From Macrostomum lignano (Eukaryota): DNA of 64,000 bases. Position numbers and translations under genes: made by a program. Within the stretch, counting starts at the first letter, position 1, and each line of letters starts with the position of its first letter. Location: the NCBI GenBank assembly GCA_002269645.1, contig NIVC01000083.1:1-64000 (forward strand), given 5' to 3'. Under the pieces are notes generated by a model. The model was not told where the DNA came from. It worked only from the letters and a program-made list of their open reading frames with translations, and searched no databases. This document shows, in pieces, positions 1-64,000 of the stretch.

Positions 1-801
1 AGCATCGGGGTCAAGCATCGGGGGTCAAACATCGGGGGTTAAGCATCGGAGGTCGAGCATCGGGGGTCAAGCATCGGGGGTCAAGCATCGGGGGGGTCAA
101 GCATCGGGGGTCAAACATCAGGGGTCAAGCATCGGGGGTCAAGCATCGGGGGTCAAGCATCGGGGGTTAAGCATCGGGGGCGTCAAGCATCGGGAGTTAA
201 GCATCGGAGGTCAAGCATCAGGGGTCAAGCATCGGAGGTCAAGCATCGGAGGGGGGGTCAAGCATCGTTGGTCAAACATCAGGGTCAAGCATCGGGGGTC
301 AAGAATCGGAGGTCAAGCATCGGGGGTTAAGCATCGGAGGTCAAGCATCAGGAGTCAAGCATCGGGGGTCAAGCATCAGGGATCAAGCATCAGGGGTCAA
401 TCATCGGGGGTCAAGCATCGGGGGTCAAGCATCGTGGTCAAGCATCGGGGGTCAAGCATCAGGATCAAGCATGGGGGTCAATCATCGGCGGTCAAGCATC
501 GGGGGGGGTCAAGCATCGTGGGTCAAACATCAGGGGTCAAGCATCGGGGGTCAAGCATCGGGGGTCAAGCATCGGGGGTCAAGCATCAGGGATCAAGCAT
601 CGGGGGTCAATCATCGGGGTCAAGCATCGGGGGGTCAAGCAACGGGGGTCAAGCATCAGGGGTCAAGCATCGGGGGTCAAGCATCGGAGGTCAAGCATCA
701 GGGGGGTCAAACATCAGGGGTCAAGCATCGGGGGTCAAGCATCGGAGGTCAAGCATCAGGGGGGGTCAAACATCAGGGGTCAAGCATCGGGGGTCAAGCA
801 T
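1..801. repeat. Minisatellite, ~14-bp unit TCAAGCATCGGGGG, in the intron right after the 811-1020 exon
   Basis: Tandem copies visible from base 1, ending ~10 nt from the GT donor at 810-809 (minus strand). Confidence 0.95.
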
Positions 802-810
802 CCTGCTCAC

Positions 811-1020
811 CCAGCTGCAGGTCCTGCAAGTTGAACATTGTGGCAGCGAGGCTCTGGGCTCGCTTCCTCAATCCCATGCCGGCCGCGGCACCTCCAAGAA
901 GCTCTCCAGCAGGCGCTGGATCGGCAGTCGCTGACTCCTCCGGGATGCTGAAAGTCGCGGCGGCTGATGCGGCTGTCGGAGCCACGCTGGAACTGCTGCT
1001 GCTGCTGGTCGCAGTAAGGC
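811..1020 (-). CDS. Exon 3 of an unidentified gene (GLTATSSSSSSSVAP...RKRAQSLAATMFNLQDLQL-G); gene continues off the left edge
   Basis: Acceptor tttttcattttAG|GC, donor CTG G|GTGAGC, 210 nt, phase 1/1, matching the phase-1 donor of exon 6928-7122. The end FNLQDLQLG weakly resembles the stretch before a kinase Gly-loop (LIMK-like IFRPSDLIHGE); this is unproven. Confidence 0.7.
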
Positions 1021-1611
1021 CTAAAATGAAAAATATGTATGAATCATACTACTTACTTAGTAGGAGTAGGAATATAAGGAAAATAATAGCGGAATTTGTA
1101 GAGAAATGTGAAACAACCGACAGATACATAGTGTGCTTCATTTGATCGAAAATGTCATCCCTAATTAGTCGGCCAGATTGGAAGCCGAAGTCTGTGTTTG
1201 TGGCTTAGCGTCTTAGTGGCTTAGTAGGAGCCCCTGTTTGCCCCAGTCACGCAATCACCTATTAAATAATTGACAGGTGACAGACTTATGCCTTCAAATT
1301 ATCTTAGTACACACAATAAAGAGAGTCAACTTCTGCACTGGCTGAACACTTTCCTAGATAGAGTTAATTCCTTAGCACTTTTCCCTCTCAAATCCGGCTT
1401 ATCAAACTTTTTCTTATTTCGTAGTTTGTTTTAGCAATGTGGAAAGTTATTTTTCGATACATATCGGCAGTCATATAGATATGGCTTATTTATTTGAGTT
1501 TTTACGCAGACACATGCTAAAAAACAAAGTGTATAAGGGGCCTGAGTCTCAAACAATTTCACACCTTGGAAGAGTTGGCCGTCATGGGTGTGAATGCGGT
1601 AGAGAGAGGCA

Positions 1612-2199
1612 TTGAGTGAGAGTGAGGGAGATAGAAGTGAGTGAGGGAGATAAAAGTGAGTGAGGGAGATAGAAGTGAGTGAGGGAGATATAAGTGAGTG
1701 AGGGAGACAGAAGTGAGTGAGGGAGACGGAAGTGATTAAGGGAGAGAGTGAGGGAGACAGAAGGGAGTAGGAGAGAGTGAGGGAGACAGAAGGGAGTAAC
1801 GGAGAGAGTGAGGGAGACAGAAGGGAGTAACGGAGAGAGTGAGGGAGACAGAAGGGAGTAACGGAGAGAGTGACGGAGACAGTGAGGGAGAGAGTGAGGG
1901 AGACAGAAGGGAGTAACGGAGACAGTGAGGGAGAGAGTGAGGGAGAGAGTGAGGGAGACAGAAGGGAGTAACGGAGAGAGTGAGGGAGAGAGTGAGGGAG
2001 AGAGTGAGGGAGACAGAAGGGAGTAACGGAGAGAGTGAGGGAGAGAGTGAGGGAGAGAGTGAGGGAGAGAGTGAGGGAGAGAGTGAGGGAGAGAGTGAGG
2101 GAGACAGAAGGGAGTAACGGAGACAGTGAGGGAGAGAGTGAGGGAGACAGAAGGGAGTGACGGAGAGAGTGAGGGAGAGAGTGAGGGAGACAAAAGGGA
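1612..2199. repeat. Purine-rich compound minisatellite (AGTGAGGGAGAG / ACAGAAGGGAGTAACGG units)
   Basis: Tandem units visible; explains ORFs 1582-2274 and 1736-2203. Confidence 0.95.
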
Positions 2200-2697
2200 G
2201 CATGTTGAATTATGATTTTGAAATACGTTAAAAACGTTGCGTGTCCTCTCCAAGCAGATTTTTGCAGACTGCATAGGTTTTAAAATTAGAATCCTTTGTG
2301 ACGCGAAATATCAGACTAGAATTTTGGCTCCGCAACAGGCCCTCGTTATTTATTCCTGCCAGCTGCAAGAAAAGTAATAGCATAAAACAGTGAGGGCGCG
2401 TTCTCGAGGATCAGGCGCAACTGATTGACTGAGGGGATGAGGTATTGAGTGGCTTTTCCTCCAATACCTCATCCCCTATGAGATTTTCCTTCAATTATGG
2501 CATCATCCCCAATGACTTGTACTATTCCAGAATGACAAATCCATTATTCTTTTTGCATAGTGTTTGCAAATTAAATGCAGCTTTAATAAATATACGATAT
2601 TCTCTTCATTTTGGGGAAGGAGAAGCACTCGCTTCTCTTCTTATACCAGCATCTCTACTCACTTCATCAAACTGTACAATGCAGCTCTACCTTCTGC

Positions 2698-3030
2698 CTT
2701 CCTCACTCACCTCTGTCTCCGTCACTCACCTCTGTCTCCCTCACTCACTTTTGTCTCCCTCACTCACCTCTGTCTCCCTCACTCACCTCTGTCTCCCTCA
2801 CTCACCTCTGTCTCCCTCACTCACCTCTGTCTCCCTCACTCACCTCTGTCTCCCTCACTCACCTCTGTCTCCCTCACTCACCTCTGTCTCCCTCACTCAC
2901 CTCTGTCTCCCCACTCACCTCTGTCTCCCTCACTCGATCACCTGTCTCCCTCACTCGATCACCTCTGTCTCCCTCACTCACTTCTGTCTCCCTCACTCAC
3001 CTCTGTCTCCCTCACTCCCTTCTCCCTCAC
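2698..3030. repeat. Minisatellite, 19-bp unit CACTCACCTCTGTCTCCCT
   Basis: Tandem units visible. Confidence 0.95.
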
Positions 3031-3474
3031 CCTCCTCACCAACGTAGGTCACCTAAGAATTTTGTGATTTTCTAAGAAACTCCGTAGCATAATAATTTAG
3101 CCGGCATTCGCCGGATCGAACAGATATTGGGAATCTCACGAGCTAAATAGTCCAACCCATAATCTCTTCGTTCCGCTGCCGCAATTAAAATACATCGCGG
3201 TTGATTTGTCAATAAGAAAGAATTCTCATTATGCCATAACCATAAAATTCTAGATGAACAAATTAATCAAAAAGCAAATCAAAAAGCATTCTTTGTGATT
3301 GTGAAATCGACCGCCAGCATCTGAGCTTCGAGTCCCGCGCACACTGACTGGCTTCAGGAAATTATTATTTTGGAATTTTTCGAGGTAGATAGAATATTCA
3401 ACGGAAAAATAAGTCGACAAACAAATGAGACATCTTGAGAAGCAGATACATCGAAGGGAAGGGTATATAGGGAG

Positions 3475-4110
3475 CGAGTGAAGGAGACAGGTGAAACCTC
3501 AGGGAGAGTACAGAAGGAGACAGGTGGAACCTCAGGGAGAGTACAGAAAGAGACAAGTGGAACCTCAGGGAGAGTACAGAAGGAGACAAGTGGAACCTCA
3601 GGGAGAGCACAGAAGGAGACAGATGGAACCTCAGGGAGAGCACAGAAGGAGACAGATGGAACCTCAGGGAGAGCACAGAGGGAGACAGGTGGAACCTCAG
3701 GGAGAGCACAGAGGGAGACAGGTAGAACTTCAGGGAGAGCACAGAGGGAGACAGGTGGAACCTCAGGGAGAGTACAGAAGGAGACAGATGGAACCTCAGG
3801 GAGAGCACAGAAGGAGACAGATGGAACCTCAGGGAGAGCACAGAGGGAGACAGGTGGAACCTCAGGGAGAGTACAGAAGGAGACAGATGGAACCTCAGGG
3901 AGAGCACAGAAGGAGACAGATGGAACCTCAGGGAGAGCACAGAAGGAGACAGATGGAACCTCAGGGAGAGCACAGAAGGAGACAGATGGAACCTCAGGGA
4001 GAGCACAGAAGGAGACAGATGGAACCTCAGGGAGAGCACAGAGGGAGACAGGTGGAACCTCAGGGAGAGCACAGAAGGAGACAGATGGAACCTCAGGGAG
4101 AGCACAGAGG
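3475..4110. repeat. Minisatellite, 33-bp unit GGAACCTCAGGGAGAGCACAGAAGGAGACAGAT
   Basis: Tandem units; open in several frames because the unit is a multiple of 3. Confidence 0.95.
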
Positions 4111-4629
4111 GAGATATGAGGCGGGACTGCAGTGGGAAAGTAAAGAAGAAAGAGAATTGGTGTAAAATAAAATAAATCAATTAAGGCGCTGCTAATTCGC
4201 AAAAGAGCAAACCGGATTAATAATTACCAGTCGAAGAAGTGCGACCTATTTCAGGACTAATAGAGCAACTCTGAAAGCAAAATAAAAGCGATCTTGCATC
4301 TTTTGCTATTCCTTTTTGCCTCAACGCCGTAAGGATGTCCGACCAAAGGAAATGGGATAAAAAGCCCCAAAGTCTTGTGAGGAGAATGGGTAAGCGTCCG
4401 CCGTCACAGAAGTAGCTAATTGAGTTTATGTCGGCCGTGAAGGGCTCGACCGCTGTATTAATTATGAAACCGTGAAACCGTAATTAATGCCCCTCACTCC
4501 TGCGCTGACTCAATGAGGAAGCCCGAATGCTGACCCTTCGCTGTCAGCGGCAGCCAACACTGTCTAAGAGGGCTGCAGTCATCCGTCTCTGCGCCAACTG
4601 TCTTGCACCGCATTGTGTCTTCTTTTTAG

Positions 4630-5610
4630 TCTGTATCTCTCCCTCTCCTGTCTGTATCTCTTCCTCTCCTGTCTGTATCTCTCCCTCTCCTGTCTGTATC
4701 TCTCCCTCTCCTGTCTGTATCTCTTCCTCTCCTGTCTGTATCTCTCCCTCTCCTGTCTGTATCTCTCCCTCTCCTGTCTGTATCTCTCCCTCTCCTGTCT
4801 GTATCTCTGCCTCTCCTGTCTGTATCTCTCCCTCTCCTGTCTGTATCTCTCCCTCTCCTGTCTGTATCTCTCCCTCTCCCTCTCCCTCTCCTGTCTGTAT
4901 CTCTCCCTCTCCTGTTTGTATCTCTCCCTCTCCTGTCTGTATCTCTCCCTCTCCTGTTTGTATCTCTCCCTCTCCTGTCTGTATCTCTCCCTCTCCTGTT
5001 TGTATCTCTCCCTCTCCTGTCTGTATCTCTCCCTCTCCCTCTCCCTCTCCCTCTCCCTCTCCTGTCTGTATCTCTCCCTCTCCTGTTTGTATCTCTCCCT
5101 CTCCTGTCTGTGTCTCTCCCTCTCCTGTCTGTATCTCTCCCTCTCTCTCTCCCTCTCCTGTCTGTATCTCTCCCTCTCCTGTTTGTATCTCTCCCTCTCC
5201 TGTCTGTATCTCTTCCTCTAATGTCTGTATCTCTCCCTCTAATGTCTGTATCTCTCCCTCTCCTGTTTGTATCTCTCCCTCTCCTGTCTGTATCTCTTCC
5301 TCTAATGTCTGTATCTCTCCTCTAATGTCTGTAGCTCGTATCTCTCCTCTAATGTCTGTATCTCTCCCTATAATTTCTGTATCTCTCCCTCTCCTGTCTG
5401 TATCTCTCCCTCTCCTGTCTGTATCTCTCCCTCTCCTGTCTGTATCTCTCCCTCTCCTGTCTGTATCTCTGCCTCTCCTGTCTGTATCTCTCCTCTAATG
5501 TCTGTAGCTCGTATCTCTCCTCTAATGTCTGTATCTCTCCCTATAATTTCTGTATCTCTCCCTCTCCTGTCTGTATCTCTGCCTCTCCTGTCGTATCTCT
5601 GCCTCTCCTG
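4630..5610. repeat. Pyrimidine-rich minisatellite, 21-bp unit TGTCTGTATCTCTCCCTCTCC
   Basis: Tandem units visible. Confidence 0.95.
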
Positions 5611-6544
5611 TCTGCATCATACAAAGTATGCAATTCCAAATAACTATTTTCTAAAGTCATGCAGTAACAGTCAGGGATTATTGAGAAAGGGAGAGAGGGG
5701 GGGGTCCATCACTAAAGATAAAAAAGTTCGATTTAGAAAGTTTCAGCATTTCATCGGCTTGAAACTAAATGAAGACTAGGAAATAACGGCGCGGAAAGCA
5801 GCTGAGAGCAACTTTCTTTTCTGAAAAAGCAGAGTTCCATTACAGATTTGCTCGCGCAAGCGTCCAGGAGATGGAATCGATTTCAGTGAGAGCGAGAGAG
5901 AGAGAGAGCGAGAGAGAGAGACTTCTAAGCAGTTCGAGCTATCGAAATTGGTTTGGGTGCGCCACTTGAAAATTTCCCTGTCCCAGCCTGGCTCGAAAAG
6001 TAAAGCCCCCCCCATACAGCGCTAAAACTTGCTAGAAAATGAGACAATTCGGTGCTCCATTTTGTACTTTCATTCGATGCATTTACCTACTGATTTTCGA
6101 ATACCCTATACTTTTAGATTTTTAATTTCCCTTCGATTGGCAGGGGCGGCCAGATTTTTCTGACTAATTGGCTGTTGGTCAGGTGAGGGAAGTATTAATC
6201 TAAGCAAAATCGGAATCACACGAAATAGGCGTGTCTCTTTAATTGATGTATTGTGAGGCCTGTCTGTGACCATTTTTATTAATCGCCATGCAATTTCAAT
6301 GTCAATCGTCACGAATGCTGGCACGTGCTGGGACTCTCTGCAGGTCACTAATTGTGTTCCGTATTGACGACTTAAGCCAAAAAAGAACGATTTTTGGGTC
6401 TGAATATTGCTGGGAAAGCAATATGGTTGGTGGGTTGCAAGGACGCTTTAAGGATACCAGTCGTCTTAAGCTGTCCTTGGGTGGGGTGTACAGACAGAAA
6501 TAATGGGTGGTGGGGGGTTGTACGCACGACAGAGAAATTTGGTA

Positions 6545-6870
6545 ATGTGGAGGAGGTTTGCAGAACAGAGAAGGAATGGGGTGGTGGAGAGCGGGTTTGC
6601 AGGACAGAGAGAAGGAATGGGGTGGGGGAGAAGAGGTTCGCAGGACAGAGGGAAGGAATTGGGAGGTGGGGAGGGGGTTCGCAGGACAGAGGGAAGGAAT
6701 TGGGAGGTGGGGCTGCGCAGGACAGAGAAGGAATGGGGAGGAGGCGGAAGGGGTTCGCGGGACAGAGGGAAGGAATTGGGAGGTGGGGTTGCGCAGGACA
6801 GAGAAGGAATGGGGAGGTGGCGAGGGGGTTCGCAGGACAGAGAGAAGGAATGGGGTGGTGAGGGTTGCGC
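6545..6870. repeat. G-rich minisatellite (~38-bp GGTTCGCAGGACAGAGGGAAGGAATTGGGAGGTGG-type unit)
   Basis: Tandem degenerate units starting ~60 nt after the donor at 6927. Confidence 0.9.
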
Positions 6871-6927
6871 AGTGAGTAAGGAAGGAATATGGCTAAGGCG
6901 TACATTTCTACAGAGAATGGCTCTCAC

Positions 6928-7122
6928 CGCTGGCACCCTGCTGACGAGCCAGCTGTCTTGTCTGCATGATTCGCAAATCACGCAACGAGTCCTCCAGTCG
7001 CCGGTCGAACACTTCGGATTCTCCCGGGGCTGGGGTGGCAAATTTTCTACGGCGCGCTGGGGAGAGGCTGACGGCGTCGGAGAAGCTCGACCGTTTTGGC
7101 GCCAGCTTGGACGGGTCGATGG
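6928..7122 (-). CDS. Exon 2 of the unidentified gene (AIDPSKLAPKRSSFSDAVSLSPARRRKF...LEDSLRDLRIMQTRQLARQQGAS)
   Basis: Acceptor cgcactcAG|CC, donor AGC G|GTGAGA, 195 nt, open, phase 1/1, consistent with both neighbouring exons. Confidence 0.72.
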
Positions 7123-7399
7123 CTGAGTGCGGTATGTAAGTGCACTGTATTGATTACTGGGGCTTATAGCAAGGATTGTTTTGGATCGTTAGTTAGCAAA
7201 GCAAAAATTTGTGCCTCGGGGTAGGTCAGACAAGGTCCGAATCTCGCGCTTCTGCACGAAAATTTGTCCAGACTGAGTGTACGGCTCTTATAATGCCTGA
7301 CGATTAGAAAGTCAAGGACCGCTGTACACCCTATGTGAGCGTGGTGTACAAATGCTTGCCTAAGTACATGTACAGTATTGGCGTGCTTGCATGCCTCAC

Positions 7400-7598
7400 C
7401 CATAGGACTCTCAGGCCGCTGCGGCTGCTGCAGGGAGCTCGAATCGGACAGCAGAGGGCGTCGCCCGCCAGCTGGTGGACAACCGCGAAAACTGGCAGAC
7501 CGCCGCTGCTGCTGCCGTTGTTGCTGCAACTGCTGCGGCATTAAACTGTGTTGTTGCTGCTGCTGCAACAGTGGATTCCGACTGTTTCCAGACTGCAT
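7400..7598 (-). CDS. Probable first coding exon of the unidentified gene (MQSGNSRNPLLQQQQQ...RPESPM), polyQ-rich
   Basis: ATG at 7598, donor ATG G|GTGAGG at 7399; splices in frame to 7122. Confidence 0.65.
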
Positions 7599-7867
7599 GC
7601 CTTTCTTGTTTTTCAATAAGAAGTGTCAATTAATGAGTATTTTTATGTATATTTTTGCAGTCCATTGATACATTTTTACTAAGAAATTTTTATGCATAAA
7701 TTCCAGTTTCTGCTAGCCAATGCGGTTCTTCCAACACAGTAAGCCACGCGATTGGCTAAGGAAACTGAAGACTGAGGTTAATGTAGATTTTTTCTTCAAA
7801 AAACGCATCTAAAAACACTCAGACGGTGTAATCAAGAAATGTTGCGTCTTTGCGATGAACGACCGTA

Positions 7868-8495
7868 AGCTTGGGGTAGAGAATGGGGTGGGGTGGGTGA
7901 GCTTGGGGTAAAGATCGGGGTAGGGTGGGTGAGCTTGGAGTAGAGATGGGGATGGGGTGGGTGAGCTTGGAGTAGAGATGGGGATGGGGTGGGTGAGCTT
8001 GGAGTAAAGATCGGGGTAGGGTGGGTGAGCTTGGAGTAGAGATGGGGATGGGGTGGGTGAGCTTGGGGTAGAGATCGGAATGGGGTGGATGAGCTTGGGG
8101 TAGAGATCGGAATGGAGTGGATGAGCTTGGGGTAGAGATCGGAATGGGGTGGATGAGCTTGGGGTAGAGATCCGGAAGGGGTGGATGAACTTGGGGTAGA
8201 GATTGGAATGGGGTGGATGAACTTGGGGTAGAGATTGGAATGGGGTGGATGAGCTTGGGGTAGAGATTGGAATGGGGTGGATGAGCTTGGGGTAGAGATC
8301 GGAATGGGGTGGATGAACTTGGGGTAGAGATTGGAATGGGGTGGATGAACTTGGGGTAGAGATTGGAATGGGGTGGATGAGCTTGGGGTAGAGATTGGAA
8401 TGGGGTGGATGAGCTTGGGGTAGAGATCGGAATGGGGTGGATGAGCTTGGGGTAGAGATCGGAATGGGGTCGATGAGCTTGGGGTAGAGATTTGG
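7868..8495. repeat. G-rich minisatellite, ~32-bp unit GAGCTTGGGGTAGAGATCGGAATGGGGTGGAT
   Basis: Tandem units visible. Confidence 0.95.
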
Positions 8496-9069
8496 ATGGG
8501 GTCGATTATAAAAAAACTTAAACCAAGCAAAGTCATCTGATTTGGTAGCTTATTGTTACAAGAATGAAATAGGAAAAACCGTATTTATTGCACCTGTCCT
8601 TAATATATTGTGTAATAATATGGAGAATAAAATTCATGTGCTTGACAACGTAGACAAGACGGAATTAATAATGCATTTTTATGCAAAAAATCAAAGAGAA
8701 AAAGCTGTTAATTGTTACTTAGAGTAGCAATACTAGTGAATGTGCATTAACTTTGTATGAGCAATTCCGTGTGAGCAAAACTAAATATAAGCATGAAGTA
8801 ATAGTAATTAAAAACTACAGATGTTAAATAATCGATTTATTGTACAAAACTAAGCATTAAGTAATATCGATAAATACTGATTTTCTATTGAAAATTCGGA
8901 TAGCACAAAATTATAAGATTAAAAAGTAGAAAAAATTGAAACAAACATGCAAATTCACTGACAGATCAAGGTGCGTTTATAGAATGGATAAATCTATAAA
9001 TTGCAAAATGAATATAAGATATTATTGCAGCATTTGGTTGAGACAATAGAGTGAAATAGGAGTTTTTGG

Positions 9070-9405
9070 GTAGAAAATGGAGTGAGGTGGGTGTCTAGCG
9101 CTAGAAAATGGAGTGAGGTGGGTGTCTAGGGGCTAGAAAGTGGAGTGAGGTGGGTGTCTAGCGCTAGAAAATGGAGTGAGGTGGGTGTCTAGGGGCTAGA
9201 AAGTGGAGTGAGGTGGGTGTCTAGCGCTAGAAAATGGAGTGAGGTGGGTGTCTAGGGGCTAGAAAGTGGAGTGAGGTGGGTGTCTAGGGGCTAGAAAGTG
9301 GAGTGAGGTGGGTGTCTAGGGGCTAGAAGGTGGAGTGAGGTGGGTGTCTAGGGGCTAGAAAGTGGAGTGAGGTGGGTGTCTAGGGACAGGAAAATGGAGT
9401 GAGAT
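9070..9405. repeat. Minisatellite, 31/32-bp unit GGAGTGAGGTGGGTGTCTAGGGGCTAGAAAGT, just 3' of the PIGZ stop
   Basis: Tandem units; shares the GGAGTGAGGTGGGTG core with the arrays in PIGZ intron 2. Confidence 0.93.
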
Positions 9406-9451
9406 AGAAATTTCCCTACCTCCAGAGCTCTATGACAGAAGAACCAGCAAG

Positions 9452-10304
9452 TTAGGCGGTTAACACAAGATGAAACACCATAATGGACAGAGCCTCGGAC
9501 AGCGATCGTCCGGCTTCGACAACTGGCGAAGAAGACTCGGACAGGCGCGCCAACACTCTCCTGGCCGGGGGTAGGCTCTCAGCGGACAGGTGGCCGTACA
9601 CCCTGGCTGCGTACTTTAAACCGTAGCGAGATTTAGCGAATGCGGCTCTAACGGGATCGGCGTGAACTGCGGAGAACACGGCATAGACTGAGGCGACTCG
9701 ATCCGATCGAAGCTGGGCAGCCCGGGACTCCAGCGCAGTCCGGTTGCCCATGAGATCTTCGAGTTGTACACAGGTAGACTGCGGCAGTAGCAGGGTGTGC
9801 TGCGGCGGCGGATAAGTGCCTAGGAACAGCAACCGATGGCAGAGAGGCTCCTGCTGCGGCTGCAGTCGACTATTGGTCGAGCGAATCAGCTCGCCAACAT
9901 GAGCGGTCATGGGGAGGACGCCGCCCTGGTGCAGAAATCCCAAGCCAATCACGGCGATAGCGTTGAAAGCGATCCAGGGCAAGGCGAAGCTAAATATTGG
10001 CAGGCGACAGCGGAGTCGTTGAGCGACGCATACGGTTGCTAATGGCAACAGCGGGACTAGGAAGCGAAGCTCCTGATGCGGAAACAGTGATAGAGCGGCT
10101 AAAGGTACTAGACAGGCGAGAACAATAGCTTTACTGAGCTGCTGCTGCTGTTGCTGCTGCTGCTGAGCCGACTGTCGTAGAGTAGCCCAGGCGTGACGGA
10201 CGAATACTGGGGCAGCTGGGCCTAGCAACAAAGCCAGATTGATCAGGTGAAGCCAGCGAGGGTGTGTACCGTGTTGAGCCAGGTTCTCCGATTGAGAGTT
10301 GTAG
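9452..10304 (-). CDS. PIGZ: GPI mannosyltransferase 4 (PIGZ/SMP3), exon 3
   Basis: Acceptor tttttcctcAG|C; YNSQSENLAQHGTHPRWLHL, HQELRFLVPL, GFLHQGGVLP match PIG-Z motifs (NLARHGTH, HQEARFL, HQGG); TAA at 9454-9452. Confidence 0.92.
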
Positions 10305-10344
10305 CTGAGGAAAAAGAAATGGTGAGGTAAGGGTGGAAATAAAG

Positions 10345-10638
10345 CGAAGTGAGGTGGGTGCATAAGGGGGTAGTAAAGCGGAGTGAGGTGGGTGCATAAG
10401 GGGGTAGGAAAGCGGACTGAGGTGGGTGCATAAGGGGGTAGGAAAGCAGAGTGAAGTGGGTGCATAAGGGGGTAGGAAAGCGGACTGAAGTGGGTGCATA
10501 AGGGGTAGGAAAGCGGACTGAGGTGGCTGCATAAGGGGGTAGGAAAGCGGAGTGAGGTGGGTGCATAAGGGGGTAGGAAAGCAGGATGGGGTGGCTGCAT
10601 AAGGGGTAGGAAAGCGGAGTGAGGTGGGTGCATAAGGG
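10345..10638. repeat. Minisatellite, ~34-bp unit GAGGTGGGTGCATAAGGGGGTAGGAAAGCGGACT, left half
   Basis: Same unit resumes at 11433 after an inserted element. Confidence 0.93.
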
Positions 10639-11432
10639 TGTAGTGCATGTGCCCTTGTCGGTTTGCAGGGCGCGATGCACTTTGGGGCTGGCAAGGGGGT
10701 TGGCGGGCGTGGCAGGGTCTGGCTGGCAGCCGGGCTTTGCGCGTGCCCCTCCCCAGCCGTGTCCCCTGCCCCGTGCTCAGGGCTGGTTGGCTGCGGCCGG
10801 GCCGGCTTTAGCGTGGGAGCGCCCCCCCCCCCTAGGCGGGGTTTTGATTGGCTGACCAGTGCGCGTTTGTTATTTTGCTCTAATTTTTGTGGGCTCAGCC
10901 GGTGAAGCCGTCTGCCCCCCCCCCTTAAACCTAAGCCTGTGGTGGTATTTATTAATTTGCGCTCCAGGTTTTTCTGACTCGCCTTTTTTCTTCGGCATTT
11001 TCTTGCTGAAATAAAATCAACAACGACCCAAAAAGGGTACACGTGCATCTGATAGCTCGGCCACAGGGCAAACGCGCATCTCATAACTCGGCTACCGGTA
11101 AGCCGCCTGTTTTAACTCAGTCTTTCCTGGGAAGCTTGAGAGATTACAGTAAATTCTCGCCAAAGCGTCATAACGCCAGGAGAGCGGACCCTGTATATCA
11201 TACTTTATTTTTACTTATACTGTATACCCACTGTATAAGCACTAGAGAGTGTCGCAACACCTCTGGGGGCAACGCTAGTTCTGAGCGTCGTCACACCAGA
11301 ACGAGCAACCTGGTACTCAGAGCGTCATAACGCCTGTCAGCAGTAATACCATCTTGGCAGAGCGTCACAACGCCTGCAGGTACCAACGTACTGTACTTGG
11401 GCTGGGCACCCGAACCGACCCGGGTTACGACA
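10639..11432. mobile_element. Probable solo LTR (~794 bp) inserted into the PIGZ intron-2 minisatellite
   Basis: TGTAG...CGACA ends, splits one array inside its G-run (flanks AGGG/GGGG), contains AATAAA near 11007 and four AGCGTC(A/G)(T/C)-type internal repeats. TSD imperfect. Confidence 0.55.
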
Positions 11433-11770
11433 GGGGGTTAGGAAAGCGGAGTGAGGTGGGTGCATAAGGGTAGGAAAGCGGAGTGAGGTAAAGCGGAGTG
11501 AGGTGGGTGCATAAGGGGGTAGGAAAGCGGACTGAGGTGGGTGCATAAGGGGGTAGGAAAGCAGAGTGAAGTGGGTGCATAAGGGGGTAGGAAAGCGGAC
11601 TGAGGTGGGTGCATAAAGGGTAGGAAAGCGGAGTGAGGTGGGTGCATAAAGGGTATGAAAGCGGAGTGAGGTGGGTGCATAAAGGGTAGGAAAGCGGAGT
11701 GAGGTGGCTGCATAAGGGGTAGGAAAGCGGAGTGAGGTGGCTGTATAAGGGGTAGGAAAGCGGAGTGTGA
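11433..11770. repeat. Minisatellite, ~34-bp unit, right half of the array split by the insertion
   Basis: Same unit as 10345-10638. Confidence 0.93.
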
Positions 11771-11828
11771 TAGGTTCCTAGGATATTGTGAACTGCATAA
11801 ATATCATTGGAAAACAGGCACAGTCTAC

Positions 11829-12591
11829 CTAACAAAGTTCCAGGGTGTTACAACAGCCGATCGCGCAAAATCTGACAGGAAATCGAAAGCGCCATTCACG
11901 GTTAGAAATTCGTCCATACCCAACGAGGCGAATCTGCTAGCAAATGTCGGATTAAAAGTCAGCGTATCGTACAACACTAACGAGACAAATGCGGCGCTAA
12001 ATGCGGCCAGAATTGTGGCGCCAAAATTGAAACAGGCGCCAATAGGATCGACTAGCGAGCGGGCGCAACGCCAGGCTGTGTAGAGATAGGGCACAGCGGC
12101 GAAGGCGACAAAAGTTGGCCGATTCATAACCCCGATAGCGGTGACAATTCCGGCTGTTGATAGGAGCACCTTTACTAGTGTATGACGACTATTGCCAGGC
12201 GCGGAATAGGCATTGAAGGCAAACAGTAGGCAGATAAAAACAATAGCTAGAAGACTCGACTCAATGGCATTGCTCAGAGTTCTAGTACCGTGCACCATGA
12301 CTATGTACGATGAAGAGTAGAGGAACAGGCAGCGAAACGTGTCCAGACCGAGCTCTCTAGCCAGTAAAGCTACCATAGCGTCATTTGCTAGCGACAAAAC
12401 TGCTATAGACAGCCGGGTGACTATCACAACAAAGTAGGCGTCAACGTACCAAGAGAAACCGTCCACTAGCAGATGTTTAAATAATAGTAGCGGGCCGTGA
12501 TAGAACAGATGGAGTATGGCGGCGCTACGGATTGGACGATCAACGGTGAACTCCCAGGGTGGCGGGCTGGTTCGGACACCGAGGAGGTCGC
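11829..12591 (-). CDS. PIGZ: PIGZ exon 2
   Basis: Acceptor aatcgcAG|GC, donor GTT AG|GTAGAC; GDLLGV..PWEF...RS, TRTLSNAIES, NRPTF, VTPWNF match PIG-Z. Confidence 0.93.
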
Positions 12592-12769
12592 CTGCGATTT
12601 TCAAAGATAAAAATACATACGGTTACACAGCTTGCTAGCTTGATAGCTGGTCGGTTGGTCATAAAATTGAAGTTAGGTTGAAGTGCTAGCGGGTCAGAGA
12701 AGTTAATCGATGGGTTGGTTGGTGCGCAAGCGGTCAGAGAAATAAATAAAGGGGTTGGTTCGTAATCGT

Positions 12770-13170
12770 GCGCTAGCGGCCAGAGAAATAAATGGAGGGG
12801 GGTAGTTAGTGTGCTAGCGGGCAGGGAAACAAATTGAGGGGGTGGTTAGTGTGCTAGCGGGCAGGGAAATAAATTGAGGGGGTGGTTAGTGTGCTAGCGG
12901 GCAGGGAAATAAATTGAGGGGGGTGGTTAGTGCGCTAGCGGGCAGGGAAATAAATTGAGGGGGGTGGTTAGTGTGCAAGCGGGCAGGGAAATAAATTGAG
13001 GGGGTGGTTAGTGTGCTAGCGGGCAGGGAAATAAATTGAGGGGGTGGTTAGTGTGCTAGCGGGCAGAGAAATAAATTGAGGGGGTGGTTAGTGTGCCAGC
13101 GGGCAGGGAAATAAATTGAGGGGTGGTTAGTGTGCAAGCGGGCAGGGAAATAAATTGAGGGGGCGGTTCG
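12770..13170. repeat. Minisatellite, ~40-bp unit GCTAGCGGGCAGGGAAATAAATTGAGGGGGGTGGTTAGTGT, in PIGZ intron 1
   Basis: Tandem units visible. Confidence 0.93.
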
Positions 13171-13209
13171 TGCGCTAGTGGGAGGGAAGAAAACAAATAT
13201 ATTTCTTAC

Positions 13210-13324
13210 CCGCAGAAATCTCAATTGACTGCATAAACTCATCCGGATGCAGATAGCCAGTTTGTGGCAAAAATATAAAAAAGAAACGAAACAGCAGCAA
13301 GGCTGTATACGGCTTTGAGTTCTC
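13210..13324 (-). CDS. PIGZ: PIGZ exon 1 (ENSKPYTALLLFRFFFIFLPQTGYLHPDEFMQSIEISA); no ATG ahead of the HPDEF motif
   Basis: Missed by the ORF track. PQTGYLHPDEF is the hallmark N-terminal PIG-Z motif. Donor GCG G|GTAAGA; acceptor tttaatttatttcAG|GAG in phase 0. The three exons total 1731 nt (576 aa plus stop). Confidence 0.9.
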
Positions 13325-13345
13325 CTGAAATAAATTAAAGTACAA
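13325..13345 (-). promoter_or_regulatory. U-rich acceptor (TTTAATTTATTTCAG) with no evident upstream cis donor exon; candidate trans-splice site
   Basis: Only ~415 nt separate it from the PTPMT1 stop, and no ATG-bearing exon with a usable donor was found in that gap by eye. Confidence 0.6.
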
Positions 13346-13739
13346 AATAATTACGTAGCAATTACAATGAATTACATTATCTGCTGCGAAACCTAAATTA
13401 AATGTAAGATATATATATATTTTAAAGGAATTGGTGAAGATTCTTCAGGGGAACGGGTGGAGATTCTTTAGAGGAATTGGTGGATATACTTCAGGGGAAT
13501 TTTTAGAGATCTTCAGGGGAATTGGTGGAGATTCTTCAAGGAAGTGAGGCGCGCCTACCCTACAAATTACTATTTTAGTAGTGTAAAGCATTTAAAACGG
13601 TAAAAAATTAAAGAAATTATTGAAAAACGACGAGACCAAAAATTTACAGACAACTTCATTATGGATTAATCTGTTAAATTAGGAAACTCAAATGCTAGCA
13701 AATATCTAGGGATTTTACAAGCGCAGTAAAAAATCGAAT

Positions 13740-14300
13740 TCATCTTTCTCTAGCCTGCTCTAATCTCCAGAATTCGTGCAGTGCATCCAGCTGAGGCCGA
13801 TTCAACAGTAAGCTGGGCCGTTTGGCGCGCAATCTATCGCACGCATCCACTGGCGCCAGGGACCGATGGCGCCGCATTAGATAAGCCGCGGCCACTGTGC
13901 CGCTTCGAGTCCTACCAGCTCTGCAGTGCAAGTACACGCTGCCGCCCTTAGCAACCGTTGATTCGATAAAATCGCAGCATTTCTGCAACTGTCTAGCGCT
14001 TGGCGAATGACCGCCAAAATCTGGTACAGATAGTTGCATCCGAGCTAGGCCCAGCCTGCGGCACTCTTTCTCCCCGGCAACCCAAGCCGGCTTAACCTCG
14101 TGCGGTTCGTTTATACTCAGTACAGCTTTGATGCTCTCAGATTTTGCTACAGACTGGAATTCTCTAACCAATGGCAGCGCGCCCAGCACGAGGTGCTCAT
14201 CGATACGGTTGTACCAGTCAGACAGGCCAAGCAGTCGCCACGTCAGCGACTTGGTGACAGCTGGGTAGAATAATAAGCGATGGATGGATGGCCAATCCAT
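13740..14300 (-). CDS. PTPMT1: Mitochondrial phosphatidylglycerophosphatase / PTP-family phosphatase, intronless, 186 aa
   Basis: RLLFYP, DWYNRID..LVLGALP, VYLHCRAGRTRS (CX5R) and QLDALHEF align with PTPMT1. Confidence 0.93.
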   Translation of the reverse strand: MDWPSIHRLLFYPAVTKSLTWRLLGLSDWYNRIDEHLVLGALPLVREFQSVAKSESIKAVLSINEPHEVKPAWVAGEKECRRLGLARMQLSVPDFGGHSPSARQLQKCCDFIESTVAKGGSVYLHCRAGRTRSGTVAAAYLMRRHRSLAPVDACDRLRAKRPSLLLNRPQLDALHEFWRLEQARER

Positions 14301-14341
14301 GAATCAATCAGTCAGGTGACTGTGTCTTTGTTAACAATTTT

Positions 14342-14942
14342 CGAGGGGTGTCCAAAAGTAGTGGGAATTTTCAACCTAACTCATAGTTGGATTCATATAG
14401 ATAGGAATGGCGCTGACGTTAATTGAAAGCGACTTTATGTATCTATAACATACTTTTTGAATACCAATCTAGTACCGTGATCAATCCACCGATGCTCCAC
14501 CAAGACAATTCACAACCACACACGGCTTCAAGGACAGTGGAGGCAATTCAAAGCATGAAGTTTGAACTTCTGCCTTACCCACCATACTTGTCTGACTTGG
14601 CTGGGAGAAGAACGTCAACTGCAACGGTGACAACGAACGTAAAGGTCTCCATCCCTAACGACAAGGATATTTGAGTGTGACTGACTATCGTGTTAAGAAC
14701 TTCAATAGATATGCTCTTACAGATCGATAGTCATGTTTTGTTGTTTTGTTGTTTTGGAATTTTGGAATTTGGGCACGGTACTAGATTGGACATAACTTCT
14801 GAATGCCGGTAGGTATTTACAAAATTCAAAAAGTATGTTATAGATAGATAAAGCCGCTTTCATTTAACCTCAGCGCTGTTAATCTATCTGAATCCAACAA
14901 TGAGTTATGTTGAAAATTCCCACTACTTTTGGACACCCCTTG
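14342..14942 (+). mobile_element. Internally deleted mariner element with long mirrored arms
   Basis: TIRs CGAGGGGTGTCCAAAAGTAGTGGGAATTTTCAAC / GTTGAAAATTCCCACTACTTTTGGACACCCCTTG, TA on the right (TT on the left), arms stay similar for ~140 bp, and the central remnant LHQDNSQPHTA...LLPYPPYLSDLA matches mariner HDNARPH / HPPYSPDLAP. Confidence 0.88.
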
Positions 14943-15194
14943 TAGGTATCAATCAGTCATGGTGACTGTGTCTTTGTTAACCAAAAGTAACTATCAGAGA
15001 CATGCTAGCCTGTCTATAACTAAGGTGTACAGCGGTCCCTGTCTATTAATCCTCAGGTATATACACCCTCTGCACAAGGGAATCTGACCTTACTCCTATC
15101 TTAGTTATAAAGATAGCTAAGATATATAGATATATAAAGATGACCTTATTCAAATGAATAAAGAAAATAAACAAGTTCATCGAAAAAATAATAT

Positions 15195-15200
15195 TTTATT
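15195..15200 (-). promoter_or_regulatory. AATAAA polyadenylation signal ~130 nt after the TTC4 stop
   Basis: TTTATT on the plus strand, followed on the minus strand by a U-rich stretch. Confidence 0.55.
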
Positions 15201-15325
15201 AACAAACGTGCGCCGACTTGCAGACAAACAGACAGACAATCACCGCTTACAAATTGGTAACAACCCCAGTTTACAAGATATCAAAATTCATCATAAATGA
15301 TCATAAAATTAGTCAGATTTCCCAG

Positions 15326-15607
15326 TCACTGCGAATCCCACCACTCCTTAAGCCAGCGGTCGTGATAAGGTCCCGCCCGCAGTACAGTCAACAGCAGTAC
15401 AGAGCCAGTCAGAGCAGCCTCTGGTCGTTTTAACACCTGGGCCAAGGTTAGGCGTTTATCAAGCGTCTCAGGTTTAGCCTTTGATGTTGCCGCTGAATCG
15501 GAGGTGCTGCTGCAGTCTAGGTAGAAGAGAGCACTGTCTGGATTGTAGGCTTTAGCTGAGTTCCAGGCTGCCGGTGGCTGACTAGGATCAAACACGGTTG
15601 CCGCCAC
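15326..15607 (-). CDS. TTC4: TTC4/Cns1 last exon (C-terminal wheel domain)
   Basis: Phase-0 acceptor ttctcaAG|GTG matches the phase-0 donor at 29055. VF..PAAW....YNPD...YLD and LTLAQVL resemble TTC4 MF..PSWD..KYCPD..VYFE and STLLQVL. Confidence 0.78.
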   Translation of the reverse strand: MAATVFDPSQPPAAWNSAKAYNPDSALFYLDCSSTSDSAATSKAKPETLDKRLTLAQVLKRPEAALTGSVLLLTVLRAGPYHDRWLKEWWDSQ

Positions 15608-16029
15608 CTTGAGAAGATTTAATTATGCGCTAATTGGAAACATTGAATTTAAAATGATAACCATCTCAACCCACATCTACGAGCGTACCAACCATCAACA
15701 TCTCTGTCCCCAAAAAAATATTCTTATCAAACTGCAGTAGAACAGCAGTATTTTACTTAGGTATTTTTTACTGTCTCGGAACCTAAGTAAAACAGCAGTG
15801 ACATACTGCATGTGCACATCGGCAAAACTTAATTACTGCGCATTTACTGGGAAAGCTCTTTAAGACAAGCTGAAGGCGTAGTGCCTCTTAATTCGAAGAC
15901 CAAAGCAAAAAGACAATTATGTGTAGCATAAGAACTAATTTTACTTCCACTAAGCGGTTGAATTAAATAAATGAAAATTGTTTTTATAAACAAATTTGAT
16001 TTTAAAAGCTTTGTTTTTGCAGTTTAACA

Positions 16030-16560
16030 TGTGTGGCAGGCGGGATGCCACTGTAAATTGAAACTCTAATTAACTGTTAATTTTGCAATTAGTCGTCCCC
16101 GCGCTGTCCGCTGAAGTTTCCCCTGTGTGGCTTGTTTTGGGTTTCCCAGACATCGCTCCACCGCATGTTCCACGCGTTGATAAATATTATCCTTTTGTGG
16201 AAGTTTGTTAAACTGCACTATTGTCCCGGGTTTTTTTTGTTACTGCCCATGCTGTGACCAGTGTGCCCACCGTGGCTTCCAGCAGCTGCTCCCACCCGCG
16301 GAACTGCTTGCTGTCTCTATTTAAACCCCCCCTTGTTTCATGTGCAATTTCATTCCCAGTTCCCCCGTTCCTCTACTTCCTTTACCTTTTCCTTTGCTGA
16401 TTCGTGCACCCAATTATTTACTTGCTTCGACTGTTAACCAAGTTTAATAAGTTCATTAATCAGAGAGTTTTCTATTATAATTTAGCACCCCGGTGCCGTC
16501 GCAATTCATCTCAGTCGTTTAATCAGCTATCCCAAACTGCTTGCGAATTAATAACTGACA
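16030..16560 (+). mobile_element. Possible solo LTR
   Basis: TG...ACA ends and a TATA-like CTATTTAAA near 16317; no convincing TSD. Confidence 0.3.
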
Positions 16561-19029
16561 TTAAATAATATCTAATAAATAAACTACATCCTACTTATTC
16601 GTTGATCCATAAGCAATAGCCTATCTTGAGTTCTTTGCCCACGGGGCGTAAAACAAACGAAGTTCTAAGCTCAAAGAAAGCTTCGAGACTTATTCGTTCC
16701 GTAATACGTAAATTACGGTGGTGGCAGCTCTACACTACTGAGAGTAATAAGCTCAGCAACTCGACGCATTAGTTTTCGGTATCAGAATCTCCGGCGTCTA
16801 CTATTTGAACGACCGTGCCGCTAACGACCGCTCCGCTACGATTACGACTACCCTCCCCCGGAACTTGAGGACAGTCGGAGTAAAACAGGAGAAAGAAATT
16901 CGTTGTGATTCGTCTGCGCGATTTTCTGGATTTATTCGTGCGAACGCAACGCCGGCGGGAATTCAATCGTGGAATCCACCCCACCTCACTGGTGACAGTA
17001 ACCGACCAATTTCCAAACAAAACTTTCTCCGCCCCCACCTCACATGAAAGTTTAATATTTAAGAACCGATATCATGGGCATGGCAGATTTGGCAGACATG
17101 AAAGACAGTCGATTAAAACTAATTTGTGATTTTATTATCTTCTGCAATCAATGTCCATCTTCTGCTGGATATTTTTGGCTATGCAGGACGTTGATACGAA
17201 ACAAATAAAACTGCAAGAATCGCAAAGAACAATAGGCCTAACATAGGCCTAGTGAATGAATTTAATTTAAAATACTTTACTGTTTTGTAACATGTTATAA
17301 CATCTGCAGCCTGTCGTAGCATATCACCACATGACCATTGCAATGGAATTAGCTTCTTGGTTTATCATATTGATATCTAACTGCTAGCTGGGTAGTTAGG
17401 CTAGGTTCGCTGGGTTGAAAGATATAGACAAATTGATGAATCAGTGGATCAAATTAGAAAGAAATTTGAGTAGGCATAGCCAAATTATGGCCAGGGACAA
17501 AAAGCTTTTATTGTAGAAATTATAGTATACCTTAGGCCTATAAATTAATAATATAAGTCTATATTATCTATAGAGTACTATGCATTTTAGAAGCTTAGTA
17601 TTGCAATTTATATTAATAACTATATATTGTTTTTTATGTATTATAAATAATTAATATTACTGTTTTAAGATAGGAAAAAAGTAGATAATTTGCTCCTGAA
17701 GTATGTAGTCTATGATTTGAAATATAGTAGAGCAATTCTCAAAATAATGATAAATTGTCACTTATCCTTTTTACTTTATTACTAGTCATTTTTTGTTTTT
17801 TTTAACCTTCCTTTGCACTAAGAGGTTTCACAATTAACCTAAATATTTTGGACCAACAAAAATAACATCTTTGTGTTTTGCAAAGAGCTGTTATATATAA
17901 TAAACTTTTGATTTAAAAGTGTTTTAGACTTATGTTAGCCCTAAATTTCATCATAATTAGTCAAAATATACTTTAGTTTTCTACACTATATACATTATAT
18001 ACTTTCTAAACCATATACTATTAGTATAAATATATATAGCTTTAATTATTCTACATTAGTCTAAGGCAAAACAGCTTTTAGCTATAATTTTATGAATATA
18101 TTCATTTTATATTAGGCAACAAAGGTGTTTGTTCAGTTCGTTAGTAATATAAGATATAATGGCAAAAACATTTATTACATTAAAAATTAGATAAAATAGT
18201 TTCTAGAAGATAAAAGTGCTAGTCTATCAAATAATGTTAGATTCTAAGTTGGCTTACCAAGCCTAAATGGGTAAAAAATCGATTCATTTATTGGCAGTTA
18301 AAAATCATGATTAGTCACTTTGAAATGAAATTGCAACTAGCTCTGCTATATATAGCGATATAGCTATTTAGCTATATAAAGTAGCAAAAACACAAATCAT
18401 AACAATTGCTAATACTTCTACAAGCCATATTGTACTCTCATTCTAGTTTAGAAATATGGAGTTGGCTTCCTGTAGTTGTGTATATATAAAGCCATTGTCT
18501 AAGAAAGATAGTATGTGTTGATACCTAATCATAACTAGTTTGACTAAAGTGTTACAGGGTTTTCTTCTGCAGGTTATTACTATTTCAATATAACTGATTA
18601 TTTAAATTACTTCCTAAGTATTACTAGTTTCCTCTCACTTCCTAGTAGCATTTGACAAAAAATGTCCCATAAAAGGGCCATTTTATCTATGGGTAACTTA
18701 CTAAATTCCCTCTAATTCTATCGTCTGCTTATTCTCTTTTGTGTACTTACCAAGTAGCATGTAGTAAATGTTAATTGGCAGTGTTAGGGTAGCTGTTTGG
18801 TAGTGGTTTCTGTGGCTTAAGTGGCTTACTTATCAAGGCTCTAGTTTATTATCCTGTCTTTCAGGACTAGAGGGTCATAGCAAATTCTTATCTATATTTC
18901 TATTCTAGAAAATCAAGCCCAATTTTGCTACTTGTAACAGTGGTAGATGCTCTACTAATTGAGCTAGCTAATCATAATTTTCAACATTGTATGGGAATCT
19001 AGCAATCATTCTCTAACCTTTCAGCAAAA

Positions 19030-21138
19030 ATGAAACGGCAGCTTTGGGACAAGACCTATTATGAAAGACAAGAAATAAAAACACGTGGACTGCAAGGTAG
19101 CCCAGAAGAAAATGAACCGTCCCAAAATACCAGTAGATACCAGGGAGTTGAATCTACTAGTGGCTCTAGCGCCTATAATGAGTATGAGATAAAACATAGT
19201 TCACCAATGGAAGAAGCCAATGAACTTTTGTGCACCAGATGGGGCAAATGAAAGCGACAATTCTGACATTGGAACTAAAGCATATCCTGATTGCATTAGC
19301 AAGTCATCTTCTTTGGATAGTGTTGAGACTGATTGTACTAGGGACGATTTTGAATTAGCAATAGTTAGCTGGTTTAGAAGGAACCCGTCTGTATCAAAGA
19401 CAGCATGCAATGACCTGCTGTCTGAGTTAAGAAAGTTCCATGTGAATCTTCCACTGAGTATCGAGACACTCTTGTCACGACATGCACCATTTCAAGGTGA
19501 AATTGTGTCAGACATTAGGGCAGAATATTCGCAACACTATTTTACTATTCTTCAGTCTCTTGAGCGGGAGCTAAGAAGTAATGAACTTTCTGATCACATG
19601 AAGTCAGGACTGATACTGAAGTTTCACTTTGATGGGGTAGAGCTGCATTCAAGTGGAGACAAGTACACGTGGACAATATTAATGCAGTTGTATCCTATCA
19701 AAGAAGAACCAATTTTGGTGCAATTTTATTCCGGTTCATGCAAGCCTGATCCTAGTAGCTTCTTGCGATCTTTTGTAGATGAACTAAAACCCATTTGTGA
19801 ATCAAAGTCTCTTGTTCTTCATGACATCCATTTGTCCAATGTCAAGGTTATCTTTATCTGCGACACACCTGCACGCGCACTTTTCAAGTGCACAAAAGGT
19901 CACACAGACTATTCTGTGTGTTGAGCGGTGCGAGGTTGAAGGTTTCTATGAACATGACCGTCGGACAGTCATTTTCGATGAATTGACGGCACATGCTCGC
20001 ACAGACAAGAATTTTCGAGATAAGACTGACCAAGAAAATCACAATGGGGTATCCATTCTAGAGGAACTTAAAGTCGACATGGTGAAGATTTTATTTTGGA
20101 TCCCATGCATCTAATACTTTTAGGTGTAATGCGTAGGACACTCAACTTCTGGATTAGCCAAGGTTCTGTGGCATGCCGCCTCCCTTCATTAGTTATTCGC
20201 ACTATAAATAGAAAGCTGCAGCGTAGCATGGAATCAGTGAAGAACTGCTTTAGTCAAAAGGCACGTAGTTTGCAATACGTAAACAAATTCAAGGAACGGA
20301 ATTCGCTTTGTTACTTAAGTTCACTGGAGTAGTGGTTTTTGAAGGAAGCTTGTCTGATGCCACTTTTTGCAACTTCCTGCTTCTGCATGTTGCATTCTTC
20401 GTTCTTTCAGACAGCGTCCTTTGTGTGACACACTTGGACTTGGCAAAGAAGTGCATAGACGAATTTCTGAGGCATTCGCGCATTATTTATGGTGCTAGTT
20501 TCTTTTCTATTAACGTTCACAGCCTGGCACATGTGCCTGATGATGTCAAGAACCACAAGCTCTCACTTCATCCAATGAGTGCTTTTCCATTCGAAAACTT
20601 TTTTTTGCTCCTAAAGGCAATTAAGTCTCCCTACCTTTCAGCACAGCAGGTTAGAAACTTGGTTAGAACGAGCAGGTTGTCAAGAAGCAGTGATAAAACA
20701 TCAATAAGAATTAAAAACAAGTGCGCTTCGCCCTGAATTTTTTGCCCGACGAAATGCGATCGGCTTCCCTATTCAAGTCAATTACATTTGACAACGTAAG
20801 AGTGTGCTGCAAAGACCAGCATGGACAGTTTTTTTGCGATATCGTTTAAAGAAATCTATCGACTTAAAGTAGTAATTAGAACTGAATCGGAAAGCATTTT
20901 GTCTGCAAAGAAATTGCAACTGGATTTAGCAAAGGATGCCTATGAGTACTCTGTAGTTTCATCAGAACTAGGAATCTTTTCTTTATTTTTTCGTAAGCTA
21001 AGACATCAAGGGGACAATTCGAAATTTAGAGAGGAAGATTGTATTCACTTTGTGCCTGTAAAAGCTGTACGATTTTTTTATATGTGCCTACCCACCGTCG
21101 ACAATGAACAAGTATTTTTCCCAATTCAACTTGACTAG
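19030..21138 (+). pseudogene. Frameshifted EnSpm/CACTA (CMC)-type transposase
   Basis: Consecutive ORF pieces carry animal EnSpm motifs: FHFDG..L.SS...WTIL, YSG..KP, FVDEL, FICDTPARA..K..KGH..Y..CERC, DPMHL..LGV, NVHSLAH, SAFPFENF. Several frameshifts. Confidence 0.85.
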
Positions 21139-21143
21139 GGAAA

Positions 21144-22509
21144 ATGTACGCCATTTCGCATTTGCACAATTGCAGCCAACTGCTTGAAGCGCGATGGAAA
21201 ATACACACTTTCTGCTTTTTTTCGCACAGACCAAAGCTTTTTTATCGCACCAATAGTTATCCTTGATTTGCCGGATCGCTGCAAAAACTGGACTCCTGAT
21301 GAGTGGAACAACAACTGTGACGAAGAAGTATCTGTGATCTGCACTACTTCTGATTGGAGGGCTGAGGGTGTGGTCCTGCAGATCGCACACTCGCATGATA
21401 GCCTCGCTGCATCTTTAAAGCAGGCGAGGTCTCTGCGCTATGAAAAAGAGGCAAAGGTAGCCGATATGCTGAAGTTCTTTCGCCAGAGGTTCAGGAGTTC
21501 TAACGCTAGATGCACTTTCCCAGCCCATATACAAACTGAATCCGATGTTTCTGATGCAACGGCGGAGCTCCGCGCTGCAGGCGCGACTACAATCAGGAAG
21601 AAACAACTGGGAAAGTAATCGGTGTCCATGCCCCGCCCTATCCAATGGCAGGTCAATTCGACCTACGTGCCAGTGTTTTAGATCCAGAATCTGAGCCTGT
21701 AGTTTATAACATAGTAAACCTCTCTGAAGAAGGGACTCTGTCATGTGCGTATGCGACTTCAGCAAATTGTGCTACTACGGCTAGCGTCGCACAGCTCGCG
21801 GGCACAATCAGCAGCCCAACTGAACATCATCAAGGACTACCTGCAGGTGCTGCAACTGGTAGCTGCTCGTGCTCTTGCCAAGCGGAGATTCGAGAGCTCC
21901 GTGACTTTGTGATCCAAGTGATTGCTCAAAACAAAGTGCAGACGCGGATTTTGCAAGCCATACAGAGTGCTGCCAGATTCCAAACAGCGACTGATTTAGA
22001 CGAGCTGCCAGATGATGTGAAGCTGCCAGCAACATTCCTACCAGAGATGGAGCGTGCAGAGGAGTGGGCTTCCACTCCTGATAACAGAAAGTTGCTGAAG
22101 AGCCTGTTGGAGAGACATGTAGGGCTCAGCGCTGGGGAGACTGCCCAAAATTGCTTGCGTCAAGTATTCACGAAGGATACGGCCAAAGTTGTTACTTTTG
22201 TGTCATCTGCCAACTCCAACCAGGAAGGTGGTCAGCCGCGAAAGTTGGCAGTGAAGACTGACCTTCCAAATTTGCTCAGATGCATAAAGGGTAAGTCACA
22301 TCTGTTTTATTTTTCACACATCTTTTATGCAGTAAAGCATGTACAACTGTGAAAAAAACTGAGTGGAAAAAAACAACCCAAAAATTGTGACCAAAAATGC
22401 ATTTGTCTTTCTAGGAGCAGTTCGCAAGAATCATCCAACGCAGACAGATCAAGGCCTGCACAGGGACATTGTTACGTGGTTGAACAATCAGAAGCCGCGA
22501 AAGAAGTGA
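21144..22509 (+). pseudogene. Second (accessory) gene of the EnSpm-like element, frameshifted, with one intron at 22291-22414
   Basis: Starts 6 nt after the transposase stop. Donor AAG G|GTAAGT, acceptor ttgtctttctAG|GA, last exon GAVRKNHP...DIVTWLNN. Coiled-coil plus BEN/DUF4806-like helical C-terminus typical of such elements (recalled, not searched). Confidence 0.65.
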
Positions 22510-24743
22510 TGTGAAGCAGCGTATTCTCATAATACATTACATTAATAATCTAGACATATTGTCTACGCATTTCTGCACTTGCCCTCGCTATTGTAACAGC
22601 CCTATCAACTCCGTCTAATTTTCTGCTAGATATTTCGAAATTGTATCTAGGTGGAGGAGTGTGAGCTGTGATCTGGTAGCGTACTTTAGGGTGGGGATAG
22701 AGGTGACTTCCTCGCAATGCGGGTCGTACCTTGGCAGCGCTAATGTAGGTAGGCAAGACACTAGCTACGACTAATGGTGACGGGGGGGGGGGTATTTCTA
22801 CTGGCACGAGGGCTAAGGTTACCGATTTTAGTCACGCAGCCGTGGGGCGTATCAGGATGGATTGAAGTTGCCTGGTGAAAGCCCTGCTCTCTCTCTCTCT
22901 CTCTCTCTGTAGGAACGGGGATTAGCACGATTTCATAGGGAATTAGGAGACTTCAGGTGGATTCCTAAGCTTAAGGTGAGTTTCATGGGGCTTCAGGTGA
23001 GTTTCAGAGTAACTTCGGGTGGACTTCAGGTAGGGTTTACAGGGCGTTTGGGAGTTAAGGGAGGATTGTAGAAGCGAGTAAATTCGGGTGGCTAAGGCTG
23101 ATGGATGATTTCGCCGGGGAGTGGTGCAGGAATGTAAAGGGATTTGGCAGATCTTTCTAAACTGAGAAATAACAGAGCAACTCAGGTATTAATAGGTAGA
23201 TTGGACAAAACGTTCATTAAATCTGGTTAGGTAAAATGAGCCAAGAAAGGCTAGGCAAGGACATATTGCTGTCGGGGAAGGGAATGGTTGCTTTTCTCTC
23301 CACAAAGCTCTTTCTCTATAATAAAACATGGGGTGGGAGTCTGGCATGGTTGAATGATTCTGAGCGCGCGCAAGCGCAACGAACACCTAAAGTTGCGTGA
23401 ATGGATAACGATTGTAGAAAAAGCGTGTGGGAAGATTGTTCGCGCTAATTTGAATTCTAGTTTCATACTTTTTTTCAGAAGGAAACACTGCCTCACTATT
23501 TTATCGCATTTTCTTATTGGTGTTTTTACGAACAACAGTTTTAAACTTCACTTTAACTTCACTGTTCCACAAACAGGCAGGCAGGATATTGCTGCGGCTT
23601 TCGTTTCCAGTATTAGACAGGCTTGAAATTGAAATTCATGAAATGATCAATAATGTTTACAAAGGAAGCGTAGGTGAATAGACAATAAAAATTAACAAAG
23701 CTTAAAGTGCTGTTGAATTTAACATGAGGGTTTTTCGACCATATCTGACGCGGTCCGGAAAAAAACAAGGTAGACAAAGTAAAAATTGCATAGTACGTTT
23801 GTTTCTCAATAAAGTCAAATTTTTTCTCCTTGTTCATCAACCACCGCATCTTCCACTACTTGTGGATGGCGTTGAATACCCGGACGACTGCCTACTTGAC
23901 CTTGGAGTCGTTCTTGTAGGCAGTTTCTTCAAGTTCTTCATGTTGAGGAACAGCTAGAAGTCGTAGGGGGCAAGTCAGGACTGTAGGGTAGGTGGGGTAC
24001 CACCTCCACACTGAAGCTCCTTGGTTGGTCGCCTTTAAGGTATTGACCTGGGTATTCTCATGGCTAAGGCGAAAATTTTAGCTTCTTCTGTCAGCTATTT
24101 TGCTTACCTTTTTACACATTTTTCTCATTTCTAAGTACCATTTTCCAACGTTTTCCAATGCTGTTTAACATGTTCTGTTGTTCTGTGTTTGAGTTTGTCT
24201 CTGAGTTTGCCAAGCTAAATAAAGTTTAAAGTGTTAAAAGTTAAAGGAAAAACATTTTCATCTGCTATTTATCTATTATGTACTTACTTACATCACATGC
24301 CAATCTGCTCTTCGACTTAATTTACGCTAATTATTTGTGGTCTCACGCGTATGCGCAATTTGCAGTTTAGAATTCTGCAAGTTTACAGATCGTTTTGCGA
24401 AAAGCTACTGTACAATTTACAGTACTGTTCTGCTGGTATGTAAGCCATACAGAGTTCTGCCAGATTCCAAGCAGCGGCTGATTAAGACGAGCTGCCAGAG
24501 GTGGGTAAGGAAATCCAGTGAGCGCTTAATGCCCAGTAAACAGGCAGTTAAATACTGCAGTAAAATACTAAAATCAATGATAGCCGTAGAAGTGCAGTTT
24601 TACTGAAGTCGTCTTTGACTCGGATCACTGTCATGTTACACTGCAGAGACTATTCGACCAGAATAATTGATGTTGATTACCCCACGCTAACCCATGCACA
24701 AAAACCATGGATTAGCCGATGAAAACGGTACCTTAGCCAAGAA

Positions 24744-27700
24744 CAGTGTTGCCACTCTTGGCGTTTTTTAACACTGGCGTTTTTTGGCGTTTTGTGTTTT
24801 TATTTGCTGAATTCCTTTTTCTGGCGTTTTTTCAATGAATAATTATGACCCTAAAATTTTTACTGTATTTATTAGTAAAAAGACTAAAATAAACAGTAAT
24901 TTTAGCTCCATTCTTGAAAATATGACATTGTCTTATTGTTTCTCATCATTTATCTTTTTTCATACAATTTAAACACATTTATAACATTTTATTTTGTTTT
25001 TATTTTGCATTCCAGTGATTAACTGATTCACAAATAGCTCAGCAAAGACAAAAAGTGACTCTGCAGGCATGAGCACGAACATTGAGTCAACTGACTCTAA
25101 ACGCATTCGGCAGACCAACTTTGATCCTAGTTGGATTACCACTTTGAATGCCGAGAAATGGCTAACAAAGGGCAACTCTGACACTGACGGATATTGCAAT
25201 GTGTGCGATCGACCAATTTTTGTTGGAAGTGGAGGCATTGGTGCAATCAAGCAGCACATGAAAGCCAAAATTCACGAGTCGAATGCTGCTGCAGCACTTC
25301 AGCAGAAATCAATCTCAGCTTTCTTCACAAAGCATAGTGCTTCATCTGCTAATGATAACAAATCGGCGCAAAATACCTTAGCTGAAATTCGCTGGGTATG
25401 GAACTCTGCGTATAAGTCGAAAAGCTTCAACACTGAAGACGAAACGCCTGATTTATTTAGAGCCATGTTTCCAGACTCAAAAATTGCAGCAGGCTTTTCT
25501 TGTGGCCGCACCAAGCAAGCCTACTTGCTGACTTTTGCTATTGTCCCCTATGTAAAGCAGCAAATAACAGAGTCAATTGTGGGCGCAGAAGCCATGGAGG
25601 TGGAGTCATCATTTGGCTTCTATTCAATCAGTTATGATGAGAGTGATGGTCTCATGATGATTTGCGTGCGGTATTTGAACTCTGAGGGCAAAGTCGTGGT
25701 TGAAATGCTTGACCAACTTCCACTGGAACGTCTCGATGCTGCTTCATGTGCTCAGGCTATTCGCCAGTGTGTAATGGACAGCAAGCTGCCGTTGTCTAAG
25801 TGGATTGGCAATTTTTCAGATGGGTGTAGCGTAATGATTGGTGAACATGCCGGAGTTGGTGCCATCCTACGTGAAACTCCTGAGCTTGAGCATCTCATTG
25901 ATGTAGGAAGCTGCACTCTCCACACTGTTGCAAACGCATATCGCAAAGCTTGTGACAACCATCTTTCGGAAGTTTCCGATCTTGCCGACGACATTTTTGC
26001 TTGTTTCAGCAGAAGCATCACTCGCAGAAAAGAGTTTAAGGCTCTCCAACAAGAAATTGGCGTTGCACAACTTGCTTTCAAGCGGAATGTCGAGTTAAGA
26101 TGGCTAATTCTATTGCCCTGTTTGGCGCGAATAATCGAACAGTGGATTCCTCTGACAGCTTTTCTTTCGCAGTCCACAGACGATTCGAAGCGCATGCGAA
26201 GACTCCGATCTGCCTTTCAAGACCCAGACACCATAGTTTGCGTACGCTTTGCGATCCACGCCCTGAAGCTTGCTAGCCGCTTTGAGAGCGCATTTCAAGA
26301 AAGCTGCACAGTTCTTATTCATCGATCGCATGCTGAGCTGATCGCCCTTCTGGAGTCGATAGCTATTCAGTTTATGCAGCCATCTGCCTTCGAGAGAAAA
26401 TCTGTTGTCTCCGTTGACTTCAAAAACCAAAGCCTGCACTTGCCTATGTCTAGTATTGCCATTGGGCAGCAAAACAATCTGCAAGATCGGCAGAAGCCAC
26501 TCATTTATCGCTTTAAACAATTTTACATTGCGGTGGCAGCATACTTGCAGGAAAAGCTGCCCCTGAAGAAGAAAATTCTGCGAAGTATGAAGTTCCTTGA
26601 CTTCTCAAGGGAAATTGAGGAAGATTCTGTGACTTTTATCGCCAAAAAGCTTCCTCTGAGGTCAGGCTACTGAATCTGCGAACCAAAAGTGGTGAGCTCC
26701 TCTTGCCTGACAATCGTGACATCGCCTGCGGTTGGAGGAAGGCTGCAGATACAGGAAAGTACCCGCGTCTTTCTCGTCTTGCATCTGCGTGCTGTACTCT
26801 ATTTCACGGGAACGCAGATGCGGAGCGGTTTATTGGAAAGTCGCATGATGTTAGCGTTAATTCAAAGCGAAATCGGCTCTCGGACGAAAGACTTCGCGAC
26901 TCACTCTTGGCACGCAGCTTTCTGTGCGCTCGGAGCTTCAAGCCGAAAAATGTGCCAATTCCCGAGGAGCTCATCCAGGCCGCTTTAAAGGCAAGCTCAC
27001 AATACAAGCAGCATATGGCTGCCGAAAAGAAGGCAAATGAGCTGGCGGCTATTCGTAAATCAGCTGAGGCGGAACAGGAGAAAATGCGACTAGAAGCTGA
27101 AAAGGTAATAATTAAGTGAGCTAACTTCTAAGATTTGCAGTAATCCCTTTTATTTATTATTTCTCCCTACAAAACTACAGGATGCCGAACGAAAAACTGC
27201 ATTGGAGCGCCTTGCTGAAGAACAAAAAAACAGGTCGCTAAAAAGGCTGCAACAGCTGCAGAGTGCCTTGAGGCTGAAAGAGAAGTTCAGCTAGCGATTG
27301 AGAGGTTGCGCAAGGCGCAAGGAAAAGACCAGGACGTTGCTGTGCGCCTGACACAATTTGCATCGGATCGGCTGGTAATCGAACAGCGTGCCATGGACAA
27401 TGTCATCCAACGCACAGCCGAGGAAGCTGCCAGATTGAAACGACAGGCGGAGCATGCTTCGCTTGTTCGTCTCCCGAATGTTCCGAAAAAGAAAAAAATT
27501 GACTACTCACTACGCTCATACTATGACTGCTACACTATTGAACATTGAACATTGAAAAGGAGTTGTCATTCCAATTGTTATTCAGTCTCTTTACTGGTTA
27601 ATTATCACTTTGGTATTTTTAGGTGGGGTTGGTCTTCAACTGTTATCGTTGTTGTTAATCATTGGTGTTACAATATATTAGTAATATCTACGATGAAAAT

Positions 27701-27760
27701 GCCCTGTGTTATTTTTTTCTGTCAGCGTTTTTTTTGTCACAATGCTCAGTGGCAACACTG
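24744..27760 (+). mobile_element. hAT DNA transposon, 3017 bp
   Basis: 13-bp TIRs CAGTGTTGCCACT; perfect 8-bp TSD GCCAAGAA at 24736-24743 and 27761-27768. Confidence 0.96.
25069..27548 (+). pseudogene. hAT transposase with two lesions (frame break ~26665; probable missing A in the A-run at ~27222-27228), intron 27108-27180
   Basis: C2H2 finger YCNVC..GAIKQH..KIH, FPDS.IA..FSCGRTK, SISYDES, SDGCSVM, ELRWL, and the dimerisation motif YPRL...HGNADAER. Intron AAG|GTAATA...ctacAG|GAT; C-terminal coiled coil and PKKKK. Confidence 0.88.
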
Positions 27761-29055
27761 GCCAAGAAGCGTCTCACTCTGGCACTTGCGCCGCCCCAGA
27801 GTCGTTGCAGATGACACAGGTAAATTAGGAAAGAAGTGACTCTATTAGACGACTTTAAAACGATGAGAAGTCACGGTAAAAGTCGCCAAAAGTCGTCAAA
27901 AAGTCGCCTAACAGTGAATTTAAGGTGTTTTATTGCCTGGCGACTCTGAAACCACTCTGAGGCGGTGAAGTCGTATCTGAGGCGTGCCAGAGTAGCTACA
28001 GAGTCACTGGGTTGTGTTTGAAGCGCAGTTGATGAATCAGTCATATATCTAGCAAAAGTTAAGCGCTAGCACAACCATTCCTGGTCGTTCTTTCGGGACT
28101 CGTATATGATTTCTAGCTCGTAAAACTCACGTGACGCGCTCATGACAAAACTGTCGCATTAGACGCGTTGGAGTTGTTAAAAAGTTGCATGTACACATGT
28201 ACACTCTCTGTGCCCTCAAAAGAGGTACCTAGGCCAAGAAGCGTCCCAGAGTAGCTTTGAAGCGTTTTGTCTGCGACTCTGAAACGACTCTGGGGCGCCG
28301 CAAGTGATTCTGGCGCGACTCTAGTGACTCTGGGGCAACGGTGTAACGATTATGGGGCCGTAAGATCGTATTTGAGCGAGGCGTTCTAGAGTCGCATTAG
28401 AGCCACATTTCCGGCGTTTCAGCGGCGTTCTGCAGTCGCAAAAAGTCGCAGAAGGAGCGCTTTTGCGTCACTGTACAATTGTTAGTGCGTCACTTCTGAG
28501 GCGTTCTGGACGCGTTACAGAGTCCTTACTATCGGCCTTAAACAGACTGCTGGATCGACATTTCTGGGCGAATAGAAAATGCATGGTCATCGACTCAAAA
28601 GTGATGCACTAACGATTTTACAGTGACGCTAAAGCGCCTCTTCTGCGAACTTTTTGGCGACTTGTACTGGGACATCTCGTCGTTTTTAAGAGTCGTTTAG
28701 AATCACTTCTTTCTAATTTGACCTGTGTCATCTGCAACGCGTCTGAAACGACTCTATTGGACTTTTCATTGGGTAATGAACACTCAGTTTTAGCCTACTG
28801 AACTTTAATTGCACTCTAACTAGCCTACTAAGTTAGTAGAAAGTTAAACGCCAGCATCCTTGGACGGCTTTTTCGCGACTCTGGCCATTCTAAAACTCAT
28901 GTGACGCGATTGAGTTGTTAAAAAGTCACAAGAGTCGCCCGACTTACAAGAGTCACTAGTGAGCTGTTTGAAATGACTCTTAGCGACTCTTGTCACGGTA
29001 TCGTTTTCAACGGGCTGATGGGTGTAAACAAGACAATAGCCATCGAAACACGAAC

Positions 29056-29467
29056 CTCAGCCAGGCTAGCTGTCTCGTCAACTCCGCGCAGGAAATCAGT
29101 CTGGCCAAACTCAGGATACAGCAGCAGCACAGGATAGCGCAGCACGCCGTTGCCATCGGCGTCGCCAGCCGCGAACTCCACTTTGGCATCGTCGGGCATC
29201 TCCAGCCGCCCGGTGCCCGGCCGGATTTGGACGCCTCGGCGAGCGAGGGCGGCCGCCACGCCGGCAAGTTGGCGCTCGGCGCGCCTGCCAACGGCGGCTT
29301 CGCGGCGCGCTTTGGCGGCGCTGGCCTCGGCGACGGCGCGGGCCTGGCTGGAGAGGCGCAGAAGCTCCGGGTCGGCGACCCACCGGCTGAGGGCTTCGTC
29401 GCACCAGGCGGCGCAGTCGGCGTGGCGTTCCAACGACAGTAGGGCTCGGGCGCCGCGCTCGTGAGCT
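29056..29467 (-). CDS. TTC4: TTC4 exon (end of TPR, helix, start of wheel domain)
   Basis: Acceptor ctatccAG|A (phase 2, matches donor at 31183), donor GAG|GTTCGT. AHERGARALL..RHADCAAWCDEAL and LRYPVLLLYPEFGQTDF resemble TTC4 WPVLFLYPEYAQSDF. Confidence 0.9.
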
Positions 29468-29469
29468 CT

Positions 29470-31120
29470 GGATAGATGCGGGATGGATTGTTGATAGATG
29501 CGGGATGGATTGTTGATAGATGCGGGATGGATTGTTGATAGATGCGGGATAGATTGTTGATAGATGCGGGATACATTGTTGATATATGCGGGATAGATGG
29601 GGTATAGATTGTTGATAGATTATAGATATAGATTGTTGATAGATGGTCGATAGATTGTTGATAGATGCGGGATAGATTGTTGATAGATGCGGGATATATT
29701 GTTGATAGATGCGGGATGGATTGTTGATAGATGCGGGATGGATTGTTGATAGATGCGGGATAGATTGTTGATAGATGCGGGATGGATTGTTGATAGATGC
29801 GGGATGGATTGTTGATAGATGCGGGATGGATTGTTGATAGATGCGGGGTGGATTGTTGATAGATGCGGGATGGATTGTTGATAGATGCGGGATGGATTGT
29901 TGATAGATGCGGGATGGATTGTTGATAGATGCGGGATGGATTGTTGATAGATGCGGGATGGATTGTTGATAGATGCGGGATGGATTGTTGATAGATGCGG
30001 GATGGATTGTTGAAGATGCGGGATGGATTGTTGATAGATGCGGGGTGGATTGTTGAAGATGCGGGGTGGATTGTTAATAGATGCGGGATGGATTGTTGAT
30101 AGATGCGGGATGGATTGTTGATAGATGCGGGATGGATTGTTGATAGATGCGGGATAGATTGTTGATAGATGCGGGATGGATTGTTGATAGATGCGGGATG
30201 GATTGTTGATAGATGCGGGATGGATTGTTGATAGATGCGGGGTGGATTGTTGATAGATGCGGGATGGATTGTTGATAGATGCGGGATGGATTGTTGATAG
30301 ATGCGGGATGGATTGTTGATAGATGCGGGATGGATTGTTGATAGATGCGGGATGGATTGTTGATAGATGCGGGATAGATTGTTGATAGATGCGGGATACA
30401 TTGTTGATATATGCGGGATAGATGGGGTATAGATTGTTGATAGATTATAGATATAGATTGTTGATAGATGGTCGATAGATTGTTGATAGATGCGGGATGG
30501 ATTGTTGAAGATGCGGGATGGATTGTTGATAGATGCGGGGTGGATTGTTGAAGATGCGGGATGGATTGTTAATAGATGCGGGATGGATTGTTGATAGATG
30601 CGGGATGGATTGTTGATAGATGCGGGATGGATTGTTGATAGATGCGGGATGGATTGTTGATAGATGCGGGATGGATTGTTGATAGATGCGGGATGGATTG
30701 TTGATAGATGCGGGATGGATTGTTGATAGATTGTAGATATAGACTATTGATAGATGGTCGATAGATTGTTGATAGATGCGGGATAGATAGGGGATAGATT
30801 GTCGATAGATTATAGATATAGATTGTTGATAGATGGTCGATAGATTGTTAATAGATTCAGGATACATTGTTGATATATGAAGGATAGATTGTTGATAGAT
30901 GTGGGATACATTGTTGATATATGCGGGATAGATGGGGTATAGATTGTTGATAGATTATAGATATAGATTGTTAATGGATGGTCGATAGATTGTTGATAGA
31001 TGCGGGATGGATTGTTGATAGATGCGGGATGGATTGTTGATAGATTGTAGATATAGACTATTGATAGATGGTCGATAGATTGTTGATAGATGCGGGATAG
31101 ATTGTTGATAGATGCGGAAT
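29470..31120. repeat. Minisatellite, 22-bp unit GATTGTTGATAGATGCGGGATG, filling a TTC4 intron
   Basis: Tandem units run right up to the acceptor AG at 29469-29468. Confidence 0.96.
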
Positions 31121-31183
31121 AGATAGAGTGAACATATCATAGACTTAGCAGAACAGAACATAAATAGAAAATCAGTTTCTCAC

Positions 31184-31409
31184 CGGTAATGATCAGGCTT
31201 AAGCTGCTTCGCCTTGGCGCAATCTTTATAACAGCTACCATAATTCTTCAGATGGAAGTCGGCGGCAGCCCTGTTGGTGTACAAGACTGCCAACATTTCG
31301 GAATCTTTGCAGCCAGATTTCAGGCCTTCAGTGTAGTTCTCTTTGGCCGATTGAAATTCTCGACGCTTGAAATGATAATTGCCCTCCTCTTTGTAGCTGC
31401 GAGCGGATT
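31184..31409 (-). CDS. TTC4: TTC4 exon (TPR repeats)
   Basis: Branch-like CTGAC and acceptor cattgcAG|AA, donor TAC CG|GTGAGA; ARSYKEEGNYHFK...YTEGLK...LYTNRAAA.FHLKNYGSC.KDC. Confidence 0.93.
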
Positions 31410-31621
31410 CTGCAATGCGCAAGTTTATGTCAGCTTTGGTAAATTTGATGACCGTGGCAATTATTGACCCGTTTGTCAAATATTATGGCACCAACCAACC
31501 CCAAAAGCACAGTGTGTGCATAAACAATATGTGCTCTCTACCCCTTTGTCATTTTTCCTTTGTTCTGCCTTTCTTTCTCTGTTTTACTAGAAAACTACTA
31601 GAAAAAAAATAAAATTCTTAC

Positions 31622-31730
31622 CATCTGGATCCTCAGATTCAAATTTTAATGCTTGCAAAGCTTCAATATCAACAGGTAGAGGCTTTGAAGGATCAATCTC
31701 TTGGATGAAAGCGGCGGATTCTTCTAATGG
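31622..31730 (-). CDS. TTC4: Most 5' TTC4 exon found (PLEESAAFIQEIDPSKPLPVDIEALQALKFESEDPD), phase 0, no ATG
   Basis: Missed by the ORF track. Acceptor ctgatttttAG|CCA, donor GAT G|GTAAGA; EALQALKF matches TTC4/Cns1 EALKALAY / EGLQKLKY. Confidence 0.85.
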
Positions 31731-32115
31731 CTAAAAATCAGTTTCAAATCTTTATAAAAATAAGACAATATTGATAAACAATATTTCTAATATAAGTCAG
31801 AAGACACAAATAGTAGAAAGTCAAGAAATAGTTGAACGTATGTCAAGGGAACTAGAATTAGACCATAAGAAAAAATTGTAGAAAATAGTTTTTATAAGCC
31901 TTGCTTTATATGCTATTTAAGTAACTTTTAAATAAACCTTTTTATAAAAGGCTTGTTATTTATTATCTTTTTTCATCATATTTATTAGTTAAACCTTCAT
32001 TAACAATATATTCAAACCTAGAAAATAGATGCTTTATAATATAACTAAAGATATATATTTATCCTATAGTTACAACTCTTGAAATGAATATTAAATCTTA
32101 TTCTATAGAATATAT

Positions 32116-34489
32116 TGATGTAACCACGCTCTGGTCGCGGGATCGTGAGGGAATTTTTTTGAAGCATCCCCGATCCCTGTGCACCTACTGGGCAGAGCTG
32201 TCGAGACTGGGCCGGGTCCCTGACCAGGCTGACTGACTCCCGCTCTGTTGCGCCCCTGCTGTCTCTGTTCCGTCTCCCACTCAGCCACACTTGCCTTTCC
32301 GGAGCCCTACGTGCCCCTCGCCCGCCTCCCCACTTCTCATGCGCTCCTCCCCTTTTCTCATGTACTTCTCATGTTTTTCTCACCTTTTCTCCTCCTGTTT
32401 TAGCATGTTTTTCTTGCACTGTCCCCTTCTCATCCCGTGCTTAATTACAGTACTTCTTGTGCTCACCGTCGCCCCATCTCCTTTTAGAATCCCAAGCGGT
32501 GACGCAAGCCTTCTGACCCCTCCTTCACCCGATGACTCATCACGCCCTCTTGCGCAACCGTTTCTCATGCTATTGTTCTCTTCTCAAGATTTTTCATACG
32601 ACACCCACCCCGCCTCCGCTTCTATTGTTCTCGTTTTTGATTCTTTTGTTCTCGTTTTCGCACCTAATCATCACATTTTCCCAGATTTTCTCTTTTCTAT
32701 TGTTCTGTTTTCCCCAATTATCCCGGATTTCCATTACCTTTGTTCTCGGCCTGCGCCTCATTGTTCTCAATGTTTGCTTGCGCAACACTTCTTCGACATC
32801 CTGCTGCGCCAATTATCCTCCCACTCCACCTCCGGATTGCGTAATTTCCCCATTTCTTATGTTGCTATGGCGTTCTCATGCTTCTTATCATGACTCATTC
32901 TGACGTCATTTCTCCGGCAGCCAATCAGAGAGAGAGAGAGTCATGGAAACGACCTCGGAGCGGCGGCTGGGAAGGCTATTTAAGGGAGCGGTTTTCGGCG
33001 TGAGAACCCTCAGACGCTTCGACTATACGCACTTGTTCCGAAGTGGTGCTTCTTTGGACTTGCTGTCAGACGTTGATCTGACCCAATCGTCTATAGAACG
33101 AACCTCTGCCGGTCCGCGGTCTGATACCGCCAAGTTCCTTTAGCTCCCCAAGCGAGCTCATCCGCCGGGCCGCGGTCTGATACCGCCCAGCATCCTCAGC
33201 CTGAGCTAGATCAGCGCCTCGTCGCTTCAGCGCATCGCTGCTTCACGTCCTGCCTGTCCACAGTCAACAGCCGTCCTCGGTCACTCCGTCGCTCTCTCTC
33301 TCTCTCTGTGCTGCTGGTAAATTCCTGTACTGATTTGTGCTCCAATTGCCTTTGCTTATCCGGGGTTTGCTTATTTCCCATTGCTTGATGAGAGAGCTGA
33401 GCCAATTGTGTTATTGTATCTTTGCTGTATTTTACTTAATAGTGAAGCCGCCTAATTGCCTGTTTATTATGCCTAAGGGCCTAATTATTAACAATTACTT
33501 AACTCCTCATTATTCACACTTTCACCATCATTTCATTCATGGCTTACTAAGCCTTTCTCCCTGGGTGGCAAAGCATAAGGAAGTTTGGGTAAGCTGATGG
33601 CCTCTCCCCGTGCAAAGCCCGCCTGTGTGTGCGTGCTGCGGGTTCGTGTGTGGGAAACAACAACAATAACAAAGTATGCTGTCTGGCGCCAGTATCCGGG
33701 GCGCCAGCATCGGCCAGCAGGCAGTCGACGAAACGCCGAGTTTGGGCCTTGCCGCGCCGGTAGGGTGCCTGCAGCGCTAGCAGCAGCACCTCCTGCACCG
33801 GCTGCGGCCTGCGGGCAGTCCGACTCGGCGCGGATGATGTGGCCTGCCAGCTGGAGTCGCCGAAGTCGCAGCAGTTCACTTGGACGAAGTAGAGGGAGCA
33901 GTAGAGGGAAGTAGCGGGTCTCGGCGCAGAATGGCAGCAGAAAGGTTGCAACCCATGCTTACGCGTCCCTTCGCCCTGAGCAATCTAAACTATAGCTAGT
34001 ACATGTTCGCCTCACACTACTCTCAGTAATTGAAACCGCAAGTCCGCCTCGTTCACAGCCAAAAAGGATCCCCTGCTGAGAAATCCTCCAGATTGAGCCC
34101 AGAGTTCCCGATCATGCCCCAAGCCGAGTCCCTGTACTCGGCTGCATGCGTCTCCCCTGTTAGCCTAAATCCCCTGGTAACCAATCCAGGCGGGGCTCTA
34201 GCCTCGAGAGGTCTGGTAGTGAGATCTAGGTGCGCCAGGTCAAATAGAGTGGTGGCAACCGAGTGACCAACTATTGCACCTTGGCTACAGGTGGGGTCCA
34301 TGTGGGTACTTGGCCCTCTGGTCACGAAAGCGCTATCAAAGCTATAAATCATGTGGATGGGACAGTCTGGTGCTGCAGGTATGTCAGGTCATTGCCCAGT
34401 CATAGGCAGCCTACAGTCATTGACCCCCCCCCTATGGTCATACGTTCACCTCCCCGCAGAGTGGATGGACACCAAGGGCAGTTACATCA
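32116..34489 (+). mobile_element. Large solo LTR, 2374 bp (Ty3/gypsy-type termini), copy 1
   Basis: TGATGTAAC...GTTACATCA, 4-bp TSD ATAT (32112-15 and 34490-93), TATA-like GCTATTTAAGG near 32976; homologous along its length to 43192-45408 in reverse orientation. Confidence 0.88.
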
Positions 34490-36117
34490 ATATTCTTATT
34501 TTCTATATTCTAAAAATAGCAAATATATTCTTATTAATCAAATAAAATACTTTTCAAGATCAAAGCAATCATATCAGCTCAAAAAAACACTTAGGTACTT
34601 TTTTAGTTCTTTAAACCATGCTAAAGAGGGTGGCCTATATGCCAGAATTTTCTAGTATGTATTTGTCTAGGCATATTTTGCTCAGCATATGTTATGGCAT
34701 AAAAACATTTTTAGTGTCTTTCAGATAAGTGACCTTTTTTGACCATTTTTCAACTGCACAATCTTTGTTTTTTATGCATATTGACATAGTGTAATCAGCT
34801 ATTACCTATTTTCATTTTGGTATGTATTTGATACATTCCTAAATAAGGATTAAAAAGATGCATAAATACCAATGCATATAGTTGCCACAAGTGGGGTACC
34901 ATCAAAATGACCATATGCAGAATGGTCAGACAAGAAAATAGCTATATAAAACAAAATTAAGGAAAGTAATTTTTACTATGCCTAATTTGGCAAGAAATTA
35001 GAATATACTATTAACATTATAAACTATTGTTATTTATGGACAATTTTATTTTCAGTTTTATTTGTTTATATTTTTCCCACATTTTCCTAAAATTTCTTCA
35101 ATTTTATATCTTTTATATTTTCAATTGTACTGCATTTTCTTTTGTCTGCAACTATTTATAATTTAGCACTATATTAAATGAATTGTATAGGCCCTAACAC
35201 TATACACAAAATAAAATTTTATCTTTGCTACTTTTTTCAAAAAATTATTGCACCAAGCTATATCAAATAGTTTGATATAATAAATGACTAGAGGATAGTC
35301 AAAATGATATGATTTCAGGTTGTTTTGTCTAATGACTTTACTTTTAATGCCATTTTATCTAAGAGATTTTTTGAGTCATTTTGTCTAACAAATTTATAGA
35401 CTATTTCTCAGTGAGATATGGTGTATATGCTATAACTTGAAATCTGCATTTATTTTGGTAAAAAAAGTTTTTACAATTTTTTTTAAATGGGCAACCAAGA
35501 GTTGACAAGCCTGATATTTATGATATTTCATTGAAAGGAACTAAGAAAGCTTATGTTACTGTGTAAAGTGTGGTATCATAGCCACAAAGTATGATAAAAT
35601 ATGATAAATAAATAATAAATATGATAAGAAGTATACTAAAAAATATACTAGCTTCTAGCTAGATCCACTAAATTTAGTGACCTTCATAACATTTAAAATG
35701 TTATCTTCATGCCAAGAAACTTGATTTTAATAAACCTAATTGCAAATAGTGCAATTATATTATATTATTATCATGACAATGTAAATTAGTTCAATAGGTT
35801 TATTAGCATGGACCTTTTTTATAGACCTTAAGACCTTTTTTCTTTTACTGAGTTTTGAATCCTTTTATTGGGAACAAATCAAAAGGATGACAGATCAAAA
35901 AGATAACAATTAAAAGGGCAACAGTTGAAAAAATGATAGTCAAAAAAGTGACAGTCAAGTAGGCAACAGTCATAACAGTTACAAGTGCATATGTATTAGA
36001 CTTGCATATATTGTCAAAAATTACATTTGTTTAAAATTAATTAAGTGAAAAATGTACAAATAGTTAAAATGTACATCTTAGAAAACTTAAGAGTCATACA
36101 TGTGCAACTTTGGGAAT

Positions 36118-36241
36118 CACCCAGCTGTTTCTATTGGCAACATATACATGTAAGTTGCTATTGGCTAAGAGCAGTCACATGATTACTATTTAATCCAATA
36201 GAAACTTACACGTGTATGTTGCCAATAGAAACGGCTGAGTG
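36118..36241. mobile_element. 124-bp palindromic MITE, CAC...GTG termini, 3-bp TSD AAT (CACTA-type)
   Basis: ~47-bp arms with a few mismatches; AAT on both sides (36115-17, 36242-44); absent at the equivalent position of the host element's right arm. Confidence 0.72.
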
Positions 36242-36973
36242 AATCGCAAGGCCAGGATGAAATTCTTGCTCGGGGGTAGGAAAATGTGCACACACAGTTT
36301 TAGAGCAACATGCAAATGTGCACGCCAGCTGTAAAAATAAGTCATAATGCAGATCATGGCAGCCCATACACAAAAAATGAAATTTCATTTTTCTTGTTTT
36401 TCAATTCTATGCCGACACAAATAAAAAAATTGTACTTGAAGTTTAAAGCAGCTTAAACACTACATTTCTTTTAAGAAAATATTCTTTAAAAATTATAAGA
36501 GTTTTATTAAACTTTAAAGTAACTGCTTTTGCTTAAAACTATTATTCTTTGTTTTACTTTTGTTTTGAAATTTTCCAGCATAAAAACGGTGTAAGACCAA
36601 GATGGCCACACACCAAGATGGCCACAGCTGGGGTGGGGGTCACGGAAAATGATAGCTGGTTTACTATTGGATAGCTTCGGGTGGGGAGATGTGGGGTTGC
36701 AATGGGGGGTTTAGACAGGCAGTCAAAATTTTATGACAAAAATGGTTACAAGTCTTAATTTCCTACTTATAGTAGGGCCCTAAGAGGTGTAAACGTATTT
36801 TGCATTAAACAAATCTCTTCTTCATATAAAATCTGGTGTAGCTTTTTTCCATTTCTCTTATTGGTCGAGACTAATTTACTTGTTTAAAGGGATAAAAACT
36901 GGGTAAATTTCATGCCCTGTTCAAAATTCATCTGTCTCATTCACTGACAGCAGTCTAAGCACTTAGATATAAA

Positions 36974-37426
36974 ATGGCTGGCGCATATCCATGTGTGGTC
37001 TGTCTGCAGCCAGTTTGCGATGGACAAGAAGCAATTGAGTGTTCTCAATGCTTGAATTGGCAGCACCGTGCATGTGATAGTTGCGTCACAATCGATCAGT
37101 ATTCTGCAATGAGAAATGTCGGTGAGTTTTTCTGGCTTTGCAATCAATGCAATAGATGGGCTCCTGCAGGTAACTTAGCAGTGTCTCAAGCTGCAGATGC
37201 TGCAGTGGTACATGTACAAGCCCCGAATTCTGGACCAGTGGCTGTTCCTCTGCCTGCTGAAAATCCAGAACCAGTGCATTTGATTCCGGCACAAGCAGAA
37301 AATTTTCTTTACCAGTATCCAGATTTCAATGACCCTGATCCAGCTCTGGAAGAATCCATTCAAATTCCTCCAGCAGAGCTTGCACTGCCCCGCAGCCCAA
37401 CTCCCCAGCCCTTTGAGATGATTTAG
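36974..37426 (+). CDS. PHD-finger ORF inside the foldback element, probably truncated by the repeat array that follows
   Basis: CVVC..PV...EAIECSQC..WQHRAC...WLCNQC is a C4HC3 PHD. The ORF stops where a TGTGAAGTTTCGCG array (37425-37625) begins. Confidence 0.65.
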   Translation: MAGAYPCVVCLQPVCDGQEAIECSQCLNWQHRACDSCVTIDQYSAMRNVGEFFWLCNQCNRWAPAGNLAVSQAADAAVVHVQAPNSGPVAVPLPAENPEPVHLIPAQAENFLYQYPDFNDPDPALEESIQIPPAELALPRSPTPQPFEMI

Positions 37427-38239
37427 CGGTTGTGAAGTTTCGCGTTTGTGAAGTTTCGCGTTTATGAAAGTGACTGCAAAAAAATAGCAGTTGTGAAGTT
37501 TCGCGGTTATGAAGTTTCGCGGTTGTGAAAGTAGGTGAATTAGCGGTTGTGAAGTTTCGCAGTTATGAAGTTTTGCAGTTGTGAAAGTAAATGATTTAGC
37601 GGTTGTGAAATTTTGCGTTTGTGAAAGCAACCCCTGCGGGGCAGACCCATAGAAATTTTTCCAGTTTCCAAGATAATATTGACTTATAGGGAATAAACAC
37701 ATACCGTACGAGCTCAAATTTGAGCTCAAATCCTAAATGTTTAAACATTGCCACATGAGCATGGAGTCACAACATAGTTTGAATATAATGGAAAGTGCAT
37801 GTAAATAAGCAAAAAGCAGTATCCAACAGGGCAACACGAGCAAACTTTCAATACGCTAATTGGGAGGGGATTAAGCAATCACGGGCTGACTACCATTCTG
37901 CCACTCAGCGGGGGTCGAATGGGAGACTAACTCCTAATAAATACATTTTCTCAGTCCTATAATCTTTAATGGCATGACACGGCCTTCACACATGGGGGCT
38001 CCAAGGCCTCTACGCTCCTTCCAGTGATTTTTTTAGAATAGTCTTAGGCTCTTAGCAAAGACAGCGCACTGCCCCCATCCACCAGAAGGTGGGTGGGCAC
38101 ATTCTCGATTGGATATTCTACAACAATATCTCTCCCGCATTGCCTTCTAGCTGGCCTCAGCTGGTACAAGTCGGGCACTTTTTCAAACATAGGCTTCTTT
38201 CCTATGTTTGCTATCTATCTTTCCTATCTTTCCTTCTTT

Positions 38240-39520
38240 CCTAAGGGGAAAGAGTGGAGACCAGAGATAAATGAGAAGAGAGAGCAAAGATGAAAGAGAA
38301 GAGAGGTGAGGGAAGATTGACGAGAGAAGATGGGAGAGAGGAGATAGGAAAGAAGAGAAGAGAAGAGAAGAGAGAGAGAGGAAACAAAAGAGAAGATAGA
38401 AGTTTCAAAGGATCCGAGGGGCATAGAGAGAGACAGCAGGCCAGAGATTTTGCCGATACATGTTTTCGAAAGACAAGTTTTTGTTTGAGTATGACTTCAG
38501 ATTTTAGAATTTAGAACTAGATATAAGCTGAGCTGAGAGAGAAGATGAAAGTAGAGGCTGAGAGTAGAGAGGCTGAGAGCAGAGAGGGGCTAAGAGCAGA
38601 GAGGGGCTGAGAGTAGAGAGGGGCTGGGGATAGAGGTTGAGAGTGGATAGAGGCTGAGAGTAGAGAGAGGCTGAGAGTGGAAAGGCTGAGAATAGAGGGG
38701 TTGAGAGTAGATAGAGGTTGAGAGTAGAGAGGTTGAGAGTAGAGAGGCTAGTTCACGTTGTTCTCAATCCCATTCCACTATACATGTAGTTTTTATCTAA
38801 TGTGACTAAGCCAGGTGCTTTTAGTGCAGGGGTTGGCAAACTTTTTACCTCGATTGAGAACCCAGCTCATGACTGCCCTTCTAGTCCGCTTCGTTAGCCC
38901 CCAAAGTGAAGCGAGGAGTCCTGATGACAGAGCGGGCCAGAGGTGAGGAGAGAGGGTAAGGAATAGAGAAGAGAAATACAAGCATAGGATAAAGGAGAGG
39001 CGAAGGAATAAAGGAGAAGAGAGTTGATGAGAGGAGAGATTAAATACGAGCGGAGGGAGAGGAGAAGGAAGATTAATGGAGAGGAGGGGAAAGGAGGAAA
39101 GGGAGAAGAGAATGAAGAGGAAAAGGAAGATGAGAGCAAAGAGGTGAGGAGAGAGGAGAGGAGAGAGGAGAGGAGAGAGGAGAGAGGTGAGGAGAGGAGA
39201 GAGGAGAGGGCAGAGATGAGAGAGAGAAAAGATGAGAGGAGAGGGCAGACATGAGAGAAAAAAGATAAGAGAAAAGGGCAGACATGAGAGAGAGAATAGA
39301 TGAGAGAGAGGGCAAGAGATGAGAGGAGAGGGCAGAGATGAGAGAGAGAAAGATGATACAGGAGAGGGCAGGGATGAGAGAGGAGAGGGCAAGAGATGAG
39401 AAAGGAGAGAGCAGAGATGAGAGAGAGAGAAAAGATTAGAGACGAGAGGGCAGAGATGACAGAGAAAAGATAAGAGATGAGAGTGCAGAGATGAGAAAAA
39501 AGATGAGAGACAAGAGGGCA
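38240..39520. repeat. AG-rich low-complexity and degenerate minisatellite tract
   Basis: GAGAG-rich runs visible; source of the Ser/Leu ORFs on the minus strand. Confidence 0.85.
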
Positions 39521-42298
39521 CTCCAATTTTTGCTAACTTCTATCATAACTAATACCTTTACCCTCTACTTTTAACTTTTAACATATACAAACAACATGTC
39601 AGTTTTAGTATATTGAGATAGGTTTGAAACTATTATCCATGATACAAAAATCAAATGTCTTGTGCTAGTAGTGCTACTAGCTTTAGTAGGTAGTAATACC
39701 TGCTGTAAAGGGAAGTGTTTTTTGTTTTACTTAGTCTAATTTCACTAACGAAATCTGTTTTCTCTGAGACTTGAAGCTACGTCATACCCCACCCCAATCA
39801 TAGCCAATAGGAAATGAGGAATTATATAGACCTACTCCTATCCAAGCAGCCATTCAGAGCTGTGGCCATCTTGGTGTGTGGCCATCTTGGTCATGCAACC
39901 TTCCAGACTCTGAAAAATAAGAGAACTTGAGCACGCATATGCCACATGGCATATAACCTTGTTGAATGCATGTAAAAGTCAAATCCTATCTGTGATTCTG
40001 TGGCAAACAGCTTCTTGTGCAAGCGCATACGATGGAGCGCGCACACACCTTCTTTAAGAGCCCACAAGTAGGCTCCTTTTTAGCGTGCAAGCGCATACAA
40101 ATTTGACAAGCGTGCACAAACGTGTAACAACTTTTGAGCAAAAATTCCATCCTGGTCCCAAGGTTGCGCCTAAGCATGCTTAGAGTACATGCATGTATAG
40201 TAATGTACCAAGGCCTACTCAAGTATTGAAGGACAGGAAACCCTGTTGGAACATTTTGAGGTAGTTTTTTTCCAAAAAATATATATTAAACATAGCAAGT
40301 TTTCATTCTTAGCACAGAAAGTTGTTATTGCTCTTAGTCTAGACTCAATGAGCCAATGCTCATCTTTTGATATGTTTTGCCTTTTTTATAGGTCTATTGA
40401 TATTGATATTCATAAAACTTTTCTATATTTAGCAAATAATTATAAAGTAGACTGCAAATTCATATAACTACTACTCATAAAATAAATTTTAACAAAGTTA
40501 ACAAATATGCATGTATAAGTCTAGGCCTAATTTTAATTACTCATACATTTTAACAAATATATTTTGAACACATAGAAGTCTAATACATGTGAACTTGTAA
40601 TTGTAATAAATATATTATGATTGTTGTTACCCTTTGACTGTTGACTTTATGATCTATTGCCCTTTTGACCTGTAGCCCCTTCATCTAAGGATTAGACAAA
40701 AAGGCATTAGAAGAATCAACCAGATACCAAGGATACTTCCATTCAAGAATATTTTGTAACAAAAATGGACAATTTAGTTTCTTAACAAAACTTACTGGTA
40801 AGTATTCATCCATTGCAGGTGCAGGAGGTAGCTAAGCCTAGTCTTTGTTAACTTTAGTTGAAGGATGCTACCCAGTAGTTTAAATTATTAACAAAATTAA
40901 ACAGCTATTTCAAAAAAATTAGATTTAGTACTTAGTAGGCCAAAAGACGCAAAACATGATTTGATTTTACTTTTTGTTGAAATTCAATTGTAGGGCCTAT
41001 TGTCCTGAAAAAAAGTTCACTTGACTTTTATAGTCTTAGGCCAAGTCGCCCTGCTTACTTTATTATTGTCTCTTAAAAATGGTATTAAAGAAACTAAATT
41101 TTATACAAAACAAAAAGCGCAACTGGAATTATTTCTAACACCAATCTGCTGCTGCTCAAGTGCTAACTAACAGGTCACGGGAAAGTAATTCAAATAGTTG
41201 TTTACTATATTTTAAGAAACAAACCATTATAACAATTAACCAGATAAAAAATTACGTGATTTAAATATTAACAGGTTTTTGTGAAAATTTTAAGAATAGT
41301 ATAGTTTTTATTTTGTTTAAATAAAGTTAGGAGCACGTAAAGCGTGTTTATCATATTTACAATTGCGACGTTTCGTATTCAAACTTGTTTTAATTAGAGG
41401 CTTTAATTTGTAACAGATAACTTATAAGCTCACCCTAATCTAGCTTTTAAAGTAAAAAAAAACAATCATTTAACTTAAAGTTAATAATAATTTTACGTTC
41501 CCTTTTGCTTATAATGTTTATTTTCGCTTAACACTATGTAGGTACCAAGCCTATATACCATAAACAACTGGTTTCTAATGGAGTAAATCATGTAAATGGA
41601 CATAAAATATAAATAAATAAAACCTAATACTATTTATAATTTAGGTCTCTTCTATTATTTTGAATTTTAATGACTTCAAATATTTTTCAAAAGATCTAAT
41701 ATATAAATTGAGTAGTAGCAGCTTCTACTGTGCCTTCTAGAGTAGGTTATAACTTTTTATATTTTTTGTGTTTGTTATTTATTTGGTAATGATCTTTCCA
41801 TTAAATAAACATGTATGGTAGGTTGGTCTATTTATTTATTTATAGATATTTCTACTTACAAATTCCCTTAACTTTTTTCCTTTATTTCAATATTTATTTA
41901 GCACTATTTAAATGCCTAATAAAAATATGTTATTATAACTCATAACAATAGCAAATTTTTAGTGCACATGTCACTTTATACCTTGATTTTAAGAAGGACC
42001 AGAACTATAAAATAGCAAAATTCAAGGAAGCTCAAGATATATTTCAATAAAAAAGGCAAAATGCATAGAATATAATGATAGTAGAGTACAAATATGTCAT
42101 AACAAATATCAAGCTAAACACTTTTATTTATTTAAAATTTATCAACTATAACTATACTGTACTTTCCTAGGATGTCTTGATTGCTTTGATACTAGAAGTC
42201 CTAATGAGTATCCTAACTATATATAGACTAAATAACAAACAGCCTATCCTGTAATTAATCTTTCCAGTGCATTTAATCCAGAATCACCACCCAAGACA

Positions 42299-42490
42299 AT
42301 GGCAGCAATGCTACCTAAGCTAGCTGACATACAGCGCCTATCAAGTTCAATAATCCGCATTCTTGGCCAAAATCCAAGCCCATTTACTCTACAAGGCACT
42401 AATTGTTATTTAATTGGCACTGGAGCCAAGCTCTTAATGATTGACACCAGCAGTCCAGATAAGCCAGAGTATATTGACTTAGTGCGCCAG
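42299..42490 (+). CDS. LACTB2: LACTB2 (metallo-beta-lactamase-fold endoribonuclease) exon 1
   Basis: IIRILGQNPSPFTLQGTNCYLIGTG...IDT; donor CAG|GTATGT. Confidence 0.93.
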
Positions 42491-42512
42491 GTATGTTAGA
42501 GTGGCGGGACTT

Positions 42513-43190
42513 GAATGGGACTCTCAATATTTGGGACTAGAATGGGACTCTCAATATTCGGGACTAGAATGGGACTCTTATCTAGGACTAAAATAGGATT
42601 CTCAACATTCGGGACTAGAATGGGACTCTCAATATTCGAGACTAGAATGGGACTCTCAATATTCGAGACTAGAATGGGACTCTCAATACTCGGGACTAGA
42701 ATGGGACTCTCAATATTCGAGACTAGAATGGGACTCTCAATACTCGGGACTAGAACGGGACTCTCAATATTCGGAACTAGAATGGGACTCTCAATACTCG
42801 GGACTAGAATCGGACCCTTAATATTTGGTACTGGAATGGGACTCTCAATATTCGGGACTAGAATGGGACTCTTTATATTTGGGACTAGAATGGGACTCTA
42901 ATATTCGGGACTAGAATGGGACTCTCAATACTCGGGACTAGAATGGGACTCTCAATACTCGGGACTAGAATGGGACTCTCAATATTCGGGACTAGAATGG
43001 GACTCTCAATATTCGGGACTAGAATGGGACTCTCAATATTCGAGACTAGAATGGGACTCTCAATACTCGGGACTAGAATGGGACTCTCAATACTCGGGAC
43101 TAGAATGGGACTCTCAATACTCGGGACTAGAATGGGACTCTCAATACTCGGAACTAGAATGGGACTCTTATCTGGGACTAAAATAGGAAT
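42513..43190. repeat. Minisatellite, 27-bp unit GAATGGGACTCTCAATATTCGGGACTA, in LACTB2 intron 1
   Basis: Tandem units; a remnant (TCTCAATATTCGGCACTA) continues beyond the LTR at 45411. Confidence 0.95.
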
Positions 43191-43191
43191 C

Positions 43192-45408
43192 TGATGTAAC
43201 CGCCCTTGTCGCCTGTCCGCTCCGTAGAGAGACGAACGCATGGCTAGAGGGGGCAATGACCGTAGGCTGCCTATGACCGGGCAATGACCTGACGGACCTC
43301 CAGCACCAGACTGTCCCGCCCACATGATTAGTAGCTTTGGTAGCGCTTCGTGACCAGAGGGCCAAGGACCCACATGGACCCCACCTGTAGCCAAGGTGCA
43401 ATAGTTGGTCACTCGGTCATGGTATGACCGAGTGGCTGCCACCACTCTATGTGACCTGGCGCACCTGGATCTTTCTACCAGACCTCTCGAGACTAGAGCC
43501 CCGCCTGGATTGGTTACCAGGGGATTTAGGCTAACAGGGGAGACGCATGCAGCCGAGTACAGGGACTCTGCTTGGGGCATGATCGGGAACTCTGGGCTCA
43601 ATCCTGGAGGATTTCTCAGCAGGGGATCCTTTGTGGCTGTGAGCGAGGCTGACTTGCGACTTTGATTACTAAGAGTAGTATGAGGCGAACATGTACTGTC
43701 TACGGTTTAGATTGCTCAGGGCGAAGGGACGCGTTAGCATGGGGTTGCAACCTTCCTACTGCCATTCTGTGCCAAGACTCGCTAATCCCTCTACTGCACG
43801 CACACGCGGCCCCGCAGCACGCACTCACAGGCGGGCTTTGCACGGGGAGAGGCCATTAGCTTACCCAAACTTCCTTATGCTTTGCCACCCCGGGAGAAAG
43901 GCTAGCAAGCCATGAGTGAAATGATGGTGAAAGATTGAATAATGATGAAGTTAGTTAATAGTTAATAATTAGGCCCTTAGGCAAATAAGCAGGCAATTAG
44001 GCGGCTTCACTATTGAGTAAAATACAGCAAAAGATACGGTATCACAATTGGCTCAGCTCTCTGATCAGACAATGGAAAATAGGCAAACCCCGGATAAGCA
44101 AAGGCAATTAGAGCACAAATTAGTAGTAGGAACTTACCGGCAGCTGCACAGAGAGAGAGAGAGAGGCGGAGTGACCGAGGGCGGCTGTAGGCTGCAGTCA
44201 GGCAGACGGTGAAGCGGCGATGCGCTGGAGCGACGAGGCGCTGATGTAGATCAGGCGATGCTGATGATGCTGGGCGGTATCAGACCGCTGGCCGATAGGC
44301 GAGCTCACTTGGGGAGCTAAGGATAACTTGGCGGTAACAGACCGCGGACCGGCAGGGATTCGTCTTATAGACGAATGGGTCAGAACTCAATCTGACAGCA
44401 AGTCCAAAGAAGGACGAGGAGAGGAACAGAGATAAACTCAGTTGAGTATTCTCATGCCGAAATCGCTTCCTTTTATAGACCTCACAGCCGCCTCCTCAAG
44501 GTCGTTACCATGGCTCCCTCTCTCTGATTGGCTGCCGGCAGAATGACGTCAGAATGAGTCATGATGAGAAGCATGAGACCGGCATAGCAACATGAGAAAT
44601 CGGGAAATTGCGCAATCCGGAGGTGGGGTGGGGGATAATTGGCGCAGCGGGTGGTCGCGAAAGTGTTGCGCAAGCAAACATTGAGAACAATAGGGCTGGG
44701 GTCGAGAACAAAGGAATTGGAAATCGGGGATAATTGGGGAAAACTGAGAACAATGGAAAAGTAAACATTGGAGAAAAGGTGATAATTAGGTGCGAAAACG
44801 AGAACAAAAGAAAGAGAAAATCGGAGAAAATGTGATAATTGGTGGGGGTCGAGAGAACAAAAGAAGCAAAAACGAGAACAATAGAAGCGGAGGTGGGGTG
44901 GGTGTCACATGAGAAATTTGGGAAGGAGAACAATAGCGTGAGAAAAGGTTGCGCAAGAGAGGGGATGAGTCATCGATGAGTCACCGAGGGGGAGAAGGGG
45001 TCACACGACTTGCGTCACCGTTTGGGAGTTTGAGAGGGGATGGGGAGACGGTGAGCACACAAAGTACTGTAAGTAGACACAGGGAAAGAGGGGACAGCGC
45101 AGGAAAAGAGTGCAGAGGGAGACAAAAAAAGGGAGGAGGTAGAGAAAGTACAGGAAGAATAGGGCGGGAACAGAAGAGATAGGGTAGAGGGGGAGGTACA
45201 GAAAGGGGTAGGGGCTCCGGAAAGGCAGGTGTGGCGGCAGGAGAGACGGGACCAAGGCAGCAGGAGGGGTGCAGCAGAGCGGGAGTCTCCAGGCCCGGTC
45301 GGAGACCTGGCCGAGTCTCGACAGCTCTGTGCAGAGGGTGCACGGGATAGGAGGCACTTTCGAAAAAGTTCCCATGCCCTATCCCGCGACCAGAGCGTGG
45401 TTACATCA
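43192..45408 (-). mobile_element. Large solo LTR, 2217 bp, copy 2 of the family
   Basis: TGATGTAAC...GTTACATCA, 4-bp TSD AATC (43188-91 and 45409-12). Confidence 0.88.
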
Positions 45409-45465
45409 AATCTCAATATTCGGCACTAAATCGCACTTACATTTTATTTTCCCAATCAAAATAAG

Positions 45466-45699
45466 GTGCTGCGGGAAGAGCGCTGCACCGTGGATAAGTT
45501 GGTGCTCACTCACTGGCACCCCGATCATGGTGGCAGCGCTGTGGCGCTTCAGCAGATGCTGTGGACTGAAAGCGCCGCCTACGCCACTGTGCACAAGTTT
45601 CCCTCGCTGACGCATCCGCAGCCGCCCCACACTGACGGATTGGTGTTTCACAACCTGCGAGATGGTGACCTGCTGCAGTGCGGCGAAGTGCAGCTGAAG
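45466..45699 (+). CDS. LACTB2: LACTB2 exon 2
   Basis: Metal-binding THWHPDH (HxHxDH); AG|GTG ... AAG|GTGCGG, phase 0. Confidence 0.92.
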
Positions 45700-45734
45700 G
45701 TGCGGTTGCTTGGTGACCTTGCGATGTCTAGGGC

Positions 45735-45905
45735 CACTTTCTCAGATCCTCAGTTGCTGGGCCATTCTCTCAGATCCTCAGTTGCTGGGCCATTCTCTCA
45801 GATCCTCAGTTGCTGGGCCATTCTCTCAGATCCTCAGTTGCTGGGCCAGCCTCCCAGACTGTCAGTTGCTGGGACAGCCTCCCAGATCAGTTGCTGGGCC
45901 ACCCA
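45735..45905. repeat. Short 28-bp tandem array CTCAGATCCTCAGTTGCTGGGCCATTCT in LACTB2 intron 2
   Basis: About 5-6 degenerate copies. Confidence 0.85.
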
Positions 45906-45938
45906 GCTAAAAGTACACTCGCACGCGTGACCACGCAG

Positions 45939-46196
45939 GTGCTGCACACGCCGGGACACACAGACGATCACCTGTGCCTGCTCTATCCGACCGAGTCCGC
46001 ACTGTTCTGTGGCGACTCTGTCCTCGGTCATGGCAGCGGCGTATTCGAGGACCTCACCGGCTACATGCGCTCCCTGCGTCTCATGCAGACCCTGCCTGAC
46101 ATTCGAGTCATGTACTCGGCTCACGGTGACGTCATTGAGCAACCAGCTGATAAGCTGAACGATTACATTGAGCACAGGATGCAGAGAATTGGTCAG
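45939..46196 (+). CDS. LACTB2: LACTB2 exon 3
   Basis: VLHTPGHTDDH, LFCGDSVLGHGS.VFEDL..YM.SL, YSAHG; phase 0/0. Confidence 0.93.
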
Positions 46197-46291
46197 GTGC
46201 GCCACTAGATTGATCACATTGATCCTTTAAACGACGTAGCTCTACCCATAAACTACACCGTGATGTCTTCAAACTCTAACGCCTCTCCCAG

Positions 46292-46498
46292 GTGCAAACC
46301 GCTGTAGCCAAAGCTGGACCGTCAGGCGCCACGCCGGAGGCTCTGGTGGACACTGTGTACCCGGAGGTCACGGACCCCGCTCTGCGAATGGGCGCCCTGC
46401 GCAATCTTGGTCAGGCGTTAAAGTTTCTAGCCGACGAAGGCATCGTTGAATGTCTGGACGGCGATGTCTGGCGATTAGCTAGGACGAACAAACTTTGA
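46292..46498 (+). CDS. LACTB2: LACTB2 exon 4; spliced total 891 nt (296 aa)
   Basis: Acceptor ctctcccAG|GTG; LVDTVYP...GALRNL.QALKFL..EG C-terminal domain; TGA. Confidence 0.88.
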   Translation: MQTAVAKAGPSGATPEALVDTVYPEVTDPALRMGALRNLGQALKFLADEGIVECLDGDVWRLARTNKL

Positions 46499-46619
46499 TG
46501 GAATACCTGGTGTCTGCACTGTGCGTATGGCGAATTTCTCGAATATTTACTTCTTTTAATGCGTTACTTAATAGTCTGTTAAAGGGCATAAGAGCTTGTT
46601 GTTATCTAGACGAGATAGA

Positions 46620-46975
46620 CGAGGTTTAGTGTCATTTGATTGGCTGGGGAGAGAGAGAAGAGGTTTAGTGTCATTTGATTGGCTGGGGAGAGAGAGAAGA
46701 GGTTTAGTGTCATTTGATTGGCTGGGGAGAGAGAGAAGAGGTTTAGTGTCATTTGATTGGCTGGGGAGAGAGAGAAGAGGTTTAGTGTCATTTGATTGGC
46801 TGGGGAGAGAGAGAAGAGGTTTAGTGTCATTTGATTGGCTGGGGAGAGAGAAGAGGTTTAGTGTCATTTGATTGGCTGGGGAGAGAGAAGAGGTTTAGTG
46901 TCATTTGATTGGCTGGGGAGAGAGAGAAGAGGTTTAGTGTCATTTGATTGGCTGGGGAGAGAGAAGAGGTTTAGT
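46620..46975. repeat. Minisatellite, 37/39-bp unit GGTTTAGTGTCATTTGATTGGCTGGGGAGAGAGAGAAGA
   Basis: Tandem near-identical units. Confidence 0.95.
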
Positions 46976-47518
46976 ATTATCTGAAGACAGACATACCTTA
47001 GAGGTTTAGTATATTGTGATTAGCTGAGGGGAGATAAAAGTGTTAGTAGTGTCATTTGATTGGCCAGAGGTAGTACATTAAGATCATGTGATTTTTGGGT
47101 TCTTTGTTATGCGCCAATGTTATTTTTTTAAATTATTCAATGATAAAGTTAACTTTAGAGACATTTTAGCTAAGTGTAGCATAAAATATGTAATTTACGA
47201 ACGAATTTTTTCAAGTTATATTTTTTTGTCCTTTATATGATGACGTTCGTACGCATTTACATACTCGTGTTGATTTTTGTATTGACGCGCTTTGGTGCTA
47301 CTAATTAAAGATTACTACTGGATTGCTGTGGAATTGATTTCGGAGATTGGACTTTCATTAAATATAATTAAAGTAATGATTTTAGTTAATTCAATACATT
47401 TTCGCATTTTTCCTATTGACGGAATACGCGAACTTCAACATGAAAAGTTAAACAAGAGTCTTTAACAGATAGAGCTTTGCTTTTTATCATCCTTTCTCAC
47501 TCAGATTGTTACGTACGA

Positions 47519-47976
47519 GCTAGCTTCGTTCCTATTGGCTAGTCTGGGGCTCTCTCCGACACCCACCTCACTCGGATTGTTTGCTTCGTTCCTATTGGCT
47601 TGTCTGGGGCTCTCTCCGACACCCACCTCACTCTTATTGTTTGCTTCATTCTTATTGGCTAGTCTGGGGCTCTCTCCGACACCCACTTCACTCGGATTGT
47701 TTGCTTCATTCTTATTGGCTAGTCTGGGGCTCTCTCCGACACCCACCTCACTCGGATTGTTTGCTTCATTCTTATTGGCTAGTCTGGGGCTCTCTCCGAC
47801 ACCCACCTCACTCGGATTGTTTGCTTCATTCTTATTGGCTAGTCTGGGGCTCTCTCCGACACCCACCTCACTCGGATTGTTTGCTTCATTCTTATTGGCT
47901 AGTCTGGGGCTCTCTCCGACACCCACCTCACTCGGATTGTTTGCTTCGTTCTTATTGGCTAGTCTGGGGCTCTCTT
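47519..47976. repeat. Minisatellite, 60-bp unit (TTGCTTCATTCTTATTGGCTAGTCTGGGGCTCTCTCCGACACCCACCTCACTCGGATTGT)
   Basis: About 7.5 copies, register visible line by line. Confidence 0.96.
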
Positions 47977-48060
47977 CAGGACCCAAACTAACTAATAATT
48001 TTTGTTTTCAGTTCCAAACCCTGAGAGTTTTCACATGAAAATGTAAGCTGTAATACGCCA

Positions 48061-48536
48061 TTAATCATCGTCGCTAGGAATGTCCGCCCTATTTTCGTAC
48101 ATGTAGCTTCTATACTTGTCCGATCGCAACAACGCTCTTTGCATCTCTGAGTGCAGATTTGAGTCGCCAAAGTCGGTATTGTGCACTAGTACAGATTTTT
48201 TGGTTTTATCTTCCGTCTTTTGCTCTTGAAAAAGGCATGTGTACGTTTTGAGTTCTCTGTACTTAGCGTTGAAGGTTTTCACATGATGCATTACACGATG
48301 GAAGCGAAGCATTAGAAAGTAAGTCCTAGCCAAGATTGTCGCTTCGGCGATGATTAAATTCGACATGCCGTAATCGACTAGAAAATCATAGAACTCGTAT
48401 TTAGTGCCGGTTGGATCCGTGCTAGCGAGCAGTCGGTAAAGATAACCGTAGACTAAAGAATTATGCTGCCCAGCCAGTTTATTCGGCGGATCAAGCGCAA
48501 CAGTGAGACTGAAATAATGCATGTAGTTTTCAATGA
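48061..48536 (-). CDS. Orphan 3-exon gene (228 aa), exon 3
   Basis: Acceptor cacaatcAG|TC phase 1, 476 nt of non-repetitive open frame to TAA. No family recognised. Confidence 0.7.
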
Positions 48537-48544
48537 CTGATTGT

Positions 48545-49345
48545 GGGGTTATTGCGGCTCCAGTGTACATTGACTCACTTAGCCTTGATTTTTAATTTTT
48601 AATAAGATAAAGAAAATATTGGAGTGGTTGTTGCGGCTTCAGTCAGTGTATTGAGTCACCCAGCTTTGATTTTAATAGAATGGAGATAAGATTGGGGTGG
48701 TTGTTGCGGCTTCAGTCAGTGCACATTGACTAACTTAGCTTTGGTTTTAATAGAATGGAGATAAGATTGGGGTGGTTGTTGCGGCTTCAGTCAGTGCACA
48801 TTGACTAACTTAGCTTTGGTTTTAATAGAATGGAGATAAGATTGGGGTGGTTGTTGCGGCTTCAGTCAGTGCACATTGACTAACTTAGCTTTGGTTTTAA
48901 TAGAATGGAGATAAGATTGGGGTGGTTGTTGCGGCTTCAGTCAGTGCACATTGACTAACTCAGCTTTGGTTTGAATAGAATGGAGATAAGATTGGGTTGG
49001 TTGTTGCGGCTTCAGTTAGTGTATTGAGTCACCCAGCTTTGATTTGAATAGAATGGAGATAAGATTGGGGTGGTTGTTGCGGCTTCAGTCAGTTTATTGA
49101 GTCACCCAGCTTTGATTTGAATAGAATGGAGATAAGATTGGGGTGGTTGTTGCGGCTTCAGTCAGTGCACATTGACTAACTCAGCTTTGGTTTGAATAGA
49201 ATGGAGATAAGATTGGGTTGGTTGTTGCGGCTTCAGTTAGTGTATTGAGTCACCCAGCTTTGATTTGAATAGAATGGAGATAAGATTGGGTTGGTTGTTG
49301 CGGCTTCAGTCAGTGTACATTGAGTCACTCAGCTTTGATTTTAAT
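48545..49345. repeat. Minisatellite, ~73-75-bp unit, filling intron 2 of the orphan gene
   Basis: Tandem units with two alternating variants (GTGCACATTGACTAAC / GTATTGAGTCACC). Confidence 0.93.
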
Positions 49346-49452
49346 AGAGTATGTTACACTGCAGCTAAAATTGTGTTTCAGCTTCAGTGTAACATAAAAA
49401 TATTGCAGCTTTATTTACATGTAAATATATGTAGACATAAAAAATCACTTAC

Positions 49453-49608
49453 TAGAGTGCAGCAACTGCGGCACTTGAGACAGCTGATCCCACATAAAGG
49501 CATTTCTATTCTCTTCCGAGTCAGTAGACCGCTGCTCAACATTCTGATTAAGCCAGTGGTCGACATTAGACGCATCTCTACTCGGCCGCAGACTCTCTGG
49601 ACTGTTAC
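49453..49608 (-). CDS. Orphan gene exon 2 (CNSPESLRPSRD...AFMWDQLSQVPQLLHS)
   Basis: cagcAG|GT ... TCT A|GTAAGT, 156 nt, open, phase 1/1. Confidence 0.68.
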
Positions 49609-49702
49609 CTGCTGTCTCGTCAAAAATTACAAGTTTATGTTTAGGAGTAATTGATAATTTTTAAAGAAAGCTACATACTCGATCGTTAATCAAATTACTC
49701 AC

Positions 49703-49757
49703 ATCGTTTTCGTTGCAGTGTCTCCCGGCAGTCGAGCGTTTTAGACTTGCGAGTCAT
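49703..49757 (-). CDS. Orphan gene exon 1 (MTRKSKTLDCRETLQRKR)
   Basis: AAA ATG context, donor CGA T|GTGAGT, 94-nt intron, in frame with exon 2. Confidence 0.62.
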
Positions 49758-50287
49758 TTTATTATAAATTCAATTTTTGTATGAAACTTACGGCAATGAG
49801 TTATTTAATTATTATTAAAAAACTTACCTTCTTTAATTGTGCCGAGACGTGGCCGATGACTTTCTAGCCATAGACTGCCATGACTGGAGCAAACGGTATA
49901 GCTACTACGATCGCTATATACGTTGTTACTGTAGTACGTATACTACGGGAATCCATGCCTTAGCAAGGATTGGTAGCTTCCCATTGGTAGCTCCCATTGG
50001 TAGCTATGGGGATACAAATACGTCACTTGGCAAAAGGCAATATACAGCTAGTTATTTACTGTACTGTTTGTTTTTTTACTATTTTTTTAGCTCAACTACA
50101 TAAAATATATTATTAAAACTGAAAGCGGGCACGCTAAATGCTTGCCGAGAATTTTGCCCGCCCTAAGAAGTAGTAGACTGCGCCACAGGTACTATATAAC
50201 AGATATTACATTGTCTCTGTGGACTGCACTGACACGAAATTTGCTGGTAGAGAGACTTTAGCCCATTTACAAGTACACGCACAGATA

Positions 50288-50922
50288 CAGGCGCGTCGCC
50301 ACCAGGGGCACAGGGGGGGACATGTCCCCTCCAGTAAAGCTATGGGGGACACACCAATGCTTTGTCCCCACCCCACCTTGTGACCCGTTGTGGTAATCTT
50401 TATTTTCTTGAGGGCACCAAAGGGCCTTCGGCTCCAAAATAAGTTCTTGCGGCGCTAGAATGAGTGCCTGCGGCGCCAGAATGAATGCCTGCGGCGCCAG
50501 AATGAGTGCCTACGGCGCCAGAATGAGTGCCTGCGACGCCAGGATGAGTGCCTGAAGCACTAAAAGGACTGCCTACGGATCTAAAAGGAGTGCCTGCGGT
50601 GCTAAAAGGAGTGCCTGCGGCGCTAATAGGAGTGCCTGCGGCGCTAGAAGAAGTGCAGCCTGCGGTGCCAAAATGAGTGCCTGAAGTGCTAAAAGGAGTG
50701 CCTGCGGCGCCAGAACGAGTGCCTGCGGCGCCAGAACGAGTGCCTGCGGCGCCAAAAGGAGTGCACCCTACGGCGCCAAAAGGAGTGCCTGCGGCGCCAA
50801 AAGGAGCTCTGTCGACACGATTCTCAAAATAATGAAAATGTAGGAATTTAGCCATGTACATGTTGAATTCTTGGCTTTAACCCCCCCCCACCATAAAATC
50901 CATGGAGATGGCGATGCCCCTG
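50288..50922. mobile_element. Non-autonomous hAT-like element carrying a 21-bp minisatellite (50445-50805, GAGTGCCTGCGGCGCCAGAAT-type)
   Basis: Termini CAGGCGCGTCGCCA / TGGCGATGCCCCTG; TSD not preserved. Confidence 0.6.
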
Positions 50923-51579
50923 CAGTTAAATTACTTAAGCGAGGACATAATATTTTTTACGTAACGTATATACAGTTTGGTTCGCGAGGAAAGGCTCAAA
51001 TCTCGCGAGACCCTCGCGAGATTTCGCGAGAATCTGTGTGTAACTCTCTCTCCATTGGCTGAGCGTTTATTGAGCTTGTAGGCTGAATCGAGAGAGAAAA
51101 CCCCATGGGGATAATTGGGGTTGGTGCATGCATGGTGTGCGAAATGGGGGTCCAGGGCTCGTACGAGCTCACAGAGATTTGCTTGATATATTTCGGAGTG
51201 TAGTTATATAAATCGTCTCAAAGCAGTGAAAATTGTTGCCTAGAAAGTTGCATACTAAGATTCTCGTAATCGTTATACAATTAATTTTAAATTAGAATTT
51301 TGAGATTTTTGTTGAATAACAGCAATGAGTACTTTGATGTTAACATTAATGTAAAAATTCATTAATTCCAGCGAAGTGAAAAATTTGCGTTTTTTATGCA
51401 GTTTACAATGTTAATTACAAAATAAGTAGTGAGCAACATGACAATGGAGGGATAATATAGTGTGCACCGTCAAGGGTTTCCAGTTCATTCATCTGCCGAC
51501 AGTTCGTCTTGTAAAACAAAATGTTTTACAATATACACCTAAAATAAGAAAGCTTAACTTAAAACCCAATCTCGAACTT

Positions 51580-52620
51580 CGTGAGTGTGAGCGAGTGAGA
51601 GAGTGAGTGTGAGCGAGTGAGTGACTGTGAGTGAGTGTGAGCGAGTGAGAGAGTAAGTGTGAGCGAGTGAATGACTGTGAGCGACTGAGTGAGTGTGAGT
51701 GAGTGAGTGCGAGCGAGTGGGTGATTGTGAGCGAGTGAGTGAGTGTGAGTGAGTGAGTGTGAGCGAGTGGGTGATTGTGAGCGACTGAGTGAGTGTGAGT
51801 GAGTGAGTGTGAGCGAGTGGGTGAGTGTGAGCGCGAGTGAGTGAGTGTGAGCGAGTGAGTGAGTGTGAGCGAGTGGGTGAGTGTGAGTGAGTGGGTGAGT
51901 GTGAGTGAGTGAGTGTGAGCGAGTGAGTGAGTGTGAGCGAGTGGGTGAGTGTGAGTGAGTGAGTGAGTGTGAGTGAGTGAGTGTGAGCGAGTGAGTGAGT
52001 GTGAGCGAGTGGGTGAGTGTGAGTGAGTGAGTGAGTGTGAGTGAGTGAGTGTGAGCGAGTGAGTGAGTGTGAGCGAGTGGGTGAGTGTGAGCGAGTGGGT
52101 GAGTGTGAGCGAGTGAGTGAGTGTGAGTGAGTGAGTGTGAGCGAGTGGGTGATTGTGAGCGACTGAGTGAGTGTGAGTGAGTGAGTGTGAGCGAGTGGGT
52201 GAGTGTGAGCGCGAGTGAGTGAGTGTGAGCGAGTGGGTGAGTGTGAGCGAGTGGGTGAGTGTGAGCGAGTGAGTGAGTGTGAGTGAGTGAGTGTGAGCGA
52301 GTGGGTGATTGTGAGCGACTGAGTGAGTGTGAGTGAGTGAGTGTGAGCGAGTGGGTGAGTGTGAGCGCGAGTGAGTGAGTGTGAGCGAGTGAGTGAGTGT
52401 GAGCGAGTGGGTGAGTGTGAGTGAGTGGGTGAGTGTGAGTGAGTGAGTGTGAGCGAGTGAGTGAGTGTGAGCGAGTGGGTGAGTGTGAGTGAGTGAGTGA
52501 GTGTGAGTGAGTGAGTGTGAGCGAGTGAGTGAGTGTGAGCGAGTGGGTGAGTGTGAGCGAGTGGGTGAGTGTGAGCGAGTGAGTGAGTGTGAGTGAGTGG
52601 GTGAGTGTGAGTGAGTGAGT
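51580..52620. repeat. Complex (GTGA)n/(GTGAGC)n microsatellite inside the Tc1-like element
   Basis: Visible directly; produces the THSL-repeat ORF. Confidence 0.95.
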
Positions 52621-53050
52621 GATTGAAGTTATTTGCAAGCTAAGTCATTATAGTGAGTTCTTTGCGTGCTGTTTTTATCGCTATACAAACCGAAACAATA
52701 GGCCAAAAGTTGGAACTGAAAAAGACTGACAAAAGATGACGATATGTGACTTTTAAGGTGAGCTGTTATAAATATATTTTTATCACGATGCAAGCCAGTC
52801 AGTTATTTAGACTATAGTCTGCTTTTCAATCGTACCAGTAGGCCTAAATTGAAAAAAAAGTTACTCTATAGGGTTGGCTTGTGTGTAACGATCCACAACT
52901 AGTCACAATCAATGCGCATAAGGAGAAAAGGGGCTTGACGACAGTGACCATAAATTAACTCTGCTCATTCAAGCTTGAATTGACAGCCACCCCGCCCACC
53001 TTTTCGAAGTCCCAAAGTCTGAACCATGGAGCACGGTATTTGCAGTAGAC

Positions 53051-53420
53051 TGTTATAGTTTGATCCCCATTCCCCATTTGTTCAGAGAATAAGAGGCTTG
53101 GCTGACTTCGGACTATTAGAATACTTTATTCGGACTATCGTAAAATAGAGGCTCTGTGGACAAATAAATGACTCACCCTGGTGAAGGATTGAAATGGAGA
53201 AGGGCGAGCATCATAGCTTGCTTTGCCTCAAACCGGCTAATAGGACTGGGTAGTAAAACTGCCTGTCGGTATACACCAACAAGAGGGTGCCTTAGCTCCG
53301 AGAACACCCACCCCATGGCCCCGCACCGAGCAAACTACGAGCGTAGCTGAGAGTCCCCGTGTTACAAACAAGAAGCAGGCAAACAAGCTTAAAATCCTGA
53401 GGGAAGTCCTGACTGTAACA
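53051..53420 (-). mobile_element. Probable 370-bp solo LTR nested in the Tc1-like element
   Basis: TGTTA...TAACA termini, AATAAA on the minus strand ~75 nt from its end, flanks AGAC/TGAC (3 of 4 match). Confidence 0.55.
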
Positions 53421-53439
53421 TGACAGAGGGCAGTACGGA

Positions 53440-53953
53440 AAAATATTATCTATAGATTTGTTGCACATCTGAACAGCCAGTAGCTTCCAGAATTCTTCAA
53501 TTCCATCGGCCAGTGCTTGTTCCGTCTTTGGCTTGATCTTCTTTTCCAGATGATCCTTGAGGTGGCTCCACAGAATAGCCGAATGGGTTGCTTTTCAACT
53601 TGATCATCTGGCAATACTGTGTTGTTGTTCGAACCCAACCCAGCAGTCGCCGAATTCTCTTCATTGTGCAGATAGAAAGGCGCAAACCAAACTTTAATCT
53701 CACCCTATTGCACAAGTCTTGAGCTGAAACTTGGCCATTAGTGGCGTCAAGCAGCGCATCGATGAAGCCCCCATTTTCGGGGCAGAGATTTATCCTTGCT
53801 AATTTTTGTCCTTGACAGAGTAGGATGGCGCCTGATGGCACGCCGGGAGACCTGAATTTCGCTACTAATTTCAGCTACACTTCTTTTCTCTAAGTAAAAC
53901 TTTGACAGGAGATCAATACGTTGCTTGTCCGTCAGGCGACGTCCAATCTCCAT
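53440..53953 (-). pseudogene. Internally deleted, frameshifted Tc1/IS630-type transposase
   Basis: HTH-like MEIGRRLTDKQR...SVAEIS, then LLGWVRTTTQYCQMI, joined almost directly to C-terminal NP..WSHLKDHLEKKIKPKTEQALADGIEEFW; the catalytic DD region is missing. Confidence 0.75.
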
Positions 53954-54002
53954 TTGCAAGCTTCGTGAAATTGCTGTTAGTCTTCCTATTAGCTGTGTCA
54001 GA

Positions 54003-54171
54003 CAGGCGCGGATCCAGAAAATTTTTGAGGGGGGGCAACTATAGATATACCAAACACTACAACCCCATATTGGAAAGTAGACCTGGCATAGTAGCAGGCC
54101 AAAAAAGTATGATCAAAATTTCTTTGGCCGCGGCCATGGCCCCCTTGGCCCCCCCTCTGGATCCGCCCCTG
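54003..54171. mobile_element. 169-bp hAT MITE
   Basis: TIRs CAGGCGCGGATCCAGA / TCTGGATCCGCCCCTG; perfect 8-bp TSD GTGTCAGA. Confidence 0.93.
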
Positions 54172-54624
54172 GTGTCAGACAATGTATTTTCGATGGGGAA
54201 AAACAAGAAAGGGTTTGCCATAAAAAACTATGAGAAACTGTTAAGGTGGACGCCGAAAAAGCGGGCAACCTCAATAAACAACCCACCTCAAACAGCGCTC
54301 AATCTTACTCTCCCCAGTTAATGGCTCAGCCAATGACGAACGAGTTACACACAGATTCTCGCGAGACCCCTCGCGAGATCTCGCGAGATTTGAGCCTTTC
54401 CTCGCGAACCCAACTGTATAACGTGTAATATTGATATAAACTGTAGTTGTCAATGCACGCACGCCAAATTGTACACAATTAAGTTGAAAAACCTTAGTTA
54501 AGGCAATTTTATATTAGTATTTTCTTGACACCCTACACTTGAATTATTGCAGGAAAAGTGCTTCGCTACCTGTTACATGCAAATTTCTAAATTTCGAAGA
54601 GTCTTCTTCGACTACCGGTAGTTA

Positions 54625-54850
54625 AAGCTTCTGACGTAACCCGGGCTGCATGGAAAAACCTGTGACAACCCCTGCGTTCTGGCGCTGTCAAGGCTCAGCC
54701 ACCAGGCCACGTCCCCCAGAATTTGTTCACCTCTGGATGGTGCGGTAGCTGACGTTGAGGCTAAGATCCCATTATCCATACAGCGCAGGCCCGGGTTCTT
54801 CGTCTGGCCGCCACCAGTCACCTGTGCAGAAGTGCACCCGGTAAAAATCC
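54625..54850. repeat. Dispersed repeat, copy 1 (homologous to 62445-62682); possibly the 5' end of a LINE
   Basis: Shared blocks ACCCGGGCTGCATG, CAGCCACCAGGCC, CCTCTGGATGGTGCGGTAGCTGACGTTG, GGCCGCCACCAGTCACCTGTGCA...GTGCACCCGGTAAA. Confidence 0.8.
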
Positions 54851-55795
54851 CACTAAGCGAGATGGGGACTCCCGGTCTGTATAACAGACGAAGGTTCTTG
54901 ACCCAACTGTGCTAGAGATGGCCGATTGAGGGACTCTATGTGAGGCATACAAGGGACAGTCTAGTCAGTGCTGGAAACGAGGGTCACTTTTGCATGGGGG
55001 ATCTTCTAGCTGGTGAGCGATAATTCTATACTAAAATATCCGCGTAAGCCTCAGGATCCCTAGGGTGGATAATAGGTAACGCCATCTTAATGTCTCCTCC
55101 CAGATGGGTTCGATGCAGCAGGGGATGAGGAAGTACAGGTCACAGAGCTCTCTCGTGGTGCACATTCTACGGGGACTTATTTAGAAGCAGTGTTACTGCT
55201 ATGATTATTTGGTAAAATTCGGCTCATACTCGGTGATCTTCCACTCTGATCCTCAGCTTCTATTCCATGCCCTGCGACCGGCGCAGTTACATGTACTACT
55301 CACATTTCAAATCACGACTCGGTAAATAAGTAAACAGACAGAAGCAAACGAGTTGAATAGCTTTAATTCCCTGAATTACTGGCCCTAAGCTTGTCCTTAA
55401 ACGCTCGGTTACCATGGCCTGTCCTTGTCCTCTGTTACCAAGCAACCCCGATGACGTCACCCGCCAGCAGCGCTGCGATTGGGCAAGAAATCGGGGTGGG
55501 GCGCAATGGAGAACAAATATTTATGATGAGGGACTACGTAACAGGCAGGAAAAAGCTTGGTGAGATAGAGGGTCATTGTATTCATGATGGGTTATGATGG
55601 GTCATCATTATTATATTCATATTCATGATAGGGTCATGATATGAGGCACAGGTAGGCTGAAGCCTCTTCAAAAAATCAATGCCGGGACTTTGTAGACTTT
55701 CGTCGCATTTTTCAACATCTCGCTACCAAAGTCTGTTATGGCTTCTCAACCTGCGTATTTATGCCACGTAAAGTTTTTGCACATTTACACGTCGC

Positions 55796-56109
55796 AAAAT
55801 AAAGCTGCATTGACACAGGACTCCGCGGCATTCCATCACGGCGCTCTGACCTGTTCAGGCGACCTAACTGCGCCGTCGGCAGCTATTACGCGGTGCATCT
55901 GAAGGCTGCGTACGGCTGTTCAGTCCAAGGACCGGAGCGTCGCCACACACACCCTCAATTATCCCAGCTAATGCTGGCTGGCACACATCTTACAGCTGGG
56001 TGAACTGAAGCCAATGCAGAGTGAAGTGTCTTGTTCAAGGACACAAATTGTTCCGAGTCAGAGTCCTTTCAATTGCGAGTTCGACGCTCTAACCACTAGG
56101 CTACAACCC
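55796..56109 (-). mobile_element. tRNA-headed SINE with a conserved central (Deu/Nin/Meta-type) domain
   Basis: A-box TAGCCTAGTGG at the head, core TGTGTCCTTGAACAAGACACTT...CACCCAGCTGTAA, tail ending GCTTTATTTT. Confidence 0.7.
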
Positions 56110-56690
56110 TGTTCAAGATCAGCAAGAAAATACAGTGTACACTGTCAGGTCTTTGTTTTAGGGGCGTCTCAGGGCTTGAACAGGAACGAAAGCGCCTGCA
56201 CCGCCGGCCAAAGCCGTATGTTCTTACGGCGAGTGTCGGTCTGATGGTCAACATGTAGAAGACCATCGTGCTCTGCGAGCCAGTCGACATCGAGGCTGCG
56301 ATTGCGCTGACGGACATGCAACGGAACTTCCGGAACCTCGGGCTGTCTGGTTCCCGGCGTCCGCCAGGATCTGCAGTATCGCCATGGGTTTTCCGCTGGG
56401 CTGCTTATCGTTCTGTGAGGGCGCTCTTACAGTCCGAGGTCCTACCTGACCTCCAGAGGGCGGCGTTGTTCCAGAAAGTGATTGAGACCGTCCTGTTTTA
56501 CAGCGCAAGCCCAGAGCACTGACAGACTTGCTCGAACAGCAAGTTGACAAGCGGTGCACGCACGCTGGCCTGGCGACGAGCGAGAATCGGGGCAGCAACG
56601 TGGCACCTGTATCGCCGCGCTAGTCAGATCCGTCCAAACAACCTGTTGCACCGTCGGTGCCTCGATCTAGCTGGCAAGCCGCATCTTGGC
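56110..56690 (+). pseudogene. Degenerate RTE-clade LINE reverse transcriptase C-terminal fragment
   Basis: WAAYRSVRALLQS...RAALFQKVIETVLFYSA matches the RTE pattern AW.A...K.RLF...VESVLLY; stops and frameshifts around it. Confidence 0.65.
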
Positions 56691-56891
56691 AAAATCTTAA
56701 AAAACCAAGTCTAGGTACTTTGGTTTACAAGGATTACAATGCGTAAGGGAAATTATTTTGGTCCCGATGTATTAACAACAGCCCATCTCTAGCCGTCTGT
56801 TCCGAAAACGAAAATTAAGGAGAGAGGAAGAGGATTTATCTATTGTCAAAGTTAGTCGGTCAGTCAGTAGTCTGCAGCATGGGTCCCACGG

Positions 56892-57479
56892 TCAATCATC
56901 CGGTAGGTCGTCCTCGTCTTCATCGTCCGACTCCAGGTTGCTGCTGGCGGCGACAGTCAAGCCGGCGTGCTGTCCGCGCAGCGCCTTCAGGCTGGACAGG
57001 CGCACTGTCCGATCCGCTGTCTTGGTGTGCCGAACCGAAGTGCGCAAGCATTTAGTAATCAGACGCTGCAAGTCGACTTCTTTTACTAGTTCGTCAAGTA
57101 AGGCTTCATTCGGATCAATGGTTGTGACATCATCGTCTGCGACAGTTGTCTCGGCACCCGGAGCGTCGGCTTCGGCAACGCCAGCGGCGGCGGCCTCCCT
57201 GCTCCTAAGGTTGGCCCGTCGCTCCTGGCTGTACTCCTCCTCGCAGCTGATCAGCTCCTGGTTGGGGTCGTCCTCGACATCGGCCAGCCTGACAAAGGAC
57301 TCGTGACCGGGCGGTCCCACTCGCAACGGGGGCGACTCTACAACGATGGACAGTTCGCCGAGACGCTCCCAGCCACCGGGGCACTCCGGAGCCGAAACTT
57401 GCAGCGTCGGTTTGGTGAGGCCAGAGAAATTTGAGCCGAGAATCTCAGATGCCGTCGGTCGCCTCCCTGTTGCGGCCAT
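56892..57479 (-). CDS. Uncharacterised 195-aa acidic protein, single ORF
   Basis: Non-repetitive ORF, AGC ATG context, acidic tail ESDDEDEDDLPDD; no family recognised; 1.5 kb downstream of an LTR and PBS on the same strand. Confidence 0.55.
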   Translation of the reverse strand: MAATGRRPTASEILGSNFSGLTKPTLQVSAPECPGGWERLGELSIVVESPPLRVGPPGHESFVRLADVEDDPNQELISCEEEYSQERRANLRSREAAAAGVAEADAPGAETTVADDDVTTIDPNEALLDELVKEVDLQRLITKCLRTSVRHTKTADRTVRLSSLKALRGQHAGLTVAASSNLESDDEDEDDLPDD

Positions 57480-59018
57480 GCTGCTTTGTACTTTATCTCT
57501 TTACTTAAGCTTCAGTAGGTTTCCTACCAAGCGTAGCTGTTATATTCTTGTATTGGTCCTTGGTATTCCGGCGATCTCGGAATTACGTGAAACTACCGTC
57601 GATGATTGTCTATGGTTAAGAGGCCCTAAATCTGCAGCGGACTTCCGTTGATATTCCCAATGTTCTAGGGATATACCAAACACTCTTAATGAATTCAAGC
57701 CTATGCCATTACAAGCACTAAAGTGATTTTACTTCGCAGTCCTTGAAATCGGGTTACAGACATACGAAATGCTTTCCTATGAGTTAGAGTAACCCAATTG
57801 GCAAAAAATTGAGTGATAAGCTAGTCCACTCAACAAAATTATCTTGCCATGCCTACTTAAAAGTAGCAATGGTCGTATGGCTTAACAATATAAGGCATCC
57901 CTGAGGTATTTAAGTTCATTTTTGGTGTCCCTATCCTGTACAGCAGTCCGAAATGTGGTGCGCATCGAAATGTTGCATGGGTAAAGTCCTACAATATTTC
58001 GACGTACGCTCGTACATGAACTAGCTACTTTGAAAGTTCCGTATTTTTGCATTCTCCCGAGCAATCCAATTATTGATATAACTTAGATATGAAAGAGAAG
58101 AAAGAATTGACTCCAAAAAATATAAGCACCAGGAATTCGTGAGTTAGGAGACTGGCCATGATTCCAAAGCACAACAACGTTTCTCTCCTTCGACAACAAC
58201 AGTGTAGTCCTCATCTAAAAGACGCAATCTCTATTTAAAAAGAGACAATCTCTATTGTTTTAGACCATTGTAGTGTATTCACTATATTATAAGTATTGTA
58301 GCGTATTTCTATTTTCTATAATATTCTATAACATGCTTCTTCAACTAAACAACGCGCGTATACGGTATAAGATGGCGTACAGTAAGTATACAATTACTTA
58401 TATTCTAGAAACTTCCGCGTAAACACGCACTTTCTATATTTTGGTATTTTGAACTCCCGCGCACCCCTTTCTAAAAACCGCTTCTCGAACTTTTCGGATT
58501 CCGGAATGTTCTATCAACACGTATATAAATATACAGCACCCTAACACGCAGTTACTTAAGTCTCTCTATTCTTTTCCACACGGAAAACAATCAAAGAAAA
58601 TTAAAGCAAACGAACCACCGCGTTTCACGCCTCAATTATTTACGTAATTGTACACCATATATTACACTACCCCATTTTGCACGTTCGTGCTTCTGTGAGG
58701 TGGCAAAGCAGTCAAGCGCAGTTTAATTAGCAATTCCCTCAGTACTCTATATTAGCGCTACAAAAAAATAAAGTCCGATCGCTACAGACTTGGCTCCTTT
58801 GTTTTTTTTTCAAACCTGTCCCGAAACTTCTGCCAAACAATTTGATTAACAGTAGGAATAAAAATAACAAGCCATTTTTCTGCCCGTACAACTGGAAAGC
58901 GGAGGGGTGGGGGAATTCTACCTGCTTCCCCTCTCGGTAGTTCTACTGTCCAAGAACGTTAGTACTTTTAAGAAATTGAAGTACTTAGGGTTGTCTCGGG
59001 GTGACCTGGTAGGTCTTT

Positions 59019-59038
59019 GAATCCCACCGCTGCCACCA
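59019..59038 (-). other. Primer-binding site complementary to the 3' end of a tRNA-Leu
   Basis: Minus strand TGGTGGCAGCGGTGGGATTC, 1 nt after the LTR end; the plus strand reads GAATCCCACCGCTGCCACCA, a tRNA-Leu-type 3' end including CCA. Confidence 0.8.
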
Positions 59039-59039
59039 G

Positions 59040-60024
59040 TGTTATACCTGTGCTTCTCCTGCTGTCCAGCACAGTGTTTTGGGCTCGCCGTCTTCTCACT
59101 CGGAAGCCTTCTTAACTCTCAGTAGCGTAGGTAGTGCTGCCACTAGTTCCTTCAGGTCTCAGGCTTCGATGAGGTGAGCTTCCCGTCGGAACGAAATAAC
59201 AAACTCAACGAACTCAGCACAACGTGCAAATTTGCAGCTCAACGTACAGGGTGTCTCGTCAGCAGCACCTGCTGGGCTTGGTTGGCGGATGGTAGGGCTG
59301 TGATAGCCTCTCGTAGGCTCGGGGTTGGCTTTAGTAGAGTGTCAGTCAGTAGGGAACTCAATGTATTCAGACAGAGAACGGACGTTCAAACTCAGACTCA
59401 GAACTCGGAAACGGTTAACAGCGAACAGCGCCAACAAACACTCTGACAAGGATCCTTGACGGAAACAAGGGGAGAGGGGTCCTATTTATAGCCGCGCTCA
59501 CCAGACCTCGTGACTTGTTCTATTTTTAGAACTGACGTCACTTGAGGTCTCCGGGTAGAGTGCGCCAGGCTGTAACTCAGTATCTATTTTTAGAACTGAC
59601 GTCACCCTCTGCCTTACAGAAGGCAGGGTCCGCGGGCAAAGTGCCTCATGACTCAGTATCTATTTTTAGAAACATAAGTCACCCTTTACCTTAGAGAAGG
59701 CAAGACCCCTGAGGCACGTGATTCACCCGTAAACAGGACCAGTGAGTGCAGTAAACATGTTTACCGCACTTTATGACTCCAAGAAAACAAGGCTTGTCAT
59801 GTGACTTGCTCACATGACAAGGGAAAAGGGGACGGGAGCGAAGCAAGGACAGCCCACAGCAGAGAAGCTGAGGGCTGAGAACCGGAGCACAGAAAACGAG
59901 CAGCAAAAGGGGAGAGGGCGGCAAACAGACGGACAAGGGGAGGCGGGAAGCTGACCAGCGGCAGACAGCAACCCAGGGGGAGGGCGCGGGCGGGGGAAAC
60001 TGCTGACAATGGTGACGCCTAACA
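59040..60024 (-). mobile_element. 5' LTR (985 bp) of an LTR retrotransposon
   Basis: TGTTA...TAACA termini, TATA GCTATAAATAG (~59482-59493, minus), three ~65-bp enhancer-like repeats, two of them with TGACGTCA, and an adjacent PBS. Confidence 0.82.
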
Positions 60025-60344
60025 TTAAACTAGCGGCTCACTACAAAAGCAATGCAGAGGTTCCAGTACGAGCGTATGCTATCTGTAGCTTTCCATGTCT
60101 GGGGCAGCTATCTCGTGGTCGTATAGTTGGTTTGACAAAAGCACAATACAAATTAGGATAAGCCTGACTGCTTCTTCGACTCTTTAAAAACGTTGAGACT
60201 AGCACCTACCCCCGCGAGACAGCCCCGCTGTAGACGTATATAATAGCTCGACCCTTGCTTCTGTTTGAAATTCAGTTGTCATTTTAGCGTTTGCAAGAAA
60301 GAGCAGCTCTCTTCAGCGGCAAAGTAGTAAGTTTATCTGCAGAT

Positions 60345-60640
<296 letters not shown>

Positions 60641-60700
60641 TAGTATCAGTTAATATATGTTCAATCTCACGCAGGCGGTAGTCTTAGTCAAAGGCTATCA

Positions 60701-62412
60701 ATGGCGGGTGTTCTAGTGGAGGCCATCACCTCCAGTACAGCGCACGGCATTCAGCCGAGCGGCTGCCACCCGCTGCAAAACAGTCCGCGTGATGTGGATT
60801 CTGCTGTTCGTCATCTGCATGGGCATGTTTTTCAACAGCGGCATTAGTTCTGGTGCTCAAACTCAGACAGAACAAGCTGACGAAAGAGTACCACTTGGAT
60901 CAGGTACCGTTTGTGTTTCCGGACCTGTACTTCTGCCCGAGCAGCCCCTTCTCTGGCAGCTTCCCGTTCACGCTGACAAAATCAGAGGCCGACCTGCTAG
61001 ATGCTGAAGTGCAGCGGCTTATCGATGTTGTTGATAGGCTTTTTGGCTACAAATCAAAACCCAAATTCGCACCTGTGCGGGCATTTCTCTTGACATACGG
61101 TGTGCAGTTGGCATTTCCTCATCACCTGCTGAAAAGGTATCTTCTGGTGAAAAAGCAGCAAGCGATTCTGGGAGCCACAGTTGGCCAAGGCACTCGCGGT
61201 AAAAACGTTGAAATGAAGACAGTCGACAGCCCCAAGAACGTGATATGCTTTCAGCCGATTCTGAGTGACGAGCACAAACAGATGTTGGTCAACTGCAGTG
61301 ACGTACTTGAGATCCATCTAATGACGGACCCGTATTTCCCGGATTTTAACTTTTCTGGCTACTCTATGCGGCCGATTTCTGACGAGCAGAATAAATCTTA
61401 TTCCTTCCTGGATTGGCACCCAGTTAAGATAATTAACCAGTTAAAAGCTTCCGGCTTCTCCATGCTAATCGTCCCTCCAGGTGCTTATCCGTCGCTAAGA
61501 TACGAGAATAATTTCCTCATGGCACCTGGCAACGAGTATATAGTGAAGCTGAGCATGCTGGAGAACTCCTGCAGTGAGGACCTTTACAACACGCACTGCC
61601 GTAGCGACCGATCGCCAGTGGTCTTCGCCAAACCACTGACTCGAAGGCGAGAAGAATTCAACTACAGCACTGCCGCCTGACTCAACGAACAAATTAACAG
61701 AATTTTGATTGACAGGCTCGCAGCTGCCACGCCAATATGCCGCACCCGTTGCCATGGCGATACCGGGACGCTCCCCGATGTGAGAACGCCTCAGAAATGA
61801 CTAAAGCTGGCTATGAAACGTTCCTCACTGGAAGCTACGGTCTGCGAGAATACCGTACGGTCTACGGTCCGGAGCACAGCGCCAGCTTCTATATTCAGCA
61901 AGTGGCCCGGGCTCGGCAGCTCAACCGCGAAATTCTTTGCAGATTTCGAAAATCACGAATACTTGACCGGTTTCACCCAAGTTAGCAAGGAATTGGCGCC
62001 TGCGCTTCACCAGCTGATTGACACTGCAAAGCAGGTCGATAGCGGCAGTCACTCCGCTCACCTGGAAGGCGTCTTTCGCACCTACGTGGCTGAGTCCACG
62101 CTCAATGTCAAGATATGCGTAGCATCCATCAAGTCGTCTCAGATCATGCTCACCTGGGCCTACACGTTCACGAATTTCCTGGCTGACACGGGCGGCCTGC
62201 TGGGCCTGTACATTGGCTGCAGTGTGCTCACCTTGTTCGAGCTGATCGAAATCTTTCATCACTGTGTGCTAACGCTAATCTTGCTCCAGCGAAAATCCAA
62301 AGCAAGACGCTCAAATGCAGCCGGAGAATCTGAAGATGAAGCTGAGGAAATGAAGGTCATGACGCGTCCTGAAAATAGACTATCTGATTCTCTTGATTCA
62401 GGCTCTTCTTAA
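60701..62412 (+). pseudogene. Intronless DEG/ENaC (ASIC/FaNaC-like) channel with four frameshifts and one nonsense codon
   Basis: STAHGI (HG motif), TM1 WILLFVICMG, FPDLYFC, YSTAA* (expected C), CSC, KWP, TM2 FLADTGGLLGLYIGCSVLTLFELIE. Pieces lie in successive different frames. Confidence 0.88.
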
Positions 62413-62444
62413 TCGGGTCACCGAGGGATGAGATAGTGACGTAC

Positions 62445-62682
62445 ATGTAAACCCGGGCTGCATGAAAACGCCTGTGCAACCCCTGGGCTTTGGTGCTGAA
62501 AGGTACAGCCACCAGGCCTCGTCCCCTAGACTTTGTCTGCCTCTGGATGGTGCGGTAGCTGACGTTGTGATTAAGATCCCTTTATCTAGTAGAGAGGGGG
62601 CCCCCCGAGTTGTTTAGAGGTACACCAGAGGCGCGGCCGCCACCAGTCACCTGTGCAAGAGTGCACCCGGTAAACACTCCCA
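62445..62682. repeat. Dispersed repeat, copy 2 (homologous to 54625-54850)
   Basis: Shared blocks as listed for copy 1. Confidence 0.8.
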
Positions 62683-63164
62683 CAAACGAAACGTCAAATT
62701 TCGTTTTTCACAAAAATGCTTCACACACCAGAAATAGAGTCGTTTAAGTGGCGTGCATGAACAGTGTATTTCTTCATAGCATATGCTTGTACTAATAACT
62801 GTGTACACAAACTTGAAGTATATTTTTTAACCCGTTTAAGACTTTCGATTTTCTAGATTTTGTTCTTTGCTGAGCTTTATTAGAAAATGTAAATTTTAAT
62901 TAATCCTGATAACTAAATATTTTCTAAAATTAAGCACTTACTCGTATTGGATAATTTATATATCAATGGTTCATGCTTCTTAAAGCAAGTTGTAGCAGCA
63001 GATAGTGTGACAGCACAGCCAAATAAATGTCCCTGTCTTGCCATCGCCAAAATCTTCTCATAGTATCATTTCTTAATTGTGAGAAAGGTTTTACATTTTT
63101 TGGAGTCAATGCACAACGTACTGATAGCAATACTTGGGGTTGGTGAGAGAAGATCGTGACATTA

Positions 63165-64000
63165 ACTGGGGAGCAGGGGTTGGTCACAGAAGAATGTACA
63201 TTAACTATTGGAGCAGGGGGTTGGTCACAGAAGAATGTACATTAACTAGGGGAGCAGGGGGTTGGTCACAGAAGAATATACATTAACTAGGGGAGCAGGG
63301 GGTTGGCCATAGAAGAATATACATTAACTGGGGGAGCAGGGGGTTGGCCACAGAAGAGTGTACATTAACTGGGGAGCAGGGGTTGGCCATAGAAGAGTGT
63401 ACATTAACTGGGGGAGCAGGGGGTTGGCCACAGAAGAGTGTACATTAACTGGGGGAGCAGGGGGTTGGCCATAGAAGAGTGTACATTAACTGGGGGAGCA
63501 GGGGGTTGGCCACAGAAGAGTGTACATTAACTGGGGGAGCAGGGGGTTGGCCATAGAAGAGTGTACATTAACTGGGGGAGCAGGGGGTTGGCCACAGAAG
63601 AGTGTACATTAACTGGGGCAGCAGGGGGTTGGCCATAGAAGAGTGTACATTAACTGGGGGAGCAGGGGGTTGGCCATAGAAGACTGTACATTAACTGGGG
63701 GAGCAGGGGGTTGGCCACAGAAGAGTGTACATTAACTGGGGGAGCAGGGGGTTGGCCACAGAAGAGTGTACATTAACTGGGGCAGCAGGGGGTTGGCCAT
63801 AGAAGAGTGTACATTAACTGGGGGAGCAGGGGGTTGGCCATAGAAGAGTGTACATTAACTGGGGGAGCAGGGGGTTGGCCACAGAAGAGTGTACATTAAC
63901 TGGGGCAGCAGGGGGTTGGCCATAGAAGAGTGTACATTAACTGGGGGAGCAGGGGGTTGGCCATAGAAGAGTGTACATTAACTGGGGGAGCAGGGGGTTG
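63165..64000. repeat. Minisatellite, 41-bp unit AAGAGTGTACATTAACTGGGGGAGCAGGGGGTTGGCCA(T/C)AG, runs off the right edge
   Basis: Tandem units, largely alternating CATAG/CACAG variants. Confidence 0.96.

What the first reader, a model, noticed from the sequence alone, without database searches (positions are those of the whole stretch)
7400..31730. Candidate four-gene trans-spliced operon: TTC4 > PTPMT1 > PIGZ > unidentified gene
Seen: four co-oriented genes. After subtracting visible insertions the gaps are ~0.4 kb (TTC4-PTPMT1), 415 nt (PTPMT1-PIGZ acceptor) and ~0.9 kb (PIGZ-next), with an AATAAA after TTC4 and AG acceptors just ahead of the downstream genes. Established: SL trans-splicing resolves polycistronic housekeeping clusters in nematodes and flatworms. 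Inference: one transcription unit that spans a 13.4 kb transposon-filled intron.
Basis: partly seen in the sequence, partly recalled or inferred. Interest (0 to 1): 0.72.

Follow-up and report, generated by a model that had tools for sequence, protein, structure and literature searches.

The report
Flatworm trans-spliced gene cluster, probable operon
This is an ordinary stretch of the flatworm Macrostomum lignano genome where a chaperone-helper gene (TTC4), a phosphatase gene (PTPMT1) and a sugar-transferase gene lie head to tail. They are probably read as one long RNA that is cut up by spliced-leader trans-splicing, a mechanism already described genome-wide for this animal.

Summary
The window is Macrostomum lignano contig NIVC01000083.1, positions 1-64000. 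SL trans-splicing is documented for about 30% of this species' genes and operons are estimated for about 15%.

**What holds up**
- Three co-oriented minus-strand genes are real: TTC4, PTPMT1 and a GT22 mannosyltransferase (the "PIGZ" label is not verified).
- The gap sizes, the AATAAA after TTC4 and the 13.4 kb transposon-filled TTC4 intron are all confirmed.
- The first exons of TTC4 and the mannosyltransferase gene start right after an AG and have no usable ATG. The leader ends in AUG and would supply it in frame.
- Published tables flag this TTC4 copy TRANSSPLICED.
- In the public annotation, PTPMT1 and the mannosyltransferase share one transcriptional-unit name at both paralogous loci. This locus's PTPMT1 name was not shown.

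**What does not**
- TTC4 carries a different unit name in all three copies.
- PTPMT1 has only a weak acceptor.
- The fourth gene is an unannotated orphan ORF with no evidence of trans-splicing.

**Verdict.** The PTPMT1→mannosyltransferase dicistron is likely (about 0.75). Including TTC4 is plausible (about 0.55). A four-gene operon is unlikely (about 0.15-0.2). This is a new member of a known kind and of low interest.

The parts
31622..31730 (-). TTC4 exon 1. It begins directly after TTTTTAG (AG at 31732-31731). It has no in-frame ATG, and TAG is the codon just upstream. The SL's AUG would be in frame, giving M-PLEESAAF...
   Evidence: Schistosoma TTC4 aligns up to 31712
31184..31409 (-). TTC4 exon 2 (TPR repeats)
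29056..29467 (-). TTC4 exon 3 (start of the Wheel domain)
15608..29055 (-). TTC4 intron 3, 13,448 nt
16070..28458 (.). 12.4 kb block of nested insertions inside intron 3. It is absent from paralogous locus L003 (empty site) and present in L001. Its long ORFs (19220-22352, and 25069-27119 with a weak hAT dimerisation match) lie on the + strand, antisense to TTC4.
15326..15607 (-). TTC4 last exon, ending in the stop codon
15195..15200 (-). AATAAA after TTC4. A poly(A) site near 15185 gives a 1170-nt mRNA when the 5' end is at 31730, which equals the published transcript length.
14342..14942 (.). 601-nt non-autonomous element with perfect 31-nt terminal inverted repeats. By eye it holds a mariner-like transposase remnant (Pfam gave no hit) on the + strand. 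It sits in the TTC4-PTPMT1 gap and is present in all three paralogous loci.
13740..14300 (-). PTPMT1-like dual-specificity phosphatase: intronless, 186 aa, with its own ATG at 14300 and an in-frame TGA two codons upstream. The only nearby AGs are at 14326 and 14320.
13325..13739 (-). 415-nt PTPMT1-mannosyltransferase spacer. It has no AATAAA or ATTAAA (nearest variant AATAAT at 13621-13616). It holds a 23-nt repeat carrying three CCAAT motifs and a TATATATA run. It ends in the only [T/C]TNCAG motif of the gap (TTTCAG, G at 13325).
13210..13324 (-). Mannosyltransferase ('PIGZ') exon 1. There is no in-frame ATG upstream back to the stop at 13447. The first genomic in-frame Met is residue 32, after the HPDE motif. 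The public CDS of both paralogues starts exactly at this acceptor.
11829..12591 (-). Mannosyltransferase exon 2
9452..10304 (-). Mannosyltransferase exon 3, ending in the stop codon
7599..9451 (-). 1853-nt spacer to gene 4. It holds minisatellites at 9071-9403 and 7868-8506, AATAAA starting at 8841 and at 8589, CCAAT at 7755, ATTGG at 7721, CATAAAAA at 7694 and 7647, and one [T/C]TNCAG (G at 7765).
7400..7598 (-). Putative gene 4 exon 1 (Gln-rich, with a GTGAGG donor)
6916..7122 (-). Putative gene 4 exon 2. Its phase matches exon 1. All three substitutions against paralogue L001 are synonymous third-position changes.
6275..6399 (-). Uncertain gene 4 last exon (candidate 6399-6302) with a conserved AATAAA at 6280-6275

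Best explanation
This is a spliced-leader-resolved gene cluster of Macrostomum lignano.

**Proposed mechanism**
- RNA polymerase II starts in the AT-rich region upstream of TTC4, around 31.7-32.1 kb.
- It reads through TTC4, including its 13.4 kb intron loaded with antisense transposons.
- It then continues through PTPMT1 and the GT22 mannosyltransferase gene.
- The 35-nt leader (…TTGCAUG) is trans-spliced onto the TTC4 acceptor at 31730 and the mannosyltransferase acceptor at 13324. In both cases it supplies the initiator AUG.
- It is also spliced somewhere just upstream of the PTPMT1 ATG.
- Upstream cistrons are released by cleavage and polyadenylation (AATAAA at 15200 for TTC4).

**How sure each step is**
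- The secure core is PTPMT1→mannosyltransferase.
- The link to TTC4 is inferred from distance rules.
- The fourth, orphan gene more likely has its own start.

**Shown versus inferred**
- Shown here: gene identities, exon structures, gap sizes and the ATG-less first exons.
- Taken from public annotation: trans-splicing of TTC4, and one transcriptional unit for PTPMT1 plus the mannosyltransferase.
- Inferred: a single promoter.
For: - **Identity of the window.** It equals NIVC01000083.1:1-64000 of assembly Mlig_3_7.
[quoted passage not shown] The rule used is a repeat-adjusted distance under 1 kb to a trans-spliced downstream gene. The acceptor motif is [T/C]TNCAG and the leader ends in ATG (PMC8629364).
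- **TTC4.** This exact copy (Mlig020912.g3) is listed as TRANSSPLICED, 1170 nt long and neoblast-enriched (PMC5816591 supplement). The four exons total 1029 nt. Adding 141 nt of UTR places the 3' end 11 nt past the AATAAA, so the length fits a 5' end at 31730.
- **Need for the leader's AUG.** TTC4 exon 1 and mannosyltransferase exon 1 have no usable in-frame ATG. Adding the leader's AUG gives uninterrupted ORFs of 343 and 577 aa. An initiator AUG donated by the leader is established for flatworms (Cheng et al. 2006, as cited in PMC9851317).
- **Shared unit names.** PTPMT1 and the mannosyltransferase share unit names at both paralogous loci: Mlig016694 g2/g3 and Mlig024868 g1/g2. At this locus only the mannosyltransferase name (Mlig019743 g2) was shown. 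These names derive from RNA-seq-assembled units cut at SL and poly(A) signals (PMC5730564).
- **CDS start at the acceptor.** The public CDS of the mannosyltransferase begins exactly at the TTTCAG| acceptor in L001 and L003.
- **Distances.** All gaps are under 1 kb after subtracting repeats.
- **No poly(A) signal.** There is no canonical signal between PTPMT1 and the mannosyltransferase acceptor.
- **No intervening genes.** No CDS is annotated on the opposite strand between the genes.
Against: - TTC4 has a different transcriptional-unit name (Mlig020912) from PTPMT1 and the mannosyltransferase at all three loci. The authors do note that units break at repeats, and a repeat element lies in this gap.
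- PTPMT1 has no consensus acceptor. The only nearby AGs sit in an A-rich context.
- The public PTPMT1 CDS starts at an odd position with no AG in front.
- Both downstream gaps contain CCAAT clusters followed by TATA-like runs, which could be internal promoters.
- A shared assembled unit can also come from overlapping transcripts rather than true co-transcription.
- About 60% of trans-spliced genes in this species are not in operons.
- No RNA reads could be examined here (one search found no transcript contigs).
Confidence: 0.45

Rival explanations
1. Only PTPMT1 and the mannosyltransferase form a dicistronic unit. It is driven by a promoter in the roughly 0.9 kb between the TTC4 poly(A) site and PTPMT1, possibly within or beside the inserted element. 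TTC4 and gene 4 are separate transcription units.
For: - Unit names separate TTC4 from PTPMT1 and the mannosyltransferase in all three paralogous loci.
- TTC4 has a canonical AATAAA and a defined 3' end.
- Two-gene operons make up 75% of predicted operons in this species.
Against: - The repeat-adjusted distance from the TTC4 poly(A) site to PTPMT1 is only about 260 nt. That falls in the short-distance mode that defines operons.
- Assembled units are known to break at repeats.
Confidence: 0.3
2. One reading: one transcript from TTC4 through the orphan gene at 7598-6255.
For: - Gene 4 is co-oriented with the others.
- The repeat-adjusted gap is 881 nt from stop to ATG, and shorter from a poly(A) site.
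- One [T/C]TNCAG motif lies at 7765, and a CAG at 7593 would put the leader's AUG in frame.
Against: - Gene 4 is not annotated as a CDS at any of the three loci and has no homologue.
- Only about 24% of trans-spliced genes are non-conserved coding genes (PMC8629364). I estimate from those figures that about 20% of such genes are trans-spliced.
- The acceptor candidates are weak or would leave upstream ATGs.
- The gap lies near the 1 kb cut-off.
- Operons of four or more genes are about 7% of predicted operons.
Confidence: 0.17
3. There is no operon. Each gene has its own promoter and a short outron, and is trans-spliced (or not) on its own. The tight spacing only reflects a compact housekeeping region that was later inflated by repeats.
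For: - Most trans-spliced genes in this species are monocistronic.
- CCAAT and TATA-like motifs occur in the gaps before the mannosyltransferase gene and gene 4.
Against: - PTPMT1 and the mannosyltransferase share an RNA-seq unit at both paralogous loci.
- There is no poly(A) signal in the 415-nt gap.
- The motif evidence is weak. CCAAT occurs 2.5 times per kb, and in this gap it is part of a tandem repeat.
Confidence: 0.08

Closest known systems
Predicted SL trans-spliced operons of Macrostomum lignano (Ustyantsev & Berezikov 2021, PMC8629364; transcriptional units of Wudarski et al. 2017, PMC5730564)
   Same: - Same species and, as it turns out, the same assembly.
- The genes are co-oriented and conserved.
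- Repeat-adjusted spacers are under 1 kb.
- A TTTCAG acceptor matches the published motif.
- Repeats inflate the spacers, as those authors describe.
- The first gene is neoblast-enriched and trans-spliced.
   Different: - This locus is not individually described in any paper that could be searched.
- TTC4 is in a separate assembled unit.
- Spacers of about 260 to 415 nt are longer than the roughly 100-nt mode.
Caenorhabditis elegans operons (SL2-type)
   Same: A polycistronic pre-mRNA is resolved by 3' end formation coupled to trans-splicing of the downstream cistron. The cargo is housekeeping genes of unrelated function.
   Different: - M. lignano has a single leader and no specialised SL2.
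- The spacers here are longer and loaded with repeats.
- The leader donates the start codon, which does not happen in C. elegans.
Flatworm SL-donated initiator AUG (Schistosoma mansoni, Cheng et al. 2006, cited in PMC9851317)
   Same: The leader ends in AUG. TTC4 and the mannosyltransferase here have ATG-less first exons that are in frame with it.
   Different: Here this is shown only by sequence logic and annotation, not by translation assays.

Membership tests
SL trans-spliced operon (M. lignano criteria) | The organism uses SL trans-splicing to resolve polycistrons | tested here: met
   The window is 100% identical to M. lignano NIVC01000083.1. Literature.
SL trans-spliced operon (M. lignano criteria) | Adjacent genes on the same strand, not interrupted by opposite-strand genes | tested here: met
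   The gene models are all on the minus strand. The only + strand ORFs between them are transposon remnants.
SL trans-spliced operon (M. lignano criteria) | Repeat-adjusted intergenic distance under 1 kb | tested here: met
   Measured stop to start: 424, 415 and 881 nt. Measured from the TTC4 poly(A) site: about 260 nt.
SL trans-spliced operon (M. lignano criteria) | The downstream gene is SL trans-spliced (mannosyltransferase) | tested here: met
   This is indirect. The exon has no ATG and follows a TTTCAG| acceptor. The public CDS starts at that acceptor in two paralogues. No reads were seen.
SL trans-spliced operon (M. lignano criteria) | The downstream gene is SL trans-spliced (PTPMT1) | tested here: inconclusive
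   The public 5'-partial CDS implies a sharp transcript boundary at 14297 in all three copies. There is no AG there, and the nearest AG (14320) has a poor context.
SL trans-spliced operon (M. lignano criteria) | The downstream gene is SL trans-spliced (gene 4) | not testable with these tools
   There is no annotation, no transcript contigs and no homologues.
SL trans-spliced operon (M. lignano criteria) | One pre-mRNA covers the genes | tested here: inconclusive
   PTPMT1 and the mannosyltransferase share unit names at both paralogous loci. This locus's PTPMT1 name was not shown. TTC4 has a different name at all three. Unit assembly is known to break at repeats.
SL trans-spliced operon (M. lignano criteria) | No independent promoter in the spacers | not testable with these tools
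   Motif counts (CCAAT, TATA-like) do not discriminate between the spacers.
TTC4 / Cns1 co-chaperone | TPR repeats plus a C-terminal Wheel domain | tested here: met
   Pfam Wheel at 1.1e-10 plus TPR_1 and TPR_2. Cns1 6HFT at 1e-26 over the full length. The published annotation is TTC4.
PTPMT1 | A DSP-fold phosphatase closest to PTPMT1 | tested here: met
   PDB 3RGO PTPMT1 at 2.5e-22, eight orders of magnitude better than the next family. Pfam DSPc.
PIGZ (GPI mannosyltransferase IV) within GT22 | Membership of GT22 | tested here: met
   Glyco_transf_22 at 1.2e-51, covering profile positions 3-384 of 414.
PIGZ (GPI mannosyltransferase IV) within GT22 | Orthology to PIGZ rather than to PIGB, ALG9 or ALG12 | not tested
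   No named reference set was available. There is no PDB relative. UniRef calls it only 'Mannosyltransferase'.

The most novel reading that the evidence does not exclude
Some of the strings at the 5' ends of the downstream genes may be relics of cDNA copies of leader-bearing mRNAs. These strings resemble the leader's 3' end. On this reading, the intronless PTPMT1 would be a retrocopy that landed between TTC4 and the mannosyltransferase gene and was captured into the operon. That would be operon growth by recycling of trans-spliced mRNA, as described for dinoflagellates but not for flatworm operons.
Probability: 0.07. Interest if true: 0.55.

Novelty: new member of a known kind. Interest (0 to 1): 0.2.

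Why it matters
It adds little on its own, for three reasons:
- Operons resolved by the spliced leader are already catalogued genome-wide in this species.
- The public annotation already joins PTPMT1 and the mannosyltransferase.
- The public annotation already flags TTC4 as trans-spliced.

The locus is still a tidy worked example of two things:
- Two genes depend on the leader for their start codon.
- A likely polycistronic unit tolerates a 12.4 kb transposon insertion that one paralogous copy lacks. This could serve as a natural comparison of transcription through filled and empty introns.

Tried and rejected
- **Transcript contigs for PTPMT1.** An exact look-up found none, so no SL-bearing RNA could be read.
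- **The four unit names in the literature.** Full-text and supplement searches found only TTC4. The PTPMT1 and mannosyltransferase entries were not in the stored (truncated) table.
- **Identifying gene 4.** Pfam, a word-indexed search of 5.8 billion proteins and a full HMMER search of 1.84 billion representatives gave nothing. The only hit was one low-complexity match at E = 7e-4.
- **An SL RNA gene in the window.** None was found.
- **A cis-spliced first exon for the mannosyltransferase.** Four ATG…GT candidates exist in the gap (for example ATGAAGTTGTCT|GTAAAT at 13659-13648). None has the GT[G/A]AG donor consensus, and the public models start at the acceptor. I judged them unlikely, but they are not excluded.
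- **Promoter motifs as a discriminator.** I first read CCAAT plus TATA-like motifs upstream of gene 4 as a sign of its own promoter. The PTPMT1-mannosyltransferase gap has similar motifs inside a tandem repeat, so I dropped this as evidence.
- **The 38-nt duplication flanking the inserted element.** I considered it as a target-site duplication. It is better explained as a pre-existing two-copy tandem repeat with the insertion at a TA.
- **PTPMT1 as a retrocopy.** The full-length leader alignment is only in the top 1% of window positions, and there is no poly(A) relic. The support is weak.

Full report
**Where the window comes from**

The PTPMT1-like ORF is 98-100% identical to Macrostomum lignano proteins. 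A 20.6 kb locus fetched from assembly GCA_002269645.1 (Mlig_3_7), contig NIVC01000083.1 positions 3740-24297, is 100% identical to window 3740-24297. The window is therefore the first 64 kb of that contig.

Two further copies of the locus exist in the same assembly: L001 (NIVC01000827.1) and L003 (NIVC01000082.1). They are 92-99% identical to the window and collinear with it. The sequenced line is known to carry duplicated chromosome material.

**The observation**

All four features lie on the minus strand. Brute-force joining of GT..AG sites reproduces the annotated proteins exactly.

| Gene | Exons (minus strand) | Support |
|---|---|---|
| TTC4 | (31730)31691-31622, 31409-31184, 29467-29056, 15607-15326 | TPR + Cns1/TTC4 Wheel domains; Cns1 6HFT 1e-26; published as TTC4 |
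| PTPMT1 | 14300-13740, single exon | PDB PTPMT1 3RGO 2.5e-22 |
| GT22 mannosyltransferase | 13324-13210, 12591-11829, 10304-9452 | Glyco_transf_22 1e-51 |

- I could not verify that the GT22 protein is PIGZ rather than another family member.
- TTC4 intron 3 is 13,448 nt.
- Of that intron, 16070-28458 (12.4 kb) is missing from L003, whose intron is about 1 kb.
- The long ORFs in this block lie on the + strand, antisense to TTC4. One has a weak hAT dimerisation match.

| Gap | Raw length | Repeats subtracted | Remainder |
|---|---|---|---|
| TTC4 stop to PTPMT1 ATG | 1025 nt | 601-nt element with perfect 31-nt inverted ends | 424 nt |
| PTPMT1 stop to mannosyltransferase acceptor | 415 nt | none | 415 nt |
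| Mannosyltransferase stop to gene 4 ATG | 1853 nt | 333 + 639 nt minisatellites | 881 nt |

AATAAA after TTC4 lies at 15200-15195.

**The fourth gene**

The ORF from ATG 7598 ends at a GTGAGG donor at 7400. Its phase matches a second exon at 7122-6916.

- Against L001, the only differences in exon 1 are in-frame CAG-repeat indels.
- All three substitutions in exon 2 are synonymous third-position changes. This suggests a real coding gene.
- A conserved AATAAA lies at 6280-6275, but the last exon is uncertain.
- The gene has no Pfam domain and no homologue in 5.8 billion or 1.84 billion-representative protein sets.
- No CDS is annotated there at any of the three loci.

**Evidence for trans-splicing**

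Background from the literature:
- The M. lignano leader is CGGTCTCTTACTGCGAAGACTCAATTTATTGCATG.
- The enriched acceptor motif is [T/C]TNCAG.
- About 30% of genes are trans-spliced and about 15% are assigned to operons.

*TTC4*
- Exon 1 starts after TTTTTAG.
- The in-frame codon just upstream is TAG, and there is no in-frame ATG until residue 76.
- Adding the leader's AUG gives a clean 343-aa ORF.
- The published table lists this very copy (Mlig020912.g3) as TRANSSPLICED, 1170 nt and stringently neoblast-enriched.
- The exon sum from 31730 is 1029 nt. Adding 141 nt of UTR ends the mRNA 11 nt past the AATAAA, so the numbers fit.

*Mannosyltransferase*
- Exon 1 starts after TTTCAG, the only consensus motif in the 415-nt gap.
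- There is no in-frame ATG back to the stop at 13447. The first genomic Met lies after the HPDE motif.
- The public CDS in L001 and L003 begins exactly at this acceptor.
- An initiator AUG donated by the leader is established in flatworms (PMC9851317, citing Cheng et al. 2006).

*PTPMT1*
- It has its own ATG, with TGA two codons upstream.
- The only AGs nearby (14326, 14320) sit in an A-rich context.
- Its public CDS is 5'-partial and starts at the codon after the ATG in all three copies, including L001 where the ATG has become CTG.
- This implies a sharp annotated boundary at 14297 with no AG in front. I cannot explain it.

**Evidence for co-transcription**

Locus names in the public annotation derive from RNA-seq-assembled transcriptional units that were cut into genes at SL and poly(A) peaks (PMC5730564). 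The names at the three loci are:

| Locus | TTC4 | PTPMT1 | Mannosyltransferase |
|---|---|---|---|
| L001 | Mlig020912 g2 | Mlig016694 g2 | Mlig016694 g3 |
| L003 | Mlig020912 g1 | Mlig024868 g1 | Mlig024868 g2 |
| This window | Mlig020912 g3 | name not shown | Mlig019743 g2 |

- Two unrelated genes can share a prefix only if they came from one assembled unit. PTPMT1 and the mannosyltransferase do so at both paralogous loci.
- TTC4 carries a different prefix at all three loci.
- The authors note that units tend to break at repeats inside operons, and a 601-nt repeat element sits in this gap in all three copies.
- The separation therefore weakens the TTC4 link but does not refute it.
- The repeat-adjusted distance from the inferred TTC4 poly(A) site to PTPMT1 is about 260 nt.
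- There is no AATAAA or ATTAAA between PTPMT1 and the next acceptor. This is compatible with coupled 3' end formation and trans-splicing.

**Against**

- Promoter-like motifs occur before gene 4: CCAAT at 7755, ATTGG at 7721 and CATAAAAA at 7694 and 7647.
- Similar motifs occur in the PTPMT1-mannosyltransferase gap, where three CCAAT lie inside a 23-nt tandem repeat followed by TATATATA. The background rate is 2.5 per kb, so these motifs do not discriminate.
- Internal promoters cannot be excluded in any gap.
- No RNA reads were accessible.

**Probabilities**

| Claim | Probability |
|---|---|
| PTPMT1→mannosyltransferase co-transcribed | about 0.75 |
| TTC4 in the same unit | about 0.55 |
| Gene 4 included as well (full four-gene operon) | about 0.15-0.2 |

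For gene 4, only about 24% of trans-spliced genes are non-conserved coding genes. From those figures I estimate that about 20% of such genes are trans-spliced.

**Comparison with what is known, and novelty**

The locus behaves like the predicted operons of this species and, more loosely, like C. elegans operons. The flatworm-specific twist is that the leader donates the start codon. It meets the published distance and orientation criteria. The requirement that the downstream gene be trans-spliced is met indirectly for the mannosyltransferase. It is inconclusive for PTPMT1 and untestable for gene 4.

This is a new member of a known kind, largely captured already by the public annotation, and of low interest.

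**An unexplained side observation**

Strings close to the leader's last 13 nt end at or near the 5' ends of all three downstream genes:

| Site | String | Edit distance to leader 3' end | How rare in the window |
|---|---|---|---|
| Mannosyltransferase acceptor (ends exactly there) | AATTTATTTCAG\| | 2 | only 9 of 128,000 end positions are this close |
| PTPMT1 ATG (ends exactly there) | TGATTGATTCATG\| | 3 | 0.16% of positions |
| 95 nt upstream of gene 4's ATG | AATTTATGCATA | 2 | same threshold as the first row |

This may be chance plus acceptor composition. It may instead be a source of artefacts in SL-read trimming, or a relic of cDNA-mediated events. I give the last reading under 10%.

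Noticed in passing
13325-13337, 14298-14310 and 7691-7703 (minus strand): Strings within 2-3 edits of the leader's last 13 nt (AATTTATTGCATG) occur at three places. One ends exactly at the mannosyltransferase acceptor. One ends exactly at the PTPMT1 ATG. One lies 95 nt upstream of gene 4's ATG. Only 9 of 128,000 end positions in the window are within 2 edits. This could be chance, a cause of SL-read trimming artefacts in the public annotation, or relics of SL-bearing cDNA.
   Followed up: partly
L001:9998-10000 versus window 14300-14298: In paralogous copy L001 the PTPMT1 start codon is CTG instead of ATG, while the ORF stays intact. Against the window there are 4 non-synonymous and 2 synonymous codon differences. 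In all three copies the public CDS is 5'-partial and starts at the following GAT codon, where there is no AG acceptor.
   Followed up: partly
window 16070-28458; L003:8285-8289: A 12.4 kb block of nested insertions in TTC4 intron 3 is present in the window and in L001 but absent from L003 (a clean empty site). Its long ORFs are all antisense to TTC4. One (25069-27119) has a weak hAT dimerisation match, and another (19220-20736) is broken by frameshifts.
   Followed up: partly
window 14943-15000 and 14301-14341: A roughly 38-nt sequence (GTTAACAAAGACACAGTCACC(A)TGACTGATTGAT) flanks both sides of the 601-nt inverted-repeat element. It looks like a pre-existing two-copy tandem repeat that was split by insertion at a TA, not a target-site duplication.
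   Followed up: partly
window 1-6900, 7868-8506, 9071-9403, 10341-10643, 11443-11767, 12683-13188, 29471-31124: Dense minisatellite arrays (periods 14-44 nt, up to 1.65 kb) fill the introns of TTC4 and the mannosyltransferase gene, the spacers, and most of the first 6 kb of the contig. Their purine-rich strand is the + strand throughout the locus.
   Followed up: no
window 45466-46208 (+), 61813-62412 (+), 36974-37426 (+): There are other coding pieces in the window. One is a metallo-beta-lactamase-fold gene split over at least two exons. Another is the C-terminal part of an amiloride-sensitive sodium channel (ASC/DEG-ENaC) gene. A third is a PHD-finger ORF that may belong to a mobile element.
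   Followed up: no
window 13306 and 31691: On this contig the public CDS starts of the mannosyltransferase and TTC4 lie 18 and 39 nt downstream of the acceptors. In L001 and L003 the mannosyltransferase CDS starts exactly at the acceptor. In L001 the TTC4 model starts at exon 2. The 5' ends in the public annotation are therefore inconsistent between copies.
   Followed up: no

What the first reader, a model, noticed from the sequence alone, without database searches (positions are those of the whole stretch)
13210..13345. PIGZ has no genomic start codon; the initiator may be donated by the spliced leader
Seen: the first exon begins exactly at TTTCAG|GAG AAC TCA in phase 0 and reads into a hydrophobic segment and PQTGYLHPDEF with no ATG before the motif. 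Adding one Met gives 577 aa, the normal PIG-Z size, and PTPMT1 ends only 415 nt upstream. Established: flatworm spliced leaders end in AUG, which can act as the initiator codon. Inference: this GPI-pathway gene can only be translated after trans-splicing.
Basis: partly seen in the sequence, partly recalled or inferred. Interest (0 to 1): 0.8.

Follow-up and report, generated by a model that had tools for sequence, protein, structure and literature searches.

The report
Flatworm PIG-Z gene lacking its start codon
In the flatworm Macrostomum lignano the GPI mannosyltransferase gene PIG-Z has no start codon in the genome and almost certainly gets its AUG from the trans-spliced leader, a mechanism known in flatworms since 2006, so this is a clean but ordinary example.

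Summary
On the minus strand, the first PIG-Z coding exon (13324..13210) begins directly after a TTTCAG acceptor in phase 0. The reading frame is open upstream to a TGA at 13447-13445 and contains no ATG. Three exons give 576 codons.

The window is the first 64 kb of Macrostomum lignano scaffold NIVC01000083.1. The published M. lignano spliced leader ends in ATG. Joining it at 13324 gives ATG|GAG AAC in frame. The resulting N-terminus (His of the HPDE motif at residue 27) matches 11 homologues, where that His is at residue 24-32.

Intron 1 has the same position and phase as in Limulus and Pecten, so this exon is the ancestral first coding exon minus its ATG. All three genome copies keep the acceptor and lack an ATG. 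Two GenBank models start exactly at the acceptor. PIG-Z and the upstream PTPMT1-like gene carry consecutive gene numbers of one transcriptional unit and lie 415 nt apart, which fits an operon.

No SL-joined cDNA could be retrieved, so trans-splicing is inferred rather than shown. A cis-spliced mini-exon is not excluded.

The mechanism is already known (Cheng et al. 2006) and is recognised in Macrostomum annotation. This is a new member of a known kind, of low interest.

The parts
13325..13330 (-). 3' splice acceptor TTTCAG, proposed as the SL trans-splice site; the AG is at 13326-13325
   Evidence: Read directly. It fits the M. lignano trans-splice motif [T/C]TNCAG (PMC8629364). It is identical in all three genome copies.
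13210..13324 (-). PIG-Z coding exon 1 (115 nt, phase 0, no ATG). It encodes codons 2-39, covering TM1 and the HPDE motif.
   Evidence: The intron after it has the same position and phase (phase 1, in a Gly codon) as in Limulus and Pecten PIG-Z.
12592..13209 (-). Intron 1 (GTAAGA...CGCAG), mostly a 40-bp tandem array (12683-13188)
11829..12591 (-). PIG-Z exon 2
   Evidence: matches GenBank PAA91592.1 at 100%
10305..11828 (-). Intron 2 (GTAGAC...CCTCAG), with 33-34-bp tandem arrays. It has no counterpart in Limulus or Pecten.
9452..10304 (-). PIG-Z exon 3, including the TAA stop (9454-9452)
13325..13739 (-). 415-nt intergenic spacer / proposed outron. It has no in-frame ATG, no GTRAG donor and no AATAAA or ATTAAA, and it contains a 23-bp tandem array (13427-13538).
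13740..14300 (-). Intronless upstream PTPMT1-like dual-specificity phosphatase gene (186 codons plus TGA). It belongs to the same annotated transcriptional unit as PIG-Z.
   Evidence: Pfam DSPc, E = 1.3e-15. GenBank names Mlig016694.g2/.g3 and Mlig024868.g1/.g2 pair it with PIG-Z.

Best explanation
PIG-Z of Macrostomum lignano is the downstream gene of a short polycistronic unit (PTPMT1-like gene, then PIG-Z). Its pre-mRNA is resolved by spliced-leader trans-splicing at the TTTCAG acceptor at 13325-13330. The 35-nt SL ends in AUG, and joining it to exon 1 creates AUG|GAG AAC UCA. The SL therefore supplies the initiator methionine of a 577-aa GPI mannosyltransferase 4.

The ancestral first coding exon has been kept, but its own ATG has been replaced by the acceptor, so a full-length enzyme depends on trans-splicing.

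Shown: the gene structure, the absence of a genomic ATG, frame compatibility with the SL ATG, the fit of the N-terminus to homologues, and the published SL sequence.

Inferred: that the SL is actually joined here, and that ribosomes start at its AUG.
For: 1. Exon 1 starts in phase 0 directly after TTTCAG. The frame upstream is open for 40 codons with no ATG and ends at a TGA.
2. The window is M. lignano NIVC01000083.1:1-64000. The M. lignano SL ends in ...TTGCATG, and its trans-splice acceptor motif is [T/C]TNCAG (PMC8629364).
3. With the SL Met, His of the HPDE motif is residue 27. In 11 homologues from molluscs, chelicerates, vertebrates and yeast it is residue 24-32, and the Met aligns in the same column as the Xenopus and Spea Met.
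4. The next in-frame Met is residue 32, which lies after invariant Y25, D29 and E30.
5. Intron 1 has the same position and phase as in Limulus and Pecten, so exon 1 is the orthologous first coding exon.
6. All three genome copies conserve the acceptor and lack an ATG. Against copy NIVC01000827 the CDS differs by 6 synonymous and 2 non-synonymous changes, which suggests constraint, though on few sites.
7. GenBank CDSs PAA76372.1 and PAA91680.1 are 5'-partial and begin at the first base after CAG. In that annotation, mature mRNA boundaries were cut at peaks of SL-trimmed reads (TBONE; PMC5730564).
8. PTPMT1 and PIG-Z are numbered g2/g3 and g1/g2 of the same transcriptional units. The spacer is 415 nt, or about 303 nt without the tandem array, below the 1-kb operon threshold of PMC8629364.
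9. The spacer contains no GTRAG donor.
10. The independent UniProt model A0A1I8H0M9 starts 12 nt upstream of the acceptor, exactly where the genome begins to resemble the SL 3' end (AATTTATT). That is what aligning an SL-bearing cDNA to the genome would produce.
11. SL-AUG initiation is established in flatworms (Cheng et al. 2006, as cited in PMC9851317; PMC3510090; PMC12582326). It is acknowledged for Macrostomum (PMC10468722).
Against: No read or cDNA with the SL joined at 13324 could be retrieved. The exact MENSKPY... protein is not in the 15-billion-protein collection, and the gene ids appear in no held paper or supplement.

The GenBank model of this very copy (PAA91592.1) starts 18 nt downstream of the acceptor, at 13306.

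The 5' ends in this annotation are noisy. The neighbouring Wheel-domain gene starts in mid-exon. The PTPMT1 models start one codon after the genomic ATG, with no AG acceptor there.

The sequence just upstream of the PIG-Z acceptor resembles the SL 3' end (p about 0.03 among YTNCAG sites). A tolerant SL-trimming step could therefore in principle have produced a false SL site.

Phase-compatible ATG mini-exons exist in the spacer, for example ATGAAGTTGTCT|GTAAAT at 13659-13648.
Confidence: 0.78

Rival explanations
1. A small cis-spliced 5' exon carrying its own ATG is joined to the same acceptor. It could lie in the 415-nt spacer (for example MKLS, 13659-13648, donor GTAAAT, or GTAAAG in the other two copies) or further upstream. 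The SL would then not be needed for initiation.
For: Four phase-0 ATG...GT combinations exist in the spacer. The MKLS candidate is present in all three copies.
Against: None of these candidates has the M. lignano donor consensus GTRAG. The three copies are about 98% identical throughout, so conservation carries no information. None of the four public gene models includes such an exon. A 5'-partial ORF that starts at the first base of exon 1 means the transcript model itself begins there. Adding 4-34 residues would make the N-terminus as long as or longer than the longest homologue compared.
Confidence: 0.08
2. The gene is not translated into a full-length enzyme. Either translation starts at the internal Met32 or at a near-cognate codon on unspliced RNA, or these copies are decaying duplicates in a recently polyploid genome.
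For: M. lignano carries many duplicated copies (PMC8629364). Copy NIVC01000082 has a 1-nt deletion in exon 3 and a truncated 380-aa model.
Against: The 576-codon ORF is intact in two copies, with 6 synonymous against 2 non-synonymous differences. The conserved GT22 motifs and the ancient intron are retained. A Met32 start would delete invariant catalytic-loop residues. The single-base deletion sits in a long-read assembly and may be an assembly error.
Confidence: 0.06
3. The apparent transcript start at the acceptor is an annotation artefact. Reads from unspliced RNA were trimmed because the genomic sequence AATTTATTTCAG resembles the SL 3' end AATTTATTGCATG.
For: The upstream 18 nt match the SL at the 3% tail of YTNCAG sites. 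The PTPMT1 models also start right after an SL-like stretch that has no AG acceptor.
Against: This would explain only the annotation, not how a conserved enzyme is made without an ATG. The acceptor is canonical and lies exactly at codon 2. The mismatch and indel fall within the last 5 nt of the SL, where trimmers are least tolerant.
Confidence: 0.05

Closest known systems
[quoted passage not shown]
   Same: The SL ends in AUG. The acceptor is placed so that this AUG is in frame. No genomic ATG gives the conserved N-terminus, and the orthologue alignment requires the SL Met.
   Different: The host is a free-living macrostomorph rather than a parasitic neodermatan. PIG-Z was not found named as a member of this class in the papers consulted. 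Use of the SL AUG here is inferred rather than shown by cDNA or reporter assay.
M. lignano operons resolved by SL trans-splicing (Wudarski et al. 2017, PMC5730564; Ustyantsev & Berezikov 2021, PMC8629364)
   Same: Two same-strand genes lie less than 1 kb apart. The downstream gene has a YTNCAG acceptor at its 5' end. Both genes are numbered as parts of one transcriptional unit.
   Different: Those studies did not address where translation starts. Here the downstream gene depends on the SL not only for a cap and a 5' end but also for its start codon.
PIG-Z / SMP3, GPI alpha-1,2-mannosyltransferase 4 (glycosyltransferase family 22, Pfam PF03901)
   Same: It has the domain, the length, the N-terminal TM1 and the Y-x-H-P-D-E-F motif. 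The position of intron 1 is shared with arthropod and mollusc genes.
   Different: The genomic start codon is absent. A second, lineage-specific intron and a poly-Q run are present. Identity to non-flatworm homologues is only 28-34%.
slORFs (ORFs created by SL addition; slORFfinder, PMC9851317)
   Same: The start codon is supplied by the SL.
   Different: slORFs are mostly new or alternative ORFs. Here the SL AUG starts the canonical, conserved ORF.

Membership tests
SL-AUG-initiated flatworm mRNA (Cheng et al. 2006 class) | The host's spliced leader ends in AUG | tested here: met
   The host was identified as M. lignano. The published SL is CGGTCTCTTACTGCGAAGACTCAATTTATTGCATG (PMC8629364).
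SL-AUG-initiated flatworm mRNA (Cheng et al. 2006 class) | The mRNA is SL trans-spliced at the acceptor in question | tested here: inconclusive
   The evidence is indirect only. The acceptor is a canonical YTNCAG. Two GenBank models begin exactly at it. The genes carry g2/g3 numbering within one transcriptional unit. No SL-junction read or cDNA was retrievable.
SL-AUG-initiated flatworm mRNA (Cheng et al. 2006 class) | The SL AUG is in frame with the main ORF, with no intervening stop | tested here: met
   ATG|GAG AAC... runs through 576 codons to TAA.
SL-AUG-initiated flatworm mRNA (Cheng et al. 2006 class) | No genomic AUG gives the conserved N-terminus; orthologue alignment requires the SL Met | tested here: met
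   There is no ATG in the 40 upstream in-frame codons. The first internal Met is residue 32, after invariant Y25/D29/E30. The SL Met aligns with the homologues' Met.
SL-AUG-initiated flatworm mRNA (Cheng et al. 2006 class) | Ribosomes actually initiate at the SL AUG | not testable with these tools
   This needs ribosome profiling, N-terminal proteomics or a reporter assay.
PIG-Z / GT22 mannosyltransferase | Pfam PF03901 domain above the gathering score; best named relatives are GPI mannosyltransferase 4 | tested here: met
   175 bits against a cut-off of 23.8. The named hits after the self-match are mostly annotated PIG-Z / GPI-MT4.
PIG-Z / GT22 mannosyltransferase | Conserved first-loop motif Y-x-H-P-D-E-F after TM1 | tested here: met
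   YLHPDEF at residues 25-31. Y, D and E are invariant in the 12-sequence alignment.
PIG-Z / GT22 mannosyltransferase | Fourth-mannose transferase activity on GPI | not testable with these tools
   This needs a biochemical assay or complementation of yeast smp3.
M. lignano operon (criteria of PMC8629364) | Adjacent same-strand genes, downstream gene trans-spliced, repeat-adjusted spacer under 1 kb | tested here: met
   The genes are on the same strand with a 415-nt spacer, or about 303 nt after removing the 112-nt tandem array. The transcriptional-unit numbering is shared. The trans-splicing criterion itself rests on the indirect evidence listed above.

The most novel reading that the evidence does not exclude
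Both genes of this operon are preceded by sequence resembling the SL 3' end. PTPMT1 has GACTGATTGATT-CATG ending in its start codon. PIG-Z has ACTTTAATTTATTTCA-G ending in its acceptor. The SL is GACTCAATTTATTGCATG.

The most novel reading is that SL sequence was written back into the genome from trans-spliced cDNAs, by retroposition or short-tract gene conversion. This would have given the intronless PTPMT1 gene a genomic ATG of SL origin. In PIG-Z the remnant would have decayed from GCATG to TCAG, creating an acceptor exactly where the SL AUG is re-supplied. That would be a route by which genes become, or stop being, dependent on the SL for their start codon.
Probability: 0.05. Interest if true: 0.6.

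Novelty: new member of a known kind. Interest (0 to 1): 0.22.

Why it matters
There are three practical points.

1. This gene, and probably many others in M. lignano, are flagged 'partial' in GenBank and UniProt only because the start codon is not in the genome. Annotation pipelines for SL trans-splicing organisms need to add the SL AUG. The Macrostomum community has already met this problem (PMC10468722).
2. Transgenes or knock-ins built from this locus need the acceptor and trans-splicing, or an added ATG, to be expressed.
3. The conserved intron 1 shows that an ancestral ATG-bearing first exon was converted into an ATG-less, SL-dependent one. This makes expression of a GPI-anchor enzyme obligatorily dependent on trans-splicing.

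None of this changes current understanding of flatworm gene expression.

Tried and rejected
- **Direct transcript evidence.** An exact look-up of MENSKPY... (577 aa) and of the 576-aa form found neither in the protein collection. The PIG-Z cluster has only four members, all genome-derived. The gene ids are absent from the held papers and supplements.
- **SL RNA gene in the window.** There is no match to the SL 3' end plus donor with up to 3 mismatches. One chance-level 11-mer hit was seen. There are no Rfam hits.
- **PIG-Z as a retrogene with an SL remnant.** Rejected, because intron 1 is ancient and shared in position and phase with Limulus and Pecten.
- **Parent copy of PTPMT1.** A search for M. 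lignano paralogues returned only the three-copy cluster itself, so the retrogene idea for PTPMT1 could not be tested.
- **Cross-species conservation within Macrostomum.** No hit between 34% and 100% identity exists in the database, so it could not be assessed whether the ATG loss is shared with M. cliftonense or M. hystrix.
- **Conservation between the three copies as a test of the rival mini-exon.** Uninformative, because the copies are about 98% identical everywhere.

Full report
**What is in the sequence**

The feature lies on the minus strand. Reading the reverse complement, a TTTCAG acceptor (13330-13325) is followed at 13324 by GAG AAC TCA AAG CCG TAT... This encodes ENSKPYTALLLFRFFFIFLPQTGYLHPDEFMQSIEISAG up to a GCGG|GTAAGA donor at 13210/13209.

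The same frame stays open upstream for 40 codons, back to a TGA at 13447-13445, and contains no ATG. Exons at 12591..11829 and 10304..9452 join with canonical GT..AG introns to give a 1731-nt ORF of 576 codons ending in TAA.

The product matches Pfam Glyco_transf_22 (E = 3.6e-51). Its best named relatives are GPI mannosyltransferase 4 / PIG-Z proteins of about 550-600 aa.

The upstream same-strand gene is an intronless PTPMT1-like dual-specificity phosphatase (14300..13740, DSPc E = 1.3e-15). Its TGA lies exactly 415 nt before the acceptor.

**Whose genome**

The top protein hit is 100% identical to a Macrostomum lignano GenBank entry (PAA91592.1). The contig carrying it, NIVC01000083.1 of assembly GCA_002269645.1, is identical to the window base for base. 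The window is its first 64 kb. M. lignano is a free-living flatworm.

Its spliced leader is published as CGGTCTCTTACTGCGAAGACTCAATTTATTGCATG, which ends in ATG. The motif enriched at its trans-splice acceptors is [T/C]TNCAG, and TTTCAG fits it (PMC8629364).

**Does the SL AUG make sense as the start?**

Joining the SL at 13324 gives ...GCATG|GAGAAC, that is ATG GAG AAC in frame.

I aligned the N-terminus with 11 homologues from molluscs, chelicerates, amphibians, a marsupial, a mite and yeast. With the added Met, His of the HPDE motif falls at residue 27. In the homologues it is at residue 24-32, and the added Met sits in the same column as the Xenopus and Spea Met.

The only other in-frame Met is residue 32, where homologues have a conserved Phe. 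Starting there would remove TM1 and the invariant Tyr25, Asp29 and Glu30.

**Is exon 1 really the first coding exon?**

Yes. In Limulus polyphemus and Pecten maximus the first coding exon starts with ATG and ends ...GCA G|GTAAG, inside the Gly codon of the (M/V)AG|(N/D) motif. M. lignano exon 1 ends ...GCG G|GTAAG at the same residue and in the same phase.

This is therefore the orthologous, ancient first coding exon, with its ATG replaced by a splice acceptor. It also rules out the idea that this PIG-Z is a retrocopy.

**Evidence from the other genome copies and public gene models**

The assembly holds three near-identical copies of the PTPMT1-PIG-Z pair.

- All three keep TTTCAG|GAGAA and lack an ATG.
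- Against copy NIVC01000827 the CDS shows 6 synonymous and 2 non-synonymous differences, including a synonymous AAC to AAT in codon 3 of the 577-aa protein.
- Two GenBank CDSs (PAA76372.1 and PAA91680.1) are flagged partial and begin at the first base after CAG.

In this annotation, mature mRNA boundaries were set by cutting 'transcriptional units' at peaks of SL-trimmed reads, and ORFs were then called with TransDecoder (PMC5730564). The frame is open upstream, so a 5'-partial ORF starting at that base means the transcript model starts there.

PTPMT1 and PIG-Z are named Mlig016694.g2/.g3 and Mlig024868.g1/.g2. They are thus consecutive genes cut out of one transcriptional unit.

The spacer is 415 nt, or about 303 nt after subtracting a 23-bp tandem array. 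That is below the 1-kb operon threshold of PMC8629364. It contains no GTRAG donor.

An independent UniProt model from the older assembly (A0A1I8H0M9) starts 12 nt upstream of the acceptor, at AATTTATT. This is exactly where the genome begins to resemble the SL 3' end, as expected if an SL-bearing cDNA had been aligned to the genome.

**Caveats**

- I could not retrieve any read or cDNA showing the SL junction.
- The GenBank model of the window's own copy starts 18 nt inside exon 1, at 13306.
- The neighbouring Wheel-domain gene model starts in mid-exon, so 5' ends in this annotation are not uniformly reliable.
- The PTPMT1 models in all three copies start one codon after the genomic ATG, at a position with no AG acceptor. 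One copy has CTG instead of ATG there.
- The 18 nt before both annotated starts resemble the SL 3' end. The right-anchored alignment score is 9 in each case. The empirical p is 0.0016 against random positions, 0.013 among ATG sites (PTPMT1) and 0.03 among YTNCAG sites (PIG-Z).
- A tolerant SL-trimming step could therefore have created false SL sites. For PIG-Z the canonical acceptor, the missing ATG and the N-terminal fit argue independently for a real splice.
- Four phase-compatible ATG...GT mini-exons exist in the spacer, for example MKLS at 13659-13648. None has the GTRAG consensus and none appears in any public model.

**Mechanism and rivals**

Best explanation (0.78): PIG-Z is the downstream gene of an operon, is SL trans-spliced at 13324, and is translated from the SL AUG.

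Rivals:
- a cis-spliced ATG mini-exon (0.08);
- a non-functional or otherwise-initiated copy (0.06);
- an annotation artefact caused by the SL-like upstream sequence (0.05). This last one would leave the start-codon problem unsolved.

**Comparison with what is known**

SL-donated initiator codons in flatworms were demonstrated by Cheng et al. (2006).

- In Schistosoma mansoni the SL AUG is in frame in 28% of trans-spliced transcripts, and more than 40 cDNAs need it (as summarised in PMC9851317).
- In Echinococcus granulosus, 143 of 187 SL-bearing clusters are full length if the SL ATG is used, and the property is conserved among orthologues (PMC3510090).
- A terminal ATG is a shared feature of the flatworm SLs reported so far (PMC12582326).
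[quoted passage not shown] It kept the ATG on reads to avoid annotation problems (PMC10468722).

The present case therefore passes every sequence-testable criterion of this class. Two criteria remain open: the SL junction and actual initiation at its AUG.

**Verdict**

The phenomenon is textbook for the phylum. It is a new, well-documented member of a known kind. Its main value is for annotation (entries wrongly flagged 'partial') and as an example of how an ancestral start codon can be handed over to the spliced leader. Interest is low, at 0.22.

Noticed in passing
window 14297-14335 (minus strand); L002 9000-9030; L003: The GenBank CDSs of the PTPMT1-like gene in all three copies are 'partial' and begin at DWPS, one codon after the genomic ATG (14300-14298). 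There is no AG acceptor there, and copy NIVC01000827 has CTG instead of ATG. The 18 nt upstream (GACTGATTGATTCATG) resemble the SL 3' end (p about 0.013 among ATG sites). This could be an SL remnant of a retroposed, intronless gene, a non-canonical splice, or an SL-trimming artefact.
   Followed up: partly
window 13325-13345 (minus strand): The sequence just upstream of the PIG-Z acceptor (ACTTTAATTTATTTCAG) also resembles the SL 3' end (GACTCAATTTATTGCATG), with 15 of 19 aligned columns matching and p about 0.03 among 333 YTNCAG sites. The UniProt model A0A1I8H0M9 starts exactly at the AATTTATT match.
   Followed up: partly
window 14315-14981: A foldback / MITE-like element lies 44 nt upstream of the PTPMT1 ATG. 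Nested inverted-repeat arms of 59, 53 and 21 nt (90-95% complementary) span 14344-14940, flanked by a 21-nt perfect direct repeat (14315-14335 and 14961-14981). The other two genome copies lack 53 bp of one arm (window about 14408-14460).
   Followed up: partly
window 12683-13188, 11443-11767, 10341-10643, 9071-9403: Both PIG-Z introns and the region just after its stop codon are largely filled with 32-40-bp tandem arrays. The arrays in intron 2 and downstream share a related unit (AAAGCGGAGTGAGGTGGGTGCATAAGGGG...), and all are G-rich on the plus strand. Long stop-free repeat 'ORFs' in these arrays are not coding.
   Followed up: no
L003 about 13280 (equivalent to window exon 3, nt 262, about 10043): Copy NIVC01000082 has a single-base deletion (TTGCC[A]TTAGC) in PIG-Z exon 3, which explains its truncated 380-aa GenBank model. 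It is either an assembly error or a decaying duplicate.
   Followed up: partly
window 13306: The GenBank CDS of the window's own PIG-Z copy (PAA91592.1, 570 aa) starts at ACA, 18 nt inside exon 1 and not at a splice site. This differs from the two other copies.
   Followed up: partly
window 15326-23306 (minus strand); L003 4848-8056: The next upstream gene encodes a protein with a Pfam 'Wheel' domain (PF18972). Its GenBank CDS in L003 begins in mid-exon with neither an ATG nor an acceptor, so it is 5'-incomplete. In one copy it appears to belong to the same transcriptional unit as PTPMT1 and PIG-Z, since those two genes are numbered Mlig016694.g2 and .g3.
   Followed up: no
window 10128-10160 (minus strand, exon 3): There is a run of nine glutamines (CAG/CAA repeat) in a loop of PIG-Z that is absent from the homologues examined. 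The older assembly's model breaks off here.
   Followed up: no
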